Shown here: positions 1 through 64,000 of the stretch, in pieces
Layout of the letters: each line of letters starts with the position of its first letter
How positions within the stretch are numbered: the first letter of the stretch is position 1
Origin: Candidatus Nomurabacteria bacterium
GTDB lineage: Bacteria > Patescibacteriota > Minisyncoccia > Phycocordibacterales > UBA9973
Assembly: GCA_026395915.1 (NCBI GenBank)
Contig: JAPLXU010000011.1
Span: forward strand, 15,688-79,687
Length of the DNA stretch: 64,000 nt
Direction: 5' to 3'
Translations under genes and position numbers: made by a program
Notes under the pieces: model-generated
Told to the model about the DNA's origin: nothing
The model's database searches: none
The model's input: the letters and a program-made list of their open reading frames with translations, nothing else

Positions 1-257
1 CTAGTCAAATAATCCAAATCCCCTTTGAGCGTGCCTGTCTGTTTTTGTTGTTCCTTTTGCTGGTTTATTAAATCCGTTAGTTGAGCTTCTATCTGAGCAA
101 GTTCATTTTTACAATAATCTTTATCGGATTGGGCAGAAGATACCGTAAGCGTCAGACAATCAAAATCTGCCTTTGCTTTTGAGGCAAATAATGGCGAAAA
201 AACAATAAAAGTAAAATTTAATATAAAGATAAAAGCTATGACCGTCTTTCTTGTCAT
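1..257 (-). CDS. Partial CDS (N-terminal part only; the gene runs off the window start). Hypothetical secreted coiled-coil protein with a signal-peptide-like N-terminus MTRKTVIAFIFILNF...
   Basis: Minus-strand ATG at 255-257 with an open frame to position 1. The N-terminus is hydrophobic and followed by Q/E/K-rich coiled-coil-like sequence. It is not in the ORF track because it is truncated by the window edge. Confidence 0.4.
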   Translation of the reverse strand, partial: MTRKTVIAFIFILNFTFIVFSPLFASKAKADFDCLTLTVSSAQSDKDYCKNELAQIEAQLTDLINQQKEQQKQTGTLKGDLDYLT

Positions 258-291
258 AGCTTTTATTATAGCACAAAAAATAATCAGTTTT

Positions 292-984
292 CTATTTCTT
301 CTCTGCTTTCTTTTCTGTCTTTTCTTCCTTAGCTGGAGCAGCAGCTTCGGCTCCCGGCGCTCCCTCTTCTTCTTTCTTGCCTTTCTTTTCAACTTCGATA
401 GCAGACAAATCAGGAGCAACAACGACTTCCTCTTTTTCTTCAACCTGAGCAACGATAGAAGCCACAACATCTCCCCCATTTGTGATTGCGACAACTCCGG
501 TTGGCAGTTTTATATTAGAAACGAAAACCTGATTTTCGAGCGTTTCAAGCGGAGAAATATCTACTGAGAGCTTCTGCGGCAAATGAGCTGGCAAAGCTTC
601 GATTTCGATCTCATGAAGCACTTTAACAAGGTTTCCAAGACCATTTTTGACAGCATTTGAAATACCCTCGAAAATAAGAGGCACTTTGACTCGTATTTTC
701 TTCTTCATATCCAGCGCTAGAAAATCAACATGAATAGGCTCGTCAGTCACAGGGTCAACTTGCACTTCGTGAATAAGAACATCGATATCTCCGCCCGGAA
801 TTGAAACTTTCACAGCAGAAGATTCTCCGGCCTCCCTCCAGACTTTCTTGAATTCCACGTTGGAAATTGAAATAGAAGTGGTATCTTTCCCAGCTCCATA
901 AAAAACAACTGGGATTTTCCCAGATTTCCTCAAGATTCCCAATTTTGTGTCCAAATCTCTTTTTTCCGCTTTGATTATAAACAT
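292..984 (-). CDS. rplY: 50S ribosomal protein L25 / general stress protein Ctc
   Basis: 230 aa. N-terminal L25/Ctc beta-barrel motifs (RKSGKIPVVFYG, VQVDPVTDEPIHVDF) and a Lys/Glu/Ala-rich C-terminal tail typical of Ctc-form L25. Confidence 0.85.
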   Translation of the reverse strand: MFIIKAEKRDLDTKLGILRKSGKIPVVFYGAGKDTTSISISNVEFKKVWREAGESSAVKVSIPGGDIDVLIHEVQVDPVTDEPIHVDFLALDMKKKIRVKVPLIFEGISNAVKNGLGNLVKVLHEIEIEALPAHLPQKLSVDISPLETLENQVFVSNIKLPTGVVAITNGGDVVASIVAQVEEKEEVVVAPDLSAIEVEKKGKKEEEGAPGAEAAAPAKEEKTEKKAEKK

Positions 985-1156
985 AAAAATAGTATACAGA
1001 AAAAAAATAAAAAAGCAAATTGCGTTAGGTCTTATTTAGCGCAGAGGAGTCAACGTAGTAGAAGTTGATATTATATATTTATTATGTTAACTTTCATTTA
1101 TCGTGAGATGTTCTCATGACACAGCTCTGTGAGTTGTTCAACAAATAGGAGTCATT

Positions 1157-1444
1157 ATGCTAGCAAAGTTCGATGAAGTGACTGGCGCTTGTCTTGTCGG
1201 CCTGTTGTTGTTTGTACACAGCAAGAAAAACAGGTTAGTTCTTAAAAATGGTGAAGAGCATAAGGTGGTTTGTGTCAAAGCTGTAAATCCAGATAATCCG
1301 GATAACAGATCTGGAGAAACATCGTATGGTGTGACCCTTGATATTCTTGATTGGTTTCCCTACGAGGTTGGTCCTACCAGGAATCCGGTAGACCGGAAGT
1401 ACTTGACCAAAGTCCACGGAATCATCTACCCAAAACCGGCATAG
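1157..1444 (+). CDS. Hypothetical protein, 95 aa
   Basis: ORF followed directly by a strong GC-rich hairpin and T-tract terminator. Local GC is higher than surroundings. No recognisable family. Confidence 0.4.
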   Translation: MLAKFDEVTGACLVGLLLFVHSKKNRLVLKNGEEHKVVCVKAVNPDNPDNRSGETSYGVTLDILDWFPYEVGPTRNPVDRKYLTKVHGIIYPKPA

Positions 1445-1451
1445 AAACATA

Positions 1452-1500
1452 CCCACCCCGAACGGAGAAACCCTCCGTCCGCGCGGTGGGTTTCTTTTTT
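1452..1500 (+). terminator. Rho-independent terminator (nested GC hairpin plus T-tract)
   Basis: cccaccccgaACGGAGaaaccCTCCGTccgcgcggtggg followed by tttctttttttac. Confidence 0.6.
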
Positions 1501-1515
1501 TACATTAGGTCTTGC

Positions 1516-2520
1516 CTAACTTGATTTGTATTTCCCTACGCTTGCCAAACTGTTGTTTTCGGCTGATAACAGGAGAAGTCTTTGCGCTTCGGCTATATCT
1601 TCCGGATTTTTTGCCCACGCTTCCATCGCCTCGTTCTGGATTGCTCGGCCGTATGAGAACGTCAGTGGCCACGGCAATGGACCTAGATTTTTCATTTCAT
1701 TCAAATTTTTCGTCGCCTCTTCGTCCTTTTGTCCGCCAGAGAGAAAGACAATCCCGCCAATTTCATTCGGCACTTTTTCTTTGAGACATTTGATAGTGCT
1801 CTGCGCTATTTCCTGATTATAGACGGCAACTTTTGCATCATTTCCGGGAAGCACCATGCTCGTTTTCAAAATCATTCCCGGGAAAAATATATCTGCCAAC
1901 TTGAGTTCGTTAAAGACTACTTCTAAATTGCGCGCAATCGCTTGGTAACATTCTTCCATCGTATGATCACCTTCAATCAAAACTTCCGGTTCGACAATCG
2001 GCACGAGATTGTTTTTCTGGCACAACTCCGCGTATTTTGCAAAAAGCTTCGCGTTTTCTTTCATACAATCAAGACTTGGAGTTTTTTCTCCTATGGTGTA
2101 GACCGCGCGCCATTTGGCAAAAGTCGCGCCGAGTTTTTTATGTTCTTTCAGTCTATCTTCTAAACCTTCCAGCCCTTCGGTGATTTTTTCTCCTGTATGC
2201 TCGGGAAAATCGGAAAGACCACCATCAACTTTGATACCCACTTCTATGCCTTTTGATTGCAAAACAGAAATGAAACTTTTTCCATCTGCTGTAGATTGTC
2301 TAATCGTCTCGTCAAAAAGAATGTAGCCCGAAATATATTTCTCGATATCCGGCGCCGTGATGAGAAGCTCGCGATATTCTCTCCTTTTTTCTTCGGTTGT
2401 TTGTACGCCGAGTTTCTCGAAACGACTGTTGCACGTCCTTAAACTTTCATCAATAGCCAAAAGACCTTTTGGCGACACCATCAGACGTTTTATTGTTTCA
2501 ATTAAAATTTCTTCATTCAT
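1516..2520 (-). CDS. fba: Fructose-bisphosphate aldolase, class I
   Basis: 334 aa. Class I FBA-like sequence throughout (LLAIDES, IKVDGG, LEG..LKP, GGIVFLSGGQ). Confidence 0.85.
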   Translation of the reverse strand: MNEEILIETIKRLMVSPKGLLAIDESLRTCNSRFEKLGVQTTEEKRREYRELLITAPDIEKYISGYILFDETIRQSTADGKSFISVLQSKGIEVGIKVDGGLSDFPEHTGEKITEGLEGLEDRLKEHKKLGATFAKWRAVYTIGEKTPSLDCMKENAKLFAKYAELCQKNNLVPIVEPEVLIEGDHTMEECYQAIARNLEVVFNELKLADIFFPGMILKTSMVLPGNDAKVAVYNQEIAQSTIKCLKEKVPNEIGGIVFLSGGQKDEEATKNLNEMKNLGPLPWPLTFSYGRAIQNEAMEAWAKNPEDIAEAQRLLLLSAENNSLASVGKYKSS

Positions 2521-2524
2521 TTTT

Positions 2525-3997
2525 TTATTTTAACAAATCTATTAAAATTTGCTTCGTCACTGCCGGATTCGCAGAACCTTTTGTTTCTTTCATTATTTGG
2601 CCAACGAGAGACATAAGCGCCTGCTCCTTGCCACCTTTATAATCCGCAACAACTTTCGCATTCGCCTCGATAATTTTCTGCGCGATTTGTTTGAGCTCGT
2701 TTGTGTCGTTACTTTGAAGCAGTTTTTTCTCTGTCGCGATTTTGAGCGGAGAACCGTCATCAATCACAATAATCGCTAAAATATCTTTGGCAGCGCGGGA
2801 AGAAATTTTATTTTCGGCAACCAAATTTACCAACTCAGAAAAATTATTCGCAGACGGAAGCCTTGCTTCCGTTTTTGCTTTTTTTAGTCCCATAAAATCT
2901 GAGGTTGTATAGTTCGAAGCTATTTTTATTTTTTCTTTGTCTCCCAAGATTTTTGCAACATTCTCGAACCAAGCGCCCAAGAGAGGATCATTTATATAGG
3001 CCTCTATATCTTCGTCTTTGATGCCGAAATCTTTTTTGTATCTAGCGCGCTTCCCCGCTGGCAACTCTGGCAATTCTTTTTTCATCTTTTCCAAATCAAA
3101 AGCTTCGTGCAGTCTTAATTTTGGCAAATCTGGCTCTGGAAAATATCTGTAATCAGCGCTCCCCTCTTTTTTCCTCTGAGAAAAAGTTTTTTGCTTATTT
3201 TCATCCCAGCCACGCGTTTCTTGAATTATCTCCGATTCTTTACCTTCTTCAAAGAGCTGTGCCATGCGATCGAGTTCGTATTTTATGGCTCGTTCGACGC
3301 TTCTAAACGAATTTAAATTTTTCACTTCTACTTTTGTGCCAAGTTTTTTCGGATCAGTTGAAACAGAAATATTCGCCTCAACTCGCATTTCACCCTTTTC
3401 CATATTCGCCTCGGACACGCCCAAATACCAAAGTATGAGCTGAAGCTCTTTTGCAAATCTTGACGCTTTTTCTGCAGCTTCGTCGGAACTTTCCAAAGTG
3501 TGCGGTTCGGTCACAAGCTCCATCAAAGGCACACCAGAACGGTTGAAATCAATCAGAGAATATCCGTCGTTTCGGGTGTTGGACACCTGAAATTCTGGGT
3601 GTCCAACACCCGAAACATGCTTATTGTTGGCCGTATCTTCCTCTAAGTGCACACGAGTTATATCCATTCCGGCTAAATTTCCGCCGGAAACTATCGGATA
3701 TTTGTATTGCGAAATCTGATAACCTTTAGGGATGTCCGGATAAAAATAATTCTTGCGATCAAACTCAGAAAAGTCGGCAATTTTGCCATTAATAGCCAAA
3801 CCAACTTTGATCACATTCTCTATCGCTTTTTTGTTTATAACCGGCAGAGCTCCTGGATGCGCCATACAAACCGGACAGACATTCACGTTCGGCTTTTCCT
3901 CGTCAGGATCGTTCTTGCAAGCGCAAAACATCTTTGTCTGTGTAGCCAATTCAGCATGTATTTCCAAACCAATTGTCGGATAATATTTTTTACTCAT
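2525..3997 (-). CDS. gatB: Asp-tRNA(Asn)/Glu-tRNA(Gln) amidotransferase subunit B
   Basis: 490 aa. GatB N-terminal motifs (YYPTIGLEIHAEL, CPVCMAHPGALP, RVHLEEDTA) and a C-terminal GatB/YqeY domain. It carries an in-frame palindromic insert at 3569-3616. Confidence 0.95.
   Translation of the reverse strand: MSKKYYPTIGLEIHAELATQTKMFCACKNDPDEEKPNVNVCPVCMAHPGALPVINKKAIENVIKVGLAINGKIADFSEFDRKNYFYPDIPKGYQISQYKYPIVSGGNLAGMDITRVHLEEDTANNKHVSGVGHPEFQVSNTRNDGYSLIDFNRSGVPLMELVTEPHTLESSDEAAEKASRFAKELQLILWYLGVSEANMEKGEMRVEANISVSTDPKKLGTKVEVKNLNSFRSVERAIKYELDRMAQLFEEGKESEIIQETRGWDENKQKTFSQRKKEGSADYRYFPEPDLPKLRLHEAFDLEKMKKELPELPAGKRARYKKDFGIKDEDIEAYINDPLLGAWFENVAKILGDKEKIKIASNYTTSDFMGLKKAKTEARLPSANNFSELVNLVAENKISSRAAKDILAIIVIDDGSPLKIATEKKLLQSNDTNELKQIAQKIIEANAKVVADYKGGKEQALMSLVGQIMKETKGSANPAVTKQILIDLLK
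3569..3616. repeat. Perfect 48-nt palindrome (20-bp arms, 8-10 nt loop) embedded in-frame in gatB
   Basis: cgtttcgggtgttggacacc-tgaaattc-tgggtgtccaacacccgaaacg. Encodes HVSGVGHPEFQVSNTRN, an extra loop relative to typical GatB between LEEDAGK and DGYSL. Confidence 0.8.
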
Positions 3998-4059
3998 ACT
4001 TTTTATATATTACCATATTATTGAAAATACGATAAATTTTCCAGCTTTTCTACCATGTT

Positions 4060-4086
4060 GAACATATGTAAAAGATAGTAGAAAAC
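4060..4086. promoter_or_regulatory. Palindromic operator-like site (core ACATATGT), copy 1. It lies between the 3' end of the wHTH gene and the gatB start.
   Basis: gaacatatgtaaaagatagtag is near-identical to the copy at 4704-4726 and is flanked by inverted ttctac/gtagaa. Confidence 0.45.
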
Positions 4087-4093
4087 ATTAAAA

Positions 4094-4663
4094 CTAATTC
4101 TTTGATTCAAGAGTTCCATTTTTTGCAACCTCCAAGATTTCCACATAATCTATAATCCCCAGCCTATTTATATCAACGATAAACCTTTCTGGTAACGTCA
4201 CTTTGCCAACCCAAACACTTTTGTGAATCAAATTAAAACCTATCATCCGTAGCATATCTCTCAAGATATTTCTTTCTCTGTTAAAAGCCACTGGTATATC
4301 GTAACTCACGACTATCACACTTTCCCCTATCCTTTTCTTATATGCATCTTTGTTTAAGGAAAATGATTTTTTAAAATTATCTAATTTTTTCTTCCCTTTG
4401 TCACTCAAATATATTTGTTTTGAACTATTTTCCAGAATAAATCCTTGACTTTTTAATTTATATAAATATTTTCTAAATTTATCCATTTTTTGTTTGTCTA
4501 ATTGTGAATTTATTCTTTTATTTTGTATTTTAAAAAATTCATATTTTATTTTGCCTCCGGTCGCGCCATATCCAGCCTTAAGAAAAGCATTCGTAAAATC
4601 AATATAGTTGAACACTCCACTTTCCAAAGAGTTTAAAATTTTATAAAGTATTTCTCCTTTCAT
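4094..4663 (-). CDS. Putative transcriptional regulator: N-terminal winged-helix plus C-terminal PaaX-C/Cas2-VapD-like domain
   Basis: 189 aa. N-terminal HTH-like segment. The C-terminal segment SVIVVSYDIPVAFNRERNILRDMLRMIGFNLIHKSVWVG resembles PaaX C-terminal / Cas2-like fold proteins. It is flanked on both sides by ACATATGT palindromic sites. Confidence 0.5.
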   Translation of the reverse strand: MKGEILYKILNSLESGVFNYIDFTNAFLKAGYGATGGKIKYEFFKIQNKRINSQLDKQKMDKFRKYLYKLKSQGFILENSSKQIYLSDKGKKKLDNFKKSFSLNKDAYKKRIGESVIVVSYDIPVAFNRERNILRDMLRMIGFNLIHKSVWVGKVTLPERFIVDINRLGIIDYVEILEVAKNGTLESKN

Positions 4664-4691
4664 ACCATCTATTATACAACAATTTTATCTC

Positions 4692-4726
4692 GTCTACTAT
4701 ATCGAACATATGTTAAAGATAGTAGA
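4692..4726. promoter_or_regulatory. Palindromic operator-like site (core AACATATGTT inside a 9-bp inverted repeat GTCTACTAT...ATAGTAGAC), copy 2, in the promoter region of the wHTH gene
   Basis: gtctactatatcgaacatatgttaaagatagtagac. Confidence 0.45.
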
Positions 4727-4758
4727 CAAACCAAAATCTAGTTTATTACAATAAAATT

Positions 4759-5040
4759 TTAGGATAATTCTTTTATTAAAAAATCTAGCACCCTATTAGC
4801 CTTATTTATGTCTTCTTGCGTATAGAATCTTTTAGTCCCTCTTATGGAAGAGCAAAACTTAAAAAATTCTTCACATCCTTTTTTAGTTTCAGAACCATTT
4901 ATTAATTTTAATTGATTCAAACGCAAAATAACTCCTGACACTGTGTTAAAAAAATTGGTTCTACATTTGTACTTATGATAGTTTGGCATACCAGGTAGTA
5001 ATCTTTCTGAAGGAAACTCTTCTATGTAATCAAACCTCAA
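4759..5040 (-). CDS. Hypothetical protein, 93 aa
   Basis: ORF only. It lies upstream of and on the same strand as the wHTH regulator. No family recognised. Confidence 0.3.
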   Translation of the reverse strand: MRFDYIEEFPSERLLPGMPNYHKYKCRTNFFNTVSGVILRLNQLKLINGSETKKGCEEFFKFCSSIRGTKRFYTQEDINKANRVLDFLIKELS

Positions 5041-5142
5041 TTCTTTAAGAATTTTTTTATATTTCTTTTTGTACTCTAAAATTTGTTCAGGATTTAGTTT
5101 TTTTCTTTAAATTGTCTAAAATTTTCTTCCATATAAATTATT

Positions 5143-6153
5143 CTATTTCTTCGTCAAAATTTTCACCAAAGCGTCGTTGAATTTCTTTACCATTTTATCA
5201 TCATAAAGAGATAATACAAAAACATTTTTGCTGATCTTTTTAAAATCAGCGGTTTTCTTGGCAATAATTTTTGGATCATCTACCACGTCGGCTTTTGTCA
5301 AAACAATTATTTCTTCTTTATTTGAAAGGCCGTCTTCGTTCAAACCCAACATCTTGTCATATTTTGCCAATTCTTTGCGGATTTCTTTGTAGCTTTTCAT
5401 CATTCCAGTCGAGCCTTTTGACAGATTTTCAAATGAAACCAAGTGCGCGAGCATTTTTGTGCGTTTGATATGACGCAAGAATTTCACCCCGAGCCCCTTG
5501 CCTTCGGATGCGCCTTCAATAACACCGGGAATGTCGGCAACAATAAAACCAAAAAAGTCTCCGAGATTCGGATCAAGCGTAGTGAAAGGATAATCGCCAA
5601 CTTTCGCATCAGCATTTGTGAGAGCATTCAGCAAGGAAGATTTCCCCGCATTCGGAAGTCCGATAAATCCGACATCGGCAAAAAGTTCTAATTCGATTTT
5701 AAAGTCTGCCTTTTCTCCAGCGCCCCCAATATTCGATTCTTGCGGAGTCGTATTTACCGAACTTTTAAAATGTTCGTTTCCATAACCTCCATACCCGCCT
5801 TTCAAAAGCAAAATTGTTTCTCCTTCGGATGCCAACTGCCATTTTTCGTCAGTGATAAGATTGGTAATGATAGAACCGACAGGCAACTCCAAAATAAGAT
5901 CCTCTCCGTTTTTCCCGTGCAAGCTTTTGCTTCCGCCATCTTCCCCCCTGCCCGCAATAAAATCTTTTTTCGCTTTATATTTCAAAAGTATGTGAACATC
6001 ACGGACAGCTTTCACATAAAAATTCCCACCACGTCCGGCATCTCCACCAGCGGGTCCGCCCTTCGGTTCGAACTTTTGCCTATGCCAGCGCACTACGCCG
6101 TTTCCTCCTTGTCCGGCTTCCGCATGTATTTTTATTTCATCAATGAATGCCAT
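5143..6153 (-). CDS. obg: GTPase Obg/CgtA
   Basis: 336 aa. Glycine-rich Obg fold N-terminus (GGNGVV, GGDGGRGG) plus G domain (GLPNAGKSSL, DIPGVIEGA, TKAD). Confidence 0.95.
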   Translation of the reverse strand: MAFIDEIKIHAEAGQGGNGVVRWHRQKFEPKGGPAGGDAGRGGNFYVKAVRDVHILLKYKAKKDFIAGRGEDGGSKSLHGKNGEDLILELPVGSIITNLITDEKWQLASEGETILLLKGGYGGYGNEHFKSSVNTTPQESNIGGAGEKADFKIELELFADVGFIGLPNAGKSSLLNALTNADAKVGDYPFTTLDPNLGDFFGFIVADIPGVIEGASEGKGLGVKFLRHIKRTKMLAHLVSFENLSKGSTGMMKSYKEIRKELAKYDKMLGLNEDGLSNKEEIIVLTKADVVDDPKIIAKKTADFKKISKNVFVLSLYDDKMVKKFNDALVKILTKK

Positions 6154-6277
6154 ATGTGTTTAATGTAAGTTATAAAATATAATTTTTCGTAGGGGTTTCG
6201 AGGCTGTCGAGCCGAGAACTTCAGGATTTTTTAAGCTTAAAAAAATCCGTACCAAAGAAAAATTGATATTTTATAGC

Positions 6278-7189
6278 TTACCCTAATATCGCTAATTTTG
6301 CTAATTTAATTGCCCCTTCTTTTGATTTCGCAACCGCAAGAAATAAGTTTTTATGACAGAAAACTGCATCTGAAACTCCAGTTATTTTTTGCAACTCGTC
6401 TGATTTTAATCCACCCCAAGATTTGGGAAAATCTTTTCTGTTTTTAAAAATTTTTAGATCTTCTCGAAGTGCCTTCACTGACCATTTATTCTTTATCATT
6501 CTACTCGGGCAAACGACAAAAAGTGGTTCTGGATAATCTTGCAATATACTTTCATATGGATAATGCTTATCTAAAATTATTACTCTTTTATCTTCTGTTT
6601 CTTTGTAAGTCAAAATTACTACTTCTTCAGCTAAAACTAGATCTCTGGCTTGGACTATTTCTCTAGACAAAATATCCTTTGCCATCTGCACACATTTTAA
6701 AAACATTTCATCATCTGTAACATTTTCTTCCCGCCAGGTTGGACTCATTGAATAAAAAAAATGTTGAATAGAATATGTAGAAACTTCATAAATATTTGTA
6801 ACTAAATCAAAACCGTTATCATGCGCATCAACAGGAGCTACTAATTTTTTATCTATTATTTCACTAGCTTTTCCTGATCCAGAAAGTTCTTCGCCAAACT
6901 TTTTCCAAATAAGACCAAAGGATGAGTATTCTATGTTGTTGTCTCTCTTGCCTGCCCCGCCCGGTTGATGATGATCAAATCTGTTTAACTTTTCGTCATA
7001 CACGCCACCGACATCAAAAACATAATCGGCGCCGGCTATTATCTCCTCGTCTCTTGTGCGAATTATTGTGAAAGGCTTGTTGTCTTTCTCAAGTAATAGA
7101 GACAATGTCGCGCAAGCAAATATATCATCCGCGTGAAACGAACCATCATGCGTAACTAATTTTAATTTTTTAGTCTTTTTCATTATCAT
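6278..7189 (-). CDS. MYG1/GAMM1 (UPF0160) family metal-dependent hydrolase
   Basis: THDGSFHADDIFACATL and DHHQ motifs. The start is set at the internal MIMKKTKK to avoid a long overlap with the upstream DedA gene. Confidence 0.8.
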   Translation of the reverse strand: MIMKKTKKLKLVTHDGSFHADDIFACATLSLLLEKDNKPFTIIRTRDEEIIAGADYVFDVGGVYDEKLNRFDHHQPGGAGKRDNNIEYSSFGLIWKKFGEELSGSGKASEIIDKKLVAPVDAHDNGFDLVTNIYEVSTYSIQHFFYSMSPTWREENVTDDEMFLKCVQMAKDILSREIVQARDLVLAEEVVILTYKETEDKRVIILDKHYPYESILQDYPEPLFVVCPSRMIKNKWSVKALREDLKIFKNRKDFPKSWGGLKSDELQKITGVSDAVFCHKNLFLAVAKSKEGAIKLAKLAILG

Positions 7190-7778
7190 AAAATTCTTCA
7201 AAAATCTCATAAACCCAACCGATAAACTTATCAAGGATAATATACAGTATAAACAGTCCAAGAACCACCATTGAAAATCTCCCTATTTTTTGGCTGACAT
7301 GCAAAGCAGTGAAGCTGAAAAAATAACCCAAAGACAAGAGGAGTGGCGCCCAAATTATCGTCGCTGAGATTTCCGCTTTTAGATATTTTTTGTAATCGAT
7401 TTTTTCAAAACCGCAAAAAACTATAACTACATGATTTATTCCCACCAAAAACTTCGAAATAAAAATTGACCAGAAAGGCTTCGCTTTGAATCTTGGCAAA
7501 ACGCTATACACTCTCCTTTGAATATACCTGAAAAATCTATGATGATTGTACTTTTTAAACAAAAATTCTCCTAAAGCGTAACCTAAAAAAGTTTTTGACA
7601 ACGCTCCCAGTAAGACGAAAATCAGAGCTATCCAAAAATTCAAAGCGCCTAGATGAGTTAGAATTCCGGTGGAAATTAAGAAAAATTCTCCTTCAACAAT
7701 CAGTCCTAAAAAAATCACCGCGTAAACCAAAACCTGATGGTGCTCTACTAACCCAATTAAAAGATTTACGGTGTGCAT
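7170..7778 (-). CDS. DedA/SNARE-associated (VTT domain) membrane protein
   Basis: 202 aa polytopic membrane protein with a DedA-like core (VIFLGLIVEGEFFLISTG...LGYALG). Confidence 0.75.
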   Translation of the reverse strand: MHTVNLLIGLVEHHQVLVYAVIFLGLIVEGEFFLISTGILTHLGALNFWIALIFVLLGALSKTFLGYALGEFLFKKYNHHRFFRYIQRRVYSVLPRFKAKPFWSIFISKFLVGINHVVIVFCGFEKIDYKKYLKAEISATIIWAPLLLSLGYFFSFTALHVSQKIGRFSMVVLGLFILYIILDKFIGWVYEIFEEFYDNEKD

Positions 7779-7781
7779 AAA

Positions 7782-8234
7782 TTAAAATAGGCTTTCGACA
7801 ACTTCTTTGACCAGAGCTCCGTCGGCTTTGCCTTTTAAATCTTTCATCAAAGCAGACATCAACATGCCTTTTTTTGTGGCGTCGGTGATTTTTAATTCTT
7901 CTTTTTTTGCACGAGCGATTTTTATAACCTCGTTTTTGTCCATCATTTTTGGTAAATAAGTTTCAAGTATTGTGAGCTCTGCTTGTTCTTCTTTCACCAA
8001 GTCTTCCCTGTTTCCTTTTTTGAACTGTTCTATTGAATCTTTGCGTTGTTTTGCGAGTCGAGTAATAACAGCAATAGCCTCCGCGTCAGTAAGCATTTCT
8101 TGAGGTTTCCTGTTTTTTGCGACAAGTTCATTTGTAAAAGCGGAGGACATAGCTCGAAACGCCTTCAAACGTAAGGCATCGTGCGCCAGCATAGCTTCTT
8201 TTATTCCATTTTTGACTTGTTCGTATAGTGACAT
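7782..8234 (-). CDS. GatB/YqeY domain protein
   Basis: About 150 aa. YqeY-like sequence (LRLK..RAM, LTDAEAIAVI, KQRKDSIEQF, LSAL). The start is taken at the internal Met MSLYEQVK. Confidence 0.75.
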   Translation of the reverse strand: MSLYEQVKNGIKEAMLAHDALRLKAFRAMSSAFTNELVAKNRKPQEMLTDAEAIAVITRLAKQRKDSIEQFKKGNREDLVKEEQAELTILETYLPKMMDKNEVIKIARAKKEELKITDATKKGMLMSALMKDLKGKADGALVKEVVESLF

Positions 8235-8412
8235 AAGACATAGAAAAATTATTTTATAAAGCAATCTATCTGGCGAAGCTTCGCCAGCGAACTTCTCGTC
8301 GCTCAAGAAAATAATATTCGGATTACCTCATTTATTTTCTAAGCTCCTGCGAAAGGCTTTCTAAAACAACATTTCTATGTCTAGTATACCAAAACTGTGC
8401 TAAAATAGCACT

Positions 8413-9129
8413 ATGTCTAAAATTATATTTTTCGATACGGAAACTACCGGTAACACAGAAAAGGATTTCTTGTGCCAGATTGCTTACAAAACGGGTGGCG
8501 AAAGTTTCACCGGCCTCTACAAGCCTCCGATAAGAATCCCGCCGGAAGCTTCCGCTGTGCATCACATCACAAACAAAATGGTTGCTGAAAAACCAACTTT
8601 TTATCAAAGTGGCGATTTACAAAAAATAAAAAAACTTTTCGAAGACAAAAACTCCATAGTCGTTGCCCACAACGCTCCTTTTGACCTGGCAATAATAAAA
8701 AAGGAAGGCATTACGCCCGCAAATTTTATCTGCACGCTTCGATTGGCAAGATATTTAGATAAAGAAGAAAAAATCGAGAGGTTCAATCTGCAATATCTGC
8801 GTTATTTGCTTGAAATAGAGGTAAACGCTACGGCCCACGACGCGTTGGGAGACGTCTTGGTGTTGGAAAAACTTTTTGAAAGATTGAAAGACAAAATGAA
8901 AAAAGAAGATAAGTTAAGCGACGAAGAAATATTAAAAAAAATGGTAGAAATATCTTCTCATCCATCGCTCTTGAGAACATTCGGTTTTGGTAAATACAAT
9001 GGCAAAAAAATCGAAGAGGTGGCAAAAATAGACAAAGGTTACCTAGATTGGCTTCTAACGCAGAAACTCGCAAGTGACCAAATAGACGAAGATTGGATTT
9101 ACACTTTGAAGCACTATTTGGGGAAATAA
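8413..9129 (+). CDS. DnaQ-like 3'-5' exonuclease with C-terminal ExoX-like (DUF3820) domain
   Basis: Exo motifs FFDTETTG, VAHNAPFDL, HDALGDV. The C-terminal GKYNGKKIEEV..DKGYLDWL matches the ExoX C-terminal domain. Confidence 0.85.
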   Translation: MSKIIFFDTETTGNTEKDFLCQIAYKTGGESFTGLYKPPIRIPPEASAVHHITNKMVAEKPTFYQSGDLQKIKKLFEDKNSIVVAHNAPFDLAIIKKEGITPANFICTLRLARYLDKEEKIERFNLQYLRYLLEIEVNATAHDALGDVLVLEKLFERLKDKMKKEDKLSDEEILKKMVEISSHPSLLRTFGFGKYNGKKIEEVAKIDKGYLDWLLTQKLASDQIDEDWIYTLKHYLGK

Positions 9130-9245
9130 ATTACCACCTCGCTCTGACTAAAAAGTCAGAGCACTCCTCCTTATCAAGGAGGAGATTCCTAGAAACTCCC
9201 CTCCTTGTGGAGGAGGGGGTTGGGGGTGGTGATTATTTTTTGCAA
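9130..9245. repeat. Array of three G/C-rich hairpins plus T-tract (terminator of the exonuclease gene), containing direct repeat GGAGGGGGTTGGGGGTGGTGATT
   Basis: CTCTGACT-aaaa-AGTCAGAG, CTCCTCCTT-atc-AAGGAGGAG and CCCCTCC-ttgt-GGAGGAGGGG, followed by the G-run and T-tract. Confidence 0.7.
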
Positions 9246-9569
9246 AACTCCATCTATATTTGTATTTATTTCTGTATTAGTAAAACGTAAAACTTTTATG
9301 CTAAGACCTTCAAAAAATTTAGTACGTATCTCGTCATATTTCTGGCTATCTTTTGTAAAATGTTGAGAGCCATCAATTTCTATTGCTAATTTTTTTGTGG
9401 GACAATAAAAGTCTATAATATATCCTCCAATACTATGCTGGCGTCTAAACTTTAGACCTATCTGAGAATTTTTCAGTTTCAACCACAATAAAATTTCTTG
9501 AGGCGTGCTATTGTTTCTTAATTCTTTTCTTCTTGGAAACAATTTTTTGATATTGTTGATTGTTTTCAT
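9189..9569 (-). CDS. DUF559 (Vsr-like) endonuclease domain protein
   Basis: Internal start MKTINNIKK. DUF559 motifs (TPQEILLWLKL, IDFYCP..LAIEIDGSQH, R..FLE-like tail). The ORF-track N-terminal extension is only translation of the G-rich hairpins. Confidence 0.75.
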   Translation of the reverse strand: MKTINNIKKLFPRRKELRNNSTPQEILLWLKLKNSQIGLKFRRQHSIGGYIIDFYCPTKKLAIEIDGSQHFTKDSQKYDEIRTKFFEGLSIKVLRFTNTEINTNIDGVLQKIITTPNPLLHKEGSF

Positions 9570-9574
9570 TGTCT

Positions 9575-9690
9575 TACCCCCCTCCTTAGTTAAGGAGGGG
9601 GCTGGGGGTGGTAATTCCGAATTCGGATCACCACCCCGCCCTTCAGGCACCCCTCCTTTCACAAGGAGGGGTTGTTCATTTAAGCATAAT
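9575..9690. repeat. Second hairpin array upstream of the DUF559 gene, containing direct repeat GGAGGGGGCTGGGGGTGGTAATT
   Basis: CCCCCTCCTT-agtt-AAGGAGGGGG, GGGGTGGTaaTTCCGAATTCGGAtcACCACCCC and CCCCTCCTT-tcac-AAGGAGGGG. Confidence 0.7.
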
Positions 9691-9748
9691 GCTTGATAAT
9701 AATAACATACATATGTTAAAATCTTCTTAAGCGAAAGGACAAAAAAAT

Positions 9749-9913
9749 ATGATTGTACAAATTAGTCTTGGGAGATTCTCAAGGAGCGGAAATTATCAAT
9801 TCTTTCCAAACCAAGGGTTCAAGTTTTCCGAAGAAGCTTCGAACGAGCTATGGCGTCGTCTAAAAAAGATTTGGGATGAACGCAAATGGCCAAAGCGAAA
9901 GCGGAAGCCATAG
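9749..9913 (+). CDS. Small hypothetical basic protein, 54 aa
   Basis: ATG preceded by aaagga. Ends at a strong terminator (AAGAAGCCG...CGGCTTCTT plus T-run at about 9935-9975). An ACATATGTTAAA motif sits at 9709-9720 upstream. Confidence 0.3.
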   Translation: MIVQISLGRFSRSGNYQFFPNQGFKFSEEASNELWRRLKKIWDERKWPKRKRKP

Positions 9914-10029
9914 ACGTGTGGAGCGCGCATCGCCGTCTGTAAGAAGCCGAGCTTCTACAGGCGGCTTCTTATTTTTACTGTACATTTTTATCATTGTTAT
10001 TTTTTAACTTAAAATGTTAAAATAAATGC

Positions 10030-11082
10030 ATGAATAATATGATCTGGATAATTTTGGGAATAATTGTAGGAGGTATAATTACATATCTCGTTTTGAATAA
10101 AAAAAAGGAAGAAAAAAAGGACGACCAAAAAGATGTAGGCCTTAATCTTATTTTGACCCAGATAAACGAACTCTCGCGAACAGTCGATAATAAAATTGGC
10201 GAATCTCATAAACAGGTCAATGAAAGTTTGAAATTTCATTCGAGCGAATCGAATAAAATTATTCGAGATGTGACTGAACGACTCACAAGGCTCGATGAAA
10301 CAAACAAGCAAGTCATTTCTTTCGCAGATCAATTGCAAAGCTTGGAAAACATTTTGAAAAATCCAAAACAACGCGGAATTTTGGGAGAATATTATTTAGA
10401 AACTGTCTTGAAAAATGTCTTGCCTCCTGGGAGCTACCAGATGCAATATGAATTCCCTGATAAAACCATAGTAGACGCTGTCGTTTTTGTAAAAGATAAA
10501 ATTATTCCGATAGACTCGAAATTCTCACTGGAGAATTACAATAAAATGGCTGAGGAACGAGACGGAACAGAGAAAAAAAGATTGGAGACAGTTTTCATAA
10601 ACGACTTAAAAAATAGAATTACCGAGACAGCAAAATATATTCAGCCGACACAAGGCACTACGGATTTCGCTTTCATGTTCATCCCTCATGAAGCTATTTA
10701 TTATGATCTGCTTACAAATAAAGTCGGAGCTGGAGATGAAAATGAAAATCTGATTCAGCGAGCGGCGGGAAAATATAAAGTCATCATCACCTCTCCCACT
10801 TCATTTTTGGCATATTTGCAAACCGTCTTGCAAGGTTTGAAGGCCTTGAAAATCGAAGAATCTGCTAAAGAAATAATAAAAAAAGTTGAGGATCTCGGTA
10901 GACATTTAAAATCTTATGACGAATATCACAACAAATTAGGAAACGCGCTTAGCACTGTCGTGAACCATTACAACGCTTCTAATAAAGAATTAAAAAAGAT
11001 TGACAAAGATGTGCTCAAAATTGCCGGTTCTTCGCCGGAACTTTCTCTTTTGGAAATTGAAAAACCAAAAACTGAAGAATAA
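10030..11082 (+). CDS. rmuC: DNA recombination protein RmuC
   Basis: 350 aa. N-terminal TM, long coiled-coil, C-terminal RmuC core (FMFIPHEAIYYDLL). Confidence 0.8.
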   Translation: MNNMIWIILGIIVGGIITYLVLNKKKEEKKDDQKDVGLNLILTQINELSRTVDNKIGESHKQVNESLKFHSSESNKIIRDVTERLTRLDETNKQVISFADQLQSLENILKNPKQRGILGEYYLETVLKNVLPPGSYQMQYEFPDKTIVDAVVFVKDKIIPIDSKFSLENYNKMAEERDGTEKKRLETVFINDLKNRITETAKYIQPTQGTTDFAFMFIPHEAIYYDLLTNKVGAGDENENLIQRAAGKYKVIITSPTSFLAYLQTVLQGLKALKIEESAKEIIKKVEDLGRHLKSYDEYHNKLGNALSTVVNHYNASNKELKKIDKDVLKIAGSSPELSLLEIEKPKTEE

Positions 11083-11183
11083 ATTTGTTATCATAACTTC
11101 TTCATTAAGTCTTCATCAAAAAAGGACATAGTTTAAAAGCAACATAAAAAGGTCGATTTTTTAAAATTAATAAATTAAAAAAC

Positions 11184-11618
11184 ATGATAAATAAAATTAG
11201 ATTCATTTTTCCAGTTTTAGCTCTTGGTCTTGCGTTAAGTCCCGTGGCTTTTGCCCAGACGACAACAACATCAGCCGCAACAACTGCTGCTATTATTTGC
11301 GTTGGAACAGCAGTCAACGCGAGAGAAACTGCTTTGGGTTCTGCTATCAGCACCCAAGCTCAAGCTGTGGCAGCGGCATATACCGCGAGAGCAACTGCGT
11401 TGCAACAAGCTTACGCTCTCACTACGAGAACAGACGTAAGAGCATCCGTGAAAACAGCTTGGACGACTTTCAACACCGCTGTTAAAACAGCGAACAAAGC
11501 TTGGAAAACTGCAAAAAATAGCGCGTGGTCTCAATTTAGAACCGCTTCGAAGGCATGCAAGGCTCCCTCTGGCATCAGCGACTCTGGAAATTCCGGTTCG
11601 GAAATAATCGGAGAATAA
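11184..11618 (+). CDS. Secreted Ala/Thr-rich hypothetical protein
   Basis: Signal peptide (FPVLALGLALSPVAFAQ) followed by low-complexity A/T/K-rich sequence. Confidence 0.5.
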   Translation: MINKIRFIFPVLALGLALSPVAFAQTTTTSAATTAAIICVGTAVNARETALGSAISTQAQAVAAAYTARATALQQAYALTTRTDVRASVKTAWTTFNTAVKTANKAWKTAKNSAWSQFRTASKACKAPSGISDSGNSGSEIIGE

Positions 11619-11631
11619 AATTTAATAACGC

Positions 11632-11668
11632 CCAAAAAAACGGAAGCCTTGCTTCCGTTTTTTTGTAT
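11632..11668 (+). terminator. Rho-independent terminator, CGGAAGCCTTGCTTCCG hairpin plus T-tract
   Basis: aaaaaaacggaagccttgcttccgtttttttg. The same 23-nt hairpin sequence also occurs at 2854-2876 inside gatB. Confidence 0.7.
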
Positions 11669-11672
11669 TTTT

Positions 11673-12860
11673 TTACTGCAAAACAACTGTCTTCGAATTC
11701 CAAGGTTTGAGATAAATGAAAACTGCCATTGCTATGAATGCCACAATTGCAGAAAAAATAAAAGCGTATGACGGATTAAAAACCCAGAGTGCGCCGGCTA
11801 TCACAGAAGCTAGAAGGTAAACCAAGCCTGTGACAAAATTGTACATACCAATCGCTGTAGCTCGCCTTTCTTTTTCTAGGTCGGCGATGAACGCTTTACT
11901 CTGTGCTTCATCGATACTGTAAAAAATTCCGAACAATAGGAACAAAATAATTATTTCCCATTTTTCCGTGGCAAAAATGAAACCCAAAGACATTATGATA
12001 TAAATCAAATATCCCAAAATAATTATATATTTTCGCCCGATCAAGTCGCCCAACTTCCCTACTGGTATTGATATCGCAACGAATGAGACATTAAAAAGAG
12101 CGTAGAGCAACACAACATCTTTTATCGCAAAACCGATGGCGTATGCTTTGAGTAAGAGAAAACCGAAACTGAAATACGCTAAAGAAAAAATCCCCGCAGG
12201 AATCAAATATTTTTTGAAATTTGGATTCAAAACGCCCCAAGCTTTGAAAATATTTTCCCTTTCGTGCGGAATTCCTGGACGATCTTTCATCAAAGCGAGA
12301 ACCACAACGGACAACGCAGCCGTCACTAATGCTATTATAAAAATAACTCGAAAAGTGCCAAGTCCTTGACCAAGATAAAGAAGCAAAAAATACGCGACTA
12401 TTGGTCCCAAGACAGCTCCCGCCTTGTCCATCGCTTTGTGCACGCCGAAGGCGTATCCTATGTTGGATTCTTGCGCTATCGATGCGAGCCAAGCATCGCG
12501 AGGCGGACCACGGAAACTTTTCCCTAGTCGCTCAATGATTCGAAAAGAACCAAGCGCAAAGACAGACGTCCCGAGCAAGAGCATTATTTTTGCCAATGTG
12601 GAAAAACCATAACCGATCAAAGCGAGAGGTTTTCTCTTCCCTATCCTGTCCGACATCCAGCCGGCAAAATAATCGAGAGAGGAAGCGGAAAAATCCGAAA
12701 AGCCCTCGATCAAGCCGAGAAGTGATGCCGAAGCTCCAGCAATCACAGTAAAAAATATAGAGAACACAGAAAAAATAGCTTCAGAGCTGATGTCCGTCAA
12801 AAAGCTCACAAGACCTAAACGCAAAACATCAGGATGTATGTCCAAAAATCTTTTTTTCAT
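11673..12860 (-). CDS. MFS transporter
   Basis: 395 aa with 12 predicted TM segments and MFS-like loop motifs (GWMSDRIGKRKP). Confidence 0.85.
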   Translation of the reverse strand: MKKRFLDIHPDVLRLGLVSFLTDISSEAIFSVFSIFFTVIAGASASLLGLIEGFSDFSASSLDYFAGWMSDRIGKRKPLALIGYGFSTLAKIMLLLGTSVFALGSFRIIERLGKSFRGPPRDAWLASIAQESNIGYAFGVHKAMDKAGAVLGPIVAYFLLLYLGQGLGTFRVIFIIALVTAALSVVVLALMKDRPGIPHERENIFKAWGVLNPNFKKYLIPAGIFSLAYFSFGFLLLKAYAIGFAIKDVVLLYALFNVSFVAISIPVGKLGDLIGRKYIIILGYLIYIIMSLGFIFATEKWEIIILFLLFGIFYSIDEAQSKAFIADLEKERRATAIGMYNFVTGLVYLLASVIAGALWVFNPSYAFIFSAIVAFIAMAVFIYLKPWNSKTVVLQ

Positions 12861-12882
12861 AGGATGTGTTAATTATATATGA

Positions 12883-13896
12883 TTGAGATTTTGTTTACAA
12901 TCGAAAGAATTATCCGTTTTTGGCACAACCATATATTGTGATATAATTCACGGTATGAAATTTGGATCTGAAAGACTGAATCCGATAATGAAAACGGCAA
13001 TACATGAAAGCCATTTTAAAGGAACCAGAGAACTTTTGAATGGCTCTTTATTTTCAGAATCTGACAAAGGGTTACTACTTTTGCTTAAAGATTCTCTCGC
13101 AGACGCTGGACGAAGAAAAAAACTTTTAGATATGTTGAGCTATCGTCACGAAGACCCCGTGCCTCTTTCGCAAATAATACAAGTTTTTGATAAATTCAGT
13201 GATTTACAAGCCAACGTTGAACTTACTCCCGAAGATATAAAGTTAGTTAATTTTGCGATTAAATATTTTGAAAATTGGTTTTATGATGGAGCATGGGCAA
13301 AGATTTCTCACAAACAAAACGAAAATCCAAACGCTTATGCCTACCTTTCCGTCCCAGCTGGTATCATCAATCTTCTTACCAAACTAAAAGATTCTGCGAA
13401 ATCTGCTGACGAAATTGTCGGTTTTGATCCGCATAGGCTAGTTGAACTTCAAAAAGAAGTGAGGGGCTTTGCTGATGCATATTTGTTATCGGAAAGACTT
13501 CGAGCAATTTTGAAAGAAAAATTAAATCCAGAAAAGAAAGAAAAGACAGAATTCATACTTGAGAATCACGAAGCAATGTTGAGAACTTTCCATGAATCAG
13601 AGCGATCGGTGCAAAGTGAATTAGTGAGTGGCTCAGGAAGTTCGCATTCCAAAGCGCCAGAACTTTATTTAGTAAAAACTGCCTTAATCGCTCGTGAAAA
13701 AATGAGAAGAGAGCAAGCAGGCTCTGATCATTGGGTCTTTGTTCCAGATGTAAAAATAGACATAGACAGAGGCAGATACCAACTATTTGATTTTAGCGAG
13801 GGTCAAGATGGACATAGTTCTATGCATTATCCAAAAGATAGAATTCCCTATGCTCGATTTTTAGTCGAGTATCTAAGAACTAGAAAAGGGAAATAA
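12883..13896 (+). CDS. Hypothetical protein (start uncertain; could be at MKFGSERL)
   Basis: 337-aa ORF with no recognisable domain. Confidence 0.45.
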   Translation: MRFCLQSKELSVFGTTIYCDIIHGMKFGSERLNPIMKTAIHESHFKGTRELLNGSLFSESDKGLLLLLKDSLADAGRRKKLLDMLSYRHEDPVPLSQIIQVFDKFSDLQANVELTPEDIKLVNFAIKYFENWFYDGAWAKISHKQNENPNAYAYLSVPAGIINLLTKLKDSAKSADEIVGFDPHRLVELQKEVRGFADAYLLSERLRAILKEKLNPEKKEKTEFILENHEAMLRTFHESERSVQSELVSGSGSSHSKAPELYLVKTALIAREKMRREQAGSDHWVFVPDVKIDIDRGRYQLFDFSEGQDGHSSMHYPKDRIPYARFLVEYLRTRKGK

Positions 13897-13992
13897 AATC
13901 GTCGTCTTTTTGAGTTATCCACAGGTTTGACTTGTGTAATATATTTTTTACGTATAGAATATATTACATTAATAGTTAATTAAAAAAATTAT

Positions 13993-14424
13993 ATGATAGG
14001 AAAACCACATTGGTTTAAAAGAAGGAAGTATACTGGCTGGGGATTTACCCCTGCCACTTGGGAGGGCTGGCTATACATAATCGTTGCCATACTGCCCTTT
14101 GTTTTGCTTATGGGCGTCTCGCCGATTAATCAAACCAGAATGATACTCATTATCATTTGGGCTTTGATCGTGTGCGTTGATTTCGTGGACATCGTGATTC
14201 ATTTGCCGAAAGACGAACGCGACCGCATACATGAAGCCATCGCGGAACGAAACGCTTTATGGATCATCGTAGCCGTTCTCGGCATAGGAATAGCTTTTCA
14301 GGCTGCTTCCGGAGCCGTCTCTCACGCTCTCATTCCGCAAGTCGATCCGTTTCTACTTGTTGCTCTTTTTGCCGGGCTTCTGGCGAAAATAATCTCCAAT
14401 ATTTACCTCGATAAGAAAGATTAA
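13993..14424 (+). CDS. DUF2178-like small membrane protein
   Basis: 143 aa, four TM helices, tightly coupled (4-nt spacer) to a downstream XRE HTH regulator, which is the usual DUF2178/HTH pairing. Confidence 0.5.
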
Positions 14425-14428
14425 AAAT

Positions 14429-14629
14429 ATGGAAACAAAAATCGCATATTATCGAAATAAACTTTCTATGACGCAAGAAGAACTCGCGAAGATTGTCGGC
14501 GTCACAAGACAAACCATCATCTCGCTAGAACAAAATCGCTATAACCCTTCCCTGCTCTTGGCTTACAAAATAACCAGGGCGTTAAAAATGAAATATGTCG
14601 AAGAAGTTTTCGGCTTGAGTGTCGCGTAA
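14429..14629 (+). CDS. XRE-family HTH transcriptional regulator
   Basis: 66 aa, classic Cro/C1 HTH ([29 protein letters not shown]). Confidence 0.85.
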
Positions 14630-14639
14630 TCTTTTGAGA

Positions 14640-15161
14640 CTATCTCGGAAGACTGACTCGCCATTTTAGCACTCCCAAAACTGGGCAATCAAGACTTGAA
14701 TTTTCATTTTCATCCACGATGCTTGCATAAGTCATAATTTTTCGTTCGAAAATATCTTGATAAGAAACATTCAAGACATCAGAAAATTTGGTCTTCCTTT
14801 CCATTTCTTCTATTTGTTCCTTGGAAATTTCTCTTGTTGCGTGCTTTTCGGATTTTGGTTCAACATTTCCAAAATCAATAGTTTCATTGGTATTGAAAAT
14901 AGAACTAAGTTTGACATCAAGCGCGAGACCATAGCCGATATTTTCCACGCTGTACATTATGCATTGTTTTGGGAGCTTGAAATTTATCGGCCCTCTGATT
15001 TTTAATTTGATTATCGGAAGACGTGTGTCTTTTCGCGTGTCTTGGGCTTCCTTGATACTGCGGGCGGTAATAATAACGAGCACAATAGTCGCCACAGCCT
15101 GAATAATTCCATTGTGAGCATCAAACCAACCTAAAAAGTCTAACATGGGATTATTATACAC
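14640..15161 (-). CDS. Hypothetical protein with N-terminal TM segment
   Basis: 173-aa ORF, no recognisable family. Confidence 0.4.
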   Translation of the reverse strand: MYNNPMLDFLGWFDAHNGIIQAVATIVLVIITARSIKEAQDTRKDTRLPIIKLKIRGPINFKLPKQCIMYSVENIGYGLALDVKLSSIFNTNETIDFGNVEPKSEKHATREISKEQIEEMERKTKFSDVLNVSYQDIFERKIMTYASIVDENENSSLDCPVLGVLKWRVSLPR

Positions 15162-15291
15162 CAGAATTGGGAAATTGAAATCTTAGTAGTAACAAAAAAT
15201 GCATTGTTGACAAATCTTCTTGAAGTTGTAAATTGAGTCATGATAGTCCTAAACAATATGTTCTTTTGGGCATGAAAGGAAGCCCATAAAA

Positions 15292-15588
15292 ATGAATCCA
15301 TCACAACAAGAGCAAAGAATGCGAGAAGATTATCCCTTTATGTTCTCGCACCCCGGTTGCAAACCTGGTGAGGTTTGGATTGGCGATCAAATGTTGGAAT
15401 TTGCTTGTATAAACGTTCAGATATACAAAAGGGCGGGGTGTCCAAGCGCCAGACTTGGAGAAGATGAAGTCATGGTGACTGTTCAACTCAGGAACAGGAA
15501 GGAACTGTTTCCGGGTCGTTCGGTGTTTGTGAACCTGAAGGAACTCATCGCCTATGGAGAAAAACAGGAAAAGGCACAAATGGGTTGA
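15292..15588 (+). CDS. Hypothetical Cys-containing small protein
   Basis: 98-aa ORF followed by a 14-bp stem terminator (gacagccagtacac...gtgcactggctgtc) plus T-rich tail. GC is higher than the genome background. Confidence 0.4.
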   Translation: MNPSQQEQRMREDYPFMFSHPGCKPGEVWIGDQMLEFACINVQIYKRAGCPSARLGEDEVMVTVQLRNRKELFPGRSVFVNLKELIAYGEKQEKAQMG

Positions 15589-15703
15589 GAGTCTCATACT
15601 CTCGTGACAGCCAGTACACACCGAAAGGAGTAAAAGTGCACTGGCTGTCTTAGTTTTCAATTTGTTTTTAATTTTTCAAGAAAAATGCTATATTTTTGTG
15701 AAT

Positions 15704-15778
15704 GGCCCTATCGTCTAACGGTTAGGACAGAGCCTTCTCAAGGCTTAAATCGCGGTTCGATTCCGCGTAGGGTCACCA
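15704..15778 (+). tRNA. tRNA-Glu (anticodon CTC)
   Basis: 75 nt, cloverleaf GGCCCTA/TAGGGTC acceptor, anticodon loop TTCTCAA, T-arm CGCGG-TTCGATT-CCGCG, encoded CCA. Confidence 0.85.
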
Positions 15779-15806
15779 AGCACTGGAATATGCTACACTA
15801 TGAAAT

Positions 15807-16085
15807 ATGATTGCTGAATGGGCTGTAAGAAAAAAATTATTTAGAAATGTAAACCATGCAATTTGGTTCATTATGAGCATGTGGCTATTGATTGTAACAG
15901 TGGCTTATAATCTGTTTCCTAATTTAGGAATTATCATATTTATTCCGATTGGTATGCATCTTATAGTTTTCCTCCAAGCCATACATGAATTTTACTTTCC
16001 AAGTAAAGAAAACGAGGTAATAAGTAAAGATTGTATCTGGTTCAATTTATTAATGGTTTTTATATATTTATTAATTTTTTTCTAA
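15807..16085 (+). CDS. Hypothetical small membrane protein
   Basis: 92 aa, three hydrophobic segments. Confidence 0.3.
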   Translation: MIAEWAVRKKLFRNVNHAIWFIMSMWLLIVTVAYNLFPNLGIIIFIPIGMHLIVFLQAIHEFYFPSKENEVISKDCIWFNLLMVFIYLLIFF

Positions 16086-16149
16086 TACTCACAAATGCTC
16101 GCATACTCGCAAGAATCTTTTTTTGTAAAAATTTTGTTATAATACCCCC

Positions 16150-16401
16150 ATGCCTAGCAAAAAAAATTCAACCGGCGTTGTGCATAAAATTCCTTCGGAT
16201 TTTAAGAGGGCTCTTGTTGCTGACCCTAAGGCTTTTGCGACTTGGGAGGACATCACGCCACTCGCTCGCAACGAATGGATCTGTTGGGTTATTTCTCCAA
16301 AGCAACCAGAAACGCGGATTCGCCGAATCAAGGTAGGACTATCAAAACTAAGAGGCGGAATGAGAAGACCATGTTGTTGGGCTGGTTGTACTCATCGCTG
16401 A
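16150..16401 (+). CDS. YdeI/OmpD-associated (bacteriocin-protection) family protein
   Basis: Motifs P.DF..AL..DP.A...W..ITPLARNEWICWV...KQPETRIRRI match the PF13376 pattern. Confidence 0.65.
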   Translation: MPSKKNSTGVVHKIPSDFKRALVADPKAFATWEDITPLARNEWICWVISPKQPETRIRRIKVGLSKLRGGMRRPCCWAGCTHR

Positions 16402-16536
16402 AATAATCCGAATCCCCCATAAACTAAGAGAACCACCGAAGAGGTGCGTCCTCTTAGTGGTTCTTTCTCACGATTATTTTTCAACAGGCGACTTCATGAG
16501 AGTTTAGGTCGTCTGTTGTCCGGCACTCGACCGGAC

Positions 16537-16845
16537 CTAGCAAGTCTGGATTTCCTCTGCCTTTTGGGGAGGAAGCACCAACAAGCGTGCCACCAGTGGC
16601 ATCTCCGGTTCTGATTGCGAAGACTCCTCGACCGCAAAGAACATAGGTTCTCCTCCTTGCTTGGGAACAAAGCTAAAGGCTAAAAAGCCAGTCCTGTTCA
16701 TTTCCCTCTTTGGAGTTAATGTCCCAACATTTTGGTCACTATAGGCTGATTTCCACTCTGCGAAAGTAGGAAACCCACCATTCAATGGGCCTTCCATTAC
16801 TTCTCCTGTTGCTGATAATTTCAGCACAAAGATGTTTCTTGGCAT
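16537..16845 (-). CDS. Hypothetical protein (GC-rich relative to genome)
   Basis: 102-aa ORF. A GTCCGG-cactcga-CCGGAC hairpin lies just downstream. Confidence 0.35.
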   Translation of the reverse strand: MPRNIFVLKLSATGEVMEGPLNGGFPTFAEWKSAYSDQNVGTLTPKREMNRTGFLAFSFVPKQGGEPMFFAVEESSQSEPEMPLVARLLVLPPQKAEEIQTC

Positions 16846-16940
16846 ATTTCAGGGGCTCCTTTCATTGCCCCGAAGAACTAACTTTGCTTGACTATTTAAC
16901 TTAATCTACAACTTTTTCAAAAATCTGTCAACTGCAATTT

Positions 16941-18284
16941 TTATTTCTTCTTCAGCCACTCGTCGTCTTGACGAACCAACAGTTTATTTTTATTTTCTTT
17001 ATCAAAGAGTATTGCTTCCACGACGCGTTCCATGCGCATGCCTTGCGAACCTTTCACGAGGACCAAGTCCCCTTTTTGTATAAAAGTTTTCATAAACTCG
17101 CCGGCTTGCGATGAATCTAGGAATTCAAAAAAGCTCGCCTCGTTCATTCCTGTTTCGAGCGCGCCTTCTTTGATGGCTTTCGCTCTCGGTCCGACAACGA
17201 CAAGCGCGTCGCATTTTTCTTTCGCCATCCTGCCGATATTTTTGTGGGCTTCCACGGTGTGCTTTCCTAATTCGAGCATGTCCCCTAGCACAGCAATTTT
17301 CCTTTCGCCAAATTTTACTTCTCTTAAAGTTTCAAGCGCAGATTCACATGCAAAAGGTGAAGAATTGTAAGTGTCATCAATAATCATTGAATCATTTATT
17401 CCTTTGAGGAGTCGCATCCGTCCGCTCGGAACATCGTAATTTTTCAAAGCATCTATCGCCTCCAACATATTCAATTTCAAAACCGAAGAGAGCGCGAGCG
17501 CTGCCATAGACGCATAGACATGATTCCTGCCAAAAACTCCTTCAATAATGACAGGCAAACTTTTACCATCTGAGTCCACTCTGAAAATAATTCCTGTCGG
17601 CTCGCTGGTAGTGGCATACAAAATATCTACGCCAGAACCCAAGATATCCGCGCCTTCTTTGAAGCCGTAAGTTATGATGCGAGATTTGCTGAGATTTTTC
17701 ATTTTCGACACATCTTCATCATCGGCGTTCAATATTAAAAAACCGCCCCCGCCTGCATCAGCTATGCTGGAAGCATTGCGGGCAGGTTTTTTTAAAGTTT
17801 TGATGAGTTTACTTTTTTCTTCAATCAAATGTTTACGCGAAGTAAAAAATTCTATATGAGCAGGAGTCTCGCCAATGGCCGTAATGATGACCACATCCGT
17901 CTTGAGCCAAGAAGCAGTCCGACGCATATCGCCCGGATGTCCCACACCGACTTCAAGAACCAGCCACTTTGGATATTGAGAAGATTTGAACGGATTTATA
18001 AAAAGCCAAAGACCTTTAAGAACATTCAAGAGCCAAATAAAAGGATTATTCCAGCCATTCGGAATACCTAAAATAGTAAGAGGCAAACCTATTTCGCTAT
18101 TGTAATTTTTGTTTGCCTTGCGGACGTGAGACACTTTTGAAAGAACCGCATAAACCGCGTCTTTTGTAGAAGTCTTGCCGACGCTTCCAGTGATAGCAAT
18201 GATTTTCGGCTTGTATCTGAAAAGCACCAGGCGCGATTCTATCTGTAAAATATAAGCTATTATTTTTTTGAAAATTGTTTTCAT
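16941..18284 (-). CDS. murF: UDP-N-acetylmuramoyl-tripeptide--D-alanyl-D-alanine ligase
   Basis: 447 aa. Mur ligase P-loop ITGSVGKTSTKD, central and C-terminal Mur domains. It contains the in-frame 38-nt PARNASSIADAGG element at 17749-17786. Confidence 0.9.
   Translation of the reverse strand: MKTIFKKIIAYILQIESRLVLFRYKPKIIAITGSVGKTSTKDAVYAVLSKVSHVRKANKNYNSEIGLPLTILGIPNGWNNPFIWLLNVLKGLWLFINPFKSSQYPKWLVLEVGVGHPGDMRRTASWLKTDVVIITAIGETPAHIEFFTSRKHLIEEKSKLIKTLKKPARNASSIADAGGGGFLILNADDEDVSKMKNLSKSRIITYGFKEGADILGSGVDILYATTSEPTGIIFRVDSDGKSLPVIIEGVFGRNHVYASMAALALSSVLKLNMLEAIDALKNYDVPSGRMRLLKGINDSMIIDDTYNSSPFACESALETLREVKFGERKIAVLGDMLELGKHTVEAHKNIGRMAKEKCDALVVVGPRAKAIKEGALETGMNEASFFEFLDSSQAGEFMKTFIQKGDLVLVKGSQGMRMERVVEAILFDKENKNKLLVRQDDEWLKKK
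17749..17786. repeat. In-frame palindromic element, copy 1 (in murF)
   Basis: ccgcctgcatcagctatgctggaagcattgcgggcagg. Read on the gene strand it encodes PARNASSIADAGG. Confidence 0.85.
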
Positions 18285-18336
18285 GACTTCATATTAAGAT
18301 TTCCTTGCAAATGATTTTGAGAAAAGTGGGTTCCTC

Positions 18337-18383
18337 AGATAGCGCCTAAAGCCCTATTTTAGATAGGGCTTTAGGCGCTATCT
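18337..18383. repeat. Perfect 21-bp stem / 5-nt loop hairpin at the ftsI 3' end, between ftsI and murF
   Basis: AGATAGCGCCTAAAGCCCTAT-tttag-ATAGGGCTTTAGGCGCTATCT. Confidence 0.75.
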
Positions 18384-20087
18384 ATCGGGCGGAACGTTAT
18401 AATAATTCAGCAAAAATTTTGTAATATCCAAAAACGGATCGCTCCAAGTGGTCGCGGCATATTGCACACCTTTCGGATTTACAGCATAAAGAAAAACTAT
18501 AAATTTCGGGTCATAAGCTGGAAAGTAACCGACAAAGGAATGCGTATGCCTGTCTTCATAATATCCTCCGTTTGCGCTGTCCGCAACTTGCGCCGTGCCA
18601 GTTTTTACTGCCACACTAAAATGGTCCAGCTTTCCCAATCCTCCTTTAATTGCTTTATCCATGACGCCGACGAGCATTCGCGTTATTTCTTCGCTAGTTT
18701 GCTTTGTTATTTTTGTCCGTGTAACTGGGTAAGATATTTTTTTGGAAATGCCAGTATCATATTTTATTTCTTCTACAACATGTGGCACTACAAGATTCCC
18801 ACCGTTACCAAGTGAAGCCAGCGCTCGAATCATTTCGATTGGAGTTAAAGCTATACCCTGGCCGAAAGAAGCGTTGGCATATTCGATTTCTCGCGGACTA
18901 TTCAAATTGGAAACCAACCCGCTCGTTTCATTCGGCAAATCAATGCCGGTTTTATCTTTGATACCATAAGCGAGGAGATAATCTTTTAATCTTGCTTTGC
19001 CTAATTGCTGTTCAACAAAGACCATTCCAGTATTAAGAGACTGATTGAGAACATCCTGCATCGTCGTGCCCGGACCCCTGCCTTTCTTATCAAAATTGAA
19101 TATCTCTTTTTTTTCAATCACGACAGAACCTTTGTCATCATATGTAGTATTCGCCGTCACAACTCCAGCATCCAAAGCTCCCGCCATCACCAATGGCTTC
19201 ACGACCGATCCGAATTCAAAAACATTTTCAACTAGTGGATTTGAAAAAACAGAATTATTTTTTTCCTGAGCAAACGTATTCGGATTGAAGTCCGGCTTGG
19301 CGCTCATTGCGTAGATAGAGCCGTTTTGCGGATTCATGATTATGCCTCCGATCGAATCGACTTGATATTTGTTTTTTACTTCTTCTAATTTTTTTTCCAA
19401 AAAATTCTGCACTGTCGGCTCGATCGTGGTGATCACATCCCCTTCTAATACTTCATGCTTAAACAAAGTTTTATTTATATTTGAGAAAACTTCCGCAAAA
19501 AAATTAACATAAGGATCATTATTTCTCAAAAGCTCGGAATTATACTGTCTCTCAAGTCCATAACGTCCTGCAAGCTCGTCACCTTTGTATCCGACAAAGC
19601 CGACAAGGTGTGAAGCAAGAGTTCCTCCGGGATAAAAACGCCATTTTTCTTTAAAAATATTCAAGCCCGTAATTTTAAGAGCAGAGACAGCATCAGCCTG
19701 TACTTTTGTGAGACGATCCGCCACTTCTTCATAAGGGTCATTAGTTTTCGACGCCTTCGCGATAAAATCGTCGTGATTCAAAGTTATTATCTTTGACAAT
19801 TTTTTATAAATAGATTCTTTATCGACAATTTTGCCAGGATCTATCGCCATCTTGAATCCTGAAGCTTGAGTCGCGGCAGCAATGAACTGTCCATCTTTGC
19901 TTTGAAAGAAAATTGCTCCGCGCTCGTAGATGTTGCTACCCGGCGTGGAATATTGCCTGTCAGCAGACTCCGAATAAACGTCGTTTTGCATAACTTGTAC
20001 AAAAAAGATCTTGGCTATAAGGACAAAAGAGAAAGATAGGACAAAAAAAAGAACGACCCTAGATCTAAAAATGAAACTATATGTCAT
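18378..20087 (-). CDS. ftsI: Peptidoglycan D,D-transpeptidase FtsI (PBP2/3 class)
   Basis: 569 aa. N-terminal TM, PBP dimerisation domain, transpeptidase motifs SVVKP, SxN-like and KTGTAQ. Confidence 0.85.
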   Translation of the reverse strand: MTYSFIFRSRVVLFFVLSFSFVLIAKIFFVQVMQNDVYSESADRQYSTPGSNIYERGAIFFQSKDGQFIAAATQASGFKMAIDPGKIVDKESIYKKLSKIITLNHDDFIAKASKTNDPYEEVADRLTKVQADAVSALKITGLNIFKEKWRFYPGGTLASHLVGFVGYKGDELAGRYGLERQYNSELLRNNDPYVNFFAEVFSNINKTLFKHEVLEGDVITTIEPTVQNFLEKKLEEVKNKYQVDSIGGIIMNPQNGSIYAMSAKPDFNPNTFAQEKNNSVFSNPLVENVFEFGSVVKPLVMAGALDAGVVTANTTYDDKGSVVIEKKEIFNFDKKGRGPGTTMQDVLNQSLNTGMVFVEQQLGKARLKDYLLAYGIKDKTGIDLPNETSGLVSNLNSPREIEYANASFGQGIALTPIEMIRALASLGNGGNLVVPHVVEEIKYDTGISKKISYPVTRTKITKQTSEEITRMLVGVMDKAIKGGLGKLDHFSVAVKTGTAQVADSANGGYYEDRHTHSFVGYFPAYDPKFIVFLYAVNPKGVQYAATTWSDPFLDITKFLLNYYNVPPDR

Positions 20088-20466
20088 TTTGAACTATTTT
20101 TATGTTGCCAAAAGGCACGCTCGTAGAATTAAAGCCGAGTGCCTTGCGATTCGCAAAAGTTGCCTTCACTTCCTTAAATCCGAGAGAATTTGAAAGAGTG
20201 AGATCAACATTATTAGACAAAGACAAATATGTAACCTCTAAATTTTGAACCTCATTTGAAAGAGAACGAGCTTGTGTTTCGAGACCTTGACGTTGCACGA
20301 TATTCTTAACCATGTTTCCTAAAAATATAATATAAAAAAGTGCAAGTGCTCCAAAAGACCAAAGAATAAAGTTGAAAATAAACTTTTCGATGTTGTTGTT
20401 CACAACACTGACGCCCTTCACATACGTATTAAATTTTAAGGTCATTTGTTTCATATTTTTTCTCAC
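20077..20466 (-). CDS. ftsL: Cell division protein FtsL-like
   Basis: 129 aa, single TM plus coiled-coil, sitting in the canonical rsmH-ftsL-ftsI position. Confidence 0.55.
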   Translation of the reverse strand: MRKNMKQMTLKFNTYVKGVSVVNNNIEKFIFNFILWSFGALALFYIIFLGNMVKNIVQRQGLETQARSLSNEVQNLEVTYLSLSNNVDLTLSNSLGFKEVKATFANRKALGFNSTSVPFGNIKIVQNDI

Positions 20467-20485
20467 CGCCTTCGACGGGATCCCG

Positions 20486-21385
20486 CTATAAGCGGGATAA
20501 AATCCTCAACTTCGCGCTTCTCGATCTCGGATTATTTTTAATTTCTTCTGCTTTCGCTATGATCGGTTTTTTGTTTACTAATTTTGCTAAATTTTCTTCG
20601 GCTAATTTTTTATAAAATCTTTTCACTATTCTGTCTTCCAAACTATGGAAAGAAATTACCGACATCCTCCCGCCAACTTTTAACGATTCGAATCCTTTCT
20701 CGAGTCCCTCGGAAAGCGCTCCTAATTCATCGTTGACCGCTATCCTTATCGCTTGAAAAGTTTTTGTGGCAAAGTGTATTTTCCATTTTCGAAACTTTGC
20801 CGGAATTGCGTCCTCTATTATTTTTACCAAGTCGAAAGTGGTTTCAATCTTTTTCTCTTTCCTAAAATCCACTATCGCTTTGGCTATCCTGCGAGCTTGC
20901 TTTTCCTCGCCGTAACCGTAAATAATATCTGCTAAACTCTTCTCCTCCCAGGTGTTCACGACATCTAGCGCCGTGACATCTTCTGGAAGAGGATTTTCTT
21001 TCATAGTCATGGAGAGTGGTTCATCTCTCATGAAAGAAAATCCTCGTCCAGAATTCTCTAATTGATCCGAACTCAAACCTAAATCAAAAATAATTCCGTC
21101 AACTTTTCCGACACCTTCCTTTCCCAAAACCTTATCTATATTCCTGAAATTTTCATTTGCGAAAGAAATGTCGCAATCCAAATCCTTGAACTTCTCTTTT
21201 GCTTTTTCGAAAGCACCTTGGTCTTGATCGAGGGCAATAATTTTCACATCCGGAAATCTTTTGCAAATTTCTAGACTGTGTCCCCCTCCGCCAAATGTGC
21301 AATCAATCACCAAAGATTTTGGTTTTAAATCGAGACCCTCTATTGTTTCTTGTAAAAGAACTGTCTTGTGTGCGCTTGTCATCAT
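20486..21385 (-). CDS. rsmH: 16S rRNA (cytosine1402-N4)-methyltransferase RsmH (MraW)
   Basis: 299 aa. HKTVLL, DCTFGGGGHS and ALDQD motifs. Confidence 0.95.
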   Translation of the reverse strand: MMTSAHKTVLLQETIEGLDLKPKSLVIDCTFGGGGHSLEICKRFPDVKIIALDQDQGAFEKAKEKFKDLDCDISFANENFRNIDKVLGKEGVGKVDGIIFDLGLSSDQLENSGRGFSFMRDEPLSMTMKENPLPEDVTALDVVNTWEEKSLADIIYGYGEEKQARRIAKAIVDFRKEKKIETTFDLVKIIEDAIPAKFRKWKIHFATKTFQAIRIAVNDELGALSEGLEKGFESLKVGGRMSVISFHSLEDRIVKRFYKKLAEENLAKLVNKKPIIAKAEEIKNNPRSRSAKLRILSRL

Positions 21386-21397
21386 ATTTTGGAAATT

Positions 21398-21853
21398 CTA
21401 TGTTTTCAAAGAATTTCCCTCGCTTCCAAGCTTCTCCGCCAATTGTTCAGCCTGCTTTTCCACGATTGCCTTTTGCTCCGACCATGCGCTTTCGCTCCAA
21501 ACTTCCACTCTGTCTTTGACTCCGACAATCACCGCTGAATTTTTCAAACCGATTCTTTCTTTCAAAAAATCCGGAACGAGTATTCTCCCGATCGAATCTA
21601 TTTCCACTTCCGCCGCTCGCCCAAACATATATCTATTGAAACTTCTCTGATCTGCTTTTAAAAATGACAACTCGGAATCCGAATCAGAAAGTTTTTTGGA
21701 AACTTTTTCCCATTCTTTGTTTGTAAAAATGAACAAGCACTGTCCGAGTCCGGGAGTAATAATAATTTTCTTGCCGAGTTCTTTGCGAAACTTTGCCGGC
21801 ATTGAAACTCGATTCTTTTCATCTATTGTGTGTATGTATTCGCCGATGAGCAT
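21398..21853 (-). CDS. mraZ: Transcriptional regulator MraZ
   Basis: Start at MLIGEYIHTIDEKNRVSMPAKFR (canonical MraZ N-terminus). Two MraZ repeats. Confidence 0.85.
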   Translation of the reverse strand: MLIGEYIHTIDEKNRVSMPAKFRKELGKKIIITPGLGQCLFIFTNKEWEKVSKKLSDSDSELSFLKADQRSFNRYMFGRAAEVEIDSIGRILVPDFLKERIGLKNSAVIVGVKDRVEVWSESAWSEQKAIVEKQAEQLAEKLGSEGNSLKT

Positions 21854-22147
21854 AAAATTATTTTTTCCCACTTTTTCCCACTTGATACATATATTGTATT
21901 CCATATAAAAAATAACACCAAGCCCAAACTGTGGATAACTTTTTGACTTTCATTTTTTATTTTTATAAACTTAAATTTGTTAGTGCCAACAGAACCCTAG
22001 CTCCCCTTCACCTAGCAACCCAAAACGGCACATTGTTGTGCGCGCGAGGGGTGGAGGGGAGCGAGTTTGTTCCAAAATCGGCGCCTAAAAACGCCAAAAA
22101 GACGCCTCGGGACCTATGGTTACTGAGGCATCACTATTTATGGGAGG

Positions 22148-23635
22148 TTATTTTATTGGTTTCATTAACGGAAAAAGTTGTGTCTCGCGAATTGGTTTAT
22201 CCATAAGGAAACTAAAGAGTCTTTCAGAAACACCAAAACCAAAGGCTGGAGGCATAGCGTATTCAAGAGCTTCAACGAATTCCATATCCGCCATTTGGGC
22301 TTCATCATCTCCAGCATCACGAAGCTGTTGTTGGTCAATAAATCTTGCACGTTGATCAACTGGATCATTTAACTCACTAAAACCTTTGCCTACTTCACTT
22401 CCAGCAAGCATAACTTGAAATCTTTCTACTGTCTTTGGATTATTTCTATTTATTTTTGCAAGTGGTTCTAAATACACTGGAACATTTATTAAAAATCCTG
22501 GACCACCTATTTCTTTTCTTATAACTTTCCAGAGACTATCAACAGTCCGTGCGAGATTGGCTTTAGATTCAAATTCTATGCCAGCCTTTTTACATATTTC
22601 TTCTAAATCTTTCTTTGTAGCTTTCTTTCCTGTCTTTGAATAGACTTCAGTAATAGGATCCAATCCAAACTTCTCTTGAACCATTTTACAGAAATCATAT
22701 GTTTTCCATTCGTCATTCAAATCAACATCAAAATCTTTTATTTTAAATTTTGTAGTGCTAAAAACTTTCTTAGCAATTAATCTGTAAAGCTCTTTTGTCA
22801 TTTCCATTCCTTCATTATAATCTGCATAAGCCATGTAGTACTCAACTTGAGTATAATCTTGTGAGTGCTCAGGCGAAATACCCTCATTTCTAAAAATACG
22901 CCCAATCTCAAATGTGCGAGGAAAGCCCGCAACCAAAAGTTTCTTTTGCCACAATTCCCCAGCGGAAATTCTCATATAGACATCAATATCAAGAGCATTA
23001 TGATGTGTCTTAAATGGACGCGCGTCAGCGCCTCCAGTAGTATTTTCGATAGCCGGAGTTTCTACTTCAAGAAAATTTTTAGAAATTAAATATTCACGAA
23101 TAGTATTCCAAAACTTTGCCTTCTTTTTAAAAAGTTCTTTTAACTCTGGATTCATTAAAATATCCAGATACCTCTTTCGAAATCTTTCTTCAACGTCTTG
23201 CAAGCCGTGCCACTTTTCCGGTAGTGGTCTCAAACTCTTAGAAAGCATGCGCCAATCTTTCACTTCGAGCGTTTTCTCCCCTCTCTTGGTCGTAAAAAAA
23301 GTTCCATCAATTTCTATGAAGTCTCCAATGTCTGCAACTTCTCCGAAAAAATTGAATTTGTCATCACCCAAAACATCTTTTTTGAGCAGACCTTGAAAAG
23401 CTCCTGTGCCGTCATTTAAAGTTATAAAAACAATAGCGCCTTGCCCGCGGATAGACATAACCCTACCCGCAATCCACTTCGTTTCTTTGCTTTTTTCAAA
23501 TTTATCAAAATTTTCTACCGCTTCCTTCAAAGAAATTTCTCTTTTGGAATCTGCTGGATACGAATCCATGCCCTTGTTTTTCAAGAGCTCGAGCTTTTTT
23601 ATTCTGGCTTCCCTGATTTCGTCAATTGAGGACAT
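22148..23635 (-). CDS. lysS: Lysine--tRNA ligase (class II)
   Basis: 495 aa. Anticodon-binding OB fold plus class II motifs (FEIGRIFRNEG, GGADARPF, LAGSEVGKGFSELNDP). Confidence 0.95.
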   Translation of the reverse strand: MSSIDEIREARIKKLELLKNKGMDSYPADSKREISLKEAVENFDKFEKSKETKWIAGRVMSIRGQGAIVFITLNDGTGAFQGLLKKDVLGDDKFNFFGEVADIGDFIEIDGTFFTTKRGEKTLEVKDWRMLSKSLRPLPEKWHGLQDVEERFRKRYLDILMNPELKELFKKKAKFWNTIREYLISKNFLEVETPAIENTTGGADARPFKTHHNALDIDVYMRISAGELWQKKLLVAGFPRTFEIGRIFRNEGISPEHSQDYTQVEYYMAYADYNEGMEMTKELYRLIAKKVFSTTKFKIKDFDVDLNDEWKTYDFCKMVQEKFGLDPITEVYSKTGKKATKKDLEEICKKAGIEFESKANLARTVDSLWKVIRKEIGGPGFLINVPVYLEPLAKINRNNPKTVERFQVMLAGSEVGKGFSELNDPVDQRARFIDQQQLRDAGDDEAQMADMEFVEALEYAMPPAFGFGVSERLFSFLMDKPIRETQLFPLMKPIK

Positions 23636-23674
23636 TTTTTTCCGCTAAAGGCGGATCCGCGCAAGGCGGAAATT

Positions 23675-24142
23675 TTACGAAACACTAATAATTTTGTAAT
23701 TTGTTGCTCCGTTTGGAGTTTTAAAAGAAACACTTTCGCCTTTCTTTTTACCAAGAAGCGCTTCGCCGAAAGGAGACCTGTTTGATATTTTTCCTTGCAA
23801 CATATCCGCTTCCTCGGATCCGACAATGTGATATGTCTTTTCTTCCCTCGCGTCTTCTTTTTTCACAACCACACTGGAGCCGATTTCAACTATATCCCCC
23901 TTTTTGTGAGAAACCGTTTCCGAAGATTGCAAAACTTGCTCTATCTTTGTGATGCGTTCTTCGAGTTTACCTTGCTCTTCGCGAGTTTGGTGATATTCCG
24001 CATTTTCAGACAAGTCGCCAAGCGATTTTGCATACTCCAAAGAAGCTAAAATTTCTTGTCTTTTTGGTCCCTTCAAATCTGCCAACTCGGTTAAGAGTTC
24101 TTTTCTTTTTTCTTCGGTTATGTAGTCAGTTGTCTTTTGCAT
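23675..24142 (-). CDS. greA: Transcription elongation factor GreA
   Basis: 155 aa. GreA coiled-coil N-terminus (GDLSENAEY) and FKBP-like C-terminus. Confidence 0.9.
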   Translation of the reverse strand: MQKTTDYITEEKRKELLTELADLKGPKRQEILASLEYAKSLGDLSENAEYHQTREEQGKLEERITKIEQVLQSSETVSHKKGDIVEIGSSVVVKKEDAREEKTYHIVGSEEADMLQGKISNRSPFGEALLGKKKGESVSFKTPNGATNYKIISVS

Positions 24143-24228
24143 TTAACTAATTTATCTCTTTTTTACAAAAAAGTCAATTCTATTTCGAGAAATTTGCAAA
24201 AAATCGTTTATATGGTAATCTGTCTTAT

Positions 24229-24462
24229 ATGGCAAAAACAGTAATAGAGGTTAATAAGAATCCAAACGAAAATAATTCGAGCATTTTGCGTCGCTTTTCT
24301 CGCAGGATTCAGGAGTCTGGAATAGTCCGCAAGGTCAAAGGCGCTCGTTACAATGTCCGAAAAGAATCCAAATTGAAAATAAAAAAGAGCGCGCTCAAAA
24401 GAATGGCTCGCAGAAAAGAAATAGAATACTTGAAGAAACTTGGCAAGATGGTGACGAAGTAA
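24229..24462 (+). CDS. rpsU: 30S ribosomal protein S21
   Basis: 77 aa, basic, S21-like (LRRFSRRIQESGIV...KSALKRMARRKE). Confidence 0.75.
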   Translation: MAKTVIEVNKNPNENNSSILRRFSRRIQESGIVRKVKGARYNVRKESKLKIKKSALKRMARRKEIEYLKKLGKMVTK

Positions 24463-24465
24463 ACT

Positions 24466-24918
24466 ATGCAAGAGAACTTTTCTCTAATAAACAAAACTAG
24501 AAGCAAGCTTCCCCGCTTGCCTTTTCTCGACATTAAAGATGATATTTTGGGTAAAAAATATTTCCTGTCACTTGCCTTTGTCGATAAAAAAAAATCAAAA
24601 GAAATAAACAAGACTTATCGAAATAAAGACAAACCCACAAATATACTATCCTTTTCTTTGCGTAAAAATGAAGGCGAGATCGTTTTGTGTCCGGCTGTTA
24701 TAAAGCGCGAAGCAAAAAATTTTGGGAAAACTTTTGAGCAATTTTTGGGCTTTTTAGTTATCCACGGAATGCTTCATTTGAAAGGTTTCGAACATAGTAG
24801 TACAATGGAGGTAGCAGAAAATAAATATGATCAGAAATATCTCAGTGGGAATAGACTTAGGCTCAGGGATGACGAGGGTCATCGTGGGAGAGTTTTTCAA
24901 AGGAGAAAAAAATCCTAA
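24466..24918 (+). CDS. ybeY: rRNA maturation endoribonuclease YbeY
   Basis: HGMLHLKGFEH zinc-binding motif. The 3' end overlaps the ftsA start by about 90 nt, so the true stop and start may differ. Confidence 0.75.
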   Translation: MQENFSLINKTRSKLPRLPFLDIKDDILGKKYFLSLAFVDKKKSKEINKTYRNKDKPTNILSFSLRKNEGEIVLCPAVIKREAKNFGKTFEQFLGFLVIHGMLHLKGFEHSSTMEVAENKYDQKYLSGNRLRLRDDEGHRGRVFQRRKKS

Positions 24919-25990
24919 AATTATTGGCGTGGGTGAAAGTGAGACGCTCGGCATGCAACATGGATACGTTGTTGATCCTGTTGAAACAACTGTTTCCGTA
25001 AAAAATGCTATAAGCATGGCAGAAAAATCTTCGGGAGTAAAAATAAAACGCGCGTTCGTTTCAGTTGGTGGCATAAGTCTCCGCGGAGAGACGAGTTCCG
25101 GTTCAGCAATCATCTCCAAAGCTGATGGCGAAGTAACAAGTTTGGATATAAATAAAGCTCTGCAGGATTGCGAGGATAATTTGAATTTAAATAACAAAAA
25201 AATCATTCAGACATTCCATATTTCTTCCCGTTTGGATGGAAAAGAAGTGCGGGGTCGTCTCGAAGGCATGCGCGGAACTAAGCTTGAAATAAAAGCCTTT
25301 TTTCTTACTTATTCCATTCAGCACTTAGAAGATCTGATAGAAGTTATCGCCAAAGCGGAAGTGGAAACTATAGACGTCATAGCTTCCCCTATCGTCCTTG
25401 GCCAGATCGCCTTATCTGAAAGACAAAAAATAGTCGGCGTGGCGCTCGTCAACATAGGACAAGAAACGACATCACTTTCTGTCTTTGAAAACGGATTGCC
25501 GATTTTAGTTCACACTTTTTCCATCGGCGGGGCAGATATCACAAACGACATCGCGCTTGGATTCAAGATTCCACTCAATGTGGCAGCACGTTTCAAACAA
25601 GATGGAGTTGAAGAAAACTTTTCTAAAAAGAAATTAGATGAAATCATCGAGGCGCGACTCTCAGATATTTTTGAATTGATAGAAAATCATTTAAAAAAAA
25701 TAAAACGAAACGGACTCTTGCCGGCGGGCATTGTGTTCACAGGCGGAGGAGCAAATGTCGGAGGATTACTCGAACTTTCAAAATCAGTTCTCAAACTCCC
25801 AGCGGGCTATGGATCAACAGAAATTTTTGGCAATTCAAAAACAAAACTTCGTGACTCGGCGTGGTTCACTTCACTCGGATTGGTGGTTTCTGGCAGAGAC
25901 AATGACAGCTATTCCGGAAATTCATTAAAAAATCTTTTTAAAGATCTAAAAAATACAGTAAAATCAAGCATAAAACAGCTGATGCCATAA
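24827..25990 (+). CDS. ftsA: Cell division protein FtsA
   Basis: 387 aa. Actin-like ATPase motifs (VGIDLGSGMTRVIVGE, FTGGGANVGGL). Confidence 0.85.
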   Translation: MIRNISVGIDLGSGMTRVIVGEFFKGEKNPKIIGVGESETLGMQHGYVVDPVETTVSVKNAISMAEKSSGVKIKRAFVSVGGISLRGETSSGSAIISKADGEVTSLDINKALQDCEDNLNLNNKKIIQTFHISSRLDGKEVRGRLEGMRGTKLEIKAFFLTYSIQHLEDLIEVIAKAEVETIDVIASPIVLGQIALSERQKIVGVALVNIGQETTSLSVFENGLPILVHTFSIGGADITNDIALGFKIPLNVAARFKQDGVEENFSKKKLDEIIEARLSDIFELIENHLKKIKRNGLLPAGIVFTGGGANVGGLLELSKSVLKLPAGYGSTEIFGNSKTKLRDSAWFTSLGLVVSGRDNDSYSGNSLKNLFKDLKNTVKSSIKQLMP

Positions 25991-25991
25991 G

Positions 25992-26017
25992 CCACTTGGA
26001 GGCTTTGCCTCCAAGTG
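25992..26017. repeat. REP-like hairpin, copy 1 (cacTTGGAGGCtttGCCTCCAAgtg)
   Basis: 9-bp stem, 3-nt loop, immediately upstream of the RAYT gene. Confidence 0.75.
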
Positions 26018-26030
26018 CTATACTTGAGTT

Positions 26031-26678
26031 ATGTCATTAAGAAAAACCAATTTTGTAGAAGGTGAATATTATCATATCTACAATAGAGGCGTTGATAAGC
26101 GAGAAATTTTTTCCGATAAATTTGACTTAGAAAGATTCTTACAAAGTATGGAAAGTTTCAATACTAAGGATCCTATCGGGAGTTTATATGAAAATAGTTT
26201 TATAAAAAAGAAAGCACTTGGAGGCAAAGCCTCCAAATTGGTTAATTTTGTGGCTTATTGTTTGAACCCTAATCATTATCATTTTATTATTACTCCCCTC
26301 GTAGAAAAAGGAATCGAAAAATTCATGCAACGACTTGGAACAGGCTATACCATGTACTTCAATGAGAAAAATAAAAGATCTGGTTCGCTTTTTCAAGGGA
26401 AATTTAAAAGTAAACACTTAAATTCAAATGAATATTTACTTCAAGCAAGCTCCTATGTAAATTTAAACAACTATGATAAAAATGGGGTAATCAAAAAATC
26501 TTTAAACTCGTCAAGTTGGATTGAATATACTCAACCAACTAATAATGTTGAGTTTTGTGAAAAATCGATAGTGCTTGGTCAATTTGAATCCAAAAAAGAA
26601 TATGAAAAATTCGCACTGGAAACTTGGAGAAATACATGCGAAAGAAAAGAAGAAATAGAAAATCTTGAATTTATTTAA
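26031..26678 (+). CDS. IS200/IS605-like Y1 transposase, REP-associated tyrosine transposase (RAYT)-like
   Basis: 215 aa. YHIYNRGVDKREIF and NPNHYHFII (HuH) motifs. Associated with three REP-like hairpins, one of them inside its own CDS. Confidence 0.7.
   Translation: MSLRKTNFVEGEYYHIYNRGVDKREIFSDKFDLERFLQSMESFNTKDPIGSLYENSFIKKKALGGKASKLVNFVAYCLNPNHYHFIITPLVEKGIEKFMQRLGTGYTMYFNEKNKRSGSLFQGKFKSKHLNSNEYLLQASSYVNLNNYDKNGVIKKSLNSSSWIEYTQPTNNVEFCEKSIVLGQFESKKEYEKFALETWRNTCERKEEIENLEFI
26215..26238. repeat. REP-like hairpin, copy 2 (inverted orientation), in-frame inside the RAYT CDS
   Basis: cacTTGGAGGCaaaGCCTCCAAattg encodes ALGGKASKL. Confidence 0.7.
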
Positions 26679-26706
26679 CTTAGATGTCCTACCTTTTAAT
26701 CTTCAA

Positions 26707-27402
26707 CTAGCTATTTACAGACCGAAGCTGTGAATATCTGTAAGGTATTGTAAATAATACGATAACAACGGCAAAAATAACACTATTCATACTCAATAAG
26801 CCAAAGTAATTCATAATCAAAGAGATTGCTATAATAAGAACAGTCAGCAATGTTTCTGCTTTGATTCTTTTTTCAACTGCCTGCTTACGTAACACTGGAT
26901 CATTAATAAACTGAAAAGGATATTTGACAAACTCATTGGCAGAAATATTTTTTACACCTGAAAAATAAAATAAGGTACTCAATAACATAAATAATCCTCC
27001 ATAAAAAAGAATGGGAACTATTATCGAAATTGCATTATCAGAAAAAATTTCATATTTACTTAGTGGAAAAAATATTAAAGGAGAAATAAGTATAAAAAAT
27101 GATGTCCAAATTAGATTTCTATACTTTTCTACTTTCTTTTTAAAATTTTCATCATAAATAATTTCTTGTGACATAGATGATTCACTATCAGACCAAATTC
27201 TTCTTGAAAGATAAACTGAAAAAATATTCCAAAAAATAATTATCAGCAACAAAATTATGATAGAAGTTGTTTGTCCAAAATTAATAAATCCTTTAAGAAA
27301 TACAGACAAAATGGCACCCGCAAAGAAACTTAAGAAAACATTAATAATTATAAAAGATACTCGATACGGTCGTTTTGAATTAGTTAAATTTATGTTTTTC
27401 AT
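26707..27402 (-). CDS. Hypothetical polytopic membrane protein
   Basis: Start at internal MKNINLT. Upstream ORF-track residues are translation of the REP hairpin. Six or more TM helices. Confidence 0.5.
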   Translation of the reverse strand: MKNINLTNSKRPYRVSFIIINVFLSFFAGAILSVFLKGFINFGQTTSIIILLLIIIFWNIFSVYLSRRIWSDSESSMSQEIIYDENFKKKVEKYRNLIWTSFFILISPLIFFPLSKYEIFSDNAISIIVPILFYGGLFMLLSTLFYFSGVKNISANEFVKYPFQFINDPVLRKQAVEKRIKAETLLTVLIIAISLIMNYFGLLSMNSVIFAVVIVLFTIPYRYSQLRSVNS

Positions 27403-27440
27403 GTTTGAATTATAGTTTAATAAAAATAAAAACTCAACAC

Positions 27441-27467
27441 TACTTGGAGGTCTTGCCTCCAAGTGGG
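27441..27467. repeat. REP-like hairpin, copy 3 (taCTTGGAGGtcttGCCTCCAAGtggg)
   Basis: Together with copy 1 it brackets the 1.45-kb RAYT-plus-membrane-gene insert between ftsA and ftsZ. Confidence 0.75.
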
Positions 27468-27544
27468 CTTGTTTTTGGAGTTGCTTTTTTTTGCTTGAGT
27501 GATAGTATGCCTTTATACAAGTTAATTATTAATAACTATATTTT

Positions 27545-28765
27545 ATGCCAAAAATAAATCAAGAAATACAAAGTTTCGCTCGCATCATGGTCATCGGAAT
27601 AGGAGGGTCTGGAAAGAACGCCGTCAACCACATGATAAATTCTAAAGTCAAAGGAGTCTCTTTTATTTGCATGAACACTGACACGCAAGATTTGCATAAC
27701 TCACTCGCTGAGAAAAAAATTCATATTGGAAAAAATCTGACGAAAGGTCTCGGCGCCGGCATGGATCCGGAAGTCGGAAAGAAAGCCGCTGAAGAAACAA
27801 AATCTGAAATTCAAGATGTCATCAAAGGAGCAGACATGATCTTCATCGCTTGCGGAATGGGCGGAGGCACAGGCACAGGCGCAGCTCCGATCGTCGCTCG
27901 CGCGGCGAGAGAACAAGGCATCTTGACTGTGGCTGTCACGACCAAGCCTTTCTTTTTTGAAGGCAATCACCGAATGAAAATCGCCGAAAAAGGAATCGAA
28001 GAATTATCAAAGGAAGTTGATGCGATTATTATAATTCCAAACGACAAATTGCTCCAGCTAGCCGACAAAAACACCAATTTTAAAGACGCTTTCAGTAATT
28101 GCGACAATGTCCTCCGTCAAGCTGTTGAAGGCATTTCGGACCTTATCACTACCCCCGGCATCATCAATGTTGACTTCGCAGATATCAAAGCCGTAATGCG
28201 AGACGCAGGTAGCGCTCTCATGGGCATCGGAATATCATCAGGTGAAAAGCGAGCAGAAAAAGCTGCTCTCGCCGCGATCAATTCTCCGCTCTTGGAAATT
28301 TCTATTCACGGCGCAAAAGGAGTGCTCTTTGCCATTTCCGGCGGAGACGATTTGACCATTCATGAAATCCAAGAAGCTGCAAAAATAATCACGGAGTCCA
28401 TCGACAAAGACGCCAAAGTGATCTTCGGCACAATTCGTGATGAGAAATTAAAGAAAGGTGAATTGAAAGTCACAGTCATCGCCACGAACTTCCCTGCCGA
28501 CATGCCTCGCAAGAACCTTTTCAGCGGAACAGGAGCGGTAAATCAAACATTACTCAAAGAAGACAATGCTAATTTGGCTAAAAAAGAGATAAATAACAGC
28601 ATCAATAGCGTAAAAAATGTAAGTACAAATAGCAACATCAGCAGTAATGATTTTATAAAAAAGATGGACAACAACAAGAAACCAGAGCCGATAAAGGACA
28701 TAATTATAGAGGATGACACAGATGACTGGAGCGCTGTTCCAGCATTTCTACGACGCAAGAAATAA
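27545..28765 (+). CDS. ftsZ: Cell division protein FtsZ
   Basis: 406 aa. [10 protein letters not shown], tubulin signature [11 protein letters not shown]-terminal conserved peptide [13 protein letters not shown]. Confidence 0.95.
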
Positions 28766-28772
28766 GAATTAG

Positions 28773-29738
28773 GTGTATAATAGAGAAATGATCTACGATT
28801 TAATAATAATCGGAGGCGGACCTGCTGGCACGGCGGCAGCTGTTTACGCTTCTCGTAAAAGACTGCAGACGCTTTTTATAACGTCTGAATGGGGCGGGCA
28901 ATCTATTGTGTCTGAGAAAATTTACAACTGGATCGGGACGAATTCCCTCTCCGGCAACGAACTCGCGGAAAATTTTAAAAAACATGTGCTCGCAAACTCC
29001 GCGAACGCGGAAAATACAAATTCCACTTTAGAAATAAAAGAGGGAGAAAAAGTCGTCTCTTTATCAAGGACTCCTCTTGATAAATCTTTCAATGTCAAGA
29101 CGGAATCCGATGAAGAGTTTTCAGCAAAAACGATTTTGATAGCGAGTGGTAGTGGAAGAAGAAAACTTGAAGCAAAAAACGCCGACAAACTTGAACATAA
29201 AGGACTCACCTATTGCGCCTCTTGTGACGGACCTCTCTTTGAAAGCATGGACGTCGCCGTCATTGGTGGAGGCAATGCTGCCTTTGAAAGCGCCGCTCAA
29301 CTCCTAGCTTATTGCAAATCTGTAACACTCATTCATCGCAGTGACACTTTCCGCGCCGACGAAATCACAGTGGAAAAAATTTTGGCAAACCCAAAAATGA
29401 AAGCTGTCAAAAACGCGGAAATCCTAGAAGTGCAAGGCGAAAAATTTGTGGAAGGAATAGTTTATAAAGACAAAATTTCCGGAAAAGAAATAGAACTCAA
29501 AGTCTCTGGCATTTTTGTAGAAATAGGTCAGATTCCGAACACCAGTTTCGCAAAAGACCTTGTTCCGCTTGATGAAATAGGAAGAATAAAAATCGACGCT
29601 TGGACGCAAAAAACGGAAATTCCTGGCATTTGGGCAGCTGGAGATTGCACTAACGTTCTCTATCATCAGAACAACATAGCTGCCGGCGATGCTGTCCGCG
29701 CTCTTGAGGATATTTATTTGCACATACACACAAAATAA
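28773..29738 (+). CDS. trxB: Thioredoxin-disulfide reductase
   Basis: 321 aa. FAD motif IIGGGPAGTAA, redox CASCDG, NADPH motif GGGNAA. Confidence 0.9.
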   Translation: MYNREMIYDLIIIGGGPAGTAAAVYASRKRLQTLFITSEWGGQSIVSEKIYNWIGTNSLSGNELAENFKKHVLANSANAENTNSTLEIKEGEKVVSLSRTPLDKSFNVKTESDEEFSAKTILIASGSGRRKLEAKNADKLEHKGLTYCASCDGPLFESMDVAVIGGGNAAFESAAQLLAYCKSVTLIHRSDTFRADEITVEKILANPKMKAVKNAEILEVQGEKFVEGIVYKDKISGKEIELKVSGIFVEIGQIPNTSFAKDLVPLDEIGRIKIDAWTQKTEIPGIWAAGDCTNVLYHQNNIAAGDAVRALEDIYLHIHTK

Positions 29739-29970
29739 ATACTTTTCAAAATCAAACTTTTGAACTTGCAACTATTTTTGAATTAGAATATAATTTTAAT
29801 ACTGTTAAATGTTGGAAATGAGGTTAGATTCCTCTACTGTGCCGCAACGGTAAACTTTTGTGCCGCCTTCGCCCTATGGGCTTCGACGGCCGAAGTAGTC
29901 CGGTCTTCATTTAGCAGAGCTTCCGAGCAGAAGATTTTTTCATAGAATTTTATGATATCTTCCCGCTCAA

Positions 29971-30420
29971 TTGATGGAGGATTTTTTTATGAAAAAACGA
30001 CAAAGAAAATTACATATCAATCTTTCCATTTCCATATTTTTCGTTATTTTACTTTTTTTAATTTTTTATTTAGTTCAAACCACCTATTCCATACCAAAAA
30101 TCGGAACGCCCATAGTTAATCAAGAAGCGAGCAAAGATGATAACACTGCCACTATTTTAATTGGTAATTCTAAAACTAATCTATTATTTTCTGTTGGTAC
30201 ATCTCTTTATAACGCTCTAACACAACAAAAAAATGCTGGAAAAATAACGTTTTCCGGAAAAAACTACCCTAGCTTAGGCTTTTTTGTGACAGATATAGGT
30301 ACACTTCACGCAAACAATGGAAAAAATCTTATTTATTATATTAATGGGAAAGAAGCATCTGTCGGCGTTTCTTCCTACATGCTCAAAGATGGAGACATCA
30401 TTGAGTGGAAATTAGAGTAG
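29971..30420 (+). CDS. DUF4430 (transcobalamin beta-domain-like) protein, membrane-anchored or secreted
   Basis: N-terminal TM/signal. The C-terminal about 90 aa match the DUF4430 pattern (TFSGKNYPSLGFFVTDIG...YYINGKEASVGVSSYMLKDGDIIEWK). Confidence 0.7.
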   Translation: MMEDFFMKKRQRKLHINLSISIFFVILLFLIFYLVQTTYSIPKIGTPIVNQEASKDDNTATILIGNSKTNLLFSVGTSLYNALTQQKNAGKITFSGKNYPSLGFFVTDIGTLHANNGKNLIYYINGKEASVGVSSYMLKDGDIIEWKLE

Positions 30421-30428
30421 TTTTATTT

Positions 30429-33041
30429 ATGAAAAAAATACTTAGTTTCGGGTTTCTGTTTGTGTTAGCTTTTGGTTTTGGAAGCTTTACAAATTTATAT
30501 GCAGAGAATGATACAACTCCGCCGATAGGAACAATATTAATAAATGGTGGAGCATTATACACAAATACTCGAAATGTAATACTGACTCTTTCTGCAACAG
30601 ACGATCTTTCTGCCGTTACTGAAATGAAAATTGCGAACTATACTTCTTATCATGATCTAGAACCATATGTAACATCAAAAAACTGGGAACTAACCAACGG
30701 AGACGGATTAAAAACTGTGAGGGTTAAATTTAAAGACCAGGCAGGAAATGAAACTGCCACCGGAATTTCTGCAACCATAACCTTAGACACTATTGCCCCA
30801 GTTATAAATTTAACTGGTCTAAGCACTATCAATTTAAATGTTGGTGGTACTTATACAGAACTCGGAGCAACAGTAATTGATGCAGATACTTCTGTTTCTA
30901 TTATAATCACCGGTCCAGTTGACACAACAACTGCTGGAACTTATACAATTCGTTACAATGCTTCTGACACAGCAGGAAATAAAGCAACAGAAGTTACTAG
31001 AACGATTAATGTCACTGCAATGCCGACACCAGTTCCAATCCATCTTGATATTGAAGCATCTGACGGTCCAATCTATAATCAAGATATTACAGTGGCTCCT
31101 TGCAATAGTGATGGCAATGGAATTATGAAAATAACTGCATATTGCGCGCTTGCACAATCTAACATTCCAAGCATTTGGTCTGGACTATGGATTGATTCAA
31201 TTGGTGGAAAAGTGAACAATGATAATAACAATGGAGCATTCTGGATGTGGCTTGTAAATCTAAATATAAATAATCCTTATTCTGATTCTATATGCCACCA
31301 AGATTCTCCTTTTAGTTGTTCAGCCAAAGAATATATTTTAAATCCGAACGAAAAAATATTATTTTACTACAACACAAATCCCTTAAAAATCTCTGACATC
31401 AATCTTAACCCTGCTGTTGGAAGTAACATCACGATAAGCGTAAAAAAACTGGGTTTAGACGGCTGGAATTCAGTTTGGAATCCCGCAGTTGGCGGAAAAA
31501 TTGTTATAGGAACAAATACTTTTGATCTTGACGACAATGGCTCATACACTTTCACAATTCTCAATACAGATGCGTTTACAATAAAAGGTCAATTGACTGG
31601 TTTCATTGACACACCTCAAATAATAGTCACTCCGACTACTTCTCCTGACACTACTCCTCCCGTTATTTCCATTAACGGTATCAGCCCCATAGATGTCATA
31701 AAAGACACAGTTTATACAGACGCCGGGGCGACAGCAAATGATGCAGTAGATGGTGTACGTACAGTCACCACAACAGGCAATGTCGATGCGACAATTATCG
31801 GCACATATACAATAACTTATACTGCAAGTGATACCTCAAACAATGTTTCAACACTGATGCGCACAGTAAATGTTATAAATCCGCAAGGCAATAGTGGCAG
31901 TATGGCAACAGGCGGGGGTGGAATATATGTAACACCAACTTTCAATATTCAAAATGCCCTAGCTTATCTGAAAGGCGTCCAGAGTTCGGACGGATCTTTC
32001 GGCGGTTCACTTATGTACACAGATTGGGTGGCAATCGCTTTCGGAGCTTCGAGCATCACTGACAGTTCACGCGACAAGATTCTCGCATACTTCAGCTCCA
32101 ACAACACATTAAGTTCCCTTCTAACTGACAATGAGAGACACACTATGGCGCTCCTCGCGCTCGGACAAAATCCATATTCTTTCAACGGCATAAATTATAT
32201 AGGCGCAATCATAAGCAGTTTTGACGGCGTACAATTCGGTGACGCAAATCTTATTAATGACGACGTTTTCGCTCTCATTCCTCTCGCAAATTCTGGCTAC
32301 ACCGCAAACGATGACATTATTGCAAAAGACGTTGCTTTTATAATTTCAAAACAAAAAACCGACGGCTCATGGGAAGAAAGCGTTGACATCACATCGGCAA
32401 CGGTACAAGCTCTGAAGCCTTTTTCTTCGATTGCTAACGTTCCAAGCGCGCTCACGAAAGCCACCGATTATCTCACAAACAAACAAAATAACGATGGTGG
32501 TTTTGGTGATAATAATTTGAGTTCCGTTTATTCGACAAGCTGGGCAATGCAAGAAATGAACGCCCTTTCCGCGTCTTGGACAAAAGGCGGACATACACCT
32601 ATGGATTATTTCGGCGGAAAGCAAGCACTAGATGGCGCAATTCTCCCCTTCTCTGAAATTCCGCAGAATAGAATTTGGGCAACCAGTTATGCGATTCCGG
32701 CTGTTCTCAATAAACCTTGGAGCGCGATTATGCAAAATGTTTCCAAGCCGGGAGTTCAAAATAACGCGAGCACTTCCGTAAACTCAGAACTAGTAGTAGT
32801 TCCAGCACCTGAGACTGTAAAAAAAATAGACACAACTCCAAAAACTAAAATACTAACAGAGGCAGTCTCACAAGATGTAGCGACAGAACCAAATACATCA
32901 GAAATAAATTCTGACACACTAGGAGCGACAGCGGTCAATGCCTTGCCGTCAAAAACTTCCAGCAACGCAATTCCAATAGCTTTAGGTGTCGGCCTTGGTA
33001 TTGCCTTCCTCTACTTCGCCGCAAAAAATATAGCTAAATAA
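30429..33041 (+). CDS. Large cell-surface protein: signal peptide, two DUF5011/Ig-like domains, C-terminal terpenoid-cyclase/prenyltransferase-like alpha-alpha toroid repeats, C-terminal TM anchor
   Basis: Signal peptide MKKILSFGFLFVLAFG. Two TIAPVI/TPPVI...GTYTI.Y.ASDT.GN...R.V.V repeats (DUF5011). Repeated QxxDGSW/GGFG toroid repeats. Ends GVGLGIAFLYFAAKNIAK. Confidence 0.75.
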   Translation: MKKILSFGFLFVLAFGFGSFTNLYAENDTTPPIGTILINGGALYTNTRNVILTLSATDDLSAVTEMKIANYTSYHDLEPYVTSKNWELTNGDGLKTVRVKFKDQAGNETATGISATITLDTIAPVINLTGLSTINLNVGGTYTELGATVIDADTSVSIIITGPVDTTTAGTYTIRYNASDTAGNKATEVTRTINVTAMPTPVPIHLDIEASDGPIYNQDITVAPCNSDGNGIMKITAYCALAQSNIPSIWSGLWIDSIGGKVNNDNNNGAFWMWLVNLNINNPYSDSICHQDSPFSCSAKEYILNPNEKILFYYNTNPLKISDINLNPAVGSNITISVKKLGLDGWNSVWNPAVGGKIVIGTNTFDLDDNGSYTFTILNTDAFTIKGQLTGFIDTPQIIVTPTTSPDTTPPVISINGISPIDVIKDTVYTDAGATANDAVDGVRTVTTTGNVDATIIGTYTITYTASDTSNNVSTLMRTVNVINPQGNSGSMATGGGGIYVTPTFNIQNALAYLKGVQSSDGSFGGSLMYTDWVAIAFGASSITDSSRDKILAYFSSNNTLSSLLTDNERHTMALLALGQNPYSFNGINYIGAIISSFDGVQFGDANLINDDVFALIPLANSGYTANDDIIAKDVAFIISKQKTDGSWEESVDITSATVQALKPFSSIANVPSALTKATDYLTNKQNNDGGFGDNNLSSVYSTSWAMQEMNALSASWTKGGHTPMDYFGGKQALDGAILPFSEIPQNRIWATSYAIPAVLNKPWSAIMQNVSKPGVQNNASTSVNSELVVVPAPETVKKIDTTPKTKILTEAVSQDVATEPNTSEINSDTLGATAVNALPSKTSSNAIPIALGVGLGIAFLYFAAKNIAK

Positions 33042-33059
33042 ATGGCGGAAGGCATGGCG

Positions 33060-33182
33060 CGAAGTTAAAACTTTCATCTTTCGCAAGAACTCTTTCGCAA
33101 GAACGGTTCTTGCGAAAACTCAAGAACGGTTCTTGCGAAAACTGCGAAAACTTGCGAAAACTCTTGCGAAAACTTACTCCGT
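33060..33182. repeat. Tandem/inverted repeat array of TTGCGAAAACT units (bidirectional terminator region)
   Basis: tttcgcaagaac..ggttcttgcgaaaact x2, then gcgaaaact x3. It lies between the surface-protein stop and the tRNA-Ser 3' end. Confidence 0.7.
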
Positions 33183-33187
33183 ACGAA

Positions 33188-33271
33188 GGCGGAGGGTACA
33201 GGACTTGAACCTGTAAGGGATTTCTCCCGCTGGTTTTCGAAACCAGTGCCATACCATTAGGCGAACCCTCC
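33188..33271 (-). tRNA. tRNA-Ser (anticodon CGA)
   Basis: GGAGGGT/ACCCTCC acceptor, 3-bp D stem, anticodon loop TTCGAAA, long variable arm, T-arm ACAGG-TTCAAGT-CCTGT. CCA only partly encoded. Confidence 0.75.
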
Positions 33272-33352
33272 ACTTTTGCACGGGGCCAACCAGTGTCTTT
33301 AATCTAGCATTTTTTGAGATTTTTTCAATTTAGAATTCGAATACACCTTTTT

Positions 33353-33751
33353 TTATTCCGTGGTAACACCGTCAAATTCAGGTCCGTTCGATTCCGCTTC
33401 TTTTTTTGTGGCTCGAACTATGCCGTCTTTGTGATGAGCAGGCGAATAAATGGTGTAGAGTTTCAAATCTTCCGTCGCGGAAGTATTTATAATATTGTGT
33501 TGCGCTCCGGATGGAACGATAATCACCGATCCGTCACCCAAAATATATTCGTTACCGTCGATCACGCACTTCCCTTGCCCGCTTTCGAATCGAAAAAATT
33601 GATCGTTGTCGGTGTGAACTTCCATGCCAATTTCTTCTTTCGGCTTCAAGCACATGAGAACCAACTGACTGTGCTTTCCCGTATAAAGCACCTTGCGGAA
33701 ATTCTTATTTTCTAATGTATCTTTCTCTATGTTTGTGTTAAATCCTTTCAT
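33353..33751 (-). CDS. Cupin domain protein
   Basis: 132 aa. Cupin_2 motifs (G.EVHTDNDQFF...G.G.......Y.L.DGSVIIVPSGAQHNI.N). Confidence 0.7.
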   Translation of the reverse strand: MKGFNTNIEKDTLENKNFRKVLYTGKHSQLVLMCLKPKEEIGMEVHTDNDQFFRFESGQGKCVIDGNEYILGDGSVIIVPSGAQHNIINTSATEDLKLYTIYSPAHHKDGIVRATKKEAESNGPEFDGVTTE

Positions 33752-33786
33752 AATAAATATATTTTAACATTAATAAAATGCGAAAG

Positions 33787-34218
33787 CTAGATAACCGACT
33801 GTTGTCTAGCCTTTAAATACCAAACAGAAAAAACAAAAATAATAATGTAAAAAATAAGCCCGTAAGCGCATGTCGGTAAAACGAGAGTGTAAGCCTTATG
33901 AATTCCAGCGAAAAGGTTCCCTATTTCTGGAATCACAAAATGTCCAGCAAAAAGAATACCCAGAGCAGATACTGTTGTAATAATTATTGATACAATTTTT
34001 TCAGAAGAATTCTTAAAGAGACCAAACAAGGCAAAAGAAAAAATCACGAGAAACATTCCGAAACCGAACCAGCAAGCGGGATATCCGAGAAAATACTGGC
34101 AGGGTTCGTTGAAGGCACAAGCGGAAGTAAAAAGTTTTACAGCGCTTAAATATCCAGAAAACAATAGTCCCGCAAGACCAAGGAAAAACATTGTTTTTAT
34201 ATATGTTGAAGTTTTCAT
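33787..34218 (-). CDS. Hypothetical membrane protein with four TM helices and conserved Cys (possible VKOR/DsbB-like thiol-oxidoreductase)
   Basis: Internal start MKTSTYIK. Cys residues in the first periplasmic-like loop (CAFNEPC, PACW). Confidence 0.4.
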   Translation of the reverse strand: MKTSTYIKTMFFLGLAGLLFSGYLSAVKLFTSACAFNEPCQYFLGYPACWFGFGMFLVIFSFALFGLFKNSSEKIVSIIITTVSALGILFAGHFVIPEIGNLFAGIHKAYTLVLPTCAYGLIFYIIIFVFSVWYLKARQQSVI

Positions 34219-34266
34219 TTTGTTTGTAAAATGATAATGAATAATAGGTTTATTATACCACAAAAC

Positions 34267-34341
34267 TGGTAGCCCTACCGGGAATCGAACCCGGATTAAC
34301 GGATTGAAAACCCGTTGTCCTAACCGTTAGACGATAGGGCC
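34267..34341 (-). tRNA. tRNA-Glu (anticodon TTC)
   Basis: 75 nt. 5' half identical to the tRNA-Glu(CTC) at 15704. Anticodon loop TTTTCAA, T-arm CCGGG-TTCGATT-CCCGG, CCA encoded. Confidence 0.85.
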
Positions 34342-34447
34342 TAATAAAAATATAATAACATTTTTAAAGATAATTGCAAAAACAGACTACCATATTTCCG
34401 CGTTTTGTCCATTGAAAAAATCTCACGACCGAGTATAATCCTTAGAC

Positions 34448-35200
34448 ATGCACGACAAATTAAAAATAATAATTTTGGCGGCCGGCAAAGGCACAAGGAT
34501 GAAAATGGATGAACCAAAAGCCTTGGCAATGTTCAAAGGCAAACCTTTCATAGAGCACATCCTTGAAACGATTAAAAAATTGGATCCAAAAATCAAACCA
34601 ATCATCGTCATAGGTTACAAGAAAGAACAAATCAAAAAAGTATTGGGCGATGAACATATCTACGCAGAACAAACTGAACAACTCGGTACGGGACACGCAG
34701 TTATGTCCGCAAAAAACGTGGTTGGCGAAGATCACGAAATAGTTCTTGTCATTTCTGTAGATCAACCATTAGTTTCAAAAGAAACCCTCAAGCGAATTAT
34801 CACAGTACATACCAAAGAGAAACCGACAATCACACTTGCAACGGTAACAGTTCCAGATTTTGAAGAATGGAGAGTCGGATTAAATCATTTTGGTAGAATA
34901 GTCCGTGGAGGAAATGGACTTATAAAAGGCATTGTAGAGTTCAAAGACGCGAATGTCGAAGAAAGGAAAATCAAAGAATTAAACCCCGCTTTATACGCAT
35001 TCGACGCAAAATGGCTCTGGGACAATATTAAAAAAATAAAAAATGAAAATACACAAGCAGAATATTATCTGACTGACCTGATAAAAATCGCCACAGAACA
35101 AAAAAAGAAAATCGAAACTGTACAAATGGAAAATATTATCGAAGCGCTCCAGCCAAATTGCAAAGAAGAACTGGAGATACTAACAAAAATTGTCTCTTAA
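34448..35200 (+). CDS. Sugar-phosphate nucleotidyltransferase (GlmU N-terminal-domain-like)
   Basis: LAAGKGTRMK and PKAL motifs. 250 aa, pyrophosphorylase domain only. Confidence 0.7.
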   Translation: MHDKLKIIILAAGKGTRMKMDEPKALAMFKGKPFIEHILETIKKLDPKIKPIIVIGYKKEQIKKVLGDEHIYAEQTEQLGTGHAVMSAKNVVGEDHEIVLVISVDQPLVSKETLKRIITVHTKEKPTITLATVTVPDFEEWRVGLNHFGRIVRGGNGLIKGIVEFKDANVEERKIKELNPALYAFDAKWLWDNIKKIKNENTQAEYYLTDLIKIATEQKKKIETVQMENIIEALQPNCKEELEILTKIVS

Positions 35201-35247
35201 TGTAACTTCATTATTAATTCACGTCGTAATAATATAGTGAACAAATT

Positions 35248-36468
35248 ATGCAAAACCCATATCAAAATGCAATGAAGCAGTTAGACAAAGTCGCTAAAGT
35301 TAAAAACTTCAATGATAGTTTCATCGCTCGTTTGAGACAACCTGACAGAGACATCAGAATCTCAATCCCAGTCCAAATGGATGATAAATCTTTAAAAATT
35401 TTTGAAGGATACCGTGTGGAATACAACAACGCGCTCGGACCTTACAAAGGCGGAATCAGATATCACCACGACACTGAAATCAACGAGGTGAAAGCTCTTG
35501 CTTTTTGGATGACGCTCAAATGCGCTGTTGCAAATATTCCTATGGGCGGGGGCAAGGGCGGGATAACAGTTGAGCCGAGAAATTTATCAAAGGGAGAATT
35601 GGAAAGACTTTCTCGTGAATGGGTGCGTAGCCTCTCTGATATTTTGGGACCGCGTAAAGATGTTCCTGCGCCGGATGTGAACACAACGCCGGAAATAATG
35701 ACTTGGATGACGGACGAATACGCAAAAATAACTGGTGACAAAACTAGGGCAACTTTTACCGGCAAACCGATAGAAAAAGGTGGTTCGGAAGGACGCGGGC
35801 CAGCGACTGGCTTGGGTGGATTTTATGTTTTTAACGCGCTTCGCAAAGACCTCAAACTTCCGGAAAAATGTAAAGTTGCGATTCAGGGCTTCGGAAATGT
35901 CGGAAGCAATGCGGCGGAAATTTTTGCTGAACATGGGCATAAAATAATAGCAGTTTCAGATTCGAAAAGCGCGATATTCAACAAAGACGGTCTTGATTTG
36001 AAAAAAGTTCAAGCTCACAAAAAAAGCACGGGCGCTCTGAAAGATTTTCCGGACGCGAAAAATATTACAAATGAAGAATTGCTCGAACTCCCCTGCGACC
36101 TCCTTGTACCTGCTGCTTTTGAAAATGTTATAACCGAACAAAATGCCCGAAAAATAAAAGTCAAAGCCATTCTGGAACTTGCGAATGGTCCCGTGACACC
36201 AGAAGCAGATGAAATCTTGTTTAAAAAAGGCATTCCAGTAATACCGGATGTTTTGGCAAATTCTGGCGGGGTTACTGTGTCATATTTCGAATGGGAACAA
36301 AATCTAAAAAACGAACATTGGACTGAAAAAGAAGTTTTCAAAAAATTAAAACCAATGATGGAAGACGCATCAAAAAAAATATTTGAAGAATCAAAAAAAT
36401 CAAGAACTTCATTGCGTATGGGAGCCTTCATTTTGGCACTTGAAAGAATACAGAAAAAAATGCTATAA
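35248..36468 (+). CDS. gdh: Glutamate dehydrogenase (Glu/Leu/Phe/Val dehydrogenase family)
   Basis: 406 aa. GPYKGGIRYH, active-site GGGKGG, Rossmann GFGNVGS. Confidence 0.9.
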   Translation: MQNPYQNAMKQLDKVAKVKNFNDSFIARLRQPDRDIRISIPVQMDDKSLKIFEGYRVEYNNALGPYKGGIRYHHDTEINEVKALAFWMTLKCAVANIPMGGGKGGITVEPRNLSKGELERLSREWVRSLSDILGPRKDVPAPDVNTTPEIMTWMTDEYAKITGDKTRATFTGKPIEKGGSEGRGPATGLGGFYVFNALRKDLKLPEKCKVAIQGFGNVGSNAAEIFAEHGHKIIAVSDSKSAIFNKDGLDLKKVQAHKKSTGALKDFPDAKNITNEELLELPCDLLVPAAFENVITEQNARKIKVKAILELANGPVTPEADEILFKKGIPVIPDVLANSGGVTVSYFEWEQNLKNEHWTEKEVFKKLKPMMEDASKKIFEESKKSRTSLRMGAFILALERIQKKML

Positions 36469-36480
36469 ATATAAGCATTG

Positions 36481-36552
36481 GCGCGCTTAGCTCAGTGGTA
36501 GAGCGACTTTTTGACGTAAAGTAGGCCGGGGGTTCAATCCCCTCAGCGCGCA
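36481..36552 (+). tRNA. tRNA-Val (anticodon GAC)
   Basis: GCGCGCT/AGCGCGC acceptor, D-arm GCTC-AGTGGTA-GAGC, anticodon loop TTGACGT, T-arm GGGGG-TTCAATC-CCCTC. tsaD begins 2 nt downstream. Confidence 0.8.
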
Positions 36553-36553
36553 C

Positions 36554-37732
36554 ATGAAAATCCTTTCGATCGAAACGTCTTGCGACGATACAGGCATCAG
36601 TATAATGGAAGCAAAAAGAAGCGTCACAGGCGCTTCTTTTCGAGTGTTGGCAAATAATTCAAATTCGCAAATAAATGTCCATATCCCCTACGGAGGAGTC
36701 TATCCTGTGCTTGCTAAACGAGAACACAAAAAAAACTTACCGACCGTTCTCGAAGCAAGTCTGAAAGAAGCGAAGTTAGATAAAGAAAAGAAACCTGTAG
36801 ACGCTATAGCTGTCACTTATGGCCCGGGCTTGGAAATGTGCCTTTGGGAAGGTATCACTTTTGCAAAAGAATTAGCCGAAAAATGGAAAGTGCCTTTGAT
36901 ACCTGTGAATCACATGGAGGGACATATTTTTTCGGTATTTGGAAAAAATAAGGGAAAATTCTCAATACCAAAAATAAAATTTCCAGCTTTATCGCTTTTG
37001 GTTTCTGGTGGACACACGCAACTGGTGCTCATGAAAAAGTTGATGGATTACGAAATAATCGGTGAAACTTTAGACGACGCAGTCGGCGAAGCTTTTGATA
37101 AGGTCGCGAGAATGCTCGAACTCCCCTATCCCGGCGGACCGCAAATCTCAAAATTAGCAGAGGGGTGCAGAGTTAAAGAAAAACAATCTTTGCGGGGTGT
37201 CTCGCAGGCCGACGGGCCGAGAGGCAGCGCTGGGTCAGCAGACCCAGACAGCGACCCCGAAAAGATTAGTTTTTCTTTCACTCTGCCAAGACCCATGCTT
37301 CATAGCAAAGATTTCAATTTCTCTTATGCAGGATTGAAAACCGCGGTGCTTTATTTGATTCGCGATTTGCAAAAAAAAGATTCAAACATTTTACAAAATG
37401 ATAAAATAAAAAAAGCCATAGCATTGGAATTCGAAAACGCCGCAATTGAGTGTCTTGTCAAAAAGACACGAAAGGCCGTAGAAAAATATGGCATAAAAAC
37501 TCTCATCGTGGCTGGTGGGGTGGCATGCAATACGCATCTGCAAAGAGAAATGTCCGCCATAAACGAATCCGCCCCTCGAGGAAAAAAAATCAAAATCTTT
37601 TTTCCGCCGAAAGGTCTCTCGGGAGATAATTCAATAATGATAGGCATAGCAGGATACTTGAATTACATAAAAAATAAGAAAAAAGTCCCGAAACCAAACA
37701 GCATAAAAGCCGTCGGCAACCTGAGACTTTGA
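36554..37732 (+). CDS. tsaD: tRNA N6-adenosine threonylcarbamoyltransferase TsaD
   Basis: MKILSIETSCDDTG, HMEGH and GGVACN motifs. It carries a roughly 30-aa GC-rich in-frame insert (37193-37259). Confidence 0.9.
   Translation: MKILSIETSCDDTGISIMEAKRSVTGASFRVLANNSNSQINVHIPYGGVYPVLAKREHKKNLPTVLEASLKEAKLDKEKKPVDAIAVTYGPGLEMCLWEGITFAKELAEKWKVPLIPVNHMEGHIFSVFGKNKGKFSIPKIKFPALSLLVSGGHTQLVLMKKLMDYEIIGETLDDAVGEAFDKVARMLELPYPGGPQISKLAEGCRVKEKQSLRGVSQADGPRGSAGSADPDSDPEKISFSFTLPRPMLHSKDFNFSYAGLKTAVLYLIRDLQKKDSNILQNDKIKKAIALEFENAAIECLVKKTRKAVEKYGIKTLIVAGGVACNTHLQREMSAINESAPRGKKIKIFFPPKGLSGDNSIMIGIAGYLNYIKNKKKVPKPNSIKAVGNLRL
37193..37259. repeat. GC-rich multi-hairpin palindromic element inserted in-frame in tsaD
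   Basis: CGGGGT-[TCTCG..GGCC-gacg-GGCC..CGAGA]-[CTGGGTC-agca-GACCCAG]-ACCCCG. About 65% GC against a background of about 36%. Encodes SLRGVSQADGPRGSAGSADPDSDP. Confidence 0.75.
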
Positions 37733-37854
37733 GGTTGACCTAAAACTCTTTTAGAGCTAGTGTTAAATCAAATAGTAACCAAGAGCCTAATCAAGGGCTT
37801 GAGGTATGACAAAAGAATAGCGTACTAAACACAGATAACAAACGAAAAAGAAAT

Positions 37855-38844
37855 ATGATAAACATCCCGAACTTCACTGACCGTTGCATAAAAGCGATCA
37901 GAGAAAAACAGACCGTGCTCATATGCGGTCTAGATCCTCAACTGCGGTTCATGCCACCTTGTCTTATAAAGGCGGCAGTGACAAGGTTTCAAAGGAGCTA
38001 TCGAGCTATCAGCGAGCTCTTCTTTTCATTCAACCGTCAAATCATCGATGCGGTGGAACCTTTCATCTTTGCTGTCAAACCTCAAATGGCCTTTTACGAA
38101 GCCTATGGCCACTGGGGAATGCATGCGTTTGAACGAACTGTTGCCTACGCACACAGCAAAGGTTTAATCGTCATCGAAGACGCAAAACGTGGCGACGGAG
38201 GCGACACAGCAGATGCCTACGCAAGCGGACACATTGGCAAGGTGGATTTCTTCGGAGAAGGAGACAACCTTTGTGCATTTACTCAGCAATTCTCGCCGGT
38301 TCACGTAGATTGCTTGACAGTCCAGCCAGGCATCGGCGAAGACTGCGTCGGCCGTTTTGTGAAAGCAGTCAAACAACACGGTACTGGAATTTTCGTCGTC
38401 ACCAAATCATCGTTCCGTCCTAACTCAAAAGTCGAGCAACTCGAAACAAAAGCGGGCAGAAAAGTATGGGAGGAAATCGCCAGCATGGTCAGCGAGTGGG
38501 GCCAAGATACTGAAGGCAAAGAAGGCTATCGTAACGTCGGAGTCGTGATGGGCGCAACCTTTCCAGGAGATGCACCAACGATGCGCAAAATCCTTCCAAG
38601 GGCATGGTTCCTCATCCCCGGCTACGGCGGGCAGGGAGGCACTGCAGACGAAGCCGTCGTCGGGATCAACGAAGATGGCTTCGGTGGTGGTGTCAATTCC
38701 TCACGGGCCCTTATTTACGCATTTCTTAAGGGTCAATTTGTCTCAGTGCCGGAGAACTTTGCAAATGCAGCTGAGAAAGCTGCGCGGTTCTCACGCAACG
38801 AGTTGAACGACGCTCTCAGACGGGCAAACAAGTTCAACTACTAA
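37855..38844 (+). CDS. pyrF: Orotidine 5'-phosphate decarboxylase, type 2
   Basis: 329 aa. Catalytic D-x-K-x-x-D (IEDAKRGD). Marked GC elevation (about 50%) across the gene. Confidence 0.75.
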   Translation: MINIPNFTDRCIKAIREKQTVLICGLDPQLRFMPPCLIKAAVTRFQRSYRAISELFFSFNRQIIDAVEPFIFAVKPQMAFYEAYGHWGMHAFERTVAYAHSKGLIVIEDAKRGDGGDTADAYASGHIGKVDFFGEGDNLCAFTQQFSPVHVDCLTVQPGIGEDCVGRFVKAVKQHGTGIFVVTKSSFRPNSKVEQLETKAGRKVWEEIASMVSEWGQDTEGKEGYRNVGVVMGATFPGDAPTMRKILPRAWFLIPGYGGQGGTADEAVVGINEDGFGGGVNSSRALIYAFLKGQFVSVPENFANAAEKAARFSRNELNDALRRANKFNY

Positions 38845-38934
38845 AGTTTCGACCAATATCAATCACCGGCCCCAGCAACTTCATTGTTGCGGGGCTGTAT
38901 TTTTTTTCCTTATATTTTATGATATTATCTAAAC

Positions 38935-41169
38935 ATGGATTCCAAACTGCCTGAGAAGCTACTTAAACCTTTTAACCCAAAAGAAACCGAAGAAAGAATA
39001 TACAAGCTATGGGAAGATAGCGGTTTTTTTGCGCCTGAAGTACACCCTACTTGGGTGGATGATTCTTCCTTAAACGAGAATTTTGGGAAACCTTTTACTT
39101 TGATAATGCCACCAACAAATGCCAACGGGTCTCTCCATGCTGGGCATGGCTTGGTCATGACTATCGAAGACATAATGGTGCGTTATAAGAGAATGCGAGG
39201 CTTCAAAACGCTTTGGCTCCCGGGATTGGATCATGCCGGTTTCGAGACGCAGGTGGTGTATGAAAAAAAACTGGAAAAAGAAGGACGAACGAGATTTGAA
39301 ATTGAACCCAAAAAACTGTATGAAGAAATTCTTGATTTCACTCTAACTAATTCAAAAAACATAAAATCTCAAGTTAGAAAAATGGGGGCGTCTTGCGATT
39401 GGTCTCGTGAGAAATTCACGTTGGATCCCGACATTGTGAAAATTGTTTATCAAACATTCAAAAAATTGTCCGACGACAATTTGGTGTACAGAGGAAACAG
39501 AATCGTGAGCTGGTGCTCGAAACATCAAACCTCTTTTTCTGATTTAGAAATACTAGACGAAGAACGAATAGATAATTTTTATTATTTGAAATATGGACCG
39601 TTTGTAATAGGCACTTCACGACCGGAAACAAAATTTGGCGACAAATACGTCGTGATGAATCCAAATGATGAAAGATATAAAGACTACAAAGATGGCCAAA
39701 AAATAAAGCTGGAATGGATAAATGGCCCGATAGAAGCCACTATCGTGAAGGACGAGGCAGTAGATATGGAATTTGGCACGGGCGTAATGACCATCACGCC
39801 TTGGCATGACACCGCGGACTTTGAAATCGCTGAAAGACACAAACTTGATAAAGAACAGATCATCGACGAGAATGGAAAATTGCTTCCTATCGCAGGAGAA
39901 TTTGCTGGACAGCATATCAAAAAAGCCAGAGCCTTGATCATAGAAAAACTGCAGAAAAAAGGTTTGGTGGAAAAAATTAATGAAAAATATAAACATGTCG
40001 TGAGGACATGTTACAAATGTGGGACAGTGATAGAACCGCAAATAAAAAATCAATGGTTTGTAAAAATGAAACCCTTAGCAGAGAAAGCTTTGGAAAAAAT
40101 AAATAACGGAGAAATAAAATACATCCCTGATCATTACAAAAAAGTTAGCATTCACTGGCTCTCGAATATTATGGATTGGAATATTTCCAGACAAATAGTC
40201 TGGGGCATACCGATACCGGCAAAAATTTGCGTAAAATGTGGAGCCGGCATGGTAGATCTAGATAATAAAATAAAAAAATGCGCTTCTTGTGGTGGTGAAG
40301 TCGCGCAAGACAAGGACACTTTTGATACTTGGTTCTCTTCCGGCCAATGGCCTTTTGCCACACTTGGCTATCCGGATGGAAAGGATTTTAAAACATTTTA
40401 TCCGACAGACGTCATGGAAACAGCCGGAGAAATTATATTTTTCTGGGTATCTAGAATGATAATGCTTGGCTTGTATGTTACCGGAGAAATTCCATTCAAA
40501 AATGTGTATCTGCATGGTTTGGTTTTAGACGCCAAGGGTCTCAAAATGAGCAAAAGCAAAGGAAACGTTATTGATCCGTTGATACTTACAGGAAAATATG
40601 GCACAGACGCATTTAGAATAGGTATGGTGATTGGCAACACTCCGGGCACTTCGCTGGCTCTTGCGGAAGAAAGGATCCGCGGTTATGGAAAATTTGCCAA
40701 CAAAATCTGGAATGCCACAAGATTCGTGCTTGATAATACAAAAGACTTCAACAATAGTAACACTGAAATAAAATATGATGAAGAAGATAAAAAATCAGAT
40801 GAAGAATTAAAAAAACTAGTAGAAGAAATAACAAAAGAGATGGACGAATATAAGTTCTACATCGTGGCGGAAAAAATCTACCATTATTTTTGGCATACTT
40901 TTGCGGACATCATTATTGAGCGATCAAAAAAGAAAATTCTAGAAAACAAAAATGCAGACTCGGCAAAAGCACTTGTTTATTCACAACTCGTCACCCTTCT
41001 CAAGGTTCTCCATCCTTTTATGCCTTTTGTTACGGAAGAAATTTGGCAAATATTATTACCCCGACGTAAAGTCGGGGAGCCGACTGAAATGTCGGCTTTA
41101 ATGGTTGAAAAATGGCCTGCCCGCAATGCTTCCAGCATAGCTGATGCAGGCGGGCCCGAATCCAAATGA
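38935..41169 (+). CDS. valS: Valine--tRNA ligase
   Basis: 744 aa. HAGHG (HIGH) and KMSKS present, CP1 editing domain, Zn-knuckle cysteines. No C-terminal coiled coil. Carries the PARNASSIADAGG element near its C-terminus. Confidence 0.95.
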   Translation: MDSKLPEKLLKPFNPKETEERIYKLWEDSGFFAPEVHPTWVDDSSLNENFGKPFTLIMPPTNANGSLHAGHGLVMTIEDIMVRYKRMRGFKTLWLPGLDHAGFETQVVYEKKLEKEGRTRFEIEPKKLYEEILDFTLTNSKNIKSQVRKMGASCDWSREKFTLDPDIVKIVYQTFKKLSDDNLVYRGNRIVSWCSKHQTSFSDLEILDEERIDNFYYLKYGPFVIGTSRPETKFGDKYVVMNPNDERYKDYKDGQKIKLEWINGPIEATIVKDEAVDMEFGTGVMTITPWHDTADFEIAERHKLDKEQIIDENGKLLPIAGEFAGQHIKKARALIIEKLQKKGLVEKINEKYKHVVRTCYKCGTVIEPQIKNQWFVKMKPLAEKALEKINNGEIKYIPDHYKKVSIHWLSNIMDWNISRQIVWGIPIPAKICVKCGAGMVDLDNKIKKCASCGGEVAQDKDTFDTWFSSGQWPFATLGYPDGKDFKTFYPTDVMETAGEIIFFWVSRMIMLGLYVTGEIPFKNVYLHGLVLDAKGLKMSKSKGNVIDPLILTGKYGTDAFRIGMVIGNTPGTSLALAEERIRGYGKFANKIWNATRFVLDNTKDFNNSNTEIKYDEEDKKSDEELKKLVEEITKEMDEYKFYIVAEKIYHYFWHTFADIIIERSKKKILENKNADSAKALVYSQLVTLLKVLHPFMPFVTEEIWQILLPRRKVGEPTEMSALMVEKWPARNASSIADAGGPESK
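41116..41153. repeat. In-frame palindromic element, copy 2 (in valS), identical 38/38 to copy 1
   Basis: cctgcccgcaatgcttccagcatagctgatgcaggcgg, encoding PARNASSIADAGG. Confidence 0.85.
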
Positions 41170-41849
41170 CAAATGACCCTAAAATTTTAGCTTTAGCTTT
41201 CCTTGGCGGAATAATTCCGTCTCTTCTGTGGCTTTGGTTTTGGATAAAAGAAGAAGAAAAAAAACCCGAACCGAAAGGAATTCTTACAATCATCTTTATA
41301 GTGGGTATGCTAGCTGTCGTTCTCGTTCTACCGATTGAAAGACTTATTCAAGCGAATATCAGCTCGAATGGTTGGCAACTCGTTCTCTGGGCATCTGCCG
41401 AAGAAATAATTAAATATCTAGCGGTTATAGCAATATTATATCGAACGAATTGCATAAAAGAGGCCGTAGACTGGCCAATATATCTAATCACTGTCGCTCT
41501 TGGTTTTGCTGCTTTTGAAAATACTTTATTTTTGATAAAACCTATAAGGGATGGCGAAACTATTGTAGGCTTACTCACAGGACAACTCAGATTTTTGGGA
41601 TCTACTCTCCTACACGCAGTTTCCAGTGGAATTGTCGGCGTTGCGCTCGGAATCTCAATGCACTTCCATGGATTAAAGAGAAAATGGTATATCCTTGCGG
41701 GTCTCCTCTTGGCCATTGCCTTGCATAGTGTTTTCAATTTCTTTATAATAAAGAGTAGTGGAAATGATTTTTTAAATGTGTTCGCTTTTTTATGGGTCGT
41801 GACTATTATCTTAATGTTACTTTTTGAAAAAGTGCGAAGAATAAATTGA
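41166..41849 (+). CDS. prsW: PrsW-family intramembrane metalloprotease
   Basis: 227 aa polytopic. EEIIKY, FAAFEN and HxxxS motifs typical of PrsW. Confidence 0.7.
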   Translation: MTNDPKILALAFLGGIIPSLLWLWFWIKEEEKKPEPKGILTIIFIVGMLAVVLVLPIERLIQANISSNGWQLVLWASAEEIIKYLAVIAILYRTNCIKEAVDWPIYLITVALGFAAFENTLFLIKPIRDGETIVGLLTGQLRFLGSTLLHAVSSGIVGVALGISMHFHGLKRKWYILAGLLLAIALHSVFNFFIIKSSGNDFLNVFAFLWVVTIILMLLFEKVRRIN

Positions 41850-41871
41850 TTATCAATTAAATTATAGAATT

Positions 41872-42360
41872 ATGAAAAACAAAAAAAGAAGTATTTGGGA
41901 AAGGTTAACTGGAAGCGTTAATATTGATGAAGAAGAAAATGAAGAATCAAGAAAAGATTCAATGGCTGGAAATAATGGTGGGAAGAAAGACAGAAAGCAA
42001 GATAATAATTGGATTGAAGAAGAAAATGAGGAAGCGGAATTAGCCGTTGATGTCTACCAGACCCCGACAGACATCATCGTGCAGACTATGGTTGCCGGAG
42101 TAAAGCCTGAAGACTTGGAGTTATCAATCGCTCGCGACATAGTTACCATTTCTGGTGTCCGTGAAGAACATAGAAATATTGACGAAGGAAATTATTTTAC
42201 CAAAGAACTTTACTGGGGAAAATTCTCCCGCACTCTTTCCCTCCCCCAAGAAGTGGAACCAGAAGAAGTTGAAGCGACAGAAAAACACGGACTTCTCACT
42301 ATACGCCTTCGAAAAGTAGACAAAGACAAAACCAATAACGTAAAAGTTAAATCTATTTAG
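41872..42360 (+). CDS. Hsp20/alpha-crystallin small heat shock protein
   Basis: 162 aa. ACD core (VDVYQT...ISG.REE......E...GKFSR...LP..V....V.A....GLL.I.L). Confidence 0.85.
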   Translation: MKNKKRSIWERLTGSVNIDEEENEESRKDSMAGNNGGKKDRKQDNNWIEEENEEAELAVDVYQTPTDIIVQTMVAGVKPEDLELSIARDIVTISGVREEHRNIDEGNYFTKELYWGKFSRTLSLPQEVEPEEVEATEKHGLLTIRLRKVDKDKTNNVKVKSI

Positions 42361-42375
42361 CGAGCGAGTTATTGT

Positions 42376-42451
42376 TGGTGCCGAGGGGCGGGCTCGAACC
42401 GCCGACATCTTCCTCTTCAGGGAAGCGCTACTACCACTGAGCTACCTCGGC
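42376..42451 (-). tRNA. tRNA-Phe (anticodon GAA)
   Basis: GCCGAGG/CCTCGGC acceptor, anticodon stem-loop CTTCC-CTGAAGA-GGAAG, T-arm GGCGG-TTCGAGC-CCGCC, CCA encoded. Confidence 0.8.
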
Positions 42452-42469
42452 ATATTTCTTTTTCAACTC

Positions 42470-42727
42470 TTATTTCTTGATATTTTGAAGCATTGTGCTC
42501 AGACTGCCAAGGTTGCTCTGAGCTTCATTATATATCTTCATTATTTGGTCAGTATACGGCTGAATATAATAATACGCGCCGAATGCGGAGCCGATAATGA
42601 TAATCCAATACAAAGCTCTCATGATGCTTGCCATGCGCATTGAACGCCTCATGGAATGCAACATCCCGTTGTTTTCCTCGGCGAGACTCAAACTCCTTCT
42701 TAAAAGCTCTTTTTCTTCTGGAGACAT
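42470..42727 (-). CDS. Hypothetical small membrane protein
   Basis: 85 aa with one TM segment. Confidence 0.35.
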   Translation of the reverse strand: MSPEEKELLRRSLSLAEENNGMLHSMRRSMRMASIMRALYWIIIIGSAFGAYYYIQPYTDQIMKIYNEAQSNLGSLSTMLQNIKK

Positions 42728-42790
42728 ATATAAATACTAGCAAAAATAGATAAAAAAATCAAAATTGCTACTTTCTAAACATGTAGATAG

Positions 42791-43504
42791 TTATTCTTCA
42801 ACGCATCTTTTGTGTATATCAAATACAATTACTTTTTTTGTATTAAGACAATATATCATATTATGAGCACTCACATCTTTAAATTCTACAAAAAGCTTTT
42901 TTATTATTTCGTTGCGAATTTTTCTAATCCTTTCATATTCATGATCAGCGATAAGAGAAATTTCAGTGTTTCCTGCTTTACTAGACGTTGTGGGCAAAAG
43001 TCTTTCAAGATATTTTTCTAACAATTCCCCTTCCTCCCATTTCGAAACAAAATATGTCGCGTCCTTTTTGTCTTGATATCCAAATTGAAAATCTACAACT
43101 TCAACATTATCTAAATCTTTCAATAATTCTTTCGCTCTTTGCATAGACGCAAACTCTGATACTCCACGACCTTGTTTAAAATATCCAGGAATACGTTTAA
43201 CAAAGAAGATCTCACCTCCAGCTTGAACTTTAAAATATGCATTTAGCGGTCCGGATTGTCCTTCTGACGAACCTGTCGAATCTATTGCAGTAATCTTATA
43301 GTCTTTTTCTTCAAATGTACCATTAACAAAAACTCCGTTTTCTTTCACTTTACTTTCTATCTCTTTCTCTATTTTTTTGAATGATAATATTAAATGAGGA
43401 TGAGTCGAAACAAACTTTTTAAAACTCTCAACATAAGCTAACTGCCTATGTGGTGTTTTTTTTAAAGTAAAATTTTCTTCTGAAGATTCTATGTTCATAA
43501 TCAT
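42791..43504 (-). CDS. Hypothetical protein with protein-kinase-like fold features (Kdo/WaaP/RIO-like)
   Basis: Start at internal MIMNIESS. FFVKRIPGY..G, HNMIY and IVFDI spacing resembles small kinase-like proteins. Confidence 0.4.
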   Translation of the reverse strand: MIMNIESSEENFTLKKTPHRQLAYVESFKKFVSTHPHLILSFKKIEKEIESKVKENGVFVNGTFEEKDYKITAIDSTGSSEGQSGPLNAYFKVQAGGEIFFVKRIPGYFKQGRGVSEFASMQRAKELLKDLDNVEVVDFQFGYQDKKDATYFVSKWEEGELLEKYLERLLPTTSSKAGNTEISLIADHEYERIRKIRNEIIKKLFVEFKDVSAHNMIYCLNTKKVIVFDIHKRCVEE

Positions 43505-43507
43505 CTG

Positions 43508-43579
43508 TGTCCTCGCCGGGAGTCGAACCTGGATCAGCTCGTTAGGAGTGAGCCGTTCTATCCATTGAACTACGAGGAC
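43508..43579 (-). tRNA. tRNA-Arg (anticodon CCT)
   Basis: GTCCTCG/CGAGGAC acceptor, D-arm GTTC-AATGGATA-GAAC, anticodon loop CTCCTAA, T-arm CCAGG-TTCGACT-CCCGG. CCA not encoded. Confidence 0.75.
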
Positions 43580-44208
43580 TTGCACATATCCTGCCTAATT
43601 AAATCTATCATACTCATGATTAATTTGAAATATCTTCCACCTTTCTTTATTCTTAGCCTACACATACCATATTCTAGCTTGCCCACCTTATTTCCTTTTA
43701 TCACATCAATTTTTTGTATAGTATTTCTGGGTAACGACAAGATATGCGTCCAAAATGAAATTGCTTTTTTCTTATCAATATTCTCAAACAGCCTAAGACT
43801 TATTTTTAATTCACTATTCTGCACGTTTAAACTTTTCAAACAAAAAATAACGACTTTTATCATAGAAGGATCGCTATTTATTAGATCAAAACTTGTTTTA
43901 TTGCCTTCTCCCCAATATAAACAAGAAAGTGTTATCATTTTTTCCTTAAAATCAAAACGTTTAATAATCTTAGAGGCTTTCTTTTGAGCTTCTTTCCAAT
44001 CTCTCTCAGACCTTGCCTTGCTTCCACCTCTCTTGATCTTCCAAATTTCTTGATACTCCGGCAAAATTGACACCCCTTGTATGTACTTCCAAATTGTTCC
44101 ATTGGATTTTCTTTTTGTAAGATTTTTTATTTCATACAAAGTATGCCCCGTCTTTCTTAGATTTCTGATTTTAGCTATTTCTTCTGGCGATAGACTTGGC
44201 TTAGGCAT
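43570..44208 (-). CDS. Hypothetical protein with N-terminal resolvase-type HTH, possible degenerate LAGLIDADG-like core
   Basis: 212 aa. EIAKIRNLRKTGHTLYEIKNLT is HTH-like. LYWGEGNKTSF is weakly LAGLIDADG-like. The stop overlaps the tRNA-Arg 5' end by about 10 nt. Confidence 0.4.
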   Translation of the reverse strand: MPKPSLSPEEIAKIRNLRKTGHTLYEIKNLTKRKSNGTIWKYIQGVSILPEYQEIWKIKRGGSKARSERDWKEAQKKASKIIKRFDFKEKMITLSCLYWGEGNKTSFDLINSDPSMIKVVIFCLKSLNVQNSELKISLRLFENIDKKKAISFWTHILSLPRNTIQKIDVIKGNKVGKLEYGMCRLRIKKGGRYFKLIMSMIDLIRQDMCKSS

Positions 44209-44262
44209 ATGTATATTGTACCATAAACCATAACTAGGAACAAAACACTTTATCTGAATAGA

Positions 44263-44496
44263 TTAAAGTCCAAGCATTTGAGCTATCTTTGGTTTATTGA
44301 AACCCACGGTAAGTTCGTCGCCAATAATGATTACCGGCACGCCCATTTGCCCGCTTTTTGCTACCATTTCTTTTCTCTTTTCAAGATCGCTCGCCACATT
44401 GTATTCTGTATAAAGCACGTTATTTTCTTTGAAAAAATCTTTTGCCATATGACAGAAATGACAAGTGGGAGTTGAATAAATTGTTACGTTTTTCAT
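44263..44496 (-). CDS. Glutaredoxin-like protein (NrdH/YruB type)
   Basis: 77 aa, CHFC redox motif, thioredoxin-fold spacing. Confidence 0.8.
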   Translation of the reverse strand: MKNVTIYSTPTCHFCHMAKDFFKENNVLYTEYNVASDLEKRKEMVAKSGQMGVPVIIIGDELTVGFNKPKIAQMLGL

Positions 44497-44580
44497 AATG
44501 TTTTTTTGATTAAATTAATAATGAGTTTGCATTATAGCATACTTGCGGCGAAGTCAAAATGACGGTAAGATCTTCTTACA

Positions 44581-44651
44581 AGCGAGTATGGTTTAGTGGT
44601 AGAATGAGTCCTTCCCAAGGATTAGACGGGGGTTCGATTCCCCCTACTCGC
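44581..44651 (+). tRNA. tRNA-Gly (anticodon CCC)
   Basis: GCGAGTA/TACTCGC acceptor, anticodon loop TTCCCAA, T-arm GGGGG-TTCGATT-CCCCC. Confidence 0.8.
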
Positions 44652-44671
44652 ACAAAAATATTTTAATTTTT

Positions 44672-47092
44672 CTATTTGCCAGCCAATGCCATAATTATCT
44701 TTATAACCGTATCGGGATTGAGAGACATGCTTTCTATTCCTTCTTCCACAAGAAACTTGGCAAATTCTGGATAATCAGACGGCGCTTGACCGCAAATGCC
44801 TATGTACTTCCCTTTTTCTTTGCACTTGTGAATGATTTGCGCGACAAGTTTTTTCACGGCAGGATTATTTTCATTCGCAATATGAGTGACTATTCCGGAG
44901 TCGCGATCAAGTCCGAGTGTAAGCTGAGTCAAGTCATTGGAACCGATGGACATGCCGTCAAAAATTTCAAGATACTCGTCAGCCAAAAGAATGTTCGAAG
45001 GAATCTCGCACATCACATAAATATGCAAATTCTTGTCATTCTCGCGATTCAAGCCATATTCTTTCATCACCTCTACCACTTGTTTGCCTTCCTCTGGCGT
45101 TCGACAAAACGGAATCATCGGAACCACGTTAGTCAGACCCATATCTCCTCGCACACGCTTCATGGCAACACATTCAAGACCGAAAGCATCTTTGAATTTT
45201 GGATCATAATAACGAGACGCTCCACGCCAGCCGATCATTGGATTTTCTTCGTGTGGTTCATACATGTCTCCGCCGAGCAAAGTGCGGTATTCGTTTGTCT
45301 TGAAATCTGAAAAACGAATGATAACTTTGTTTGGATAAAATGCCGCGCCTATTTTTGCAATTCCTAAAGCTAGATTGTCCACATAATATTGCGCTTTGTC
45401 GTCGTCCCTGTAGAGAGGCGTCAGTTCATCAATTTTCTTTAGGATTTTTTTCAGTTCCGGAGTTTTCTTTCCGGCTTTTAATTTTTTGTAATCAATCAGA
45501 ACATTTGGGTGAACACCGATATGTTCGGCAATAATAAATTCCAATCTGCCCAAACCGACTCCTTCCGTGGGAAGATTATAATTTTTGAAAGCTTCATCAG
45601 GTGAACCGATGTTCACCATTATTTTCGTCTCCACTTTAGGTATCTTATCCAAATGGTGTTCTATGATTTCAAAAGGAAGAATACCGTCATAAACGTTACC
45701 AACATTGCCAGAAGAACAATCTATAGTCACATCCCGCCCGTTTTTGAGCGCTTTTGTGGCGTTGCCGGAGCCGACAATACAAGGAATACCAAGCTCACGC
45801 GACACGATAGCAGCATGAGAAGTGCGTCCACCTTCATCCGTGACAATGGCGCTCGCGATTTTCATAATAGGCTCCCAATCTGGATCGGTGATTTCCGTCA
45901 CCAACACCTCGCCTTTTTTAAACGCGTTGATATTTTTTGCATTGTGCAAAACACGGACTTTCCCTGCTCCGATTTTTGATCCGACTGCAATACCCTTCAC
46001 GAGTTTATTGCTTGTACCTTTCAGTCGATATTCTTTCAGAACATTTTTGTCTTCTGCTGAAGCGACTGTCTCCGGACGAGCTTGAACAATGTATAACTCC
46101 CCTGTCTTTCCGTCTTTTGCCCATTCGATATCCATCGGCTCGTAATGTCCATTTCTCTTGGAGAAATATTTTTCTATCTGATAGCACCACTTTGCAAGCT
46201 TCAAAACTTCTTCGTCTGTAAGACTGAATTTCTGTTGATCTTTTAAGGCGACTTTTTCTTCTTTTGTGCCGTTTTTCGCGTAGACAAGTTTAATATTCTT
46301 CTTACCGAGATTTTTGGTAATTATGGGATACTTGCTACCGTTATCGAGTGTCGTTTTGAAAATTATAAATTCGTCGGGAATAACTTTGCCTTGCACGATA
46401 AATTCGCCCAGTCCATAAATGCCAGTTATCACGATCACTTTGTCAAAACCAGTTTCAGTATCAATCGTAAACGCCACTCCGGAGACAGCCAAGTCCGATC
46501 GCACCATGCATTGAATACCGACAGAAAGCGCGACGTCAAAATGCGAGAAACCTTTGTCTGCGCGATAAGAAATAGCTCGGTCAGTAAAAAGCGAAGCGAT
46601 ACATTTTTTTGTCGCCACCAATACGTTTTCTATGCCGTGAACATTCAGATAAGTCTCTTGTTGGCCAGCAAATGAAGCACCAGGTAGGTCTTCGGCTGTG
46701 GCAGAAGAACGGACAGCAACATCAGAATTTTCACCATATTTTTTCCCCAACTCCGCGTACTCTCTCGTAATTGCGTCCTGAAGATCTTGAGGCAGAGTTG
46801 ATTTTAATATCTCTTCGCGAACTTTTTTGCCACGAACTTGAAGATTGCGAATGTCTTTTGTGTTAAGGTCGACGAGAATTCCTTTTATTTTTTCGTCCAA
46901 ACCGGTATCTTTAAAAAAATGGCGATAAGCGTCTGCTGTCAGAGCAAAACCATCCGGCACTTTGACGCCAAGCGGTGTAAGATTGGAATACATTTCTCCG
47001 AGAGCGGCGTTTTTCCCGCCCACTGAAGAAACATCATCAATGCCAACATTGCTGAACCACTTTATAAATTTTTCTGTTTTTTCTTCTACCAT
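44672..47092 (-). CDS. ppsA: Phosphoenolpyruvate synthase (pyruvate, water dikinase)
   Basis: 806 aa. ATP-grasp N-terminus, phosphohistidine domain (GGRTSHAAIVSRELGIP), PEP-utilising C-terminus. Confidence 0.95.
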   Translation of the reverse strand: MVEEKTEKFIKWFSNVGIDDVSSVGGKNAALGEMYSNLTPLGVKVPDGFALTADAYRHFFKDTGLDEKIKGILVDLNTKDIRNLQVRGKKVREEILKSTLPQDLQDAITREYAELGKKYGENSDVAVRSSATAEDLPGASFAGQQETYLNVHGIENVLVATKKCIASLFTDRAISYRADKGFSHFDVALSVGIQCMVRSDLAVSGVAFTIDTETGFDKVIVITGIYGLGEFIVQGKVIPDEFIIFKTTLDNGSKYPIITKNLGKKNIKLVYAKNGTKEEKVALKDQQKFSLTDEEVLKLAKWCYQIEKYFSKRNGHYEPMDIEWAKDGKTGELYIVQARPETVASAEDKNVLKEYRLKGTSNKLVKGIAVGSKIGAGKVRVLHNAKNINAFKKGEVLVTEITDPDWEPIMKIASAIVTDEGGRTSHAAIVSRELGIPCIVGSGNATKALKNGRDVTIDCSSGNVGNVYDGILPFEIIEHHLDKIPKVETKIMVNIGSPDEAFKNYNLPTEGVGLGRLEFIIAEHIGVHPNVLIDYKKLKAGKKTPELKKILKKIDELTPLYRDDDKAQYYVDNLALGIAKIGAAFYPNKVIIRFSDFKTNEYRTLLGGDMYEPHEENPMIGWRGASRYYDPKFKDAFGLECVAMKRVRGDMGLTNVVPMIPFCRTPEEGKQVVEVMKEYGLNRENDKNLHIYVMCEIPSNILLADEYLEIFDGMSIGSNDLTQLTLGLDRDSGIVTHIANENNPAVKKLVAQIIHKCKEKGKYIGICGQAPSDYPEFAKFLVEEGIESMSLNPDTVIKIIMALAGK

Positions 47093-47160
47093 AAATAATT
47101 TGTTTTACATTAATAATAATTTGTTAAAATATGTAGATATTGTAGCATATTTTTATATTC

Positions 47161-47778
47161 TCAACCTAATTTAACTTCCTCTCCATCACCCATAAAAGTA
47201 TATTCACCATCTTCAACCAATATCCCTTGCCCGTCTCTCAGGATTTTAACTGGATATTCTATGATTTGCAATTTTTCTTTGTATTCTTTTTCTTGCTCAT
47301 CTTTATAATGACATTTTATTAAAAACGGTACAAAATTTAGACTTATTAATTTGTTTTCGGAAGTATTATCTGGAACATGTGAACTAAACCCAATTGTCGG
47401 TCCCATAATTGACGAACCAGCACTCGTGCCAATATACACCTTACCTTCACTAAGTAATTCATTAATAATTTTATCAAAACCAGTTTCTTTAATTGCTTTC
47501 AATAAATAAAAAGTATTACCACCCTCCATGTGAATAACATTTTTATCTTTAAAAAATTCTTTTAATTCTTTCTTTGTTTTATTTTCTATATCAATTTCTT
47601 CTAGATTATAACCGTCCTCTTCTATTTGTTTTTTGAAGATTTTTATATAATCTGTATTGGAAACACCTTTAGAAGCAGTAGTAACATAACCAATTTTCAT
47701 TTGGCCTTTTGGAATACCAGTTAAGTCATAACCGTATTTTAATAAAAAACTTAAATCTGAAGCAAGAATTAATTTCAT
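47161..47778 (-). CDS. Peptidase E-like (S51 family, class I glutamine amidotransferase-like)
   Basis: 205 aa. S51 core (IHMEGGNTFYL, GTSAGSSIMGP). Confidence 0.7.
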   Translation of the reverse strand: MKLILASDLSFLLKYGYDLTGIPKGQMKIGYVTTASKGVSNTDYIKIFKKQIEEDGYNLEEIDIENKTKKELKEFFKDKNVIHMEGGNTFYLLKAIKETGFDKIINELLSEGKVYIGTSAGSSIMGPTIGFSSHVPDNTSENKLISLNFVPFLIKCHYKDEQEKEYKEKLQIIEYPVKILRDGQGILVEDGEYTFMGDGEEVKLG

Positions 47779-47861
47779 ATGTTTACCATTATACTAGTAA
47801 TACAAAAGATATCCACCGTTTATATCTTGCGCAGACAACTCTTTTATGTTATATTCTCTGT

Positions 47862-47918
47862 ATGCCTGTGGGCGCAAGCCCCGTTCAGCTAAGGTATTCC
47901 TAAGCTGAAGCCAGGCAT
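47862..47918. ncRNA. Candidate structured RNA element (three-way junction with GNRA-capped hairpin), followed by an A-tract/hairpin/T-tract terminator at about 47921-47955
   Basis: ATGCCTG...CAGGCAT enclosing GGGC-gcaa-GCCC and CAGCTAAGG-tatt-CCTAAGCTG. Intergenic between two minus-strand genes. Confidence 0.3.
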
Positions 47919-47954
47919 AATAAAAAACACCTCGTATTTGAGGCGTTTTTTATT

Positions 47955-48238
47955 TTAATCTTCTTCAATCCCTTCTATAAACATTTTTTGTTCTCCATTC
48001 CTTATTTTTGAATAAGGCATAACGCTCCAAAAAATAACATTGCCATCTCCAACTCTTCGTAATATAGTTTTTATCTTTCTTGATTTTTCCCCAACAATTG
48101 CAACAAGTCCCCAAAACTCAACTTCTTTCATTTTTACAAATCCGTCTTGTTTTGATTTTTTACCAATAGGCATTAATATTTTTCTATATTCTTGAATGGT
48201 TCCCGACTTCTCTATTATCTCTAATGCAAGTGGCATGA
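47955..48238 (-). CDS. Hypothetical small protein, 94 aa
   Basis: C-terminal part of ORF-track entry 47955..48581. The N-terminal half of that ORF is antisense to the IS30 5' region and is judged spurious. Confidence 0.3.
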
Positions 48239-48351
48239 GACGAAATTTTAGAAACTGTTCATTTTTATTTCTTTCTCTACGACTTGAAAATTGCAAATGA
48301 TGAAAACCCGAGTTCAATAAATAATTGCAACACTTCAAGTAAAATTGAAGC

Positions 48352-49401
48352 ATGCGAAAACAATCAAAACAGAAAAGAGTATTTGAACGAATCAGTTTCA
48401 AGGAACGAGTGATCATTGAAAACAGATATTGTGTAGACAAAAAGATGATAACGGATATCGCTAAAGAGTTAGATCGTCCAAAATCAGCCATCAGTCGGGA
48501 AATTGGAGGCAAACCACGTATCGGCAGAGGAAAGTATTCGGCTGATGCGAGACAAGCCGAAGTGGAGAAAAAGAGAAGCAATCAAGGCAGAAGAAGCAGA
48601 TTGGACTATGCGCCTCTTCGAGACTATGTTGTGACAAAACTGAAACTTGGTTGGTCTCCAGAACAAATTGAAGTCAGACTACCGATAGAGTATCCAGAAG
48701 ACAAAATGATGCGAATATCGGATGAAGCGATCTATCAGTATGTTTACTCGCAGATACGCAGAAATGGAAATGGGAAAGTTAAGCCGGGATGTGAAGATTT
48801 AAGAATATATCTGCCTAGAAGGCATACCCGAAGAGCTAAGAAAGGCTTTAGAAAAGCTCAGAAACTAGAGAGAATTGAGAGTCTGCCCTCTATTGAAAAC
48901 AGACCGAGGGAAGCGGAGAAAAGAAAAATAGTTGGACACTAGGAAGATGATTGCATCGTTTCCAGACAGAGCAAGGAGAGAATCAAATCAATCAATGAAA
49001 GAGCAAGCGGAATTGTATTTCTTGGAAAAATGAAAGACGGAACAAGTGAAGAATCAACTCGAGTGGTTTGTGAAAAGTTAAATGCGATACCATCGCCGTA
49101 TTTGAAAACACTTACTCGAGACAGAGGAACAGAAAATATGAGTTGGCAGAGAATACAAACAGAACTTGGGATAGATATTTACTTTGCTCACGCATACGCT
49201 TCTTACGAGAGAGGTTCCAATGAAAATCTGAACGGTTTAGTTAGACGATTTTTTCCAAAGAAAACAGATTTTAGCAAAATTTCTGATGAGGAAATTCACA
49301 GAGTCGAATATCTGCTGAATACTCGCCCGAGAAAGAGATTTGGAGGAAAGACCCCGCTTGAGGTATTATTAGAACTTACTGGTGTTGCGTTAGAATATTG
49401 A
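48352..49401 (+). pseudogene. IS30-family transposase, disrupted by in-frame TGG>TAG (GHWEGD > GH*EDD) and split into N-terminal HTH and C-terminal DDE ORFs
   Basis: The N-terminal ORF has IS30 HTH and LGWSPEQI. The stop is at 48940-48942. The sequence reads straight through in the same frame to the DDE-domain ORF (TLTRDRGTE...YFAHAYASYERGSNENLNGLVRRFFPKK...RPRKRFGGKTP). Confidence 0.75.
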
Positions 49402-49536
49402 ATGTACCAAACCATCTGAATTTAAAATAATTCTTTTTTGAAAATATGGACAATAAATTTCTTTTTTATCCAAATACAACTTTTCGGTTTTTTCTTTTAT
49501 CTTAATGAACGATTCATGATTTATATCCATAAAAAA

Positions 49537-50802
49537 TCATTCCTGCGATATCTTAATCAACCTTTGATATTTTACCATTCTTTCTGGTTTTATGGGAGAA
49601 CCGGCTTTGAGACCAAAACAACAGAAAGCATAGGCAAGATCGGCGATAAAATCATCGTCTGTCTCCCCGCTTCTGTGGCTGACAATAAGCTCAACGTCAT
49701 TTTCTCTCGCGAGTTGCATCGTTTCAAGCGTTTCTGTCAGAGTGCCAATCTGATTCGGCTTTATAATCATAGCATTTATACTTCTCTCTTCGATTGCTTT
49801 TTTGAGAAGAATTTTATTTGAGACAGTTAGATCATCTCCAACTACTAATAAATTCTTGTTTTCTTCTCTTAATTTTCTAAAATCCTCAAAATCTTCTTCA
49901 TCAAAAGAATCCTCAACGGAAAATAGATTAAATTCTTTTATCAAAGAATCATAAATTTTCATCAGATCTTCTTTGGTGATTTTTTTCCCATCAATTTCAT
50001 ACAACCCGTCCTTATAAAAAGACGACGAAGCCACATCGAGAGCCAACCTTGTCTTGTTTTCAAAATTATTTTCTTTAATAGCTTCAACCAAAAATTCAAG
50101 CGGTTTTCGTATGTCGGTTGTTTTCGGGGCAAAGCCTCCTTCGTCCCCCAACGCTAAAGATTCTTCGCCAAGTTCGCGAGTAATAATTTTTTTCAAACTA
50201 TCTTGAACCTTCAATCCAATTTCGCAAGCTTCCTTTGCATCGTCAATCATAGAAACAACATGGTATTCTTGAAAAGCTAAATTGTTTTTAGCATGTTTGC
50301 CGCCATTTATCAGATTCATGTAAAGATGAGGCGCTTTTCTTGCTTGCCCTGAACCTTGTTGAAGGGAAGGTTTTATTTTTGTTGATGCTTGCCCTGAGTC
50401 TAGTCGAATGGTTCGCAAATATTCAAAAACTTCCATACCGGAAACTTTTGCAGCAACTTTCGCCACGGCAATGCTGACACCAATCATGGAATTAGCTCCT
50501 AAATTGTCTTTATTGGAGGTGCCATCTAACTCAATCATTATTCCGTCGATTTCTTCTTGTTCCAAAACATTCTGACCAATCAAAAGTGGAGCAATCATAT
50601 TATTCACTTTCAAAATCGCATCTTTTACACCTTTTCCATCCTTATCTCGCAACTCATGCGCCTCATGAATACCTGTGCTTGCGCCGGATGGCACGGAAAA
50701 ACTGCCTGATTTGTCGCCGACAAAAACCGTCACTTTGATTGTCGGATTTCCTCGTGAATCTTTTATCTCTTCTGCTATTATTTTTGTAATATTATTTTGC
50801 AT
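49537..50802 (-). CDS. eno: Enolase (phosphopyruvate hydratase)
   Basis: 421 aa. Enolase signature (SHRSGETDD, MIKPNQIGT) with a lineage-specific loop insert of about 20 aa before LYMNLINGG. Confidence 0.95.
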   Translation of the reverse strand: MQNNITKIIAEEIKDSRGNPTIKVTVFVGDKSGSFSVPSGASTGIHEAHELRDKDGKGVKDAILKVNNMIAPLLIGQNVLEQEEIDGIMIELDGTSNKDNLGANSMIGVSIAVAKVAAKVSGMEVFEYLRTIRLDSGQASTKIKPSLQQGSGQARKAPHLYMNLINGGKHAKNNLAFQEYHVVSMIDDAKEACEIGLKVQDSLKKIITRELGEESLALGDEGGFAPKTTDIRKPLEFLVEAIKENNFENKTRLALDVASSSFYKDGLYEIDGKKITKEDLMKIYDSLIKEFNLFSVEDSFDEEDFEDFRKLREENKNLLVVGDDLTVSNKILLKKAIEERSINAMIIKPNQIGTLTETLETMQLARENDVELIVSHRSGETDDDFIADLAYAFCCFGLKAGSPIKPERMVKYQRLIKISQE

Positions 50803-50812
50803 TCTTTCTATT

Positions 50813-51601
50813 TTACCATATTTTTGAAAGATTTACCCACATAGATTCAAATAGAAAATGAACAATCTCAAACATTAATTTATCTTCAATGAGCACAATC
50901 TTAATTGTGTTGTTGTCTTTTGAAATTAAACAGATATTATTCCCAAATAATGCCAAAACAGCAGGAATATTAAAGTCTTTGTCTAAGAAACGAAAATACC
51001 TCTGCTCCCCAATCATCTGACTAAATTTATTATATTGAAGAATCCTTTTATCAGTGATTGCATATGTAGTTGTTCCTTGTTTTAATCTTTTGACAGTGAG
51101 AAGTCGATAAAGGTTCTTTTCTCCAATTATAGACAAAAGAGTTTCTATCGATCCTATCCAATAAATATCTTTTTTGACTTCCAGTATTTTGTCTATTACG
51201 AATTTAGAACCTTCTTCTCCTTCGTAATTATAAACTTTAGAATTGGTACCGTTCTTTTCAATCATATTCCCAAGTTTAAACACTAATTCTCTAACTATTT
51301 CTTCTTCTTGATTTATCTTTTCTTTTTTCTTTTGAATATATCTCTTTAGGGATTGTTTGGGTGATAATGCCGTTATGTATTTTTTTGATTTCTTAACTTC
51401 GTAAGCTATCAGACCTTTTTGTTTTAATTTTTCCAAATAAAAATATATCGTGGCTCTTTTAAGTCCCGTATGTTTAACTAAACTTGTTGGTGTATTTAAT
51501 TCCTCTTGTAGGCAAGCAAGGTAAACGTTTATTTCCTTTTCTTCAAATCCTAATTCTTTTAGCTGTTTTTCCATATTAATGTCGACATTTATTGACACCA
51601 T
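50813..51601 (-). CDS. TrmB-family (sugar-specific) transcriptional regulator
   Basis: N-terminal TrmB wHTH (LKELGFEEKEINVYLACLQ) plus C-terminal effector-like domain. Confidence 0.65.
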   Translation of the reverse strand: MVSINVDINMEKQLKELGFEEKEINVYLACLQEELNTPTSLVKHTGLKRATIYFYLEKLKQKGLIAYEVKKSKKYITALSPKQSLKRYIQKKKEKINQEEEIVRELVFKLGNMIEKNGTNSKVYNYEGEEGSKFVIDKILEVKKDIYWIGSIETLLSIIGEKNLYRLLTVKRLKQGTTTYAITDKRILQYNKFSQMIGEQRYFRFLDKDFNIPAVLALFGNNICLISKDNNTIKIVLIEDKLMFEIVHFLFESMWVNLSKIW

Positions 51602-51712
51602 TAGTATATACTAAAACCTATATTTTGCAAGTGTAAATATAGATAATGAAACAAATTAAACATTTCTGTAAAAATATCTTTGACACTATGTTGCTATAAG
51701 CATTAAATAATA

Positions 51713-52165
51713 ATGAAGTTCCAAAATAGTGAAAAAAATATGAAAACAGTTCTTGTTTGTGATCGGCAAGTCCAAATGCCATCACCCGTATACATTATTC
51801 CTGAAACGATGCAAATCTCGGAAGAGACTAACACCATTTCGGGAAAATGCTTGTTCCCATCATCTGATCCGTCGGTCGGCGACCGCAAGGATCATGCAAA
51901 CGTCTGCCATGAAATGTTCACAGTTTGGAACTGTGCTTACGTCTGGGCAGAAAGAAAGGGCTGGGGTCGGCTCTTTGTCATTGAATCACATCAAAGCATC
52001 AGGAGGATGACACCCCCTGACACGGAAATTGACTTCGTGGTTAAGTTGAAGAAGGCGACAAAACGAGGCAACCGTGTCATCGGTTCCGCCGAGGCTAAAT
52101 TCAGCCTCAAAGGAATGACCCTATCCCTGATCGTTGTTGACAAGTTCGCCAATAAGAAGGTCTGA
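51713..52165 (+). CDS. Hypothetical protein (GC-rich relative to genome)
   Basis: 150-aa ORF followed by a long imperfect hairpin terminator (ccccttacctctggtcgg-tttc-cgaccaagtaggggg). Confidence 0.35.
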   Translation: MKFQNSEKNMKTVLVCDRQVQMPSPVYIIPETMQISEETNTISGKCLFPSSDPSVGDRKDHANVCHEMFTVWNCAYVWAERKGWGRLFVIESHQSIRRMTPPDTEIDFVVKLKKATKRGNRVIGSAEAKFSLKGMTLSLIVVDKFANKKV

Positions 52166-52238
52166 AGTTATCTCATCGCACCCCTTACCTCTGGTCGGTT
52201 TCCGACCAAGTAGGGGGTTTAAGTTTTATATGCAAATA

Positions 52239-53525
52239 TTATTTCTTCGTCAATAAAATCATCAAGTCGGAAACGTTCGCGCCAGTCGGACCTGTCATAA
52301 TCAAATCGCCTGTCTTTTGGAAAAAATTATACGAATCAAATCTCGCCAAATAATCATCTGCATTTAAATTCAGTTTCTCAGCTTTTTCAAGTGTACTTAT
52401 ATCCACAACTGCTCCAGCAACATCGCTATTGTCCATGCCATCGCTCGCAAGCGATATAAATACTGAATCTTGAAAATCTTTTTTATTAATCGTCAACATT
52501 TTGATTGCCTGAAGCCCCATGTGAAGATTCCTGCCTCCCTTCCCGCCTTTAACACTGACATGAATAGATGGTTCGCCAGCAGCTAAGATAACAGAATTTT
52601 CTTTTTTCTCAGAAAATATTTTTTTGACCGCGCTACTAATTTCATCATACAGATCGGTCGAAATAATATCAGTTTTTAAGCCTAATTCTTTCGCTTTTTT
52701 ATCCATTGCCTCCACGGCTGTTATGTTTGAAACAAGCGCAAAATTATGGACTTTCTCAAAATATTTGTCTTCTTTAATGGTTTCCAGCAAATCAAATCTC
52801 CCCAGTCCGCTTTCATTAATAATCTTTTCCGCGTCCAAAACAGTGCTTCGATCCTTGTAAGTTGGTCCAGACGAAACATCTTCAAAATGATTCCCGGGGA
52901 TATCGGAAAAAACAAGTCCAATTACTGTCGCTGGAAAAGCTATTTTCGCAAGACCTCCGCCTTTCAAAATAGACAGATGTTTACGAACGGTATTCAATTC
53001 TTCTATGGTCTTCCCGGCTTTTAGGAATTCATCATAAAATTTTATGCCTTGCGCGCATTCTTCATCCGAGTAACACAAGAGAGCCGAACCTCCACCGGAA
53101 ACAAGAACGATAACCAAATCTTCTTCACTTGAATTTTCAACTATTTCATAGATTTTTTTCCCGGCAATCACGTTTGCGTGACTAGGTTTCGGATGAGTGC
53201 CTTCAAAAGTCTCTATATATTTGAGATTCGTTTTATGAAGCCCGATCACGGCGCCCTCTGTTATTTTTGAACCTAAAATTTCTTCGAGAGCGCGAGCTGC
53301 GTCAATAGACGCCTTGCCAAAACCGACAACTTTTATTTTTTTGAATTTAGACAAGTCAAAACTTTCTCCGAGAACGCTCAAAATGTTATCTTGCAGTTTG
53401 ACAGAATTTATAATCACGTTTTCGGTATTAATAGCAACCAGCCCAGCTTCGGCTATAGACAAAGCTAATTTGCGATTCTCTGTCGTTGCTAATTTATCAA
53501 AATTCTTAATCAGATTTTCCATCAT
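52239..53525 (-). CDS. Glycerate kinase (MOFRL/glycerate 2-kinase family)
   Basis: 428 aa. DUF4147-like N-terminus (VVGFGKAS) and MOFRL C-terminus (LASDGMDNSD, GPTGANVSD). Confidence 0.8.
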   Translation of the reverse strand: MMENLIKNFDKLATTENRKLALSIAEAGLVAINTENVIINSVKLQDNILSVLGESFDLSKFKKIKVVGFGKASIDAARALEEILGSKITEGAVIGLHKTNLKYIETFEGTHPKPSHANVIAGKKIYEIVENSSEEDLVIVLVSGGGSALLCYSDEECAQGIKFYDEFLKAGKTIEELNTVRKHLSILKGGGLAKIAFPATVIGLVFSDIPGNHFEDVSSGPTYKDRSTVLDAEKIINESGLGRFDLLETIKEDKYFEKVHNFALVSNITAVEAMDKKAKELGLKTDIISTDLYDEISSAVKKIFSEKKENSVILAAGEPSIHVSVKGGKGGRNLHMGLQAIKMLTINKKDFQDSVFISLASDGMDNSDVAGAVVDISTLEKAEKLNLNADDYLARFDSYNFFQKTGDLIMTGPTGANVSDLMILLTKK

Positions 53526-53527
53526 TA

Positions 53528-54541
53528 TTACTTTACAAGATTAATAGGATTATTATCAATAAAACCTTTTATGTTAGCAATCGTCGTCTTGAATATTTCA
53601 GAAACTGCTTCACGAGTATAGAAAGCGATATGAGGAGTAATGATGACATTAGGCATTTCCATAAGGACATGATCCTCGAGCATGGTTTTGTAATCATTCG
53701 TCCTAGCCAATCTAGAAGAAGAAGTGAGAAGCTCCATCTCGTCTTTTAATTCATTCTCGCCTTCTAAAACATCAAGACCAGCTCCAGCTATAATGCCCTC
53801 TTTCAAGCCCCAAACTAGAGCATCGGTATCAATAAGTTCTCCACGAGCAGTATTTACCAGAAGAACTCCTTTTTTCATCGTAGAAATATTATTTTTGTTT
53901 ATTAAATGAACATTTTCTTTTGTTGAAGGGGCATGAAGGGTTATTATGTCAGATTGCGAAATAACTTCTTCAAAAGTTTTATATTGAAAATTATTTTCTT
54001 TAGCAAAAACTAAATCTGGATATAGATCGTAAGCTATTACATTTATTCCAAAACCTTTGGCAATTTTCAAAACATTCTTTCCGATCTTTCCTGTTCCAAT
54101 AATTCCTAATGTTTTATCTACCAAATCAAAACCCTCCATTTCCAGAAAATAATTGAAATCAGATTTTTCTTTTATATAATTATTTGCTTTTAAAATATTT
54201 CTTGAAAGATTCAAGATAAGCCCAAAAGCGAATTCTGCCACTGTATGAGAACCATAAGCTGGCACATTTGAAACTTTTATGCCTTTGGTTTGCGCATACT
54301 CGCAATCAATATTGTTGTACCCTGTGGCGCGCGTAGCAATAAACTTTAGATTTGGCAAGGCATCGATAACTTTTTTATTTACTACAGAATTAACGAAGAC
54401 ACAAACGACATCAGAATCTTTCGCTTTTTCTGTATTGTTTTCGTCTAATTTTCCCTCAATAAAAGAAATATCTGCACCATTAAAAGACTGAGAAAAAAAT
54501 GACTGATCTACTTTTTCTACTCCAAAAAATGTTATTTTCAT
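53528..54541 (-). CDS. D-isomer-specific 2-hydroxyacid dehydrogenase (hydroxypyruvate/glycerate dehydrogenase-like)
   Basis: 337 aa. NAD motif GIIGTGKIGK and catalytic R/E/H arrangement typical of 2-Hacid_dh. Confidence 0.85.
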   Translation of the reverse strand: MKITFFGVEKVDQSFFSQSFNGADISFIEGKLDENNTEKAKDSDVVCVFVNSVVNKKVIDALPNLKFIATRATGYNNIDCEYAQTKGIKVSNVPAYGSHTVAEFAFGLILNLSRNILKANNYIKEKSDFNYFLEMEGFDLVDKTLGIIGTGKIGKNVLKIAKGFGINVIAYDLYPDLVFAKENNFQYKTFEEVISQSDIITLHAPSTKENVHLINKNNISTMKKGVLLVNTARGELIDTDALVWGLKEGIIAGAGLDVLEGENELKDEMELLTSSSRLARTNDYKTMLEDHVLMEMPNVIITPHIAFYTREAVSEIFKTTIANIKGFIDNNPINLVK

Positions 54542-54558
54542 AACCTCATTGTATCATA

Positions 54559-54966
54559 TTACTTAAAAAAATTCCTCAAAAAAGAAAAGAAACCTCCTGA
54601 TTCTTGTTTTGGAACTGCGGGCGGGGTTTTGTCATCAACTATCACGATCACATTTTCCCCTTCTTTTGCCACCGGAAATTTCTCACGAATGCTTTCCTCC
54701 ACACCATTTTCCGTCTTTAATTTTGAAATATCTGTTGAAAGTTTTTCTTTCTCTTTCTCTAATTCAGTAACTTTGTTTTCCGCGATCTTTCTATTTTCTG
54801 TCGTTATCTGCATTTTCCCCATAAACCGGACTACTCCATAAGCAAAAACGAACAGTAAAATGACTAACAACGTCAAAAATGGCCTCGAATGCAAAATATT
54901 CCTAAATCCCCTTTTTTGTTGAAAACTTTTCATAGTATGATATGATAAGTATATGCTTTTCAACAA
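54559..54966 (-). CDS. Septum formation initiator (FtsB/DivIC-like)
   Basis: 135 aa, single TM plus coiled-coil (ENKVTELEKEKEKLSTDISKLK). Confidence 0.55.
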   Translation of the reverse strand: MLKSIYLSYHTMKSFQQKRGFRNILHSRPFLTLLVILLFVFAYGVVRFMGKMQITTENRKIAENKVTELEKEKEKLSTDISKLKTENGVEESIREKFPVAKEGENVIVIVDDKTPPAVPKQESGGFFSFLRNFFK

Positions 54967-55239
54967 AAAACATCAAAAGAAAATACAAGTAGCGTGGGCG
55001 ATTGTCAGCGTTCTCATTATCATCAGCATGATCTTGCTCTATTCGCCGATTTTTAGACTGAAATAAAATAAATTAAGATTTTTTATTTTCTACCATCTTT
55101 TACATATGTTCGAGATAGTAGACATGAACTTTTTATTAAAAATGATAAAGCCCGCTTCTATGTTGAAAACGGGCCTTTACGATACGCGACAATTTTTTAT
55201 AGAGGAAGTCGCGACGATTCCTATGACGATAGCAAGAGA

Positions 55240-55845
55240 CTACTCCTCCTTCACAAGCAAAAGAAGCAACTCTTCCTCACTCAACTTTTTTAGGTGGGCA
55301 TAAAGAATACTCCTCAGAATAGGTCGTGCCCATATAGGGATGCCAGACTCATCACCCGTTGCCCGTTGCTCAAGGAGTCTTAGCCGACAAGCTTTTTCCA
55401 GAGCAGGACCAGAGATAGATGTGAGTTTCGCAAGGTAGTTTGAAAGCGTACCAAGCTCCGATTCGGGAAGTACTGGAAGTTTCATTCTATTTTTCTCAAA
55501 TAGCAAACTTGCAATTGTCGTGTAAACACATTCCGGAACATAGACATCCGTACCAACCGAGACAGCGATCAAGAGTCCCACGACTACTGCCTGGATACTT
55601 TCCGTTTGGGTGAAACGGTCGTCTTGTAGAGCTTCCTTTAGACTCCTAAGAATTTCTGGGATAGCTAAGGGGCAAGCAAGAACGGAGAGTGCCACATCTG
55701 TTCTTATTTCTTCGCAACCCTCACTGTAAATCCTGCGAGAGACAAGTGCCCATTTTTTCATATCTCCTTGATCACTCGCGAAAAACGCAATTACATCAAG
55801 AGATTTTGTAACCAGACCCATCTGCTTTATTTCTTTTTCAGTCAT
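55240..55845 (-). CDS. Hypothetical protein (GC-rich relative to genome)
   Basis: 201-aa ORF preceded by an unusual repeated-hairpin leader at 55849-55950. Confidence 0.4.
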   Translation of the reverse strand: MTEKEIKQMGLVTKSLDVIAFFASDQGDMKKWALVSRRIYSEGCEEIRTDVALSVLACPLAIPEILRSLKEALQDDRFTQTESIQAVVVGLLIAVSVGTDVYVPECVYTTIASLLFEKNRMKLPVLPESELGTLSNYLAKLTSISGPALEKACRLRLLEQRATGDESGIPIWARPILRSILYAHLKKLSEEELLLLLVKEE

Positions 55846-55848
55846 GAC

Positions 55849-55950
55849 AAACCCTTTCAGGTTTTACTTCCCTTTCAGGAAGAATTTTTCAAGGTTCAAT
55901 ACAGTTGTTGAGCATCCCCTTTCAGGTAGCCTGCCCTTTGAGGCAAAGAT
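55849..55950 (-). promoter_or_regulatory. Leader region with three to four consecutive stem-loops sharing loop CCTGAAAGGG and co-varying stems
   Basis: On the minus strand: gCCTCAAAGGGCagg, taCCTGAAAGGGga, cTTCC-TGAAAG-GGAAg, aAACC-TGAAAG-GGTTTgtcATG. Confidence 0.45.
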
Positions 55951-56029
55951 CATCGTGAACCGTTTCAACAATCTACTTGTAAATATAACATTTTGTTAAC
56001 TTGTTGTAAAGTACACCGTAATATTAATT

Positions 56030-57886
56030 CTATTTCTCCCCACTACGCATCATTTTCAGGAATACATCTTGCGGGATGTTTACTTTGCCTCTTTCTTTCA
56101 TTTTCTTCTTGCCCTTTTTTTGTTTTTCCCTGAGTTTCATCTTTCGAGTGATGTCACCTCCATACATGTGCGCAGTGACGTCTTTTTTCATGCCGGAAAG
56201 CGTACGGGAAGAAATAATTCTTCCAAAAGCTTTGCCTTGGATTTTCAGAGTAAACATTTGTCTTGGCAAAAGACTCTCGAGTTTCAAAACGGATTGTTCC
56301 GCCTCAATCTCCGCTCTTTTTTTGGAAACAACTTTAGAAAAAGCCGGCACAGGTTCGTCTGCAACAAGAACGTCTAATCGTGTGACATTCGCTTCGCGAT
56401 TTTCGGCTATTTCATAAGATATTGATCCATAACCAGACGTCGCGCTTTTTAGTTCATCAAAAAAATTACGCATAAGCTCGCGGAGAGGCATTCGAACAGA
56501 CAAAGATGATCTATTATCTCCAAAATTTTCCGTGTCCCCCACTTCCCCTTCGTGATCAAAAAGGATTTGCATAATATTGCCTAGATAATTCGATGGCGAG
56601 ATTATTTTCGCGTTCACCCATGGCTCAAAAACTGTCTTGATATTGCCATCGTCAGGAAAAAAATATGGAGAATAAACTTTTTCCCCGCCTGCAACGCTTT
56701 GCGTAGCATTGCGGGCAGGTCTTTTGTCATCATTGTAAAACACTTCATAGACGATAGAAGGCGTAGTTATGACCAAATTCAAATTAAATTCCCGCTTCAG
56801 TCTTTCTGTGATAATTTCTAAATGAAGCATGCCAAGAAAACCACAGCGGAATCCTCTGCCGAGAGATCCAGACGATTCTTCTTCAAAAGAAAAAGATGAA
56901 TCAGAAAGCTTTAATTTGCCCAAGGCTAGCTTGAGAAGAGCAAAATCGTCAGCATCTTCTGGAAAAACACTAGCCCAAACCACAGGCATAGGTTGCATAT
57001 ATCCTGAAAGCGCCTCTAAGGGAAATTCTGCTTTTGTGATAGTGTCTCCGACGGAAGCAATACCCGGCTTCTTGATGCCAGTGACAATATAGCCAATCTC
57101 TCCAGAAGAAAGAGACTCATGCGCATTTTCTTCAGGCGAAAATATGCCAACCTCCAAAGCGGTGAATTTTTCGTTTGACACAGCAAAAATCAAATCATCA
57201 CCTTTTTTCACATGACCATCAAGAATGCGTACAAAAACTATCACCCCACGATGATTTGAATACTTGAAATCAAAAACAAGAGCACGCAAAATATTCGGCT
57301 CACTTTCATTTTGAGAAGTTTTCGGCGCCGGGACACGTTTAATAATTTCTTGTAAAAGATTTTCCACTCCCTCTCCCGTCCTGCCAGACACTTGCAGAAT
57401 TTCTTCTTTTTTGCAATTTAAAAGTTTTACAACTTCGTCCTCTACTTCCGATATCCTTGCGAGTGGTGAATCAATTTTTGTGATAACCGGAATAATTTTT
57501 TTGATCATTTTTGAATCTTCTCCTTTAGCCATCGCAAGGGTAGTGAGAGTCTGCGCTTGGACTCCTTGAGTAGAATCAACCAATAAAATTGAACCTTCGA
57601 CAGCTTTCAAGGCGCGCGAAACTTCATAAGAAAAATCCACGTGACCCGGAGTATCAATAAGATTTAATATGTACTTTTCTTTATTGAAAGTATATTCCAT
57701 CCTAACAGGTTGCATTTTGATAGTGATCCCCCGTTCACGTTCGAGTTCCATTGAGTCGAGCACTTGGTCGCGCATCAAACGTTCTGGAACAGTGTGCGTA
57801 ATCTCAAGCATCCTGTCTGCCAAAGTGCTTTTGCCGTGGTCAATATGCGCAATTATTGAGAAATTTCTAATGTGTTTTAAATCCAT
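56030..57886 (-). CDS. lepA: Elongation factor 4 (LepA)
   Basis: 618 aa. G domain (AHIDHGKSTL, DTPGH, TKID) and LepA C-terminal domain. Carries a divergent 35-nt copy of the palindromic element (PARNATQSVAGG). Confidence 0.95.
   Translation of the reverse strand: MDLKHIRNFSIIAHIDHGKSTLADRMLEITHTVPERLMRDQVLDSMELERERGITIKMQPVRMEYTFNKEKYILNLIDTPGHVDFSYEVSRALKAVEGSILLVDSTQGVQAQTLTTLAMAKGEDSKMIKKIIPVITKIDSPLARISEVEDEVVKLLNCKKEEILQVSGRTGEGVENLLQEIIKRVPAPKTSQNESEPNILRALVFDFKYSNHRGVIVFVRILDGHVKKGDDLIFAVSNEKFTALEVGIFSPEENAHESLSSGEIGYIVTGIKKPGIASVGDTITKAEFPLEALSGYMQPMPVVWASVFPEDADDFALLKLALGKLKLSDSSFSFEEESSGSLGRGFRCGFLGMLHLEIITERLKREFNLNLVITTPSIVYEVFYNDDKRPARNATQSVAGGEKVYSPYFFPDDGNIKTVFEPWVNAKIISPSNYLGNIMQILFDHEGEVGDTENFGDNRSSLSVRMPLRELMRNFFDELKSATSGYGSISYEIAENREANVTRLDVLVADEPVPAFSKVVSKKRAEIEAEQSVLKLESLLPRQMFTLKIQGKAFGRIISSRTLSGMKKDVTAHMYGGDITRKMKLREKQKKGKKKMKERGKVNIPQDVFLKMMRSGEK
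56685..56719. repeat. In-frame palindromic element, copy 3 (in lepA, divergent centre, 3 nt shorter)
   Basis: ccgcctgca-ACGCtttGCGT-agcattgcgggcagg. The frame is preserved. Confidence 0.8.
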
Positions 57887-57889
57887 AAA

Positions 57890-59665
57890 TTAAATTACAT
57901 TTCTAAATCCTCCAGCCTGGAGATCCCAGAATTTTTTATACAATCCGCTTTCTTTTTTCACAAGCTCATCATGTATTCCATCTTCAATAATTTTCCCTTT
58001 TTCAATCACAATTATTCTATCCATTTCTCGGATAGTGGAGAGTCTATGAGCGATAACAATCGTCGTCTTTCCTCTGATAAGCGTGTGAAGCGCGTCTTGG
58101 ATTAAAGATTCGGAATGTGAATCGAGAGAACTCGTCGCCTCGTCTAAAACAAGAATTGGCGCGTCTTTGAGAATGGCTCTCGCGATAGCGACACGTTGGC
58201 GTTCACCACCTGAAAGTTTTACTCCCCTTTCGCCGACATAAGTTTCATAACCATTTGGCAGAGCGTCGATAAATTCGTCGCAGTGCGCGAGATGTGCCGC
58301 AATTAAAACTTCTTCGTCAGTCGCGTCGCGTTTGCCATAACGTATATTTTCTAAAAGAGAACGATGGAAAAGCACAGGATCTTGAGGCACAAAAGAAATT
58401 TTTTCTCGTAGATTTTTTTGAGAAACTTTAGAAATATCAATTCCATCAATCATGATTTTTCCTGAATTGAGATTGAACAATCTGAGAAGCAAACGAACAA
58501 AAGTGGTTTTCCCAGCTCCAGAAGAGCCGACAATCGCTATTTTTTGTCCAGCTGGAATTGTCAGAGAAAAATCATCCAGCACTTTTGAAGTATTATTTTC
58601 ATAAACATATTGCACGTTTTCAAACATAACTTCCCCTTTTATTTTATCCATCTCTTGCGCAGGATCATCTACAATTTCATACGGAGTGCTCAAGATGACA
58701 GCCATTTCTTCAGCGTCGGCAAAACTTTCATAGTAAGCGCGGACAATGCCACCAAAGCTCCACAGATTTTCAATCAAACGAATCAGATAATTTTGCAGGA
58801 GGACAATAACCGGCAAAGTTATCAAACCGAGTTTCCAATCGCCAATAACAACCCAGAAAATAATAAATTCGATAGCGAGCGAATAAAAACTTTCTATTGA
58901 ACCGAGTCCTTCCCAAAGATACCAATTAAAAACCATTTTCTTTTCTTGTTCTCGTATAACTCCACCGACGCGTTCTCTTTCATAATTCTGGCCAGTAAAT
59001 AATTGAATTGAAGAATGATTGCCGATTGAATCAGACAGGGCGCCTGTGGTTTTTGAATCAGCCTCGGCAACAATAACATCATATTTCAACTTGAGGCGGA
59101 TATATATAAAAGCTGTTAATAAAAACACTACACAAAAAACCGTCAGAATATAAGAATATTTCGGAGACAAACTATAAATCGCAATAACAGTGCCGACGCT
59201 ACGAACAATAAGAGGCAGACCATCAGCCATCATCCTGTCAGTGATTTTTTCAAACGCTCTTGCGTATCTGTTTATTCTCTGAGCTAGTGAACCGCTAAAA
59301 TTATTCACAAAAAATGAATGTGAATGCTCAATCATATATGAGAAGGCTTGCTTACGAAGACCAGCAATAGTTTCCGCTTCAAAGTACGCTAGAGAAAATC
59401 CTGAAATTCTGCGAAGTATCCAACGGAAAAAGTTTAAAAACAAAACGAGAAGAATGATGGATTGAGCCACTTTCACAACCGTAAAGTCGTTTGCAGTTAA
59501 AACATTCCAGAGTCTTAAATATTGAAGCGGAATAAAAACATCAAGCGCCGAACTAGCCACAGTTAGAATCACCACTGAAAAAAGAGAGACCTTGAATTGT
59601 CTCATTATCTGCCAGAAATATTTAAGCACCAAACCACGGTGCAAATTTGAATAATCTTTTTCCAT
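57890..59665 (-). CDS. ABC transporter, fused permease/ATP-binding (MsbA-like exporter)
   Basis: Start at internal MEKDYSNL. Six TM plus NBD (GSSGAGKTT, LSGGERQR, LVLDEATSSLD). Confidence 0.85.
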   Translation of the reverse strand: MEKDYSNLHRGLVLKYFWQIMRQFKVSLFSVVILTVASSALDVFIPLQYLRLWNVLTANDFTVVKVAQSIILLVLFLNFFRWILRRISGFSLAYFEAETIAGLRKQAFSYMIEHSHSFFVNNFSGSLAQRINRYARAFEKITDRMMADGLPLIVRSVGTVIAIYSLSPKYSYILTVFCVVFLLTAFIYIRLKLKYDVIVAEADSKTTGALSDSIGNHSSIQLFTGQNYERERVGGVIREQEKKMVFNWYLWEGLGSIESFYSLAIEFIIFWVVIGDWKLGLITLPVIVLLQNYLIRLIENLWSFGGIVRAYYESFADAEEMAVILSTPYEIVDDPAQEMDKIKGEVMFENVQYVYENNTSKVLDDFSLTIPAGQKIAIVGSSGAGKTTFVRLLLRLFNLNSGKIMIDGIDISKVSQKNLREKISFVPQDPVLFHRSLLENIRYGKRDATDEEVLIAAHLAHCDEFIDALPNGYETYVGERGVKLSGGERQRVAIARAILKDAPILVLDEATSSLDSHSESLIQDALHTLIRGKTTIVIAHRLSTIREMDRIIVIEKGKIIEDGIHDELVKKESGLYKKFWDLQAGGFRNVI

Positions 59666-59732
59666 ATAAGGACAGTCCTTAAGAGAGTTTCCCCAAGGAC
59701 TGTCCTTAATTCTAGCAGAAAAAACCTTTATT

Positions 59733-61412
59733 TCAAAGCTCTTCCTGAGACGGAGCAATAATCCCGCCACGCCAGAATTTGGTTTTGAGAGCTTTTGTAA
59801 CATCTTTCAACTCTTCATTTTTCAAAAGATATAGCACCAAAATAGCTGTCGCAATGCCGAGAATCCCGGAAATAAACCCTTGGAAAAACACTCCGAGAAA
59901 AGTAGTTGTGCCAAAAATCGGCGAGAAAATATTCAAACTGATGTAGGTGACAATACCCAAAAAAAATGACGCACCCAGACTTTGGAAAAAAGTCTTCATT
60001 ATGAAAGGTTCTTTTGGCATAAAATCTCTTTTCACAAAAATCCAATGTAAAATAAAATTTAAAACGGTGCCGACAGAATAAGCGAGCGGAAGCATCAACA
60101 CTTCCGTGCCAGAAATGCCGTTCACCTTGAGCAAGGACTCTATGAAAAAACGAAAGACTAAAACATTTTCAAAAAGATGGATAAAAACATAAGACAAAAT
60201 TATAATCAGAATAGAGCAGGAAAAATTGACTATGAGGGGACGTTTGGTGTTGCCGTTCGCATAATACGACCTCGACAAAAGAGCAATCATTCCTTGCGCA
60301 AGAACGGAAACGGAAAAGATCGCAAGTGATGCCGCCACTAGACGAGTATTGTCCCAGGAAAAAGATCCGGAACCGAGTATCACTCGCACAATCTGCGCGC
60401 GAAGCACGATAAAAAGAAAAGTAACCGGCAAAGACCAGAAAATTATCGCCCGAGCGGCGGATCGGAGATGATTTTTAAATTCGTCCATTTTTCCAAAAGA
60501 AATGGACTTCGCCAAGGTTGGAAAAGCGGCAACTGCGTAAGAAATGCCGATAATGTTGAGAGGTACTGATTGAAGATTAAAAGCAAAATTAAATACCGAG
60601 ATGGAACCGCTCTTTAAAAATGAAGCGAAAGCGATGATAGAAATGAGGGCAATATTGTTAAAAGCAAGACCCAAAGTTCTCGGAAGTGACGTGAAGGCAA
60701 CTCTTTTGATATCTTCAAAATTGATAGCGAAAGAAAATCTTGGAGTAAACCCACAGGACTTCGCTGAAATAGCTTGAATAAGAAAATGCATGAATGCGCC
60801 TAAGGCGACGCCGAGAGCTAGCCCATAAATTCCAAAAATCGGGTAGAAAAATACGACGCCGACAATGATGCCTAAATTATAAAAAATCGGACTTAAGGCG
60901 TAAATAAAAAATCGACGAAAAAGTTGAGTGACCGTACCAAAAAGATTTGAAAGTCCCATCAAGATCGGAGAAAGCAACATTATACGAGAAAGTGTTACTA
61001 GTCTCGCTTGGAAAAGTGGAGCAAAACCTGGAGCTATAAAAGGTACAAGAAGAGGGAGAAGAAAAAAAGCTATGAGAGAAATAAAAACTATCACCGCAAA
61101 AAAGACAGTGAAAACATCATTCAAATATTTTCGCGCTTCGTCCGTCACTTTGTCTCCATCCATTTTTTTTGTAATGAACGGAATTAGCACAGTAATGGAA
61201 GCAAGAGAAGCAATGCAAATAAAAATGAGATCAGGCACTCGGAAAGCTGCGTAATAGGCATCTAGAGACGGCGAAGGCCCGATGAAGTGAGCTATTGAGC
61301 GATCGCGAAAGAGAGCCAAGACTTGCGAAAGCAAAGTGAAAAAACCCAATAAAAGCGCCGCTTGATTGATATTTACAGATTCTTTACTGAAAAGTCTAAA
61401 AATTTTCTCCAT
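59733..61412 (-). CDS. murJ: Lipid II flippase MurJ (MviN)
   Basis: 559 aa, 14 TM, MurJ-like N-terminal region (AALLLGFFTLLSQVLALFRDR). Confidence 0.8.
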   Translation of the reverse strand: MEKIFRLFSKESVNINQAALLLGFFTLLSQVLALFRDRSIAHFIGPSPSLDAYYAAFRVPDLIFICIASLASITVLIPFITKKMDGDKVTDEARKYLNDVFTVFFAVIVFISLIAFFLLPLLVPFIAPGFAPLFQARLVTLSRIMLLSPILMGLSNLFGTVTQLFRRFFIYALSPIFYNLGIIVGVVFFYPIFGIYGLALGVALGAFMHFLIQAISAKSCGFTPRFSFAINFEDIKRVAFTSLPRTLGLAFNNIALISIIAFASFLKSGSISVFNFAFNLQSVPLNIIGISYAVAAFPTLAKSISFGKMDEFKNHLRSAARAIIFWSLPVTFLFIVLRAQIVRVILGSGSFSWDNTRLVAASLAIFSVSVLAQGMIALLSRSYYANGNTKRPLIVNFSCSILIIILSYVFIHLFENVLVFRFFIESLLKVNGISGTEVLMLPLAYSVGTVLNFILHWIFVKRDFMPKEPFIMKTFFQSLGASFFLGIVTYISLNIFSPIFGTTTFLGVFFQGFISGILGIATAILVLYLLKNEELKDVTKALKTKFWRGGIIAPSQEEL

Positions 61413-61422
61413 TTATCTTTCT

Positions 61423-63543
61423 TTATGGCTTTTTTGTGGTTGTTTTTGTAGATGGTTTCGTTGTTGCAGGAGTCAAAGTTTTTAGAGAATCAACATATTT
61501 TATCAAATTTGCATCAGTTGGAGTGATAGAAAGAGCTTCCTCTCCATAACTAAGGGCGTTTGCATTGTTGCCTTCGCTTTTTGCTATTTGAGAAAGGGTG
61601 ACTAGCGCGTCAACATAATCCGGCTTGAGAGCGAGAGCGGAATTCGCGTAATCTCTCGCCTCTTTGATTTTTCCGTCTAGAAACGACGCAGTCGCCATGG
61701 AAAGTTTGAGACCCGGATTGAGCGGATTCAAATTGGAAGCGCTTTGATAAGCGACGACGGCCTCGCTATAAGCATTCTTTACCCCGAGCGAACCCACTGC
61801 TTGATAGACCGAACCGAGCAATTGAAAATTTACATAATTTGACGGATCATATCCTGTCGCCAACTGCGCGCTTTTTACAGCTTGATCAAAACTTGCTTGC
61901 AAATCTGTCTTGTCGCTATCAGACAAGGCCGAACCTTTACCCACTATAGAATTTAATTTTCCAAGATACACCTGCGAATAAGTGCGTAGATATAAATCAC
62001 TCGTGAAAAGAGAAAGGGCTTTGCTTATGGAACTTTCGGCGACTGCTTCTGTTTGCGCTGACAACGCTTTTCCAAAATATGGAACTGAAGATACTCGCTC
62101 GAAATACTTAAACGCAAGCGCGATAGAAATAATTATCAGGAAAATAAGGAAAAGCATCGAAAAGAAACTTTTTCTGTGATCACTCAAGAACGATATGGAT
62201 ACTTCTCTATCTGAATTGGAGTTAACTAAACCAACAAACACTCCTGTGAAAGCGAGAGATAACAAAAACATCACGACTCCAGTCGAATAAAAGAAAGAGG
62301 AAACGAACAAATAAAGAGATAAAATGAAAAACGCCATCATCTCCCAATTCGTTCCTTTCTTGATACTCAAAAACACCGACTTAACACCAATAATCAAAAA
62401 CAGAATAAAAAAAGTAAGCCAAGCGAGAATGTTTAGAATTCCGGCTGTGGCAGTTAAAGTTGGTAGCAATCCTGAGCCAAAATCAAAAGAAGTGTCCCAA
62501 AATTGGGTGCCATTTATAGCCTGTGGCTTGTACATTGACCACGCTTCTTTGAATCTGTTTGGGCCAACTCCAAAAATAGGATGAGCAAAAAGCACTCCTT
62601 TTGTTATAGACATAGTCGATCCAAGAGAAGGGCTGACTTCGGAATTTGATATCTGCAAATAATTTGGAATAATGCTCCCGATAGAACTCCCCGACATAAA
62701 GAACAAGAGAGAAATCATCACAACAACAAAAGGAATTACTGGGAAATGCTTTCTCCCGCCTGCATCAGCTATGCTGAAAGCATTGCGGGCAGGCTCGTCC
62801 ATTTCCCCTCCACCTTTCTCATAAGTAGTCGAGGCCTTGTAGACAAAAATGACCAAGCTGGAGATTCCGAGAATTATCCAAACCAATGGAGAATTTACTG
62901 CCGCCGCTACCAATATTCCGAGCAAAATAAATATTTGAAGCAAGATTTTTTCCACTTTGGAAATAGGAAAAAATTCAATAACCAAAAGAAACATCAGACA
63001 AGAAAATCCGGCAAAAAGGCCGAGCGCGTTCCACGAACCCAAAATATTGGAAGTCTTATCAGCTAAAATTTTCATTGATGTAGCAACTGGGAAAAATACG
63101 TGAACGCTTTGGAAAATTAGAACCAGAACCGAAGACAATATCGCCCCGAGCAGAACGATCTTCGCCCGTTTAGGTGTCTTGAAGATAATAGAAGACATCA
63201 GCATCAAAACAAAAGCGGAAAAAATAAACCAAAAAGATCCTATGTCAAACATTGTGCCGAACCATGACACTTGCGAGTTGCCAGAAAAAAGAACAGAGAG
63301 AAGTAAAACCAAAACTATGCCGAAACCGGACACTAATAGCCATGATTTCGGAAAAATTATTTTGCCGTCAAAAAATCGAGCAATTGCCCAAAAAATAATA
63401 GAGAGAGTAAGTCCTAAAACCAAGAGCAGACCTTTGGAAGTCTCAATCGGAATGTTTGTAAAAGGCAAACAGAAGAAAGGCAACAAAACAACGACCAAGA
63501 ATAATGACAAGAACGAAAGCCTCTCAAATATATTTTTTTGCAT
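61423..63543 (-). CDS. O-antigen ligase (Wzy_C)-like polytopic membrane protein with C-terminal TPR repeats
   Basis: 706 aa. At least 10 TM, a GVGPNRF loop and C-terminal TPR-like repeats. Carries copy 4 of the palindromic element (PARNAFSIADAGG). Confidence 0.55.
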   Translation of the reverse strand: MQKNIFERLSFLSLFLVVVLLPFFCLPFTNIPIETSKGLLLVLGLTLSIIFWAIARFFDGKIIFPKSWLLVSGFGIVLVLLLSVLFSGNSQVSWFGTMFDIGSFWFIFSAFVLMLMSSIIFKTPKRAKIVLLGAILSSVLVLIFQSVHVFFPVATSMKILADKTSNILGSWNALGLFAGFSCLMFLLVIEFFPISKVEKILLQIFILLGILVAAAVNSPLVWIILGISSLVIFVYKASTTYEKGGGEMDEPARNAFSIADAGGRKHFPVIPFVVVMISLLFFMSGSSIGSIIPNYLQISNSEVSPSLGSTMSITKGVLFAHPIFGVGPNRFKEAWSMYKPQAINGTQFWDTSFDFGSGLLPTLTATAGILNILAWLTFFILFLIIGVKSVFLSIKKGTNWEMMAFFILSLYLFVSSFFYSTGVVMFLLSLAFTGVFVGLVNSNSDREVSISFLSDHRKSFFSMLFLIFLIIISIALAFKYFERVSSVPYFGKALSAQTEAVAESSISKALSLFTSDLYLRTYSQVYLGKLNSIVGKGSALSDSDKTDLQASFDQAVKSAQLATGYDPSNYVNFQLLGSVYQAVGSLGVKNAYSEAVVAYQSASNLNPLNPGLKLSMATASFLDGKIKEARDYANSALALKPDYVDALVTLSQIAKSEGNNANALSYGEEALSITPTDANLIKYVDSLKTLTPATTKPSTKTTTKKP
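62756..62793. repeat. In-frame palindromic element, copy 4 (1 nt different from copy 1)
   Basis: ccgcctgcatcagctatgctgaaagcattgcgggcagg. Confidence 0.85.
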
Positions 63544-63582
63544 AAGCCCAATTATATTATATTTTAACTAATAAAAAAAACT

Positions 63583-63786
63583 TCATTTTGCGTTCAATTC
63601 CAATAATTTTTTTTCTTCTTCATCTAATAATTTATGCTTCTTTAAAAAATCTAATATGGGCTTTCCACATTTTGAACAAAAATCATTAAAAATAACATAA
63701 CCGACACCAGCTTTTACAGGCTTATCCTTTAACTTCTTCCCACAAATATCGCACTTTGTAAGATTCATATGTTTACATTGTATCAA
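63583..63786 (-). CDS. Small zinc-ribbon-like hypothetical protein
   Basis: 67 aa with CxxC...CxxC. Confidence 0.35.
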   Translation of the reverse strand: MIQCKHMNLTKCDICGKKLKDKPVKAGVGYVIFNDFCSKCGKPILDFLKKHKLLDEEEKKLLELNAK

Positions 63787-64000
63787 GTGTTATTTTTTAT
63801 GCAAATTTATTCCCCTCTTGAGGGGTGGATTTTGTAATCAAAAGACGGGGTGGATTGCATTTTTTCCTCACTTTTTTAGCTTGACATTGGTTTTGGGTTT
63901 GCTATACTTCCAGTACAAGTGCCTTCGGGCTCGCCCTTCGAAAGAAGGGAGACAAGTCAAAAAACACATTAGAAAAAACTTCTGATGTGTTTTTGTATTC

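Follow-up and report, generated by a model that had tools for sequence, protein, structure and literature searches.

A perfect 48-nt palindrome translated within gatB of a Candidatus Nomurabacteria bacterium, a possible REPIN-like element in coding DNA

The stretch of DNA analysed here (64 kb of a metagenome-assembled genome, referred to as the window) contains gatB, which is essential and codes for a tRNA amidotransferase; a long perfect palindrome is translated within it. The gene occupies positions 2525..3997 on the minus strand; its reading frame is intact and encodes a protein of 490 aa (GatB_N, 2e-101; GatB_Yqey, 4e-32), for which an NCBI Candidatus Nomurabacteria GatB is a match at 100% identity. 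A first-pass annotation had placed an in-frame palindrome at 3569-3616, and the inverted repeat spans exactly these positions, corresponding to exactly 16 in-frame codons on the minus strand (VSGVGHPEFQVSNTRN). The left arm GTTTCGGGTGTTGGACACC (3569..3587, plus strand) and the right arm GGTGTCCAACACCCGAAAC (3598..3616, plus strand) are 19 nt long and 100% complementary to each other, and enclose a spacer of 10 nt (3588..3597) reading tgaaattctg on the plus and cagaatttca on the coding strand. The arms of 20 bp and the loop of 8 nt given originally have to be corrected, since position 3568 is c and position 3617 is a, and no 20th arm pair is formed. Each arm in turn harbors a 13-nt palindrome, namely GGTGT-TGG-ACACC (inner unit 1, 3575..3587) and GGTGT-CCA-ACACC (inner unit 2, 3598..3610). 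As their centres TGG and CCA are complementary, the two REP-like units are inverted and not tandem copies. This unit, with the core GGTGT-TGG-ACACC and the extended form CGGGTGT...ACACCCG, will be denoted type A.

Sequences matching the arm with up to 3 mismatches are found in the window only at the two arm sites themselves, with 0.00 expected from 100 shuffles, and a perfect 19-bp stem with a loop of at most 16 nt is expected, by our own arithmetic, 64000 x 17 / 4^19 or about 4e-6 times per 64 kb. The palindrome is far from chance, as had been stated at first sight. The strand folds with -38 kcal/mol as RNA (z = -5.6) and with -24 kcal/mol as DNA (z = -6.3). No Rfam 15 family is matched at its gathering threshold, the only similarities being sub-threshold look-alikes of miRNA precursors; the best of them, mir-223, reaches 26.1 bits versus a gathering score of 57 and reflects generic hairpin similarity.

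In the protein, the 16 encoded residues follow His127, where relatives have DRGD, and are flanked by ...LEEDTANNKH and DGYSLIDFNR. H-DRGD-F is the ancestral form of this loop, and the DRGD form is also present in distant GatB relatives. Compared to the 476 aa of many of its closest relatives with H-DRGD-FS, the 490 aa of the window protein amount to a net gain of 14 residues, instead of the 11-12 residues over typical GatB estimated before. The insert falls where the predicted pLDDT is below 50, between predicted strands 111-120 and 157-163, in a stretch whose length is also variable in solved GatB structures (T. maritima GatB). The extra surface loop proposed in the first-pass annotation is a reasonable, if weakly tested, reading, and the peptide itself is probably neutral. 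The 16-codon insert adjoins the HLEED motif and lies within the catalytic cradle domain.

Among 172 close GatB sequences this loop (site 1) has the ancestral form D-x-G-x-[FYH] in 82, carries inserts in 73 and is an altered short loop in the other 17. In related lineages it is occupied by perfect hairpins, which belong to no fewer than seven sequence types, and relatives differing by 5-9% in GatB protein can differ in presence or type of the insert. In insert-bearing alleles the residues beside the insert are replaced as well, which goes beyond a simple insertion into DRGDF. The element, with variations, is always in-frame in independent assemblies from NCBI, JGI, ENA and Logan, a recurrence by which an assembly artefact is excluded. 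In a neighbour-joining tree built from 271 GatB sequences after masking of the insert, the branching is star-like (75-82% identity), and therefore a single gain and many gains are not told apart by the tree; nearest neighbours agree on the loop state in only 101 of 154 cases.

Type-A inserts share their position and reading frame across lineages whose 4-fold degenerate sites are saturated (identity 0.22-0.44), while hairpin identity among five such genes is 77-96%. Because the arms have stayed perfect over this divergence, the insert is not recent, and the recent hairpin-mediated insertion suggested earlier does not agree with its distribution. An ancient loop that had become palindromic by chance should show up as orthologues of equal loop length lacking the palindrome; in each of the 6 orthologues whose loop is of the same type and length, the palindrome is still perfect, at 14-21 bp. 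The spacers of type-A relatives have kept their orientation, with the consensus c[ag]ga[ag]attca. Singlets, in which the inner unit stands by itself, are found in L166, in L098 gatB and at L163 4159-4171; L098 gatB retains half a type-A element and represents a deletion derivative bounded by short direct repeats. The spacer of L164 appears to be re-templated from its own outer arm.

Of the 18 different long inserts for which the DNA sequence was available, 16 form hairpins of 11-22 bp; pooled, these 16 contain 309 Watson-Crick pairs, 2 mismatches and no G:T pair. Across nine type-A/B hairpins pairing amounts to 96.5% of cells, compared to 31-41% in slid controls, and two-sided changes are observed in 15 of 19 pairs, one-sided changes in none, a level reached in 0 of 500 shuffles. 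With no wobble pairs and with changes on both sides, the insert behaves as a DNA palindrome and not as an RNA helix. The same compensatory behaviour has been reported for REPINs (PMC3116915).

Palindromes are not confined to site 1. By our own count they are about 7 times more frequent per kb in gatB than in other coding DNA of the fetched loci, and gatB bears them at no fewer than three recurrent sites. At site 3 (2854..2872) the window has a small perfect palindrome, ACGGAAGC-ctt-GCTTCCGT on the plus strand, which encodes TEARLP and leaves the length of the protein unchanged. A perfect palindrome with a stem of 7-13 bp is present there in 16 of the 44 lineages in which the flanking motif was found; its sequence varies, being the RAYT-cognate ACTTGGA[GA]GC in L112 and L083, and its loop is flipped between the window and L164. 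The core of the site-3 palindrome is shared with an intergenic terminator-like hairpin, CAAAAAAACGGAAGC-ctt-GCTTCCGTTTTTTTG, at 11633..11665. A second nested doublet is located at 59667..59708 and consists of TAAGGACAGTCCTT, a 14-nt spacer and AAGGACTGTCCTTA, with both arms being palindromic themselves; it is intergenic, starting 25 nt (24 bases between) past the murJ stop codon and ending one base ahead of the ATG of an ABC-transporter gene.

Type A itself is present once in the 64-kb window. In relatives, copies are found at other loci of the same genome: L098 carries the type-A arm ACTTCGGGTGTTGGACACC in-frame in rsmH, 10 kb from its gatB, and the gatB elements of L085, L159 and L068 recur once each at another locus of their own genome, the second copies in all four lying within about 20 kb. 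Sharing of 9-mers by pairs of hairpins is 8 times more common within a genome than between genomes. Further locations of such elements are an FAD-oxidase gene and the RAYT-like gene described below. Together with the at least seven hairpin types in one loop, these copies bear out the family of in-frame palindromic insertions suspected from the window alone. No direct repeat flanks any of the 29 inspected copies as a target-site duplication, and no motif is common to their flanks. The palindrome at L163 4159-4171 and that at gatB site 3 replace native sequence at constant length and therefore look more like the product of templated conversion than of transposition. As for sequence motifs, the top enriched 5-mers of the hairpin arms stem from A-run/C-run terminator-like hairpins, whereas TTGGA recurs in 22 unique arms across several units, at roughly 3 times background by a rough estimate; its role as a conserved head motif of the arms is suggestive only.

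A candidate partner of these palindromes is encoded between ftsA and ftsZ (26031..26678, plus strand), where a gene for a RAYT-like Y1 (HUH) transposase of 215 aa is located; it extends the insertion-family reading, as small palindromes flank it. The protein has the motifs YHIYNRG, NHYHFII and SSYVNLN and passes the Pfam Y1_Tnp cut-off (29.5 bits versus 23), while its best NCBIfam match, the REP-associated tyrosine transposase NF047646, stays at 27.7 bits under the cut-off of 80. It has 5028 homologues, some of them labelled RayT by JGI, and the gene is found in the same syntenic slot in L287. A REP-like palindrome, CACTTGGAGGC-ttt-GCCTCCAAGTG (25993..26017), has its last base 14 nt before the ATG (13 nt between) and also flanks the orthologous gene in L287. 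The same palindrome recurs in-frame inside the gene as TTGGAGGC-aaa-GCCTCCAA (26218..26236), within residues ALGGKASK, and a third copy, ACTTGGAGG-tcttg-CCTCCAAGT, lies downstream at 27442..27464. L028 and L109 have the palindrome of their own lineage at the same offset in the gene (about 186 nt), and the Y1 homologues in L028, L109, L062, L068 and L287 are flanked by their own lineage-specific palindromes.

A link between such a gene and gatB is seen in L068: there the two arms of an in-frame gatB doublet are identical to the RAYT-flanking palindrome ATATCGAAGTC-N-GACTTCGATAT. In the window, the RAYT-flanking palindromes are of the CACTTGGAGGC type and not of type A, with only TTGGA in common, and no RAYT gene flanked by type-A units was found. 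A GTAG or CGTC head is absent from the type-A arm and from the palindrome flanking the RAYT-like gene of the window. That gene lies about 22 kb from the gatB palindrome. That the gatB hot spot is due to proximity of the two genes was rejected, as no more than 7 of 166 loci have the RAYT-like gene less than 10 kb away from gatB; in 5 of the 166 it directly adjoins gatB, all of them in distant lineages with rare site-1 inserts. A specific RAYT/Y1 enzyme may move the type-A unit.

Taking the observed anatomy of the element, its recurrence at one site, the wobble-free two-sided changes, the dispersed copies and the RAYT-like gene with its flanking palindromes together, the 48-nt palindrome is, on balance, probably a REP/REPIN-like selfish element tolerated in a surface loop of GatB, in a population with a RAYT-like Y1 transposase. 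In this view a small palindromic unit is present twice, in inverted orientation, around a 10-nt spacer, and the element is a member of the short palindromic repeats that populate the genomes of Nomurabacteria/Paceibacteria, in which one syntenic gene for a RAYT-like Y1 (HUH) transposase would also be present. In such gene-dense genomes a copy would survive in an essential gene if it is in-frame, lacks stop codons and falls in a tolerant surface loop, and the loop following HLEEDTANNKH of GatB would be one such place. Once inserted, the element would be long-lived, its arms being kept complementary either by selection on a hairpin recognised as DNA or by recopying of one arm from the other, and the 16 extra residues would be a passenger peptide in a disordered loop that leaves GatB intact.

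Several observations fit less well with a REPIN-like element. The RAYT-like gene of the window is flanked by a palindrome other than type A, and one type-A copy in 64 kb is set against classical REPINs, which are extragenic and number in the hundreds. Repeated use of the same sites is unexpected for a randomly inserting element; neighbouring residues are replaced, target-site duplications and a target motif are missing, and some replacements are of constant length.

REPINs have been described as extragenic elements, mostly of Proteobacteria, with classical copy numbers in the hundreds. They are laid out as two inverted REPs with a spacer (PMC3337134; bioRxiv 10.1101/2021.07.10.451892), and REP heads fall into the classes GTAG and CGTC (PMC3733652). 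The gatB element resembles REP-RAYT systems in its inverted palindromic units, which together with the spacer fold to a near-perfect hairpin (each arm holds GGTGT-NNN-ACACC), in a stem kept by compensatory changes, in singlets as decayed remnants, and in what would be a single-copy syntenic Y1/HUH gene with its own lineage-specific flanking palindromes. It differs in size, being 48 nt long with a 13-nt unit and thus about half of a REPIN of ~100 nt, and in being translated within gatB, whereas REPINs are almost exclusively extragenic. Few copies are apparent (one of type A in 64 kb versus tens to hundreds of REPINs per genome), the GTAG/CGTC head is missing, the element is hosted by a CPR bacterium, the RAYT-like protein of the window scores below the NCBIfam RAYT cut-off, and the type-A unit differs from the palindrome flanking that gene. 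Overall, the element is best read as a variant of a previously known kind, the REPIN type, now within coding DNA of a CPR bacterium.

Other known repeats are less close. Rickettsia palindromic elements (RPEs; Ogata et al. 2000) are, as far as PMC10969869 describes them, ~100-150 bp long and inserted in-frame in ORFs. They too are selfish palindromic repeats in-frame in housekeeping genes, adding a peptide where it is tolerated and not destroying the gene, but their palindromes are imperfect and decaying, unlike the perfect 48 nt found here. Pairing with a Y1 transposase is not known for RPEs, nor is re-use of one loop with different sequence types, and a relationship in sequence to the gatB element is not expected. 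The gatB element works like an RPE, as it is in-frame, and is not a member of that family, as its size is different. The palindromic amphipathic repeat coding elements (PARCELs) of Mollicutes are likewise translated palindromic DNA repeats within genes of small-genome bacteria; in the account given in PMC2996958 they are longer, tandem and located in surface proteins, where they form amphipathic helices, in contrast to a single hairpin in a housekeeping enzyme. As in a classical MITE, the arms could act as inverted repeats, but a target-site duplication is seen in 0 of 29 copies.

The perfection of the arms could also be accounted for by replication alone. Quasi-palindrome correction, known from the Ripley model and from studies in E. 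coli, produces perfect arms and two-sided changes without wobble intermediates, and can replace sequence at constant length; the gatB element shows the same arm perfection and two-sided changes. The palindrome would then have arisen, grown and stayed perfect by template switching (fold-back copying), distant copies would result from ectopic templated patch conversion between hairpins, and the RAYT-like gene would be an unrelated neighbour. Copying of one arm from the other leads to exactly such arms free of one-sided changes, and the nested palindromes with complementary centres, the L164 spacer seemingly re-templated from its outer arm, the constant-length replacements at gatB site 3 and L163 4159-4171, the site-3 loop flipped between the window and L164, the L098 deletion derivative ending at short direct repeats and the lack of target-site duplications all point in this direction. 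A local mutational process, which is not an element, leaves the distant identical units and the association with Y1 genes unexplained, though: it cannot account for one 17-23-nt sequence turning up in different genes separated by several to ~10 kb (L098, L068, L085, L159), and the repeated pairing of lineage-specific palindromes with a Y1 gene would be coincidence. Furthermore, neutral conversion predicts a neutral rate, whereas type A is 77-96% conserved against saturated 4-fold sites. For these reasons template switching as the whole explanation is considered unlikely.

Selection on the host side has been weighed in two forms. The hairpin may be a useful nucleic-acid structure of gatB, either an mRNA stem acting in ribosome pausing or mRNA stability, or a DNA/RNA binding site for a protein, for example the RAYT-like enzyme, and thus functional instead of selfish. 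Strong compensatory change, conservation above the neutral level, a very stable stem (-38 kcal/mol), at least three recurrent palindrome sites in gatB, one of which (site 3) is constant in length over many lineages, and the host co-option already proposed for RAYT-REPIN systems (PMC3337134) agree with it. Nevertheless about half of the close relatives have no site-1 insert, relatives 5-9% apart in GatB protein differ in its presence or type, 0 G:U in 311 stem positions without any one-sided change is unusual for a selected RNA helix, Rfam yields only sub-threshold miRNA-precursor look-alikes (26 bits versus 57), and the same kinds of element are found in unrelated genes and spacers, which makes a selected structure quite improbable. 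Very improbable indeed is a GatB loop selected for its protein sequence with an incidental palindrome in the DNA, or an artefact of assembly. The insert is in-frame, stop-free and placed in the catalytic cradle domain beside HLEED, but the predicted loop is disordered, and the peptides differ wholly between types although every type is a perfect DNA palindrome, so that the palindromes are not the product of selection on the peptide; an artefact is contradicted by the agreement of the NCBI, JGI, ENA and Logan assemblies, always in-frame.

Read as REPIN-like, the gatB element points to a look-alike of REP-RAYT systems in ultra-small CPR bacteria, with palindromes translated in essential genes. 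It is unusual in that the same loops are re-used in many lineages and the palindromes are perfect over a divergence saturating synonymous sites. Confirmation would extend the hosts and the habitat known for REP-RAYT systems and would account, as one possibility, for a share of the small GatB and RsmH loop insertions, and the hundreds of orthologous gatB alleles, with or without a hairpin, would be a natural data set for measuring gain, loss and arm homogenisation of palindromes. It also touches the standing question of why single-copy RAYT genes are maintained. As a tentative extension, Paceibacteria could carry an ancient system of the REP-RAYT type with palindromes mainly in coding sequences, including three or more recurrent gatB sites, one of them with the RAYT-cognate unit at a length that stays constant over many lineages. 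REPIN-like replicators would then have colonised protein loops in genomes nearly devoid of spacers, and they may be functionally coupled to their hosts, for instance through a Y1 enzyme acting on hairpins of essential genes, rather than being mere passengers. On the practical side, such hairpins can disturb PCR, sequencing and assembly, and mislead protein alignments and marker-gene phylogenies.

A viral origin was dropped after two scans of IMG/VR, in which the type-A 14-mer gave only single, chance-like matches per contig and the AGGTCAGACCT...AGGTCTGACCT doublet had no match. A 24-nt inverted repeat in rsmH of the window (20981-21053) was likewise considered as a recent template-switch patch and rejected: in the RsmH alignment MKENPLPED is common in the clade, and therefore the repeat links two conserved segments. 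Inserts are present in roughly a dozen of 120 RsmH homologues.

The palindrome lies in a minus-strand ORF (2525..3997) that is identified from its sequence as gatB by three lines of evidence: the product matches Pfam GatB_N and GatB_Yqey, it is 100% identical to a protein of a Candidatus Nomurabacteria MAG, and its closest solved structure is T. maritima GatB (3AL0_B, 1e-114). The perfect palindrome described in the first-pass annotation is found at window positions 3569-3616, but with arms of 19 instead of 20 nt: the left arm (3569-3587, GTTTCGGGTGTTGGACACC) and the right arm (3598-3616, GGTGTCCAACACCCGAAAC) are perfect complements of each other, separated by a spacer of 10 nt between 3587 and 3598, and the 20th pair is absent because position 3568 is c and position 3617 is a. 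The 48 nt correspond to 16 in-frame codons, VSGVGHPEFQVSNTRN, between the flanks LEEDTANNKH and DGYSLIDFNR, and leave the ORF intact. The strand folds with -38 kcal/mol as RNA (z = -5.6) and with -24 kcal/mol as DNA (z = -6.3). No further match to the arm with up to 3 mismatches occurs in the window, nor in 100 shuffles.

When the 120 GatB clusters of closest match (75-82% identity) are aligned, length variation at this position, termed site 1, is confined to the interval between NNKH and [FY]SLIDFNR. About half of the clusters display the form H-DRGD-FS (476 aa); the DRGD loop is present in the most distant relatives and is therefore ancestral. In the remaining clusters the loop has 4-25 residues, exceeding DRGD-F by about 3-20, and falls into several types that look unrelated to one another. 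Within 172 close GatB sequences the loop is ancestral in 82, carries inserts in 73 and is short but altered in 17. Using 160 gatB loci fetched from genome and metagenome collections (denoted by L numbers, related GatB proteins or clusters by P numbers), hairpins of 11-22 bp were observed in 16 of the 18 distinct inserts for which DNA was available and which exceed the ancestral loop by at least 10 aa. Their stems comprise 309 Watson-Crick pairs, no G:T pair and 2 mismatches. The hairpin sequences differ among loci, as depicted by the arms TTTCCCACATGTCAGACATGTG (L013, loop of 6 nt), AATTACAGACGTTGGACGTC (L014, 10 nt), CCCGAAGTCAGACTTAGGGGA (L071, 3 nt), GCCCCCAGGTCGGACCTGTGGG (L087, 2 nt) and CCCACAAGTCAGACTTGTGGG (L124, 5 nt) and by the 26-bp arms around a single nucleotide in L289.

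Where two GatB proteins differ by only 5-9%, the loop can still be completely different within identical flanks, namely in P0101 (G type) versus P0090 (DRGNF), P0079 versus L086 and P0073 (E type) versus P0074 (D type), and one insert type is also found in lineages about 20% apart. Turnover of the loop is thus fast despite the old age of type A, the insert type of the window. The neighbor-joining tree of GatB is star-like and the number of insert gains cannot be counted from it; the pattern needs repeated insertion, exchange of loops between lineages, or both.

Type A is shared, in identical position and frame, by L082, L161, L162, L163, L164 and L165. Fourfold degenerate sites between type-A gatB genes are saturated (0.22-0.44 identity), while the 48 nt are 77-96% identical among five of these genes, contrary to the recent insertion initially proposed. 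Differences within the arms are two-sided, as in GTTTCG/CGAAAC versus CTGTCG/CGACAG versus TTCGCG/CGCGAA; in L161 GG is changed to AA on one side and CC to TT opposite, and L165 shows five two-sided positions (one triple, two singles). Across nine type-A/B hairpins 96.5% of the cells are paired, with two-sided changes in 15 of 19 pairs and one-sided changes in none; this level was reached by 0 of 500 shuffles, and slid controls gave 31-41% pairing. Wobble intermediates are completely absent, which speaks for DNA-level complementarity and against a selected RNA helix. Type-A elements also decay: in L098 a deletion of 18 nt between CAGG repeats has removed the 3' arm of the gatB element, and in L166 only one unit is left.

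Every arm is itself a small palindrome. The window arms contain GGTGT-TGG-ACACC and GGTGT-CCA-ACACC, and corresponding units are CACATGTC-A-GACATGTG in L013 and AAGTC-A-GACTT in L071. The unit centres are mutually complementary, which makes the element a doublet of inverted copies and speaks against a tandem duplication. The same layout has been published for REPINs: a spacer and two REP units in inverted orientation, both short palindromes themselves, fold into a hairpin with common compensatory changes (PMC3337134; PMC3116915; bioRxiv 10.1101/2021.07.10.451892). For palindromic repeats that lie in frame within genes, the Rickettsia palindromic elements remain the classic precedent (PMC10969869).

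The sole Y1_Tnp protein in a Pfam scan of the window ORFs is encoded at 26031-26678, between ftsA and ftsZ (29.5 bits, cut-off 23). Its best NCBIfam match is the REP-associated tyrosine transposase (RAYT), at 27.7 bits, below the model cut-off of 80, and both the HUH motif (NHYHFII) and a Tyr motif are present. The palindrome CACTTGGAGGC-ttt-GCCTCCAAGTG (25993-26017) ends 14 nt before the ATG of this RAYT-like gene, with further copies downstream (27442-27464) and in-frame within the gene (26218-26236). Nomurabacteria/Paceibacteria have plentiful homologues (5028 with E <=1e-5), several of them carrying the JGI name RayT. The orthologue in L287 shares 75% identity, likewise lies between ftsA and ftsZ and is flanked by the window's ACTTGGAGGC palindrome. 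This combination is consistent with vertical inheritance and joint conservation of the palindrome, a behaviour described for RAYTs (bioRxiv 10.1101/2021.07.10.451892). In L028, L109, L062 and L068 the Y1 gene is likewise flanked, each by its own lineage-specific palindrome, and in L028 and L109 their own unit also lies inside the gene at an offset of about 186 nt, as in the window. The palindrome abutting the Y1 ATG in L068, TAAATATCGAAGTCAGACTTCGATATTTA, has the same sequence as the arms of the doublet that lies in-frame in gatB (10582-10644); this match is the sole direct link of a Y1-flanking unit to a gatB insert.

A scan for perfect palindromes in 2.4 Mb (window and 166 loci) revealed second copies of gatB-type palindromes within the same genomes. 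Together with the hairpin nature of the long inserts, these copies at other loci uphold the earlier suggestion of a family of in-frame palindromic insertions. In L098 a type-A element, a nested doublet with the arm ACTTCGGGTGTTGGACACC, is positioned in-frame in rsmH (43-89), where it encodes TSGVGHRDSRCPTPEV immediately ahead of the VDG...DLG motif. Further copies are located at 16051 in L085, at 7770 and at a second gatB site (10588) in L159, and at 4065 and 10582-10644 in L068. A 9-mer is shared by 1.3% of within-genome hairpin pairs versus 0.16% of between-genome pairs. About a dozen of 120 RsmH homologues have inserts in the variable loop preceding VDGIIFDLG, and the phenomenon is therefore not restricted to gatB. 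The window holds 15 GC-rich perfect stems of at least 8 bp, compared to 0-4 in shuffles, and some of its hairpins recur, forming three small families. An intergenic nested doublet (59667-59708; AAGGAC-A-GTCCTT, 14-nt spacer, AAGGAC-T-GTCCTT) follows the murJ stop and ends one base ahead of the ATG of an ABC-transporter gene, where it may occlude the ribosome-binding site.

Within gatB, doublets are also found in a second loop, after window residue ~214, in L068, L159 and L136. At a third site (window 2854-2872, encoding TEARLP) gene length is unchanged; in 16 of the 44 lineages in which the flanking motif was found, the site forms a perfect palindrome whose stem measures 7-13 bp. Its sequence varies, being the RAYT-cognate ACTTGGA[GA]GC in L112 and L083 and a type-A unit in L163. 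The 19-nt hairpin of the window at this site, ACGGAAGC-ctt/aag-GCTTCCGT, recurs at 11633-11665 within an intergenic, bidirectional terminator-like hairpin. Per kb, palindromes of this kind are about 7 times as frequent in gatB as in other fetched coding DNA. In the AlphaFold model of GatB (mean pLDDT 75.9) residues 122-154, between strands 111-120 and 157-163, fall below 50, and T. maritima GatB differs in length in the matching stretch; a passenger peptide in a tolerant loop is for these reasons plausible.

A REPIN-like selfish palindrome, tied to a RAYT-like Y1 system and persisting in a permissive GatB loop, is the best explanation and is considered somewhat probable. The main rival, template switching without a transposase, accounts for the perfection of the arms as well as for replacements of constant length, but leaves the dispersal and the association with Y1 genes unexplained and appears rather unlikely. 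That the hairpin is a selected structure is disfavoured by its presence/absence polymorphism and by the lack of wobble pairs, and seems quite improbable. Within the searchable literature library, no paper joining RAYTs or REPINs with Patescibacteria/CPR was found.

Short GC-rich inserts are observed at other GatB loops (L009, L082, L014; P0016, P0065, P0069, P0114 and others), such as SAKGGPASGW after window residue 300, PEGKSTSDGAG near 355 and PAGKPSVSNGAG after 29; by eye, these peptides could back-translate to small stem-loops, a hypothetical example, not taken from DNA, being TCCGCC-AAA-GGCGGA. The FAD-linked oxidase gene of L289 contains an in-frame nested doublet with 22-bp arms (5793-5837). 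In rsmH of the window (minus strand, 20981-21053) the conserved coding segments NSGRGFSFM and MKENPLPE are linked by an inverted repeat of 24 nt that contains a single mismatch; an insertion was rejected, MKENPLPED being the common form in the clade, and the repeat may go back to an old templated event or to coincidental codon use. A DUF559 (endonuclease-like) ORF (9189-9662), neighboured by an ExoX-like exonuclease gene (8413-9129) and rmuC (10030-11082), lies between copies of a hairpin (CCCCTCCTT...AAGGAGGGG) that is followed each time by TGGGGGTGGT, so that the region 9141-9672 looks like a small repeat-flanked cassette. Directly after an 878-aa surface-protein gene, repeats based on CAAGAAC-G-GTTCTTG / CTTGCGAAAAC, both tandem and inverted, form a block at 33077-33175; the distant locus L121 also contains four copies of the palindrome GCAAGAAC-S-GTTCTTGC. 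The longest perfect stem of the window, 21 bp with a 5-nt loop and without a T-run, is found at 18337-18383 in the interval between a PBP gene, whose stop codon it overlaps, and a Mur-ligase gene.

Follow-up and report, generated by a model that had tools for sequence, protein, structure and literature searches.

The DUF559 gene at 9189..9569 of the window (the whole 64-kb stretch of DNA that was analysed) lies between G-rich structured repeat units, and this locus is probably a copy of a selfish cassette that occurs widely and is made up of a Vsr/EDxHD-type nuclease gene and its cognate structured repeats. The first-pass annotation had proposed a self-contained selfish endonuclease cassette or miniature element here, and this idea is supported by the insertion status of the region and by a gene-less form of the element that is present both in the window and in a related genome (L106).

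Organization of the Locus

The features of the locus, and the one related unit elsewhere in the window, are as follows.

9129..9234, plus strand: gene-less composite element (RF composite), consisting of AATTACCACC, spacer hairpin, hairpin 1, linker, hairpin 2 and GGGGGTGGTGATT
9130..9184, minus strand: long unit, with hairpin CTCCTCCTTgatAAGGAGGAG (9164-9184), spacer hairpin GCTCTGACTttttAGTCAGAGC (9141-9162) and third segment GAGGTGGTAAT
9130..10013, no strand: segment read as inserted relative to the ancestral ExoX-stop/RmuC-start junction, from empty sites in relatives
9189..9569, minus strand: DUF559 gene (Pfam PF04480), encoding a small Vsr/EDxHD-type nuclease of 126 aa
9198..9234, plus strand: short unit, with C-stem CCCCTCCT, loop, G-stem 1 AGGAGGGGG, TT and G-stem 2 GGGGGTGGT(GATT)
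9577..9587, minus strand: Shine-Dalgarno-like AAGGAGGGGGG, read from the sequence, 7 nt before the ATG
9578..9616, plus strand: short unit, CCCCCTCCTT-agtt-AAGGAGGGGG-CT-GGGGGTGGTAATT
9617..9626, no strand: central palindrome CCGAATTCGG, joining both right-hand units
9627..9672, minus strand: long unit, with hairpin ACCCCTCCTTgtgaAAGGAGGGGT (9649-9672), mini-hairpin GCCTgaaGGGC (9638-9648) and third segment GGGGTGGTGAT (9627-9637)
63812..63856, plus strand: solitary long unit with a short stem, CCCCTC-tt-GAGGGG, TTTTGtaatCAAAA and GGGGTGG

Four G-rich units surround the gene (9130-9184, 9198-9234, 9578-9616 and 9627-9672), in pairs on both sides of it (FR-gene-RF), and in each of them a CCCCTCCTT/AAGGAGGGG hairpin precedes the mirror-image G-stem GGGGTGGT. 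The window holds five units in all, and the fifth is the only one outside the locus, where about 0.05 would be expected; it had been noted earlier as a distant related hairpin at 63806-63819, and it is indeed a related long unit, but its true coordinates are 63812-63856. The motif GGGGTGGT was found three times in the 64 kb, always within the locus (0.31 expected), and CCCCTCC nine times, six of them within the locus (2.4 expected).

The locus contains perfect G+C-rich hairpins at 9141-9162, 9164-9184, 9198-9218, 9578-9601 and 9649-9672 and an imperfect one at 9605-9637, the tip of which is the palindrome CCGAATTCGG. The first-pass annotation had counted three hairpins of a shared family on each side; the hairpins are present, but the one at 9141-9162 is a variable spacer hairpin that does not belong to the CCTCC family. 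Similarly, a reported 23-nt direct repeat exists but is longer, 37 nt (9198-9234 and 9580-9616), with 78% identity between the copies. Inverted-repeat pairs were found at 9129-9138/9607-9616, 9198-9220/9649-9671 and 9223-9233/9627-9637. Both flanks fold far more stably than shuffled sequences (z = -8.2 on the left and -7.3 on the right), and across loci the mini-hairpin of the 9627..9672 unit co-varies (GCCC/GGGC, GGCC/GGCC, GTCC/GGAC and longer forms). A search of Rfam at gathering and permissive thresholds returned tRNAs and chance matches only. The left element ends in ATTTTTT past the convergent ExoX gene.

The DUF559 Gene and Its Product

A 126-aa DUF559 gene between hairpin arrays had been described beforehand, and this was borne out: the product of the minus-strand gene matched PF04480 at 107.5 bits, relative to a cut-off of 20.6 (E = 4e-31), and the Pfam matches were to DUF559 and MTES_1575 only. 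DUF559 is a very large family annotated without a function, which includes E. coli YcjD and the solved structure 3HRL; to our knowledge, it is not among the known transposase folds. The window protein is 100% identical to one Candidatus Nomurabacteria protein and 39% identical to E. coli YcjD, and it scored 75.9 bits with the NCBIfam YcjD model, under the equivalog cut-off of 218. Homologues carry the JGI label 'very-short-patch-repair endonuclease'.

Across 26 sequences (alignment A1), the residues E65, D67, H71 and D80 do not vary (the numbers follow the 127-aa translation of 9189-9572 and are one above those of the 126-aa protein). A PDB profile search matched 3HRL at 1e-23. The AlphaFold model had a pLDDT of 82, and in Foldseek the top match was again 3HRL, followed by I-Bth0305I (3R3P; E = 5e-4, target-normalised TM-score 0.74), with a weak structural likeness to 1VSR (TM-score 0.44). 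The 126-aa protein consists of the catalytic core alone, without a separate DNA-binding domain. PADLOC identified no defence system, giving weak nuclease-domain similarities only, and no intron or intein features were present at the locus.

The gene is intertwined with the repeats at both ends. The final 14 codons run into the left repeat (the short unit 9198..9234, on the opposite strand), and the Shine-Dalgarno-like stretch at the start is, in the mRNA sense, the 3' arm of the hairpin 9578-9601, which has a perfect 11-bp stem and may sequester the ribosome-binding site. A convincing promoter for this minus-strand gene was looked for and not found.

Insertion Status of the Region

The cassette lies in the gap between two housekeeping genes, an ExoX-like gene and an RmuC gene, with the ExoX-like gene, a small ORF and RmuC as its neighbours in the Pfam annotation. 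Judging from the empty sites in relatives, the region 9130..10013 is an insertion. Besides the cassette it contains the small ORF (9749-9913) and a hairpin (9940-9971), and at about 10014 the sequence returns to the conserved RmuC leader, 'gttaaaataaatgcATG'. Empty sites, which had been suggested as a check, turned out to be abundant: DUF559 was found in none of 80 ExoX relatives (73 to 83% identity), and the ExoX-RmuC gap was 118 nt or less in 43 of the 67 relatives that have both genes, most gaps being 1 to 27 nt. In the closest relative, L080, the site is empty and the junction reads 'gggaaaTAAcgctaaaataaaaacATG'.

The site was found in several other states. In L106 it holds the gene-less element alone, L001 has a simple repeat-gene-repeat cassette, and L002 has the cassette in inverted orientation. 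A second site, between MetRS and TatD, is filled in nine genomes; in L006 and L018 it is empty. In the window, L106 and L001, the end of the element adjoins the ExoX TAA or overlaps with it. Target-site duplications were sought by comparing filled and empty sites, and none could be defined because these sites are too divergent. Mobility is seen here as presence and absence, inversion and dispersal, and a putative mechanism of movement is given in the Discussion section.

The ExoX-RmuC gap of relatives also takes unrelated cargo, and units are rare with this other cargo (three sites in 0.48 Mb).

The Gene-Less Composite Element

The composite at 9129..9234 is a MITE-like form of less than 200 bp with the terminal inverted repeats AATTACCACC / GGTGGTGATT, and in L001 and L002 these ends are found on either side of the gene. 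The single-stranded element is predicted to fold into a four-way junction (-64.8 kcal/mol, z = -8.2). In alignment A3, 93% of the cells are paired, and there are compensatory changes in six of the eight spacer-hairpin pairs; the four-way structure was set by hand because RNAalifold cross-paired the two similar hairpins of the element. The covariance model R1 scores 9129..9234 at 99.8 bits and picks up gene-less composites in several phyla.

The Units Follow a Triplex Grammar

The order within a unit (C-stem, loop of 3 to 6 nt, G-stem 1, short loop and G-stem 2) is that of the published TMECO pattern (PMC4666352), in which the second loop has about 3 nt and is TTA-like and G-stem 2 is a mirror of G-stem 1. 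In the short units of the window, the mirror rule (G for G, A or T for A) holds at 9 of 9 and 10 of 10 positions. Across loci, mirroring of the purine arm by the third segment was seen in 174 contexts, compared to 0.6% in the control, and the mirror score, 0.95 for the stem that belongs to the unit, was 0.80 when the stem was swapped. In the left long unit, the third segment GAGGTGGTAAT is the reverse complement of 9130-9140 and mirrors AAGGAGGAG under the rule of G for G and T or A for A; therefore, the third segment co-varies with the A-for-G difference of that hairpin. The TMECO consensus CCCTCNCCC...GGGNGAGGG...GGGNGAGGG is not matched, the window reading CCCCTCCTT / AAGGAGGGG / GGGGTGGT instead. 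At the level of sequence, then, the window repeats are a variant of the BoxC/PIT/TMECO triplex motif. Intrastrand triplex formation is known in vitro for the E. coli TMECO only (PMC4666352).

The first-pass annotation had also raised the possibility of G-quadruplexes, and we give little credence to a reading in which the G-runs regulate or destabilise the locus as such. The highest G4Hunter scores of the window do fall here (2.16 at 9207 and 1.92 at 9587), but a search of the locus for the canonical four-run G3 motif found none, each G-run has a complementary C-run nearby, and the mirror symmetry with A-to-T swaps is what a triplex requires. The quadruplex reading was set aside on these grounds, and the G-runs suit the mirror-repeat grammar better.

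Association of DUF559 Genes and Units Across Genomes

The sharing of such flanks by other DUF559 genes, suggested as a check in the first-pass annotation, proved to be widespread: 66 of 83 DUF559 homologues have a unit within 160 nt, and the unit variant follows the clade of the DUF559 protein. The pairing was found in Patescibacteria, cyanobacteria, Bacteroidota, Nitrospirota, Chlorobiota, Gammaproteobacteria and Terriglobia. Hairpins of this type reached a density of 2.38 per kb up to 300 nt from DUF559, approximately 20 times the 0.118 per kb in the remainder of these loci, and loci that lack DUF559 had 0.025 per kb. The FR-gene-RF layout is also present in L010, L040 and L052 and recurs in CPR bacteria, cyanobacteria and Chlorobiota, and in every one of the three genomes that carry two full-length paralogues (L008, L015 and L065), the paralogues are accompanied by different unit variants. 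Because the pairing extends across phyla and includes E. coli, it suggests that this enzyme family moves the repeats. It also counters the prospect, considered at the outset, that the direct repeat would be absent elsewhere, since the repeat accompanies DUF559 homologues in many phyla.

Units are dispersed in the related genomes L007, L008 and L048, the first two of which have many units without the gene. In related genomes, as opposed to the window, units are inserted in frame in RecA (3 of 8 orthologues), FtsK and TatD, and an entire cassette lies in frame within an MmeI-family gene.

These insertions bear on the view that the hairpins are ordinary signals at gene ends and starts, namely intrinsic terminators and a hairpin that masks the ribosome-binding site, with no link to mobility. 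Such a view would account for the T-rich tail after 9649-9672 on the plus strand, for the ATTTTTT end beyond ExoX and for the Shine-Dalgarno site within a hairpin arm. We nevertheless hold it to be very improbable, because a T-tail is lacking from the other five of six hairpins, because units occur within the coding sequences of RecA, FtsK, TatD and MmeI and because the mirror third segment serves no termination role. Moreover, published tests gave PIT elements no promoter or terminator activity, and the sequence is kept across phyla that differ in their expression signals.

The association of gene and units could instead stem from the units being insertion hot spots: autonomous, BoxC-like repeats would accumulate at such places and beside one another, with DUF559 as an unrelated gene or a passenger. 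The unrelated cargo in the ExoX-RmuC gap of relatives and the frequent gene-less units of L007 and L008 are in keeping with this, as is the distance of most E. coli TMECOs from ycjD (see below). It would leave unexplained the enrichment at one gene family across phyla, the repetition of the FR-gene-RF layout in three lineages, the co-variation of unit variants with protein clade and paralogue and the scarcity of units with other gap cargo, and we consider it quite unlikely.

ycjD and TMECOs in E. coli

In E. coli, TMECO #9 is located about 165 nt from ycjD. The ycjD gene was present in 3378 of 5426 E. coli genomes and absent from 38%, and in a spread sample of 59 strains there were 17 to 33 places with a unit in strains that have ycjD and 1 to 20 in strains that lack it; this association with copy number is confounded by phylogeny. 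The majority of E. coli TMECOs lie a long way from ycjD. A clean empty site for ycjD was sought and rejected as such: the ycjD-less strains have a different island of efflux genes after sapF, the region having been replaced.

This patchiness is relevant to the alternative that DUF559 is a structure-specific nuclease that serves the host by processing or restraining triplex or hairpin repeats, the repeats being regulatory or co-selected and having spread by other means. Units stall polymerases and are tied to genome instability (PMC4666352), the fold is common to the repair enzyme Vsr, both neighbouring genes, ExoX and RmuC, belong to DNA metabolism, and the overlap of the purine arm with the ribosome-binding site makes feedback possible. 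Against this, the gene is missing from all 80 ExoX relatives as well as from over a third of E. coli genomes, it occurs at differing sites and orientations, one cassette sits in frame within the MmeI gene, and paralogues of a single genome have separate unit variants. We regard a host-serving role as unlikely, and the selfish cassette remains our preferred reading.

Discussion

Regarding the mechanism by which the selfish cassette might spread, we infer that the nuclease would recognise the units, either as palindromic duplexes or as extruded hairpins or triplexes, and nick or cut there. The break would be repaired from another unit-bearing copy, so that the gene would be moved into unit pairs in a homing-like manner, and the same repair would generate gene-less derivatives, inversions and new solo units. 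Insertions would survive where they fall between genes, just past a stop codon, or where they keep the reading frame within a protein loop that tolerates them. The ribosome-binding site would be provided by the purine arm beside the start codon, and the hairpin of this arm probably restrains translation.

The literature on BoxC, PIT and triplex repeats in E. coli goes back to the 1990s (Bachellier and Hofnung, 1990s; Hoyne and Maher, 2000; Holder et al., 2015, PMC4666352). These repeats have been counted in hundreds of genomes and tied to genome instability, with no report of a function, origin or mobility factor, and the 2015 survey by Holder et al. stated that no mobility genes or activity were found beside TMECOs in general. 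Like the window units, they occur singly or in inverted pairs, are G+C-rich in any host and are found at variable loci. In contrast, their known hosts are Enterobacteria and cyanobacteria, rather than a CPR bacterium; a spacer hairpin replaces loop 2 in some of the units described here; TMECOs in K-12 were reported to be always intergenic, whereas units of this family also lie inside coding sequence; and the earlier work made no link to a nuclease, whereas here the units flank a nuclease gene. A literature search for DUF559 in connection with triplex-type repeats found no such paper.

The best characterised structural relative is the EDxHD enzyme I-Bth0305I (PMC3239194, PMC3384342), which appears to share the catalytic pattern of E, D, H and D and is likewise free-standing with filled and empty alleles, and the insertion within the conserved MmeI gene appears to be a comparable splitting event. 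The window locus differs in having no intron or intein and no N-terminal DNA-binding domain, and in that it is flanked not by a unique target gene but by structured units present in several copies. REP/BIME elements with RAYT (REPINs) also combine a single-copy nuclease-type gene with dispersed palindromic repeats that are often in inverted pairs and are variant-matched, but RAYT is an HUH Y1 transposase and DUF559 a PD-(D/E)XK/Vsr-like nuclease, and in the present system there is a mirror third stem and units also enter coding sequence. Rickettsia palindromic elements (Ogata 2000, cited in PMC3184786) insert in frame into conserved protein genes and add short peptide segments; the likeness is one of insertion pattern, and these elements are not known to have an associated gene or to occur outside Rickettsia, compared to a cognate nuclease and many phyla here. 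With Vsr itself, the fold and catalytic logic are distantly shared, but there was no Vsr family match among the Pfam hits and there is no adjacent cytosine-5 methyltransferase.

A broader proposal, which we put forward tentatively and rate below an even chance, is that DUF559 proteins, including YcjD, are the missing mobilisers of BoxC/PIT/TMECO repeats and form with them a new class of mobile element, based on structure-specific cleavage and homing-like repair, that would move between phyla as distant as CPR bacteria, cyanobacteria and Enterobacteria and could enter essential genes in frame.

Linking DUF559 with BoxC-type repeats gives each of them a testable role, and CPR bacteria are added to the hosts of the repeat family. 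Such repeats, and even a whole nuclease cassette, can lie in frame in RecA, FtsK, TatD and a restriction enzyme. E. coli K-12, with YcjD and 23 BoxC copies, provides a simple model system.

Repeat units at the DUF559 locus

The first-pass annotation had described a DUF559 endonuclease gene boxed in by arrays of G-rich hairpins, and such arrays were found, with corrections, at 9129-9672. The encoded protein was 100% identical to a Candidatus Nomurabacteria (Patescibacteria/CPR) protein. The features are:

8413-9129, RNase T/ExoX-like exonuclease gene, neighbour of the DUF559 gene
9130-9184, minus strand, long unit
9141-9162, 9164-9184 and 9198-9218, perfect G+C-rich hairpins, left flank
9189-9569, minus strand, DUF559 gene, 126 aa (Pfam PF04480, E = 4e-31)
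9198-9234, plus strand, short unit
9198-9234 and 9580-9616, direct repeat, 37 nt, copies 78% identical
9578-9601 and 9649-9672, perfect G+C-rich hairpins, right flank
9578-9616, plus strand, short unit
9605-9637, imperfect hairpin, right flank
9627-9672, minus strand, long unit
10030-11082, RmuC gene, neighbour of the DUF559 gene
63812-63856, solitary short-stemmed unit: CCCCTC-tt-GAGGGG, TTTTGtaatCAAAA, GGGGTGG

These hairpin and repeat features far exceed chance. The sequence GGGGTGGT occurred three times in 64 kb, always at the DUF559 locus, compared to 0.31 expected; CCCCTCC occurred nine times compared to 2.4 expected, six of these at the locus; and the folding of the two flanks greatly exceeded that of shuffled sequence (z = -8.2 and -7.3). 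The flanks are related by several inverted repeats, and the direct repeat proposed earlier is present, although it is 37 nt in length and not 23.

It was found that a single type of unit builds both flanks, with four units at the locus. The first part is a hairpin whose 5′ arm is pyrimidine (CCCCTCCTT) and whose 3′ arm is purine (AAGGAGGGG), the second is a loop of 2-3 nt (short unit) or a small spacer hairpin in its place (long unit), and the third is the G-rich segment GGGGTGGT. The left pair of units makes up a 106-nt gene-less composite that is predicted to fold as a four-way junction, and the right pair forms four hairpins in a row directly upstream of the DUF559 gene. The final 14 codons of the gene run into the left unit, and the purine arm AAGGAGGGGGG, located 7 nt upstream of the ATG and base-paired inside the hairpin at 9578-9601, is likely the ribosome-binding site.

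There was little spread of units in the window beyond this locus. The related hairpin reported at 63806-63819 exists, but as part of the unit at 63812-63856, in a divergent intergenic region directly upstream of a TTGACA/TATACT promoter-like pair. No canonical four-run G3 motif underlies the G-quadruplexes suggested for the locus; the only one in the window (GGGCGGGGGCAAGGGCGGG) is at 35544. An unrelated hairpin family (CTTGGAGGC / GCCTCCAAG) has three copies (25993-26017, 26218-26236 and 27442-27464), and very long perfect hairpins with stems of 19 and 20 bp are present at 3569-3616 and 18337-18383.

Relationship to triplex motifs

The third segment of a unit is a mirror of the purine arm in which G stays G and A becomes T or A, as in the arm-segment pairs AAGGAGGGGG/GGGGGTGGTA, AAGGGGGAGG/GGAGGGGGTC and AAGGAGAGGG/GGGTGAGGTT. 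The rule applied in 174 contexts compared to 0.6% of controls, and the mirror score was 0.95 with a unit's own stem and 0.80 with a swapped stem. Among the window's hairpins, the one with GGAGGAG has GAGGTGGT as its third segment, and those with GGAGGGGG have GGGGGTGGT. The grammar is shared with the intrastrand-triplex repeats BoxC/PIT/TMECO (CCCTCNCCC-N3-6-GGGNGAGGG-N3-GGGNGAGGG), of which the window units are a distinct sequence variant. TMECO copies number 23 in E. coli K-12 and 3610 across 262 proteobacterial genomes; in vitro, the motif adopts a triplex structure, it is tied to genome instability, and cyanobacteria are rich in G/C-rich triplex motifs (PMC4666352). The authors of that survey report never having found mobility functions adjoining triplex motifs, and it makes no mention of DUF559, ycjD or any endonuclease (PMC4666352).

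Insertion polymorphism

The DUF559 locus is an insertion. In 80 metagenomic loci encoding an ExoX 73-83% identical to that of the window, the DUF559 gene was absent from all 80, and the distance from the ExoX stop to the RmuC start was at most 118 nt, mostly 1-27 nt, in 43 of the 67 loci with both genes. The site is empty in the closest relative (L080; L labels denote compared loci), contains the gene-less composite alone, inverted relative to the window, in L106, and contains remnants in L081 and L095. A plain repeat-gene-repeat cassette occupies it in L001, and in L002 the cassette is reversed and a separate gene-less composite adjoins RmuC. In the window, as in L106 and L001, the element end AATYACCACC falls right at the ExoX stop codon, which it touches or overlaps; a target duplication was sought, and none could be defined. 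At a second site, between MetRS and TatD, nine genomes have the insertion, and two (L006 and L018) are empty. Empty sites, which the first-pass annotation had proposed looking for, were found at both positions, and its reading of a self-contained insert, such as a selfish endonuclease cassette, is the best supported.

The ExoX-RmuC gap is also a hot spot for other cargo (L081, L095, L112 and L132), including small ORFs starting MFVKI/MLVQI, similar to a 54-aa ORF of the window (MIVQISLGRF..., 9749-9913), and, in eight relatives, a 201-aa minus-strand ORF (MGNLEQEIKKKDKRKNIQKIILNT...). Where tested, these ORFs had no Pfam, NCBIfam or PADLOC match.

Pairing of gene and units across phyla

The pairing of the DUF559 gene with units is general. 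A one-genome-per-species scan gave more than 580 relatives of the window protein, and 79 loci were retained. Up to 300 nt away from DUF559 genes, hairpins of the unit type reached a density of 2.38 per kb, compared to 0.118 per kb in the remainder of these loci and 0.025 per kb in the 80 loci lacking DUF559. Whether other DUF559 genes share such flanks was a check proposed by the first-pass annotation, and 66 of 83 genes had one or more units no further than 160 nt away. The hosts include Patescibacteria, Pseudanabaena, Bacteroidota (Spirosoma, Hymenobacter), Nitrospirota, Nitrospinota, Chlorobiota/Ignavibacteria, one gammaproteobacterium and Terriglobia, and the window's layout of unit pair, gene and unit pair was found again in L010, L040 and L052.

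Unit variants track the clade of the DUF559 protein (CTCCCCCTT/AAGGGGGAG, CCCTCTCCTT/AAGGAGAGGG and CCCCGCCTT/AAGGCGGGG), and in every genome that had two full-length paralogues (three, L008, L015 and L065), each paralogue was accompanied by a variant of its own. In the alignment of the gene-less composite, 93% of cells were paired, with compensatory changes in six of eight spacer-hairpin pairs. A covariance model built from this composite found about 80 sites in DUF559 loci and only three in DUF559-less loci, all within the ExoX-RmuC gap. Co-location of gene and units at hot spots by coincidence is a weaker explanation of this pairing.

Units within coding sequence

In some Patescibacteria, the units are dispersed, many of them in frame within conserved genes, reminiscent of Rickettsia palindromic elements (PMC3184786). 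RecA has an insertion of 9-17 residues (e.g., PLPNLPLSKGEEKGGG) in three of eight orthologues (L007 14071-15141, L008 13372-14457 and L018), the others having shorter, unrelated residues. FtsK of L008 (14910-17180) has two unit-derived segments missing from the L007 orthologue, and TatD of L007 (10359-11822) has a private insertion; in L007, an element joins TatD and a glutamine-amidotransferase-like ORF into a single open frame. Among hairpins far from DUF559, 52 of 140 lay 50 or more codons deep in open frames of 150 codons or longer. In Pseudanabaena (L040 8417-11245; also L029, L056 and L071), a whole cassette of units, DUF559 and units interrupts, in frame, the methyltransferase domain encoded by an MmeI-family type IIL restriction-modification gene, and it cuts the Pfam match in two directly before the GNPPF motif. 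More solo units are in frame downstream of this cassette.

E. coli ycjD

YcjD, the K-12 DUF559 protein, shares 39% identity with that of the window along its full length, and both C-termini read into a repeat (SPSP in YcjD, TPNP in the window protein). A 16-bp hairpin contains the ycjD GTG start codon in its 3′ arm (L161, K-12 1351000-1352300), the 3′ end of the gene continues into a degenerate unit, and a duplicated 3′-end fragment lies between ycjD and the published TMECO #9 (1351204-1351239), about 165 nt downstream. The E. coli unit was present in all 5426 complete genomes (median 19 places), and the ycjD region in 3378 of them (missing in 38%). In an evenly spaced sample, there were 17-33 places per genome with ycjD (n = 37) compared to 1-20 in chromosomes without it (n = 22), 13 of the latter having fewer than 10. 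This is suggestive of an association, which is confounded by phylogeny. Because ycjD-less strains have a different gene island (MFS efflux) after sapF, there is no clean empty ycjD site.

The DUF559 protein

A PDB profile search matched only the uncharacterised structure 3HRL, which was also nearest to an AlphaFold model (pLDDT 82), followed by the catalytic domain of the homing endonuclease I-Bth0305I (E = 5e-4). Residues E65, D67, H71 and D80 are invariant in the DUF559 alignment and fit the EDxHD pattern of the I-Bth0305I family (PMC3384342). Vsr was a much weaker structural match, and Vsr identity was rejected, with no Vsr family among the Pfam matches; no cytosine methyltransferase gene was present near the window DUF559 gene. 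A nuclease that serves the host by handling troublesome structures is a weaker reading than a selfish one.

Interpretation

The repeat grammar and the DUF559 family are already known. In the searchable literature, beyond which reports are possible, we did not find the systematic DUF559-unit pairing, the co-variation of the two, insertion polymorphisms of the cassette, triplex-type units in CPR bacteria or the in-frame colonisation of genes by units.

Taken together, the best-supported interpretation is that the locus is a selfish cassette, consisting of a minimal Vsr/EDxHD-type nuclease and cognate triplex-type repeats, with gene-less derivatives. Ordinary expression signals are effectively excluded as an explanation of the hairpins. 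The nuclease would act on the units, and gene and units would then spread as repair drew on other copies bearing units. Such a homing-like route would account for the frequent location of the gene between two oppositely oriented units.

Follow-up and report, generated by a model that had tools for sequence, protein, structure and literature searches.

Short palindromic repeats are commonly regarded as extragenic features of single lineages, and a REP family is typically limited to one species or genus. Rickettsia palindromic elements (RPEs), which were reportedly described by Ogata et al. in 2000 and are to our knowledge confined to Rickettsia, measure roughly 100–150 bp in the RPE-1 type. In the 'peel and paste' system of IS200/IS605, imperfect hairpins are recognised, with a tetranucleotide at the hairpin foot, no target duplication and seamless excision, while the mobile GC clusters or byp elements of AT-rich fungal mitochondrial genomes are GC-rich, hairpin-forming sequences of 30–50 nt that lie inside coding sequence and are bypassed by the ribosome. 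REPs, among them the intragenic members of the GTAG- and CGTC-tagged superfamilies, are GC-rich imperfect palindromes of 20–40 nt with a short single-stranded tail, dispersed mostly near gene ends, with some inside known genes, whose products they lengthen by a short peptide (Di Nocera et al. 2013, PMC3733652). G-T pairing in the REP stem suggests transcription, the CGTC REPs have no dedicated transposase and RPE-4 and RPE-6 are equated with them, and palindromes tolerated in frame in housekeeping genes have been described for both Rickettsia RPEs and intragenic REPs (PMC3733652).

The window analysed here, a 64-kb stretch of DNA from Candidatus Nomurabacteria, contains four copies of a repeat in four unrelated genes, as an initial annotation made from the sequence had claimed. 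Three near-identical copies are found at 17749–17786 (+ strand match), 41116–41153 (−) and 62756–62793 (one mismatch), where shuffled sequences lead one to expect 0, and a shorter fourth copy at 56684–56719. On the gene strand the full unit reads CCTGCCCGCAATGC-[12 or 15 nt]-TGCAGGCGGG, one G more than the repeat first noted, giving lengths of 39, 39, 36 and 39 nt at 17748–17786 (−), 41116–41154 (+), 56684–56719 (−) and 62755–62793 (−), respectively (copies A to D). The constant orientation and frame proposed for these copies were confirmed, as all four are sense, start at codon position 1 (phase 0) of the host ORF and read PARNA…AGG; the copy that is 3 nt shorter (36 versus 39 nt) likewise keeps the frame of its host. 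The opposite-frame ORFs had rightly been taken not to be genes: the sequence itself shows that the antisense peptide PASAMLEALRAG comes from the element's reverse strand. A covariance-model scan of the window with filters off gave no further or degenerate copies. An 11-mer at 5947 was rejected as an extra copy; it is a chance match within an Obg-like gene and reads IAGR.

Copy A (CCTGCCCGCAATGCTTCCAGCATAGCTGATGCAGGCGGG; 50 bits with the covariance model) encodes, in frame, residues 167–179 (PARNASSIADAGG) of a MurF-like Mur ligase of 447 residues (16941–18284, −; Pfam Mur_ligase_M and Mur_ligase_C, with PDB MurF matches), which has 13 extra residues relative to solved MurF structures. Copy C (CCTGCCCGCAATGCTACGCAAAGCGTTGCAGGCGGG; 64 bits), which has the 36-nt form common in the family, encodes in frame residues 390–401 (PARNATQSVAGG) of the 618-residue LepA/elongation factor 4 (56030–57886, −; Pfam LepA/EF4), for which a 100% identical database protein is elongation factor 4 of Candidatus Nomurabacteria. 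These 12 residues are additional both to EF4 of T. thermophilus and to about 115 close LepA homologues and fall in an alignment gap against the EF4 structure 5imq, and the empty LepA site in the orthologous locus L124 reads AAAAGA/GAGAAG (the slash marks the junction), with no target duplication. Copy D, which differs from copy A by one substitution, encodes in frame residues 251–263 (PARNAFSIADAGG) of a multi-pass membrane protein of 706 residues with C-terminal TPR repeats (61423–63543, −; Pfam TPR; syntenic homologues in L123 and L124), and the insert is absent at the same position in three syntenic orthologues (L123, L124 and L125). It lies within a hydrophilic stretch, directly upstream of a hydrophobic one. 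The earlier proposal that the copies are insertions is borne out for LepA, MurF and the TPR protein, with 12–13 extra residues relative to orthologues or structures, but an internal loop insertion does not hold for the valyl-tRNA synthetase (38935–41169, +; 744 residues including an extension; Pfam tRNA-synt_1 and Anticodon_1). Here copy B, identical to copy A, encodes residues 728–740 (PARNASSIADAGG), which form part of a C-terminal extension. The L124 orthologue has 714 residues and an empty site, and its TAG stop codon corresponds to a TGG in the window immediately before the element, so that the window protein reads through the element, which occupies the place of the stop codon of the orthologue and a short spacer, and gains 17 C-terminal residues.

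An ancestral motif shared by distant orthologues had been named as the finding that would speak against insertion, but nearly all orthologues are without the element, and this near-universal absence argues that it is not ancestral. The LepA site is filled in only 4 of 120 close homologues, and the filled ones are not the nearest relatives of each other. One of 120 Daviesbacteria-like ValS proteins and one of about 120 PVC MurC proteins carry the element, in each case with relatives of 85–93% identity that do not, and in the N-terminal tails of S9 and GrpE its presence varies among syntenic genomes. Three of the four window copies are 0–1 nt apart and the orthologous sites tested (the TPR protein in L123, L124 and L125, ValS in L124) are empty, a pattern that suggests recent, lineage-specific insertions and that we count in support of a mobile element. 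Insertion sites in CPR genomes often have an A-rich 5′ side and a 3′ side that starts with G.

A wider search for exact arms, with a pattern of 24 specified bases for which about 0.1 chance matches are expected, placed the element at no fewer than 119 loci, spread over about 100 MAGs from Patescibacteria and Verrucomicrobia/Kiritimatiellia/Lentisphaerae, with about half of the copies coding and half intergenic. Two IMG/VR viral contigs also match the arms, one of them encoding a major capsid protein. Identical 36-mers occur in loci labelled Patescibacteria (32–45% GC) and in loci labelled PVC (54–61% GC), and the MurC homologues of one of the latter confirmed that it is PVC; with copies in MAGs of both groups, the element is not restricted to the AT-rich reduced genome in which it was first noticed. 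Since identical copies are found in two such distant groups, the element looks to be spreading horizontally. The flanks of different copies are unrelated in sequence, as are the hosts, which include aminoacyl-tRNA synthetases, GyrA, RecG, ribonucleotide reductase, PBP, UvrC, S1, GAPDH and Mur ligases. Most loci have just one copy; nested copies, head-to-tail arrays and doublets are rare, and the element is also carried inside a MITE of ~190 nt. Nesting, arrays and carriage within a MITE are what mobile repeats typically show. Unlike the usual repeats, this one has a 36-mer that is identical across two distant groups and from 32% to 61% GC, and half of its copies lie in genes, many of them essential. 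The resulting inserts of 12–13 residues in ribosomal proteins, tRNA synthetases and cell-wall enzymes are worth recognising in CPR alignments, phylogenies and structure predictions.

The unit is a GC-rich imperfect palindrome of 36 or 39 nt, with CCTG and GGG at its ends on one strand and CCC and CAGG on the other. Its copies are predicted to fold as hairpins, as the initial annotation had supposed, with a fold z-score down to −4.7 (copy C). The inner-stem pair covaries (UA 24, AU 17, GC 3, GU 3), an asymmetry of the sense strand consisting of two G-U wobbles and one C-A mismatch is conserved, and conservation is at the nucleotide level, third codon positions included, and follows base-pairing. 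Of 122 copies, 61 lie inside ORFs and 61 are intergenic. The length is a multiple of 3 nt in 61 of 61 coding copies versus 42 of 61 intergenic ones (p = 7e-7), leaving 19 intergenic copies out of frame length. Coding copies are sense in 54 of 61 cases and use the PARNA frame in 45 of 61, although four of the six frames are open (p = 2e-15); some long ORFs use other frames or the antisense strand. Intergenic copies show a mild co-orientation with the upstream gene (33:18). The peptide is constant at its ends, P-A-R-N-A and A-G-G, and variable in its position, which may be the tails of S9, GrpE and MurC or loops of LepA. Coding copies are probably transcribed, and translated within the host protein.

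Intragenic REPs and RPEs are the closest known kind. The element shares with REPs its size class, a GC-rich imperfect palindrome, a short tail, copies inside genes and G-T pairing in the stem, and it is repeated as such a hairpin four times in 64 kb. It differs in its terminal tag, which is CCTG and not the GTAG or CGTC of the described superfamilies (PMC3733652). Its copies are coding in about half of the cases and mostly stand alone, whereas REPs are mainly extragenic and often form inverted doublets, clusters or head-to-head dimers; its identical 36-mers span Patescibacteria and PVC bacteria, and a cognate RAYT flanked by the element was found neither with the Y1 gene of the window nor at 80 homologue loci. 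Like RPEs, it appears to be palindromic selfish DNA that occupies unrelated housekeeping genes in a reduced genome without breaking their frame, adding a tolerated surface peptide in a way that seems compatible with a functional protein. The likeness to RPEs that had been pointed out thus stands for behaviour but not for family membership, because at 36–39 nt the element is far too short; its hosts, Patescibacteria and PVC bacteria, set it apart as well. The imperfect hairpin, the foot tetranucleotide and insertion without target duplication recall IS200/IS605, but there two different ends accompany tnpA; the present element consists of one hairpin and nothing else, and no tnpA was found in association with it. 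As a small GC-rich hairpin dispersed within coding sequence in an AT-rich genome it also resembles byp elements, which belong to another genetic system; its open frame and strict multiple-of-3 length indicate ordinary translation, unlike byp. Only tRNAs pass the gathering threshold in an Rfam scan of the window, no match with E ≤ 10 around copy C comes near the gathering score of its family, and neither the element sequence nor its peptide strings were found in the literature searched. A MITE was rejected, as filled and empty sites differ by no duplication and the flanks share no repeat, even though the two arms could be taken for imperfect inverted repeats of 14 nt. A CRISPR repeat was rejected too, nearly all loci being single-copy, the rare tandems sharing flanks and the only Rfam CRISPR match having E = 2.7.

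The best explanation is a REP/RPE-like mobile hairpin, tolerated in coding sequence and wide across bacterial groups, and we think it probable that the four window sequences are a very small (36 or 39 nt) non-autonomous element of this kind. It enters new sites precisely, with neither a target-site duplication nor any target bases lost, and appears to have moved horizontally, as suggested by 36-mers common to Patescibacteria, PVC bacteria and viral contigs. In-gene copies would survive only when the reading frame is kept, which may account for the pattern of lengths, and survivors lie overwhelmingly in the single sense frame P-A-R-N-A-x-x-S-x-A-G-G, whose product, a putative small hydrophilic linker with a Pro start and a Gly-Gly end, would be tolerated in loops and terminal tails. 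By analogy with REPs and their RAYTs and with IS200/IS605, mobilisation may be carried out by a trans-acting HUH-type enzyme that cuts and joins single-stranded hairpin DNA; a strand-asymmetric hairpin with the 4-nt 5′ tail CCTG, seamless insertion and absence, nested copies and head-to-tail arrays point in this direction. More speculatively, and on balance doubtfully, the 36-nt hairpin alone could be a complete, now-active mobile element crossing between Patescibacteria, thought to be epibionts of other bacteria, and PVC bacteria, perhaps with phages as carriers, its sequence shaped so that one sense frame gives an innocuous linker and essential genes can be colonised, and mobilised by an undescribed enzyme common to many hosts or by host functions of a general kind that act on DNA hairpins. 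It would then be among the smallest mobile elements known and would offer a natural means of tracing the exchange of DNA between CPR and other bacteria. Shared identical copies could trace DNA flow among CPR bacteria, PVC bacteria and phages, and its small size makes the element amenable to direct biochemical tests of mobilisation.

The counter-evidence to a selfish reading is that the arms are nearly invariant across very distant hosts, of 32–61% GC, and that degenerate copies are scarce, which could reflect selection on function instead of recent spread; arm conservation is, however, partly built in, as the collection scan accepted exact arms only. In addition, lineages that are not sisters have the same LepA and S9 sites filled, by variants in which compensatory changes preserve the hairpin, a state explained as well by in-situ structural selection as by repeated insertion or precise loss. 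The element could thus be a functional nucleic-acid motif, such as a factor-bound mRNA or ssDNA structure or a tuner of translation, mRNA stability or termination, whose spread is the recruitment of a useful module and not selfish transposition. The conserved strand asymmetry, the compensatory inner-stem changes and the orientation of coding and intergenic copies agree with this, but we regard it as unlikely, for hosts and positions are unrelated, close orthologues manage without the element, no Rfam family matches, and antisense, other-frame, nested, tandem and MITE-borne copies exist. Outside genes the sense bias is also much reduced, which is what selection acting chiefly through the encoded peptide would produce. 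That the peptide PARNAxxSxAGG is itself the selected unit, say as a tag for recognition, cleavage or modification, with the DNA similarity secondary, would explain the dominant frame and the constant ends, and is nevertheless highly improbable with half of the copies intergenic and 19 of them not multiples of 3 nt, with other frames and the antisense strand used in long ORFs, with conservation that tracks base-pairing and with arbitrary positions in the host proteins.

Least credible of all is that the element arose as an artefact of assembly or sequencing, or that it is a protein motif inherited from a common ancestor: every carrier is a metagenome assembly and isolate-derived plasmid and phage collections gave no match, but the copies come from many independent projects and assemblers, lie within long contigs, include compensatory variants with strict frame preservation and are missing from nearly all orthologues. 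It is also very unlikely that the element is the REP partner of a RAYT, mobilised by the Y1 transposase encoded at 26031–26678 in the window. This gene matches Pfam Y1_Tnp (29.5 bits; cut-off 23) and, best among NCBIfam models, REP_Tyr_transpos, its product has the HUH motif NHYHF and a Y-x-x-x-N motif, and its homologues lie 0.6–2 kb from the element in 4 of 119 element-selected loci; a hairpin with a 5′ tetranucleotide and seamless insertion also recall REP biology (PMC3733652). No element copy at E ≤ 0.001 is present, however, in the 461 kb of 80 metagenome loci around these homologues, which already largely refutes the partnership, no homologue of the Y1 family was found in loci labelled PVC, and no recurrent protein family surrounds the copies, with the largest cluster present at 7 of 119 loci. 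The Y1 genes near the element are each flanked by a lineage-specific hairpin of their own that is different from it, which for the window gene is CACTTGGAGGC-NNN-GCCTCCAAGTG, at 25993, 26215 and 27441.

The repeated 38-mer reported in the initial annotation was recovered at 17749–17786, at 41116–41153 (identical, on the opposite strand) and at 62756–62793 (one substitution), with 0 matches in shuffled sequence, as was its shorter fourth relative at 56684–56719. Read on the gene strand, the unit consists of CCTGCCCGCAATGC, 12 or 15 nt, and TGCAGGCGGG, giving a total of 36 or 39 nt. Its hosts, named by Pfam, are a MurF-like ligase (16941–18284, minus strand), ValS (38935–41169, plus), LepA (56030–57886, minus) and a TPR membrane protein (61423–63543, minus), and the common frame and orientation claimed for the copies hold for all four, each being sense with its first base at codon position 1. 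A covariance model of the family, run over the window with filters off, returned nothing beyond these four copies, and Rfam gave nothing for the element at gathering thresholds across the window; near the LepA copy, no hit of E <= 10 approached the gathering score of its family. A CRISPR repeat was ruled out, as there are no arrays. An exact 11-mer of the left arm (CCTGCCCGCAA) is also found at 5947–5957 inside an Obg-like GTPase gene; it encodes an IAGR motif on the gene strand and has no right arm, and was rejected as a half-element in favor of a chance match. Half-elements serving as the ends of a larger transposon were likewise discarded, since solo arms were not found, only diverged full copies and this one chance 11-mer.

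Alignment bears out the proposed insertions in LepA and MurF, with T. thermophilus EF4 gapped precisely beneath PARNATQSVAGG and the MurF copy adding 13 residues relative to solved MurF structures. The LepA site is empty in about 115 of the 120 closest homologues (77–100% identity), which read ...NNGKK/EKIYSPYFF with nothing between. Comparing the nucleotide sequence of the empty site in locus L124 (AAAAGA/GAGAAG) with that of the window (AAAAGA/36 nt/GAAAAA) reveals neither target duplication nor base loss. Residues 385–401 of the AlphaFold LepA model weakly suggest a coil between two strands, the mean pLDDT of 52 being too low to use. Three syntenic relatives lack the insert in the TPR protein. 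The ValS copy had been placed in a predicted loop, but it proved not to be an internal insertion: the orthologue ends in ...GAAAAATAG followed by a short spacer, and the window has ...GAAAAATGG, the element and then CCCGAATCCAAATGA, so that the element sits where the relative has its ValS 3' end or spacer and, by read-through, lengthens the protein at its C terminus.

A set of 596 Gb, with each species represented by one genome, was scanned for the exact-arm pattern CCTGCCCGCAATGC-N(6–30)-TGCAGGCGGG, for which about 0.1 chance matches are expected. At least 119 loci from about 100 assemblies, counted by accession prefix, match. Patescibacteria (CPR) form the majority among the matches listed and come from a wide range of classes (Nomura-, Davies-, Levy-, Roizman-, Collier-, Magasanik-, Falkow-, Moran- and Berkelbacteria), and at least 19 assemblies of 50–61% GC belong to Verrucomicrobia, Kiritimatiellia or Lentisphaerae (the PVC side). 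The MurC that carries the element at locus L030 is homologous to proteins named Verrucomicrobiota, Kiritimatiellae and Lentisphaerae, and its relatives at 84–93% identity are without the insert in the N-terminal tail. Occurrence in Gammaproteobacteria or Bdellovibrionales was rejected: in L084, the one locus labelled Gammaproteobacteria that was tested, ValS shares 85% identity with Candidatus Daviesbacteria. The gene order of L009, which bears a Saccharibacteria label, matches that of Nomurabacteria loci. Judged from these similarities, some third-party-annotated assemblies (NCBI "TPA_asm") labelled Gammaproteobacteria, Bdellovibrionales or Saccharibacteria look like mislabelled CPR and their labels look unreliable; given the conflicts at L084 and L009, we claim only two host groups, CPR and PVC. 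Two IMG/VR contigs contain copies, on one of which a gene for an SU10-type major capsid protein adjoins the element, and plasmid and phage collections of cultured origin yielded no match. The RPE-like element noted in this genome is therefore present but not peculiar to it, being part of a widespread family.

The commonest forms of the family are three 36-mers (...GCTTCGCATAGCGATGC..., ...GCTACGCATAGCGTTGC... and ...GCTGCGCATAGCGCTGC...), each present in both CPR and PVC loci, that differ by one compensated base pair. Across 49 distinct sequences this pair is U-A in 24, A-U in 17, G-C in 3 and G-U in 3; the counts derive from an alignment fitted to the covariance model, but the raw sequences show this pattern clearly too. 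Folding yielded a hairpin that is long and imperfect, its z-scores reaching -4.7 (RNA) and -3.9 (DNA). In longer variants, of up to 52 nt in total, the inner stem-loop is swapped for a longer hairpin. The arms differ from each other by transitions, which makes the element strand-asymmetric. No sequence is conserved in the flanks, where the sole trends are a preference for A at positions -3 to -1 and for G or C at +1.

By simple ORF calls on the loci listed, 61 of 122 copies lie inside ORFs and 61 between them. The length is a multiple of 3 nt in every one of the 61 coding copies and is not in 19 of the intergenic ones (p = 7e-7). From its sequence, the 36-mer is open in 4 of 6 frames, and the sense frame PARNAxxSxAGG is used by 45 of the 61 coding copies (p = 2e-15), the other 16 reading in the LPAM... 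frame (7), the third sense phase (2) or antisense (7). Intergenic copies are oriented relative to the upstream gene only 33:18, a weak bias which suggests that most of the strong sense bias within genes is as expected from selection on the encoded peptide. The host genes are unrelated and often essential, with products acting in translation (Ile-, Val-, Glu-, Ala- and Arg-tRNA synthetases, S1, S9, CCA-adding enzyme), DNA metabolism (GyrA, RecG, UvrC, ribonucleotide reductase) and the cell wall (PBP, Mur ligases), together with GAPDH and GrpE.

Several features are signs of mobility. Sites are filled in a lineage-specific manner (ValS, 1 of 120; MurC, 1 of about 120; LepA, 4 of 120), three of the window copies are identical or nearly so, and the relatives tested are empty at the TPR and ValS sites. 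Syntenic genomes carry the insertion in different genes: L001, L009 and L068 have it in the S9 tail, L087 in the GrpE tail. Elements nested within elements occur in Lentisphaerae (L014 and L075), and in L079 (1952–2444 and beyond) spacerless head-to-tail arrays, with stretches N-masked, fill part of a 602-residue ORF as tandem PARNATHNVAGG repeats whose adjacent pairs share private substitutions (CCTACC...). In the Verrucomicrobia MAG KR13_Ju.mb.40 (L029, L048 and L116) the 36-nt element lies within a repeat of ~190 nt whose terminal inverted repeats are GAGTCAGTTTCAAAAGTCC...GGACTTTTGAAACTGACTC, a MITE-like unit of at least 3 copies with the hairpin as passenger. At the LepA site, three lineages that are not one another's closest relatives carry an insert, in the variants PARNATQSVAGG, PARHALQGDAGG and PARLDGTSRSGG, with a hairpin kept in all three. 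This pattern fits repeated insertion at a favored, tolerated site, and fits equally an old insertion that was later lost precisely in some lineages and drifted in sequence while keeping its structure. Three codons upstream of this site, a second recurrent in-frame insert, PSTSSGQA (CCTTCGACAAGTTCAGGACAAGCT), occurs in scattered lineages (LepA of L125, 5124–6980; P0002, P0003, P0020, P0021, P0026, P0070, P0074, P0087, P0090 and P0094), and the two inserts in one loop indicate that at least two element families repeatedly land, or are tolerated, there.

Taken together, the element inserts seamlessly, forms a covarying hairpin, survives in genes through a frame filter and has been gained recently, lineage by lineage, in two distant groups. 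A live rival to a mobile element is that the hairpin is a functional motif, and the extreme conservation of the arms, the conserved strand asymmetry and the base changes that compensate each other at orthologous sites would all suit it. The arm conservation is, however, partly an ascertainment effect of the exact-arm scan, and copies found by the covariance model only have scattered arm substitutions; we regard a functional motif as rather unlikely. For a mobile element, analogy with REP/RAYT and IS200/IS605 suggests that a trans-acting HUH-type enzyme would mobilize it as single-stranded hairpin DNA. The window encodes a Y1_Tnp protein at 26031–26678 (plus; Pfam 29.5 bits, cut-off 23), whose best NCBIfam match, under that model's cut-off, is the REP-associated tyrosine transposase. 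This gene and each of its homologues have their own, different flanking hairpins, and no element copy lies in the 461 kb of metagenome sequence surrounding 80 of the homologues, so the link to the element is not supported. All-against-all clustering of the ORFs at the 119 loci listed found no family shared by more than 7 of them, and the recurrent clusters checked are housekeeping genes (ribosomal protein S9, GrpE), which argues against a recurrent neighbor as mobilizer. An autonomous element bounded by two copies was also rejected, as the inverted pair on the viral locus L120 encloses no recognizable transposase.

Intragenic REPs are documented, among other hosts, in Opitutus terrae and in Rickettsia conorii, whose RPE-4 and RPE-6 belong to the CGTC REPs (PMC3733652), and this kind of repeat is thus already known. 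The element carries neither the GTAG nor the CGTC tag of REPs, fails the RAYT test as well, is far shorter than classical RPEs and, unlike MITEs, has no target duplication. The novelty lies in the family as such, in a lifestyle biased toward coding sequence with a strong preference for one frame, and in the identical copies shared by CPR and PVC genomes. Full-text searches, with partial journal coverage, found no paper with the element DNA or peptide strings, and topic searches returned general REP, RPE and MITE literature only. The RPE-like interpretation of the initial annotation is upheld with two corrections, the read-through extension of ValS and the wider hosts.

Other repeats and inserts were observed in the window. 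A second, unrelated palindrome family, CACTTGGAGGC-NNN-GCCTCCAAGTG, clusters at the Y1_Tnp gene, with copies 14 nt upstream of its start (25993–26017), within it (26215–26239, reading ALGGKASKL) and past the neighboring gene (27441–27465); in other CPR loci, too, each homologue has distinct flanking hairpins. A TsaD-like gene (36554–37732, plus) contains a very GC-rich, strongly structured in-frame insert of 69 nt (37190–37258) reading LRGVSQADGPRGSAGSADPDSDP, around which a 77-nt GC-rich stretch (37187–37263) folds at about -40 kcal/mol; the L124 orthologue lacks the insert, which represents a third type of GC-rich in-frame insertion in this genome. An AT-rich palindromic repeat of ~47 nt (…TCTACTATATCGAACATATGTTAAAGATAGTAGA…), present in or near intergenic regions at 4038–4084, 4682–4728 and 55078–55124, might be an operator or promoter element, and one copy adjoins a gene with a PaaX/Cas2-like domain (4094–4663). 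Finally, a tandem AACGGTTCTTGCGAAAAC motif at 33102–33151 is similar to the hairpin (TGCGYAAGAACCGTTC...) flanking the Y1 transposase gene in L058 and may be what is left of a further hairpin family.
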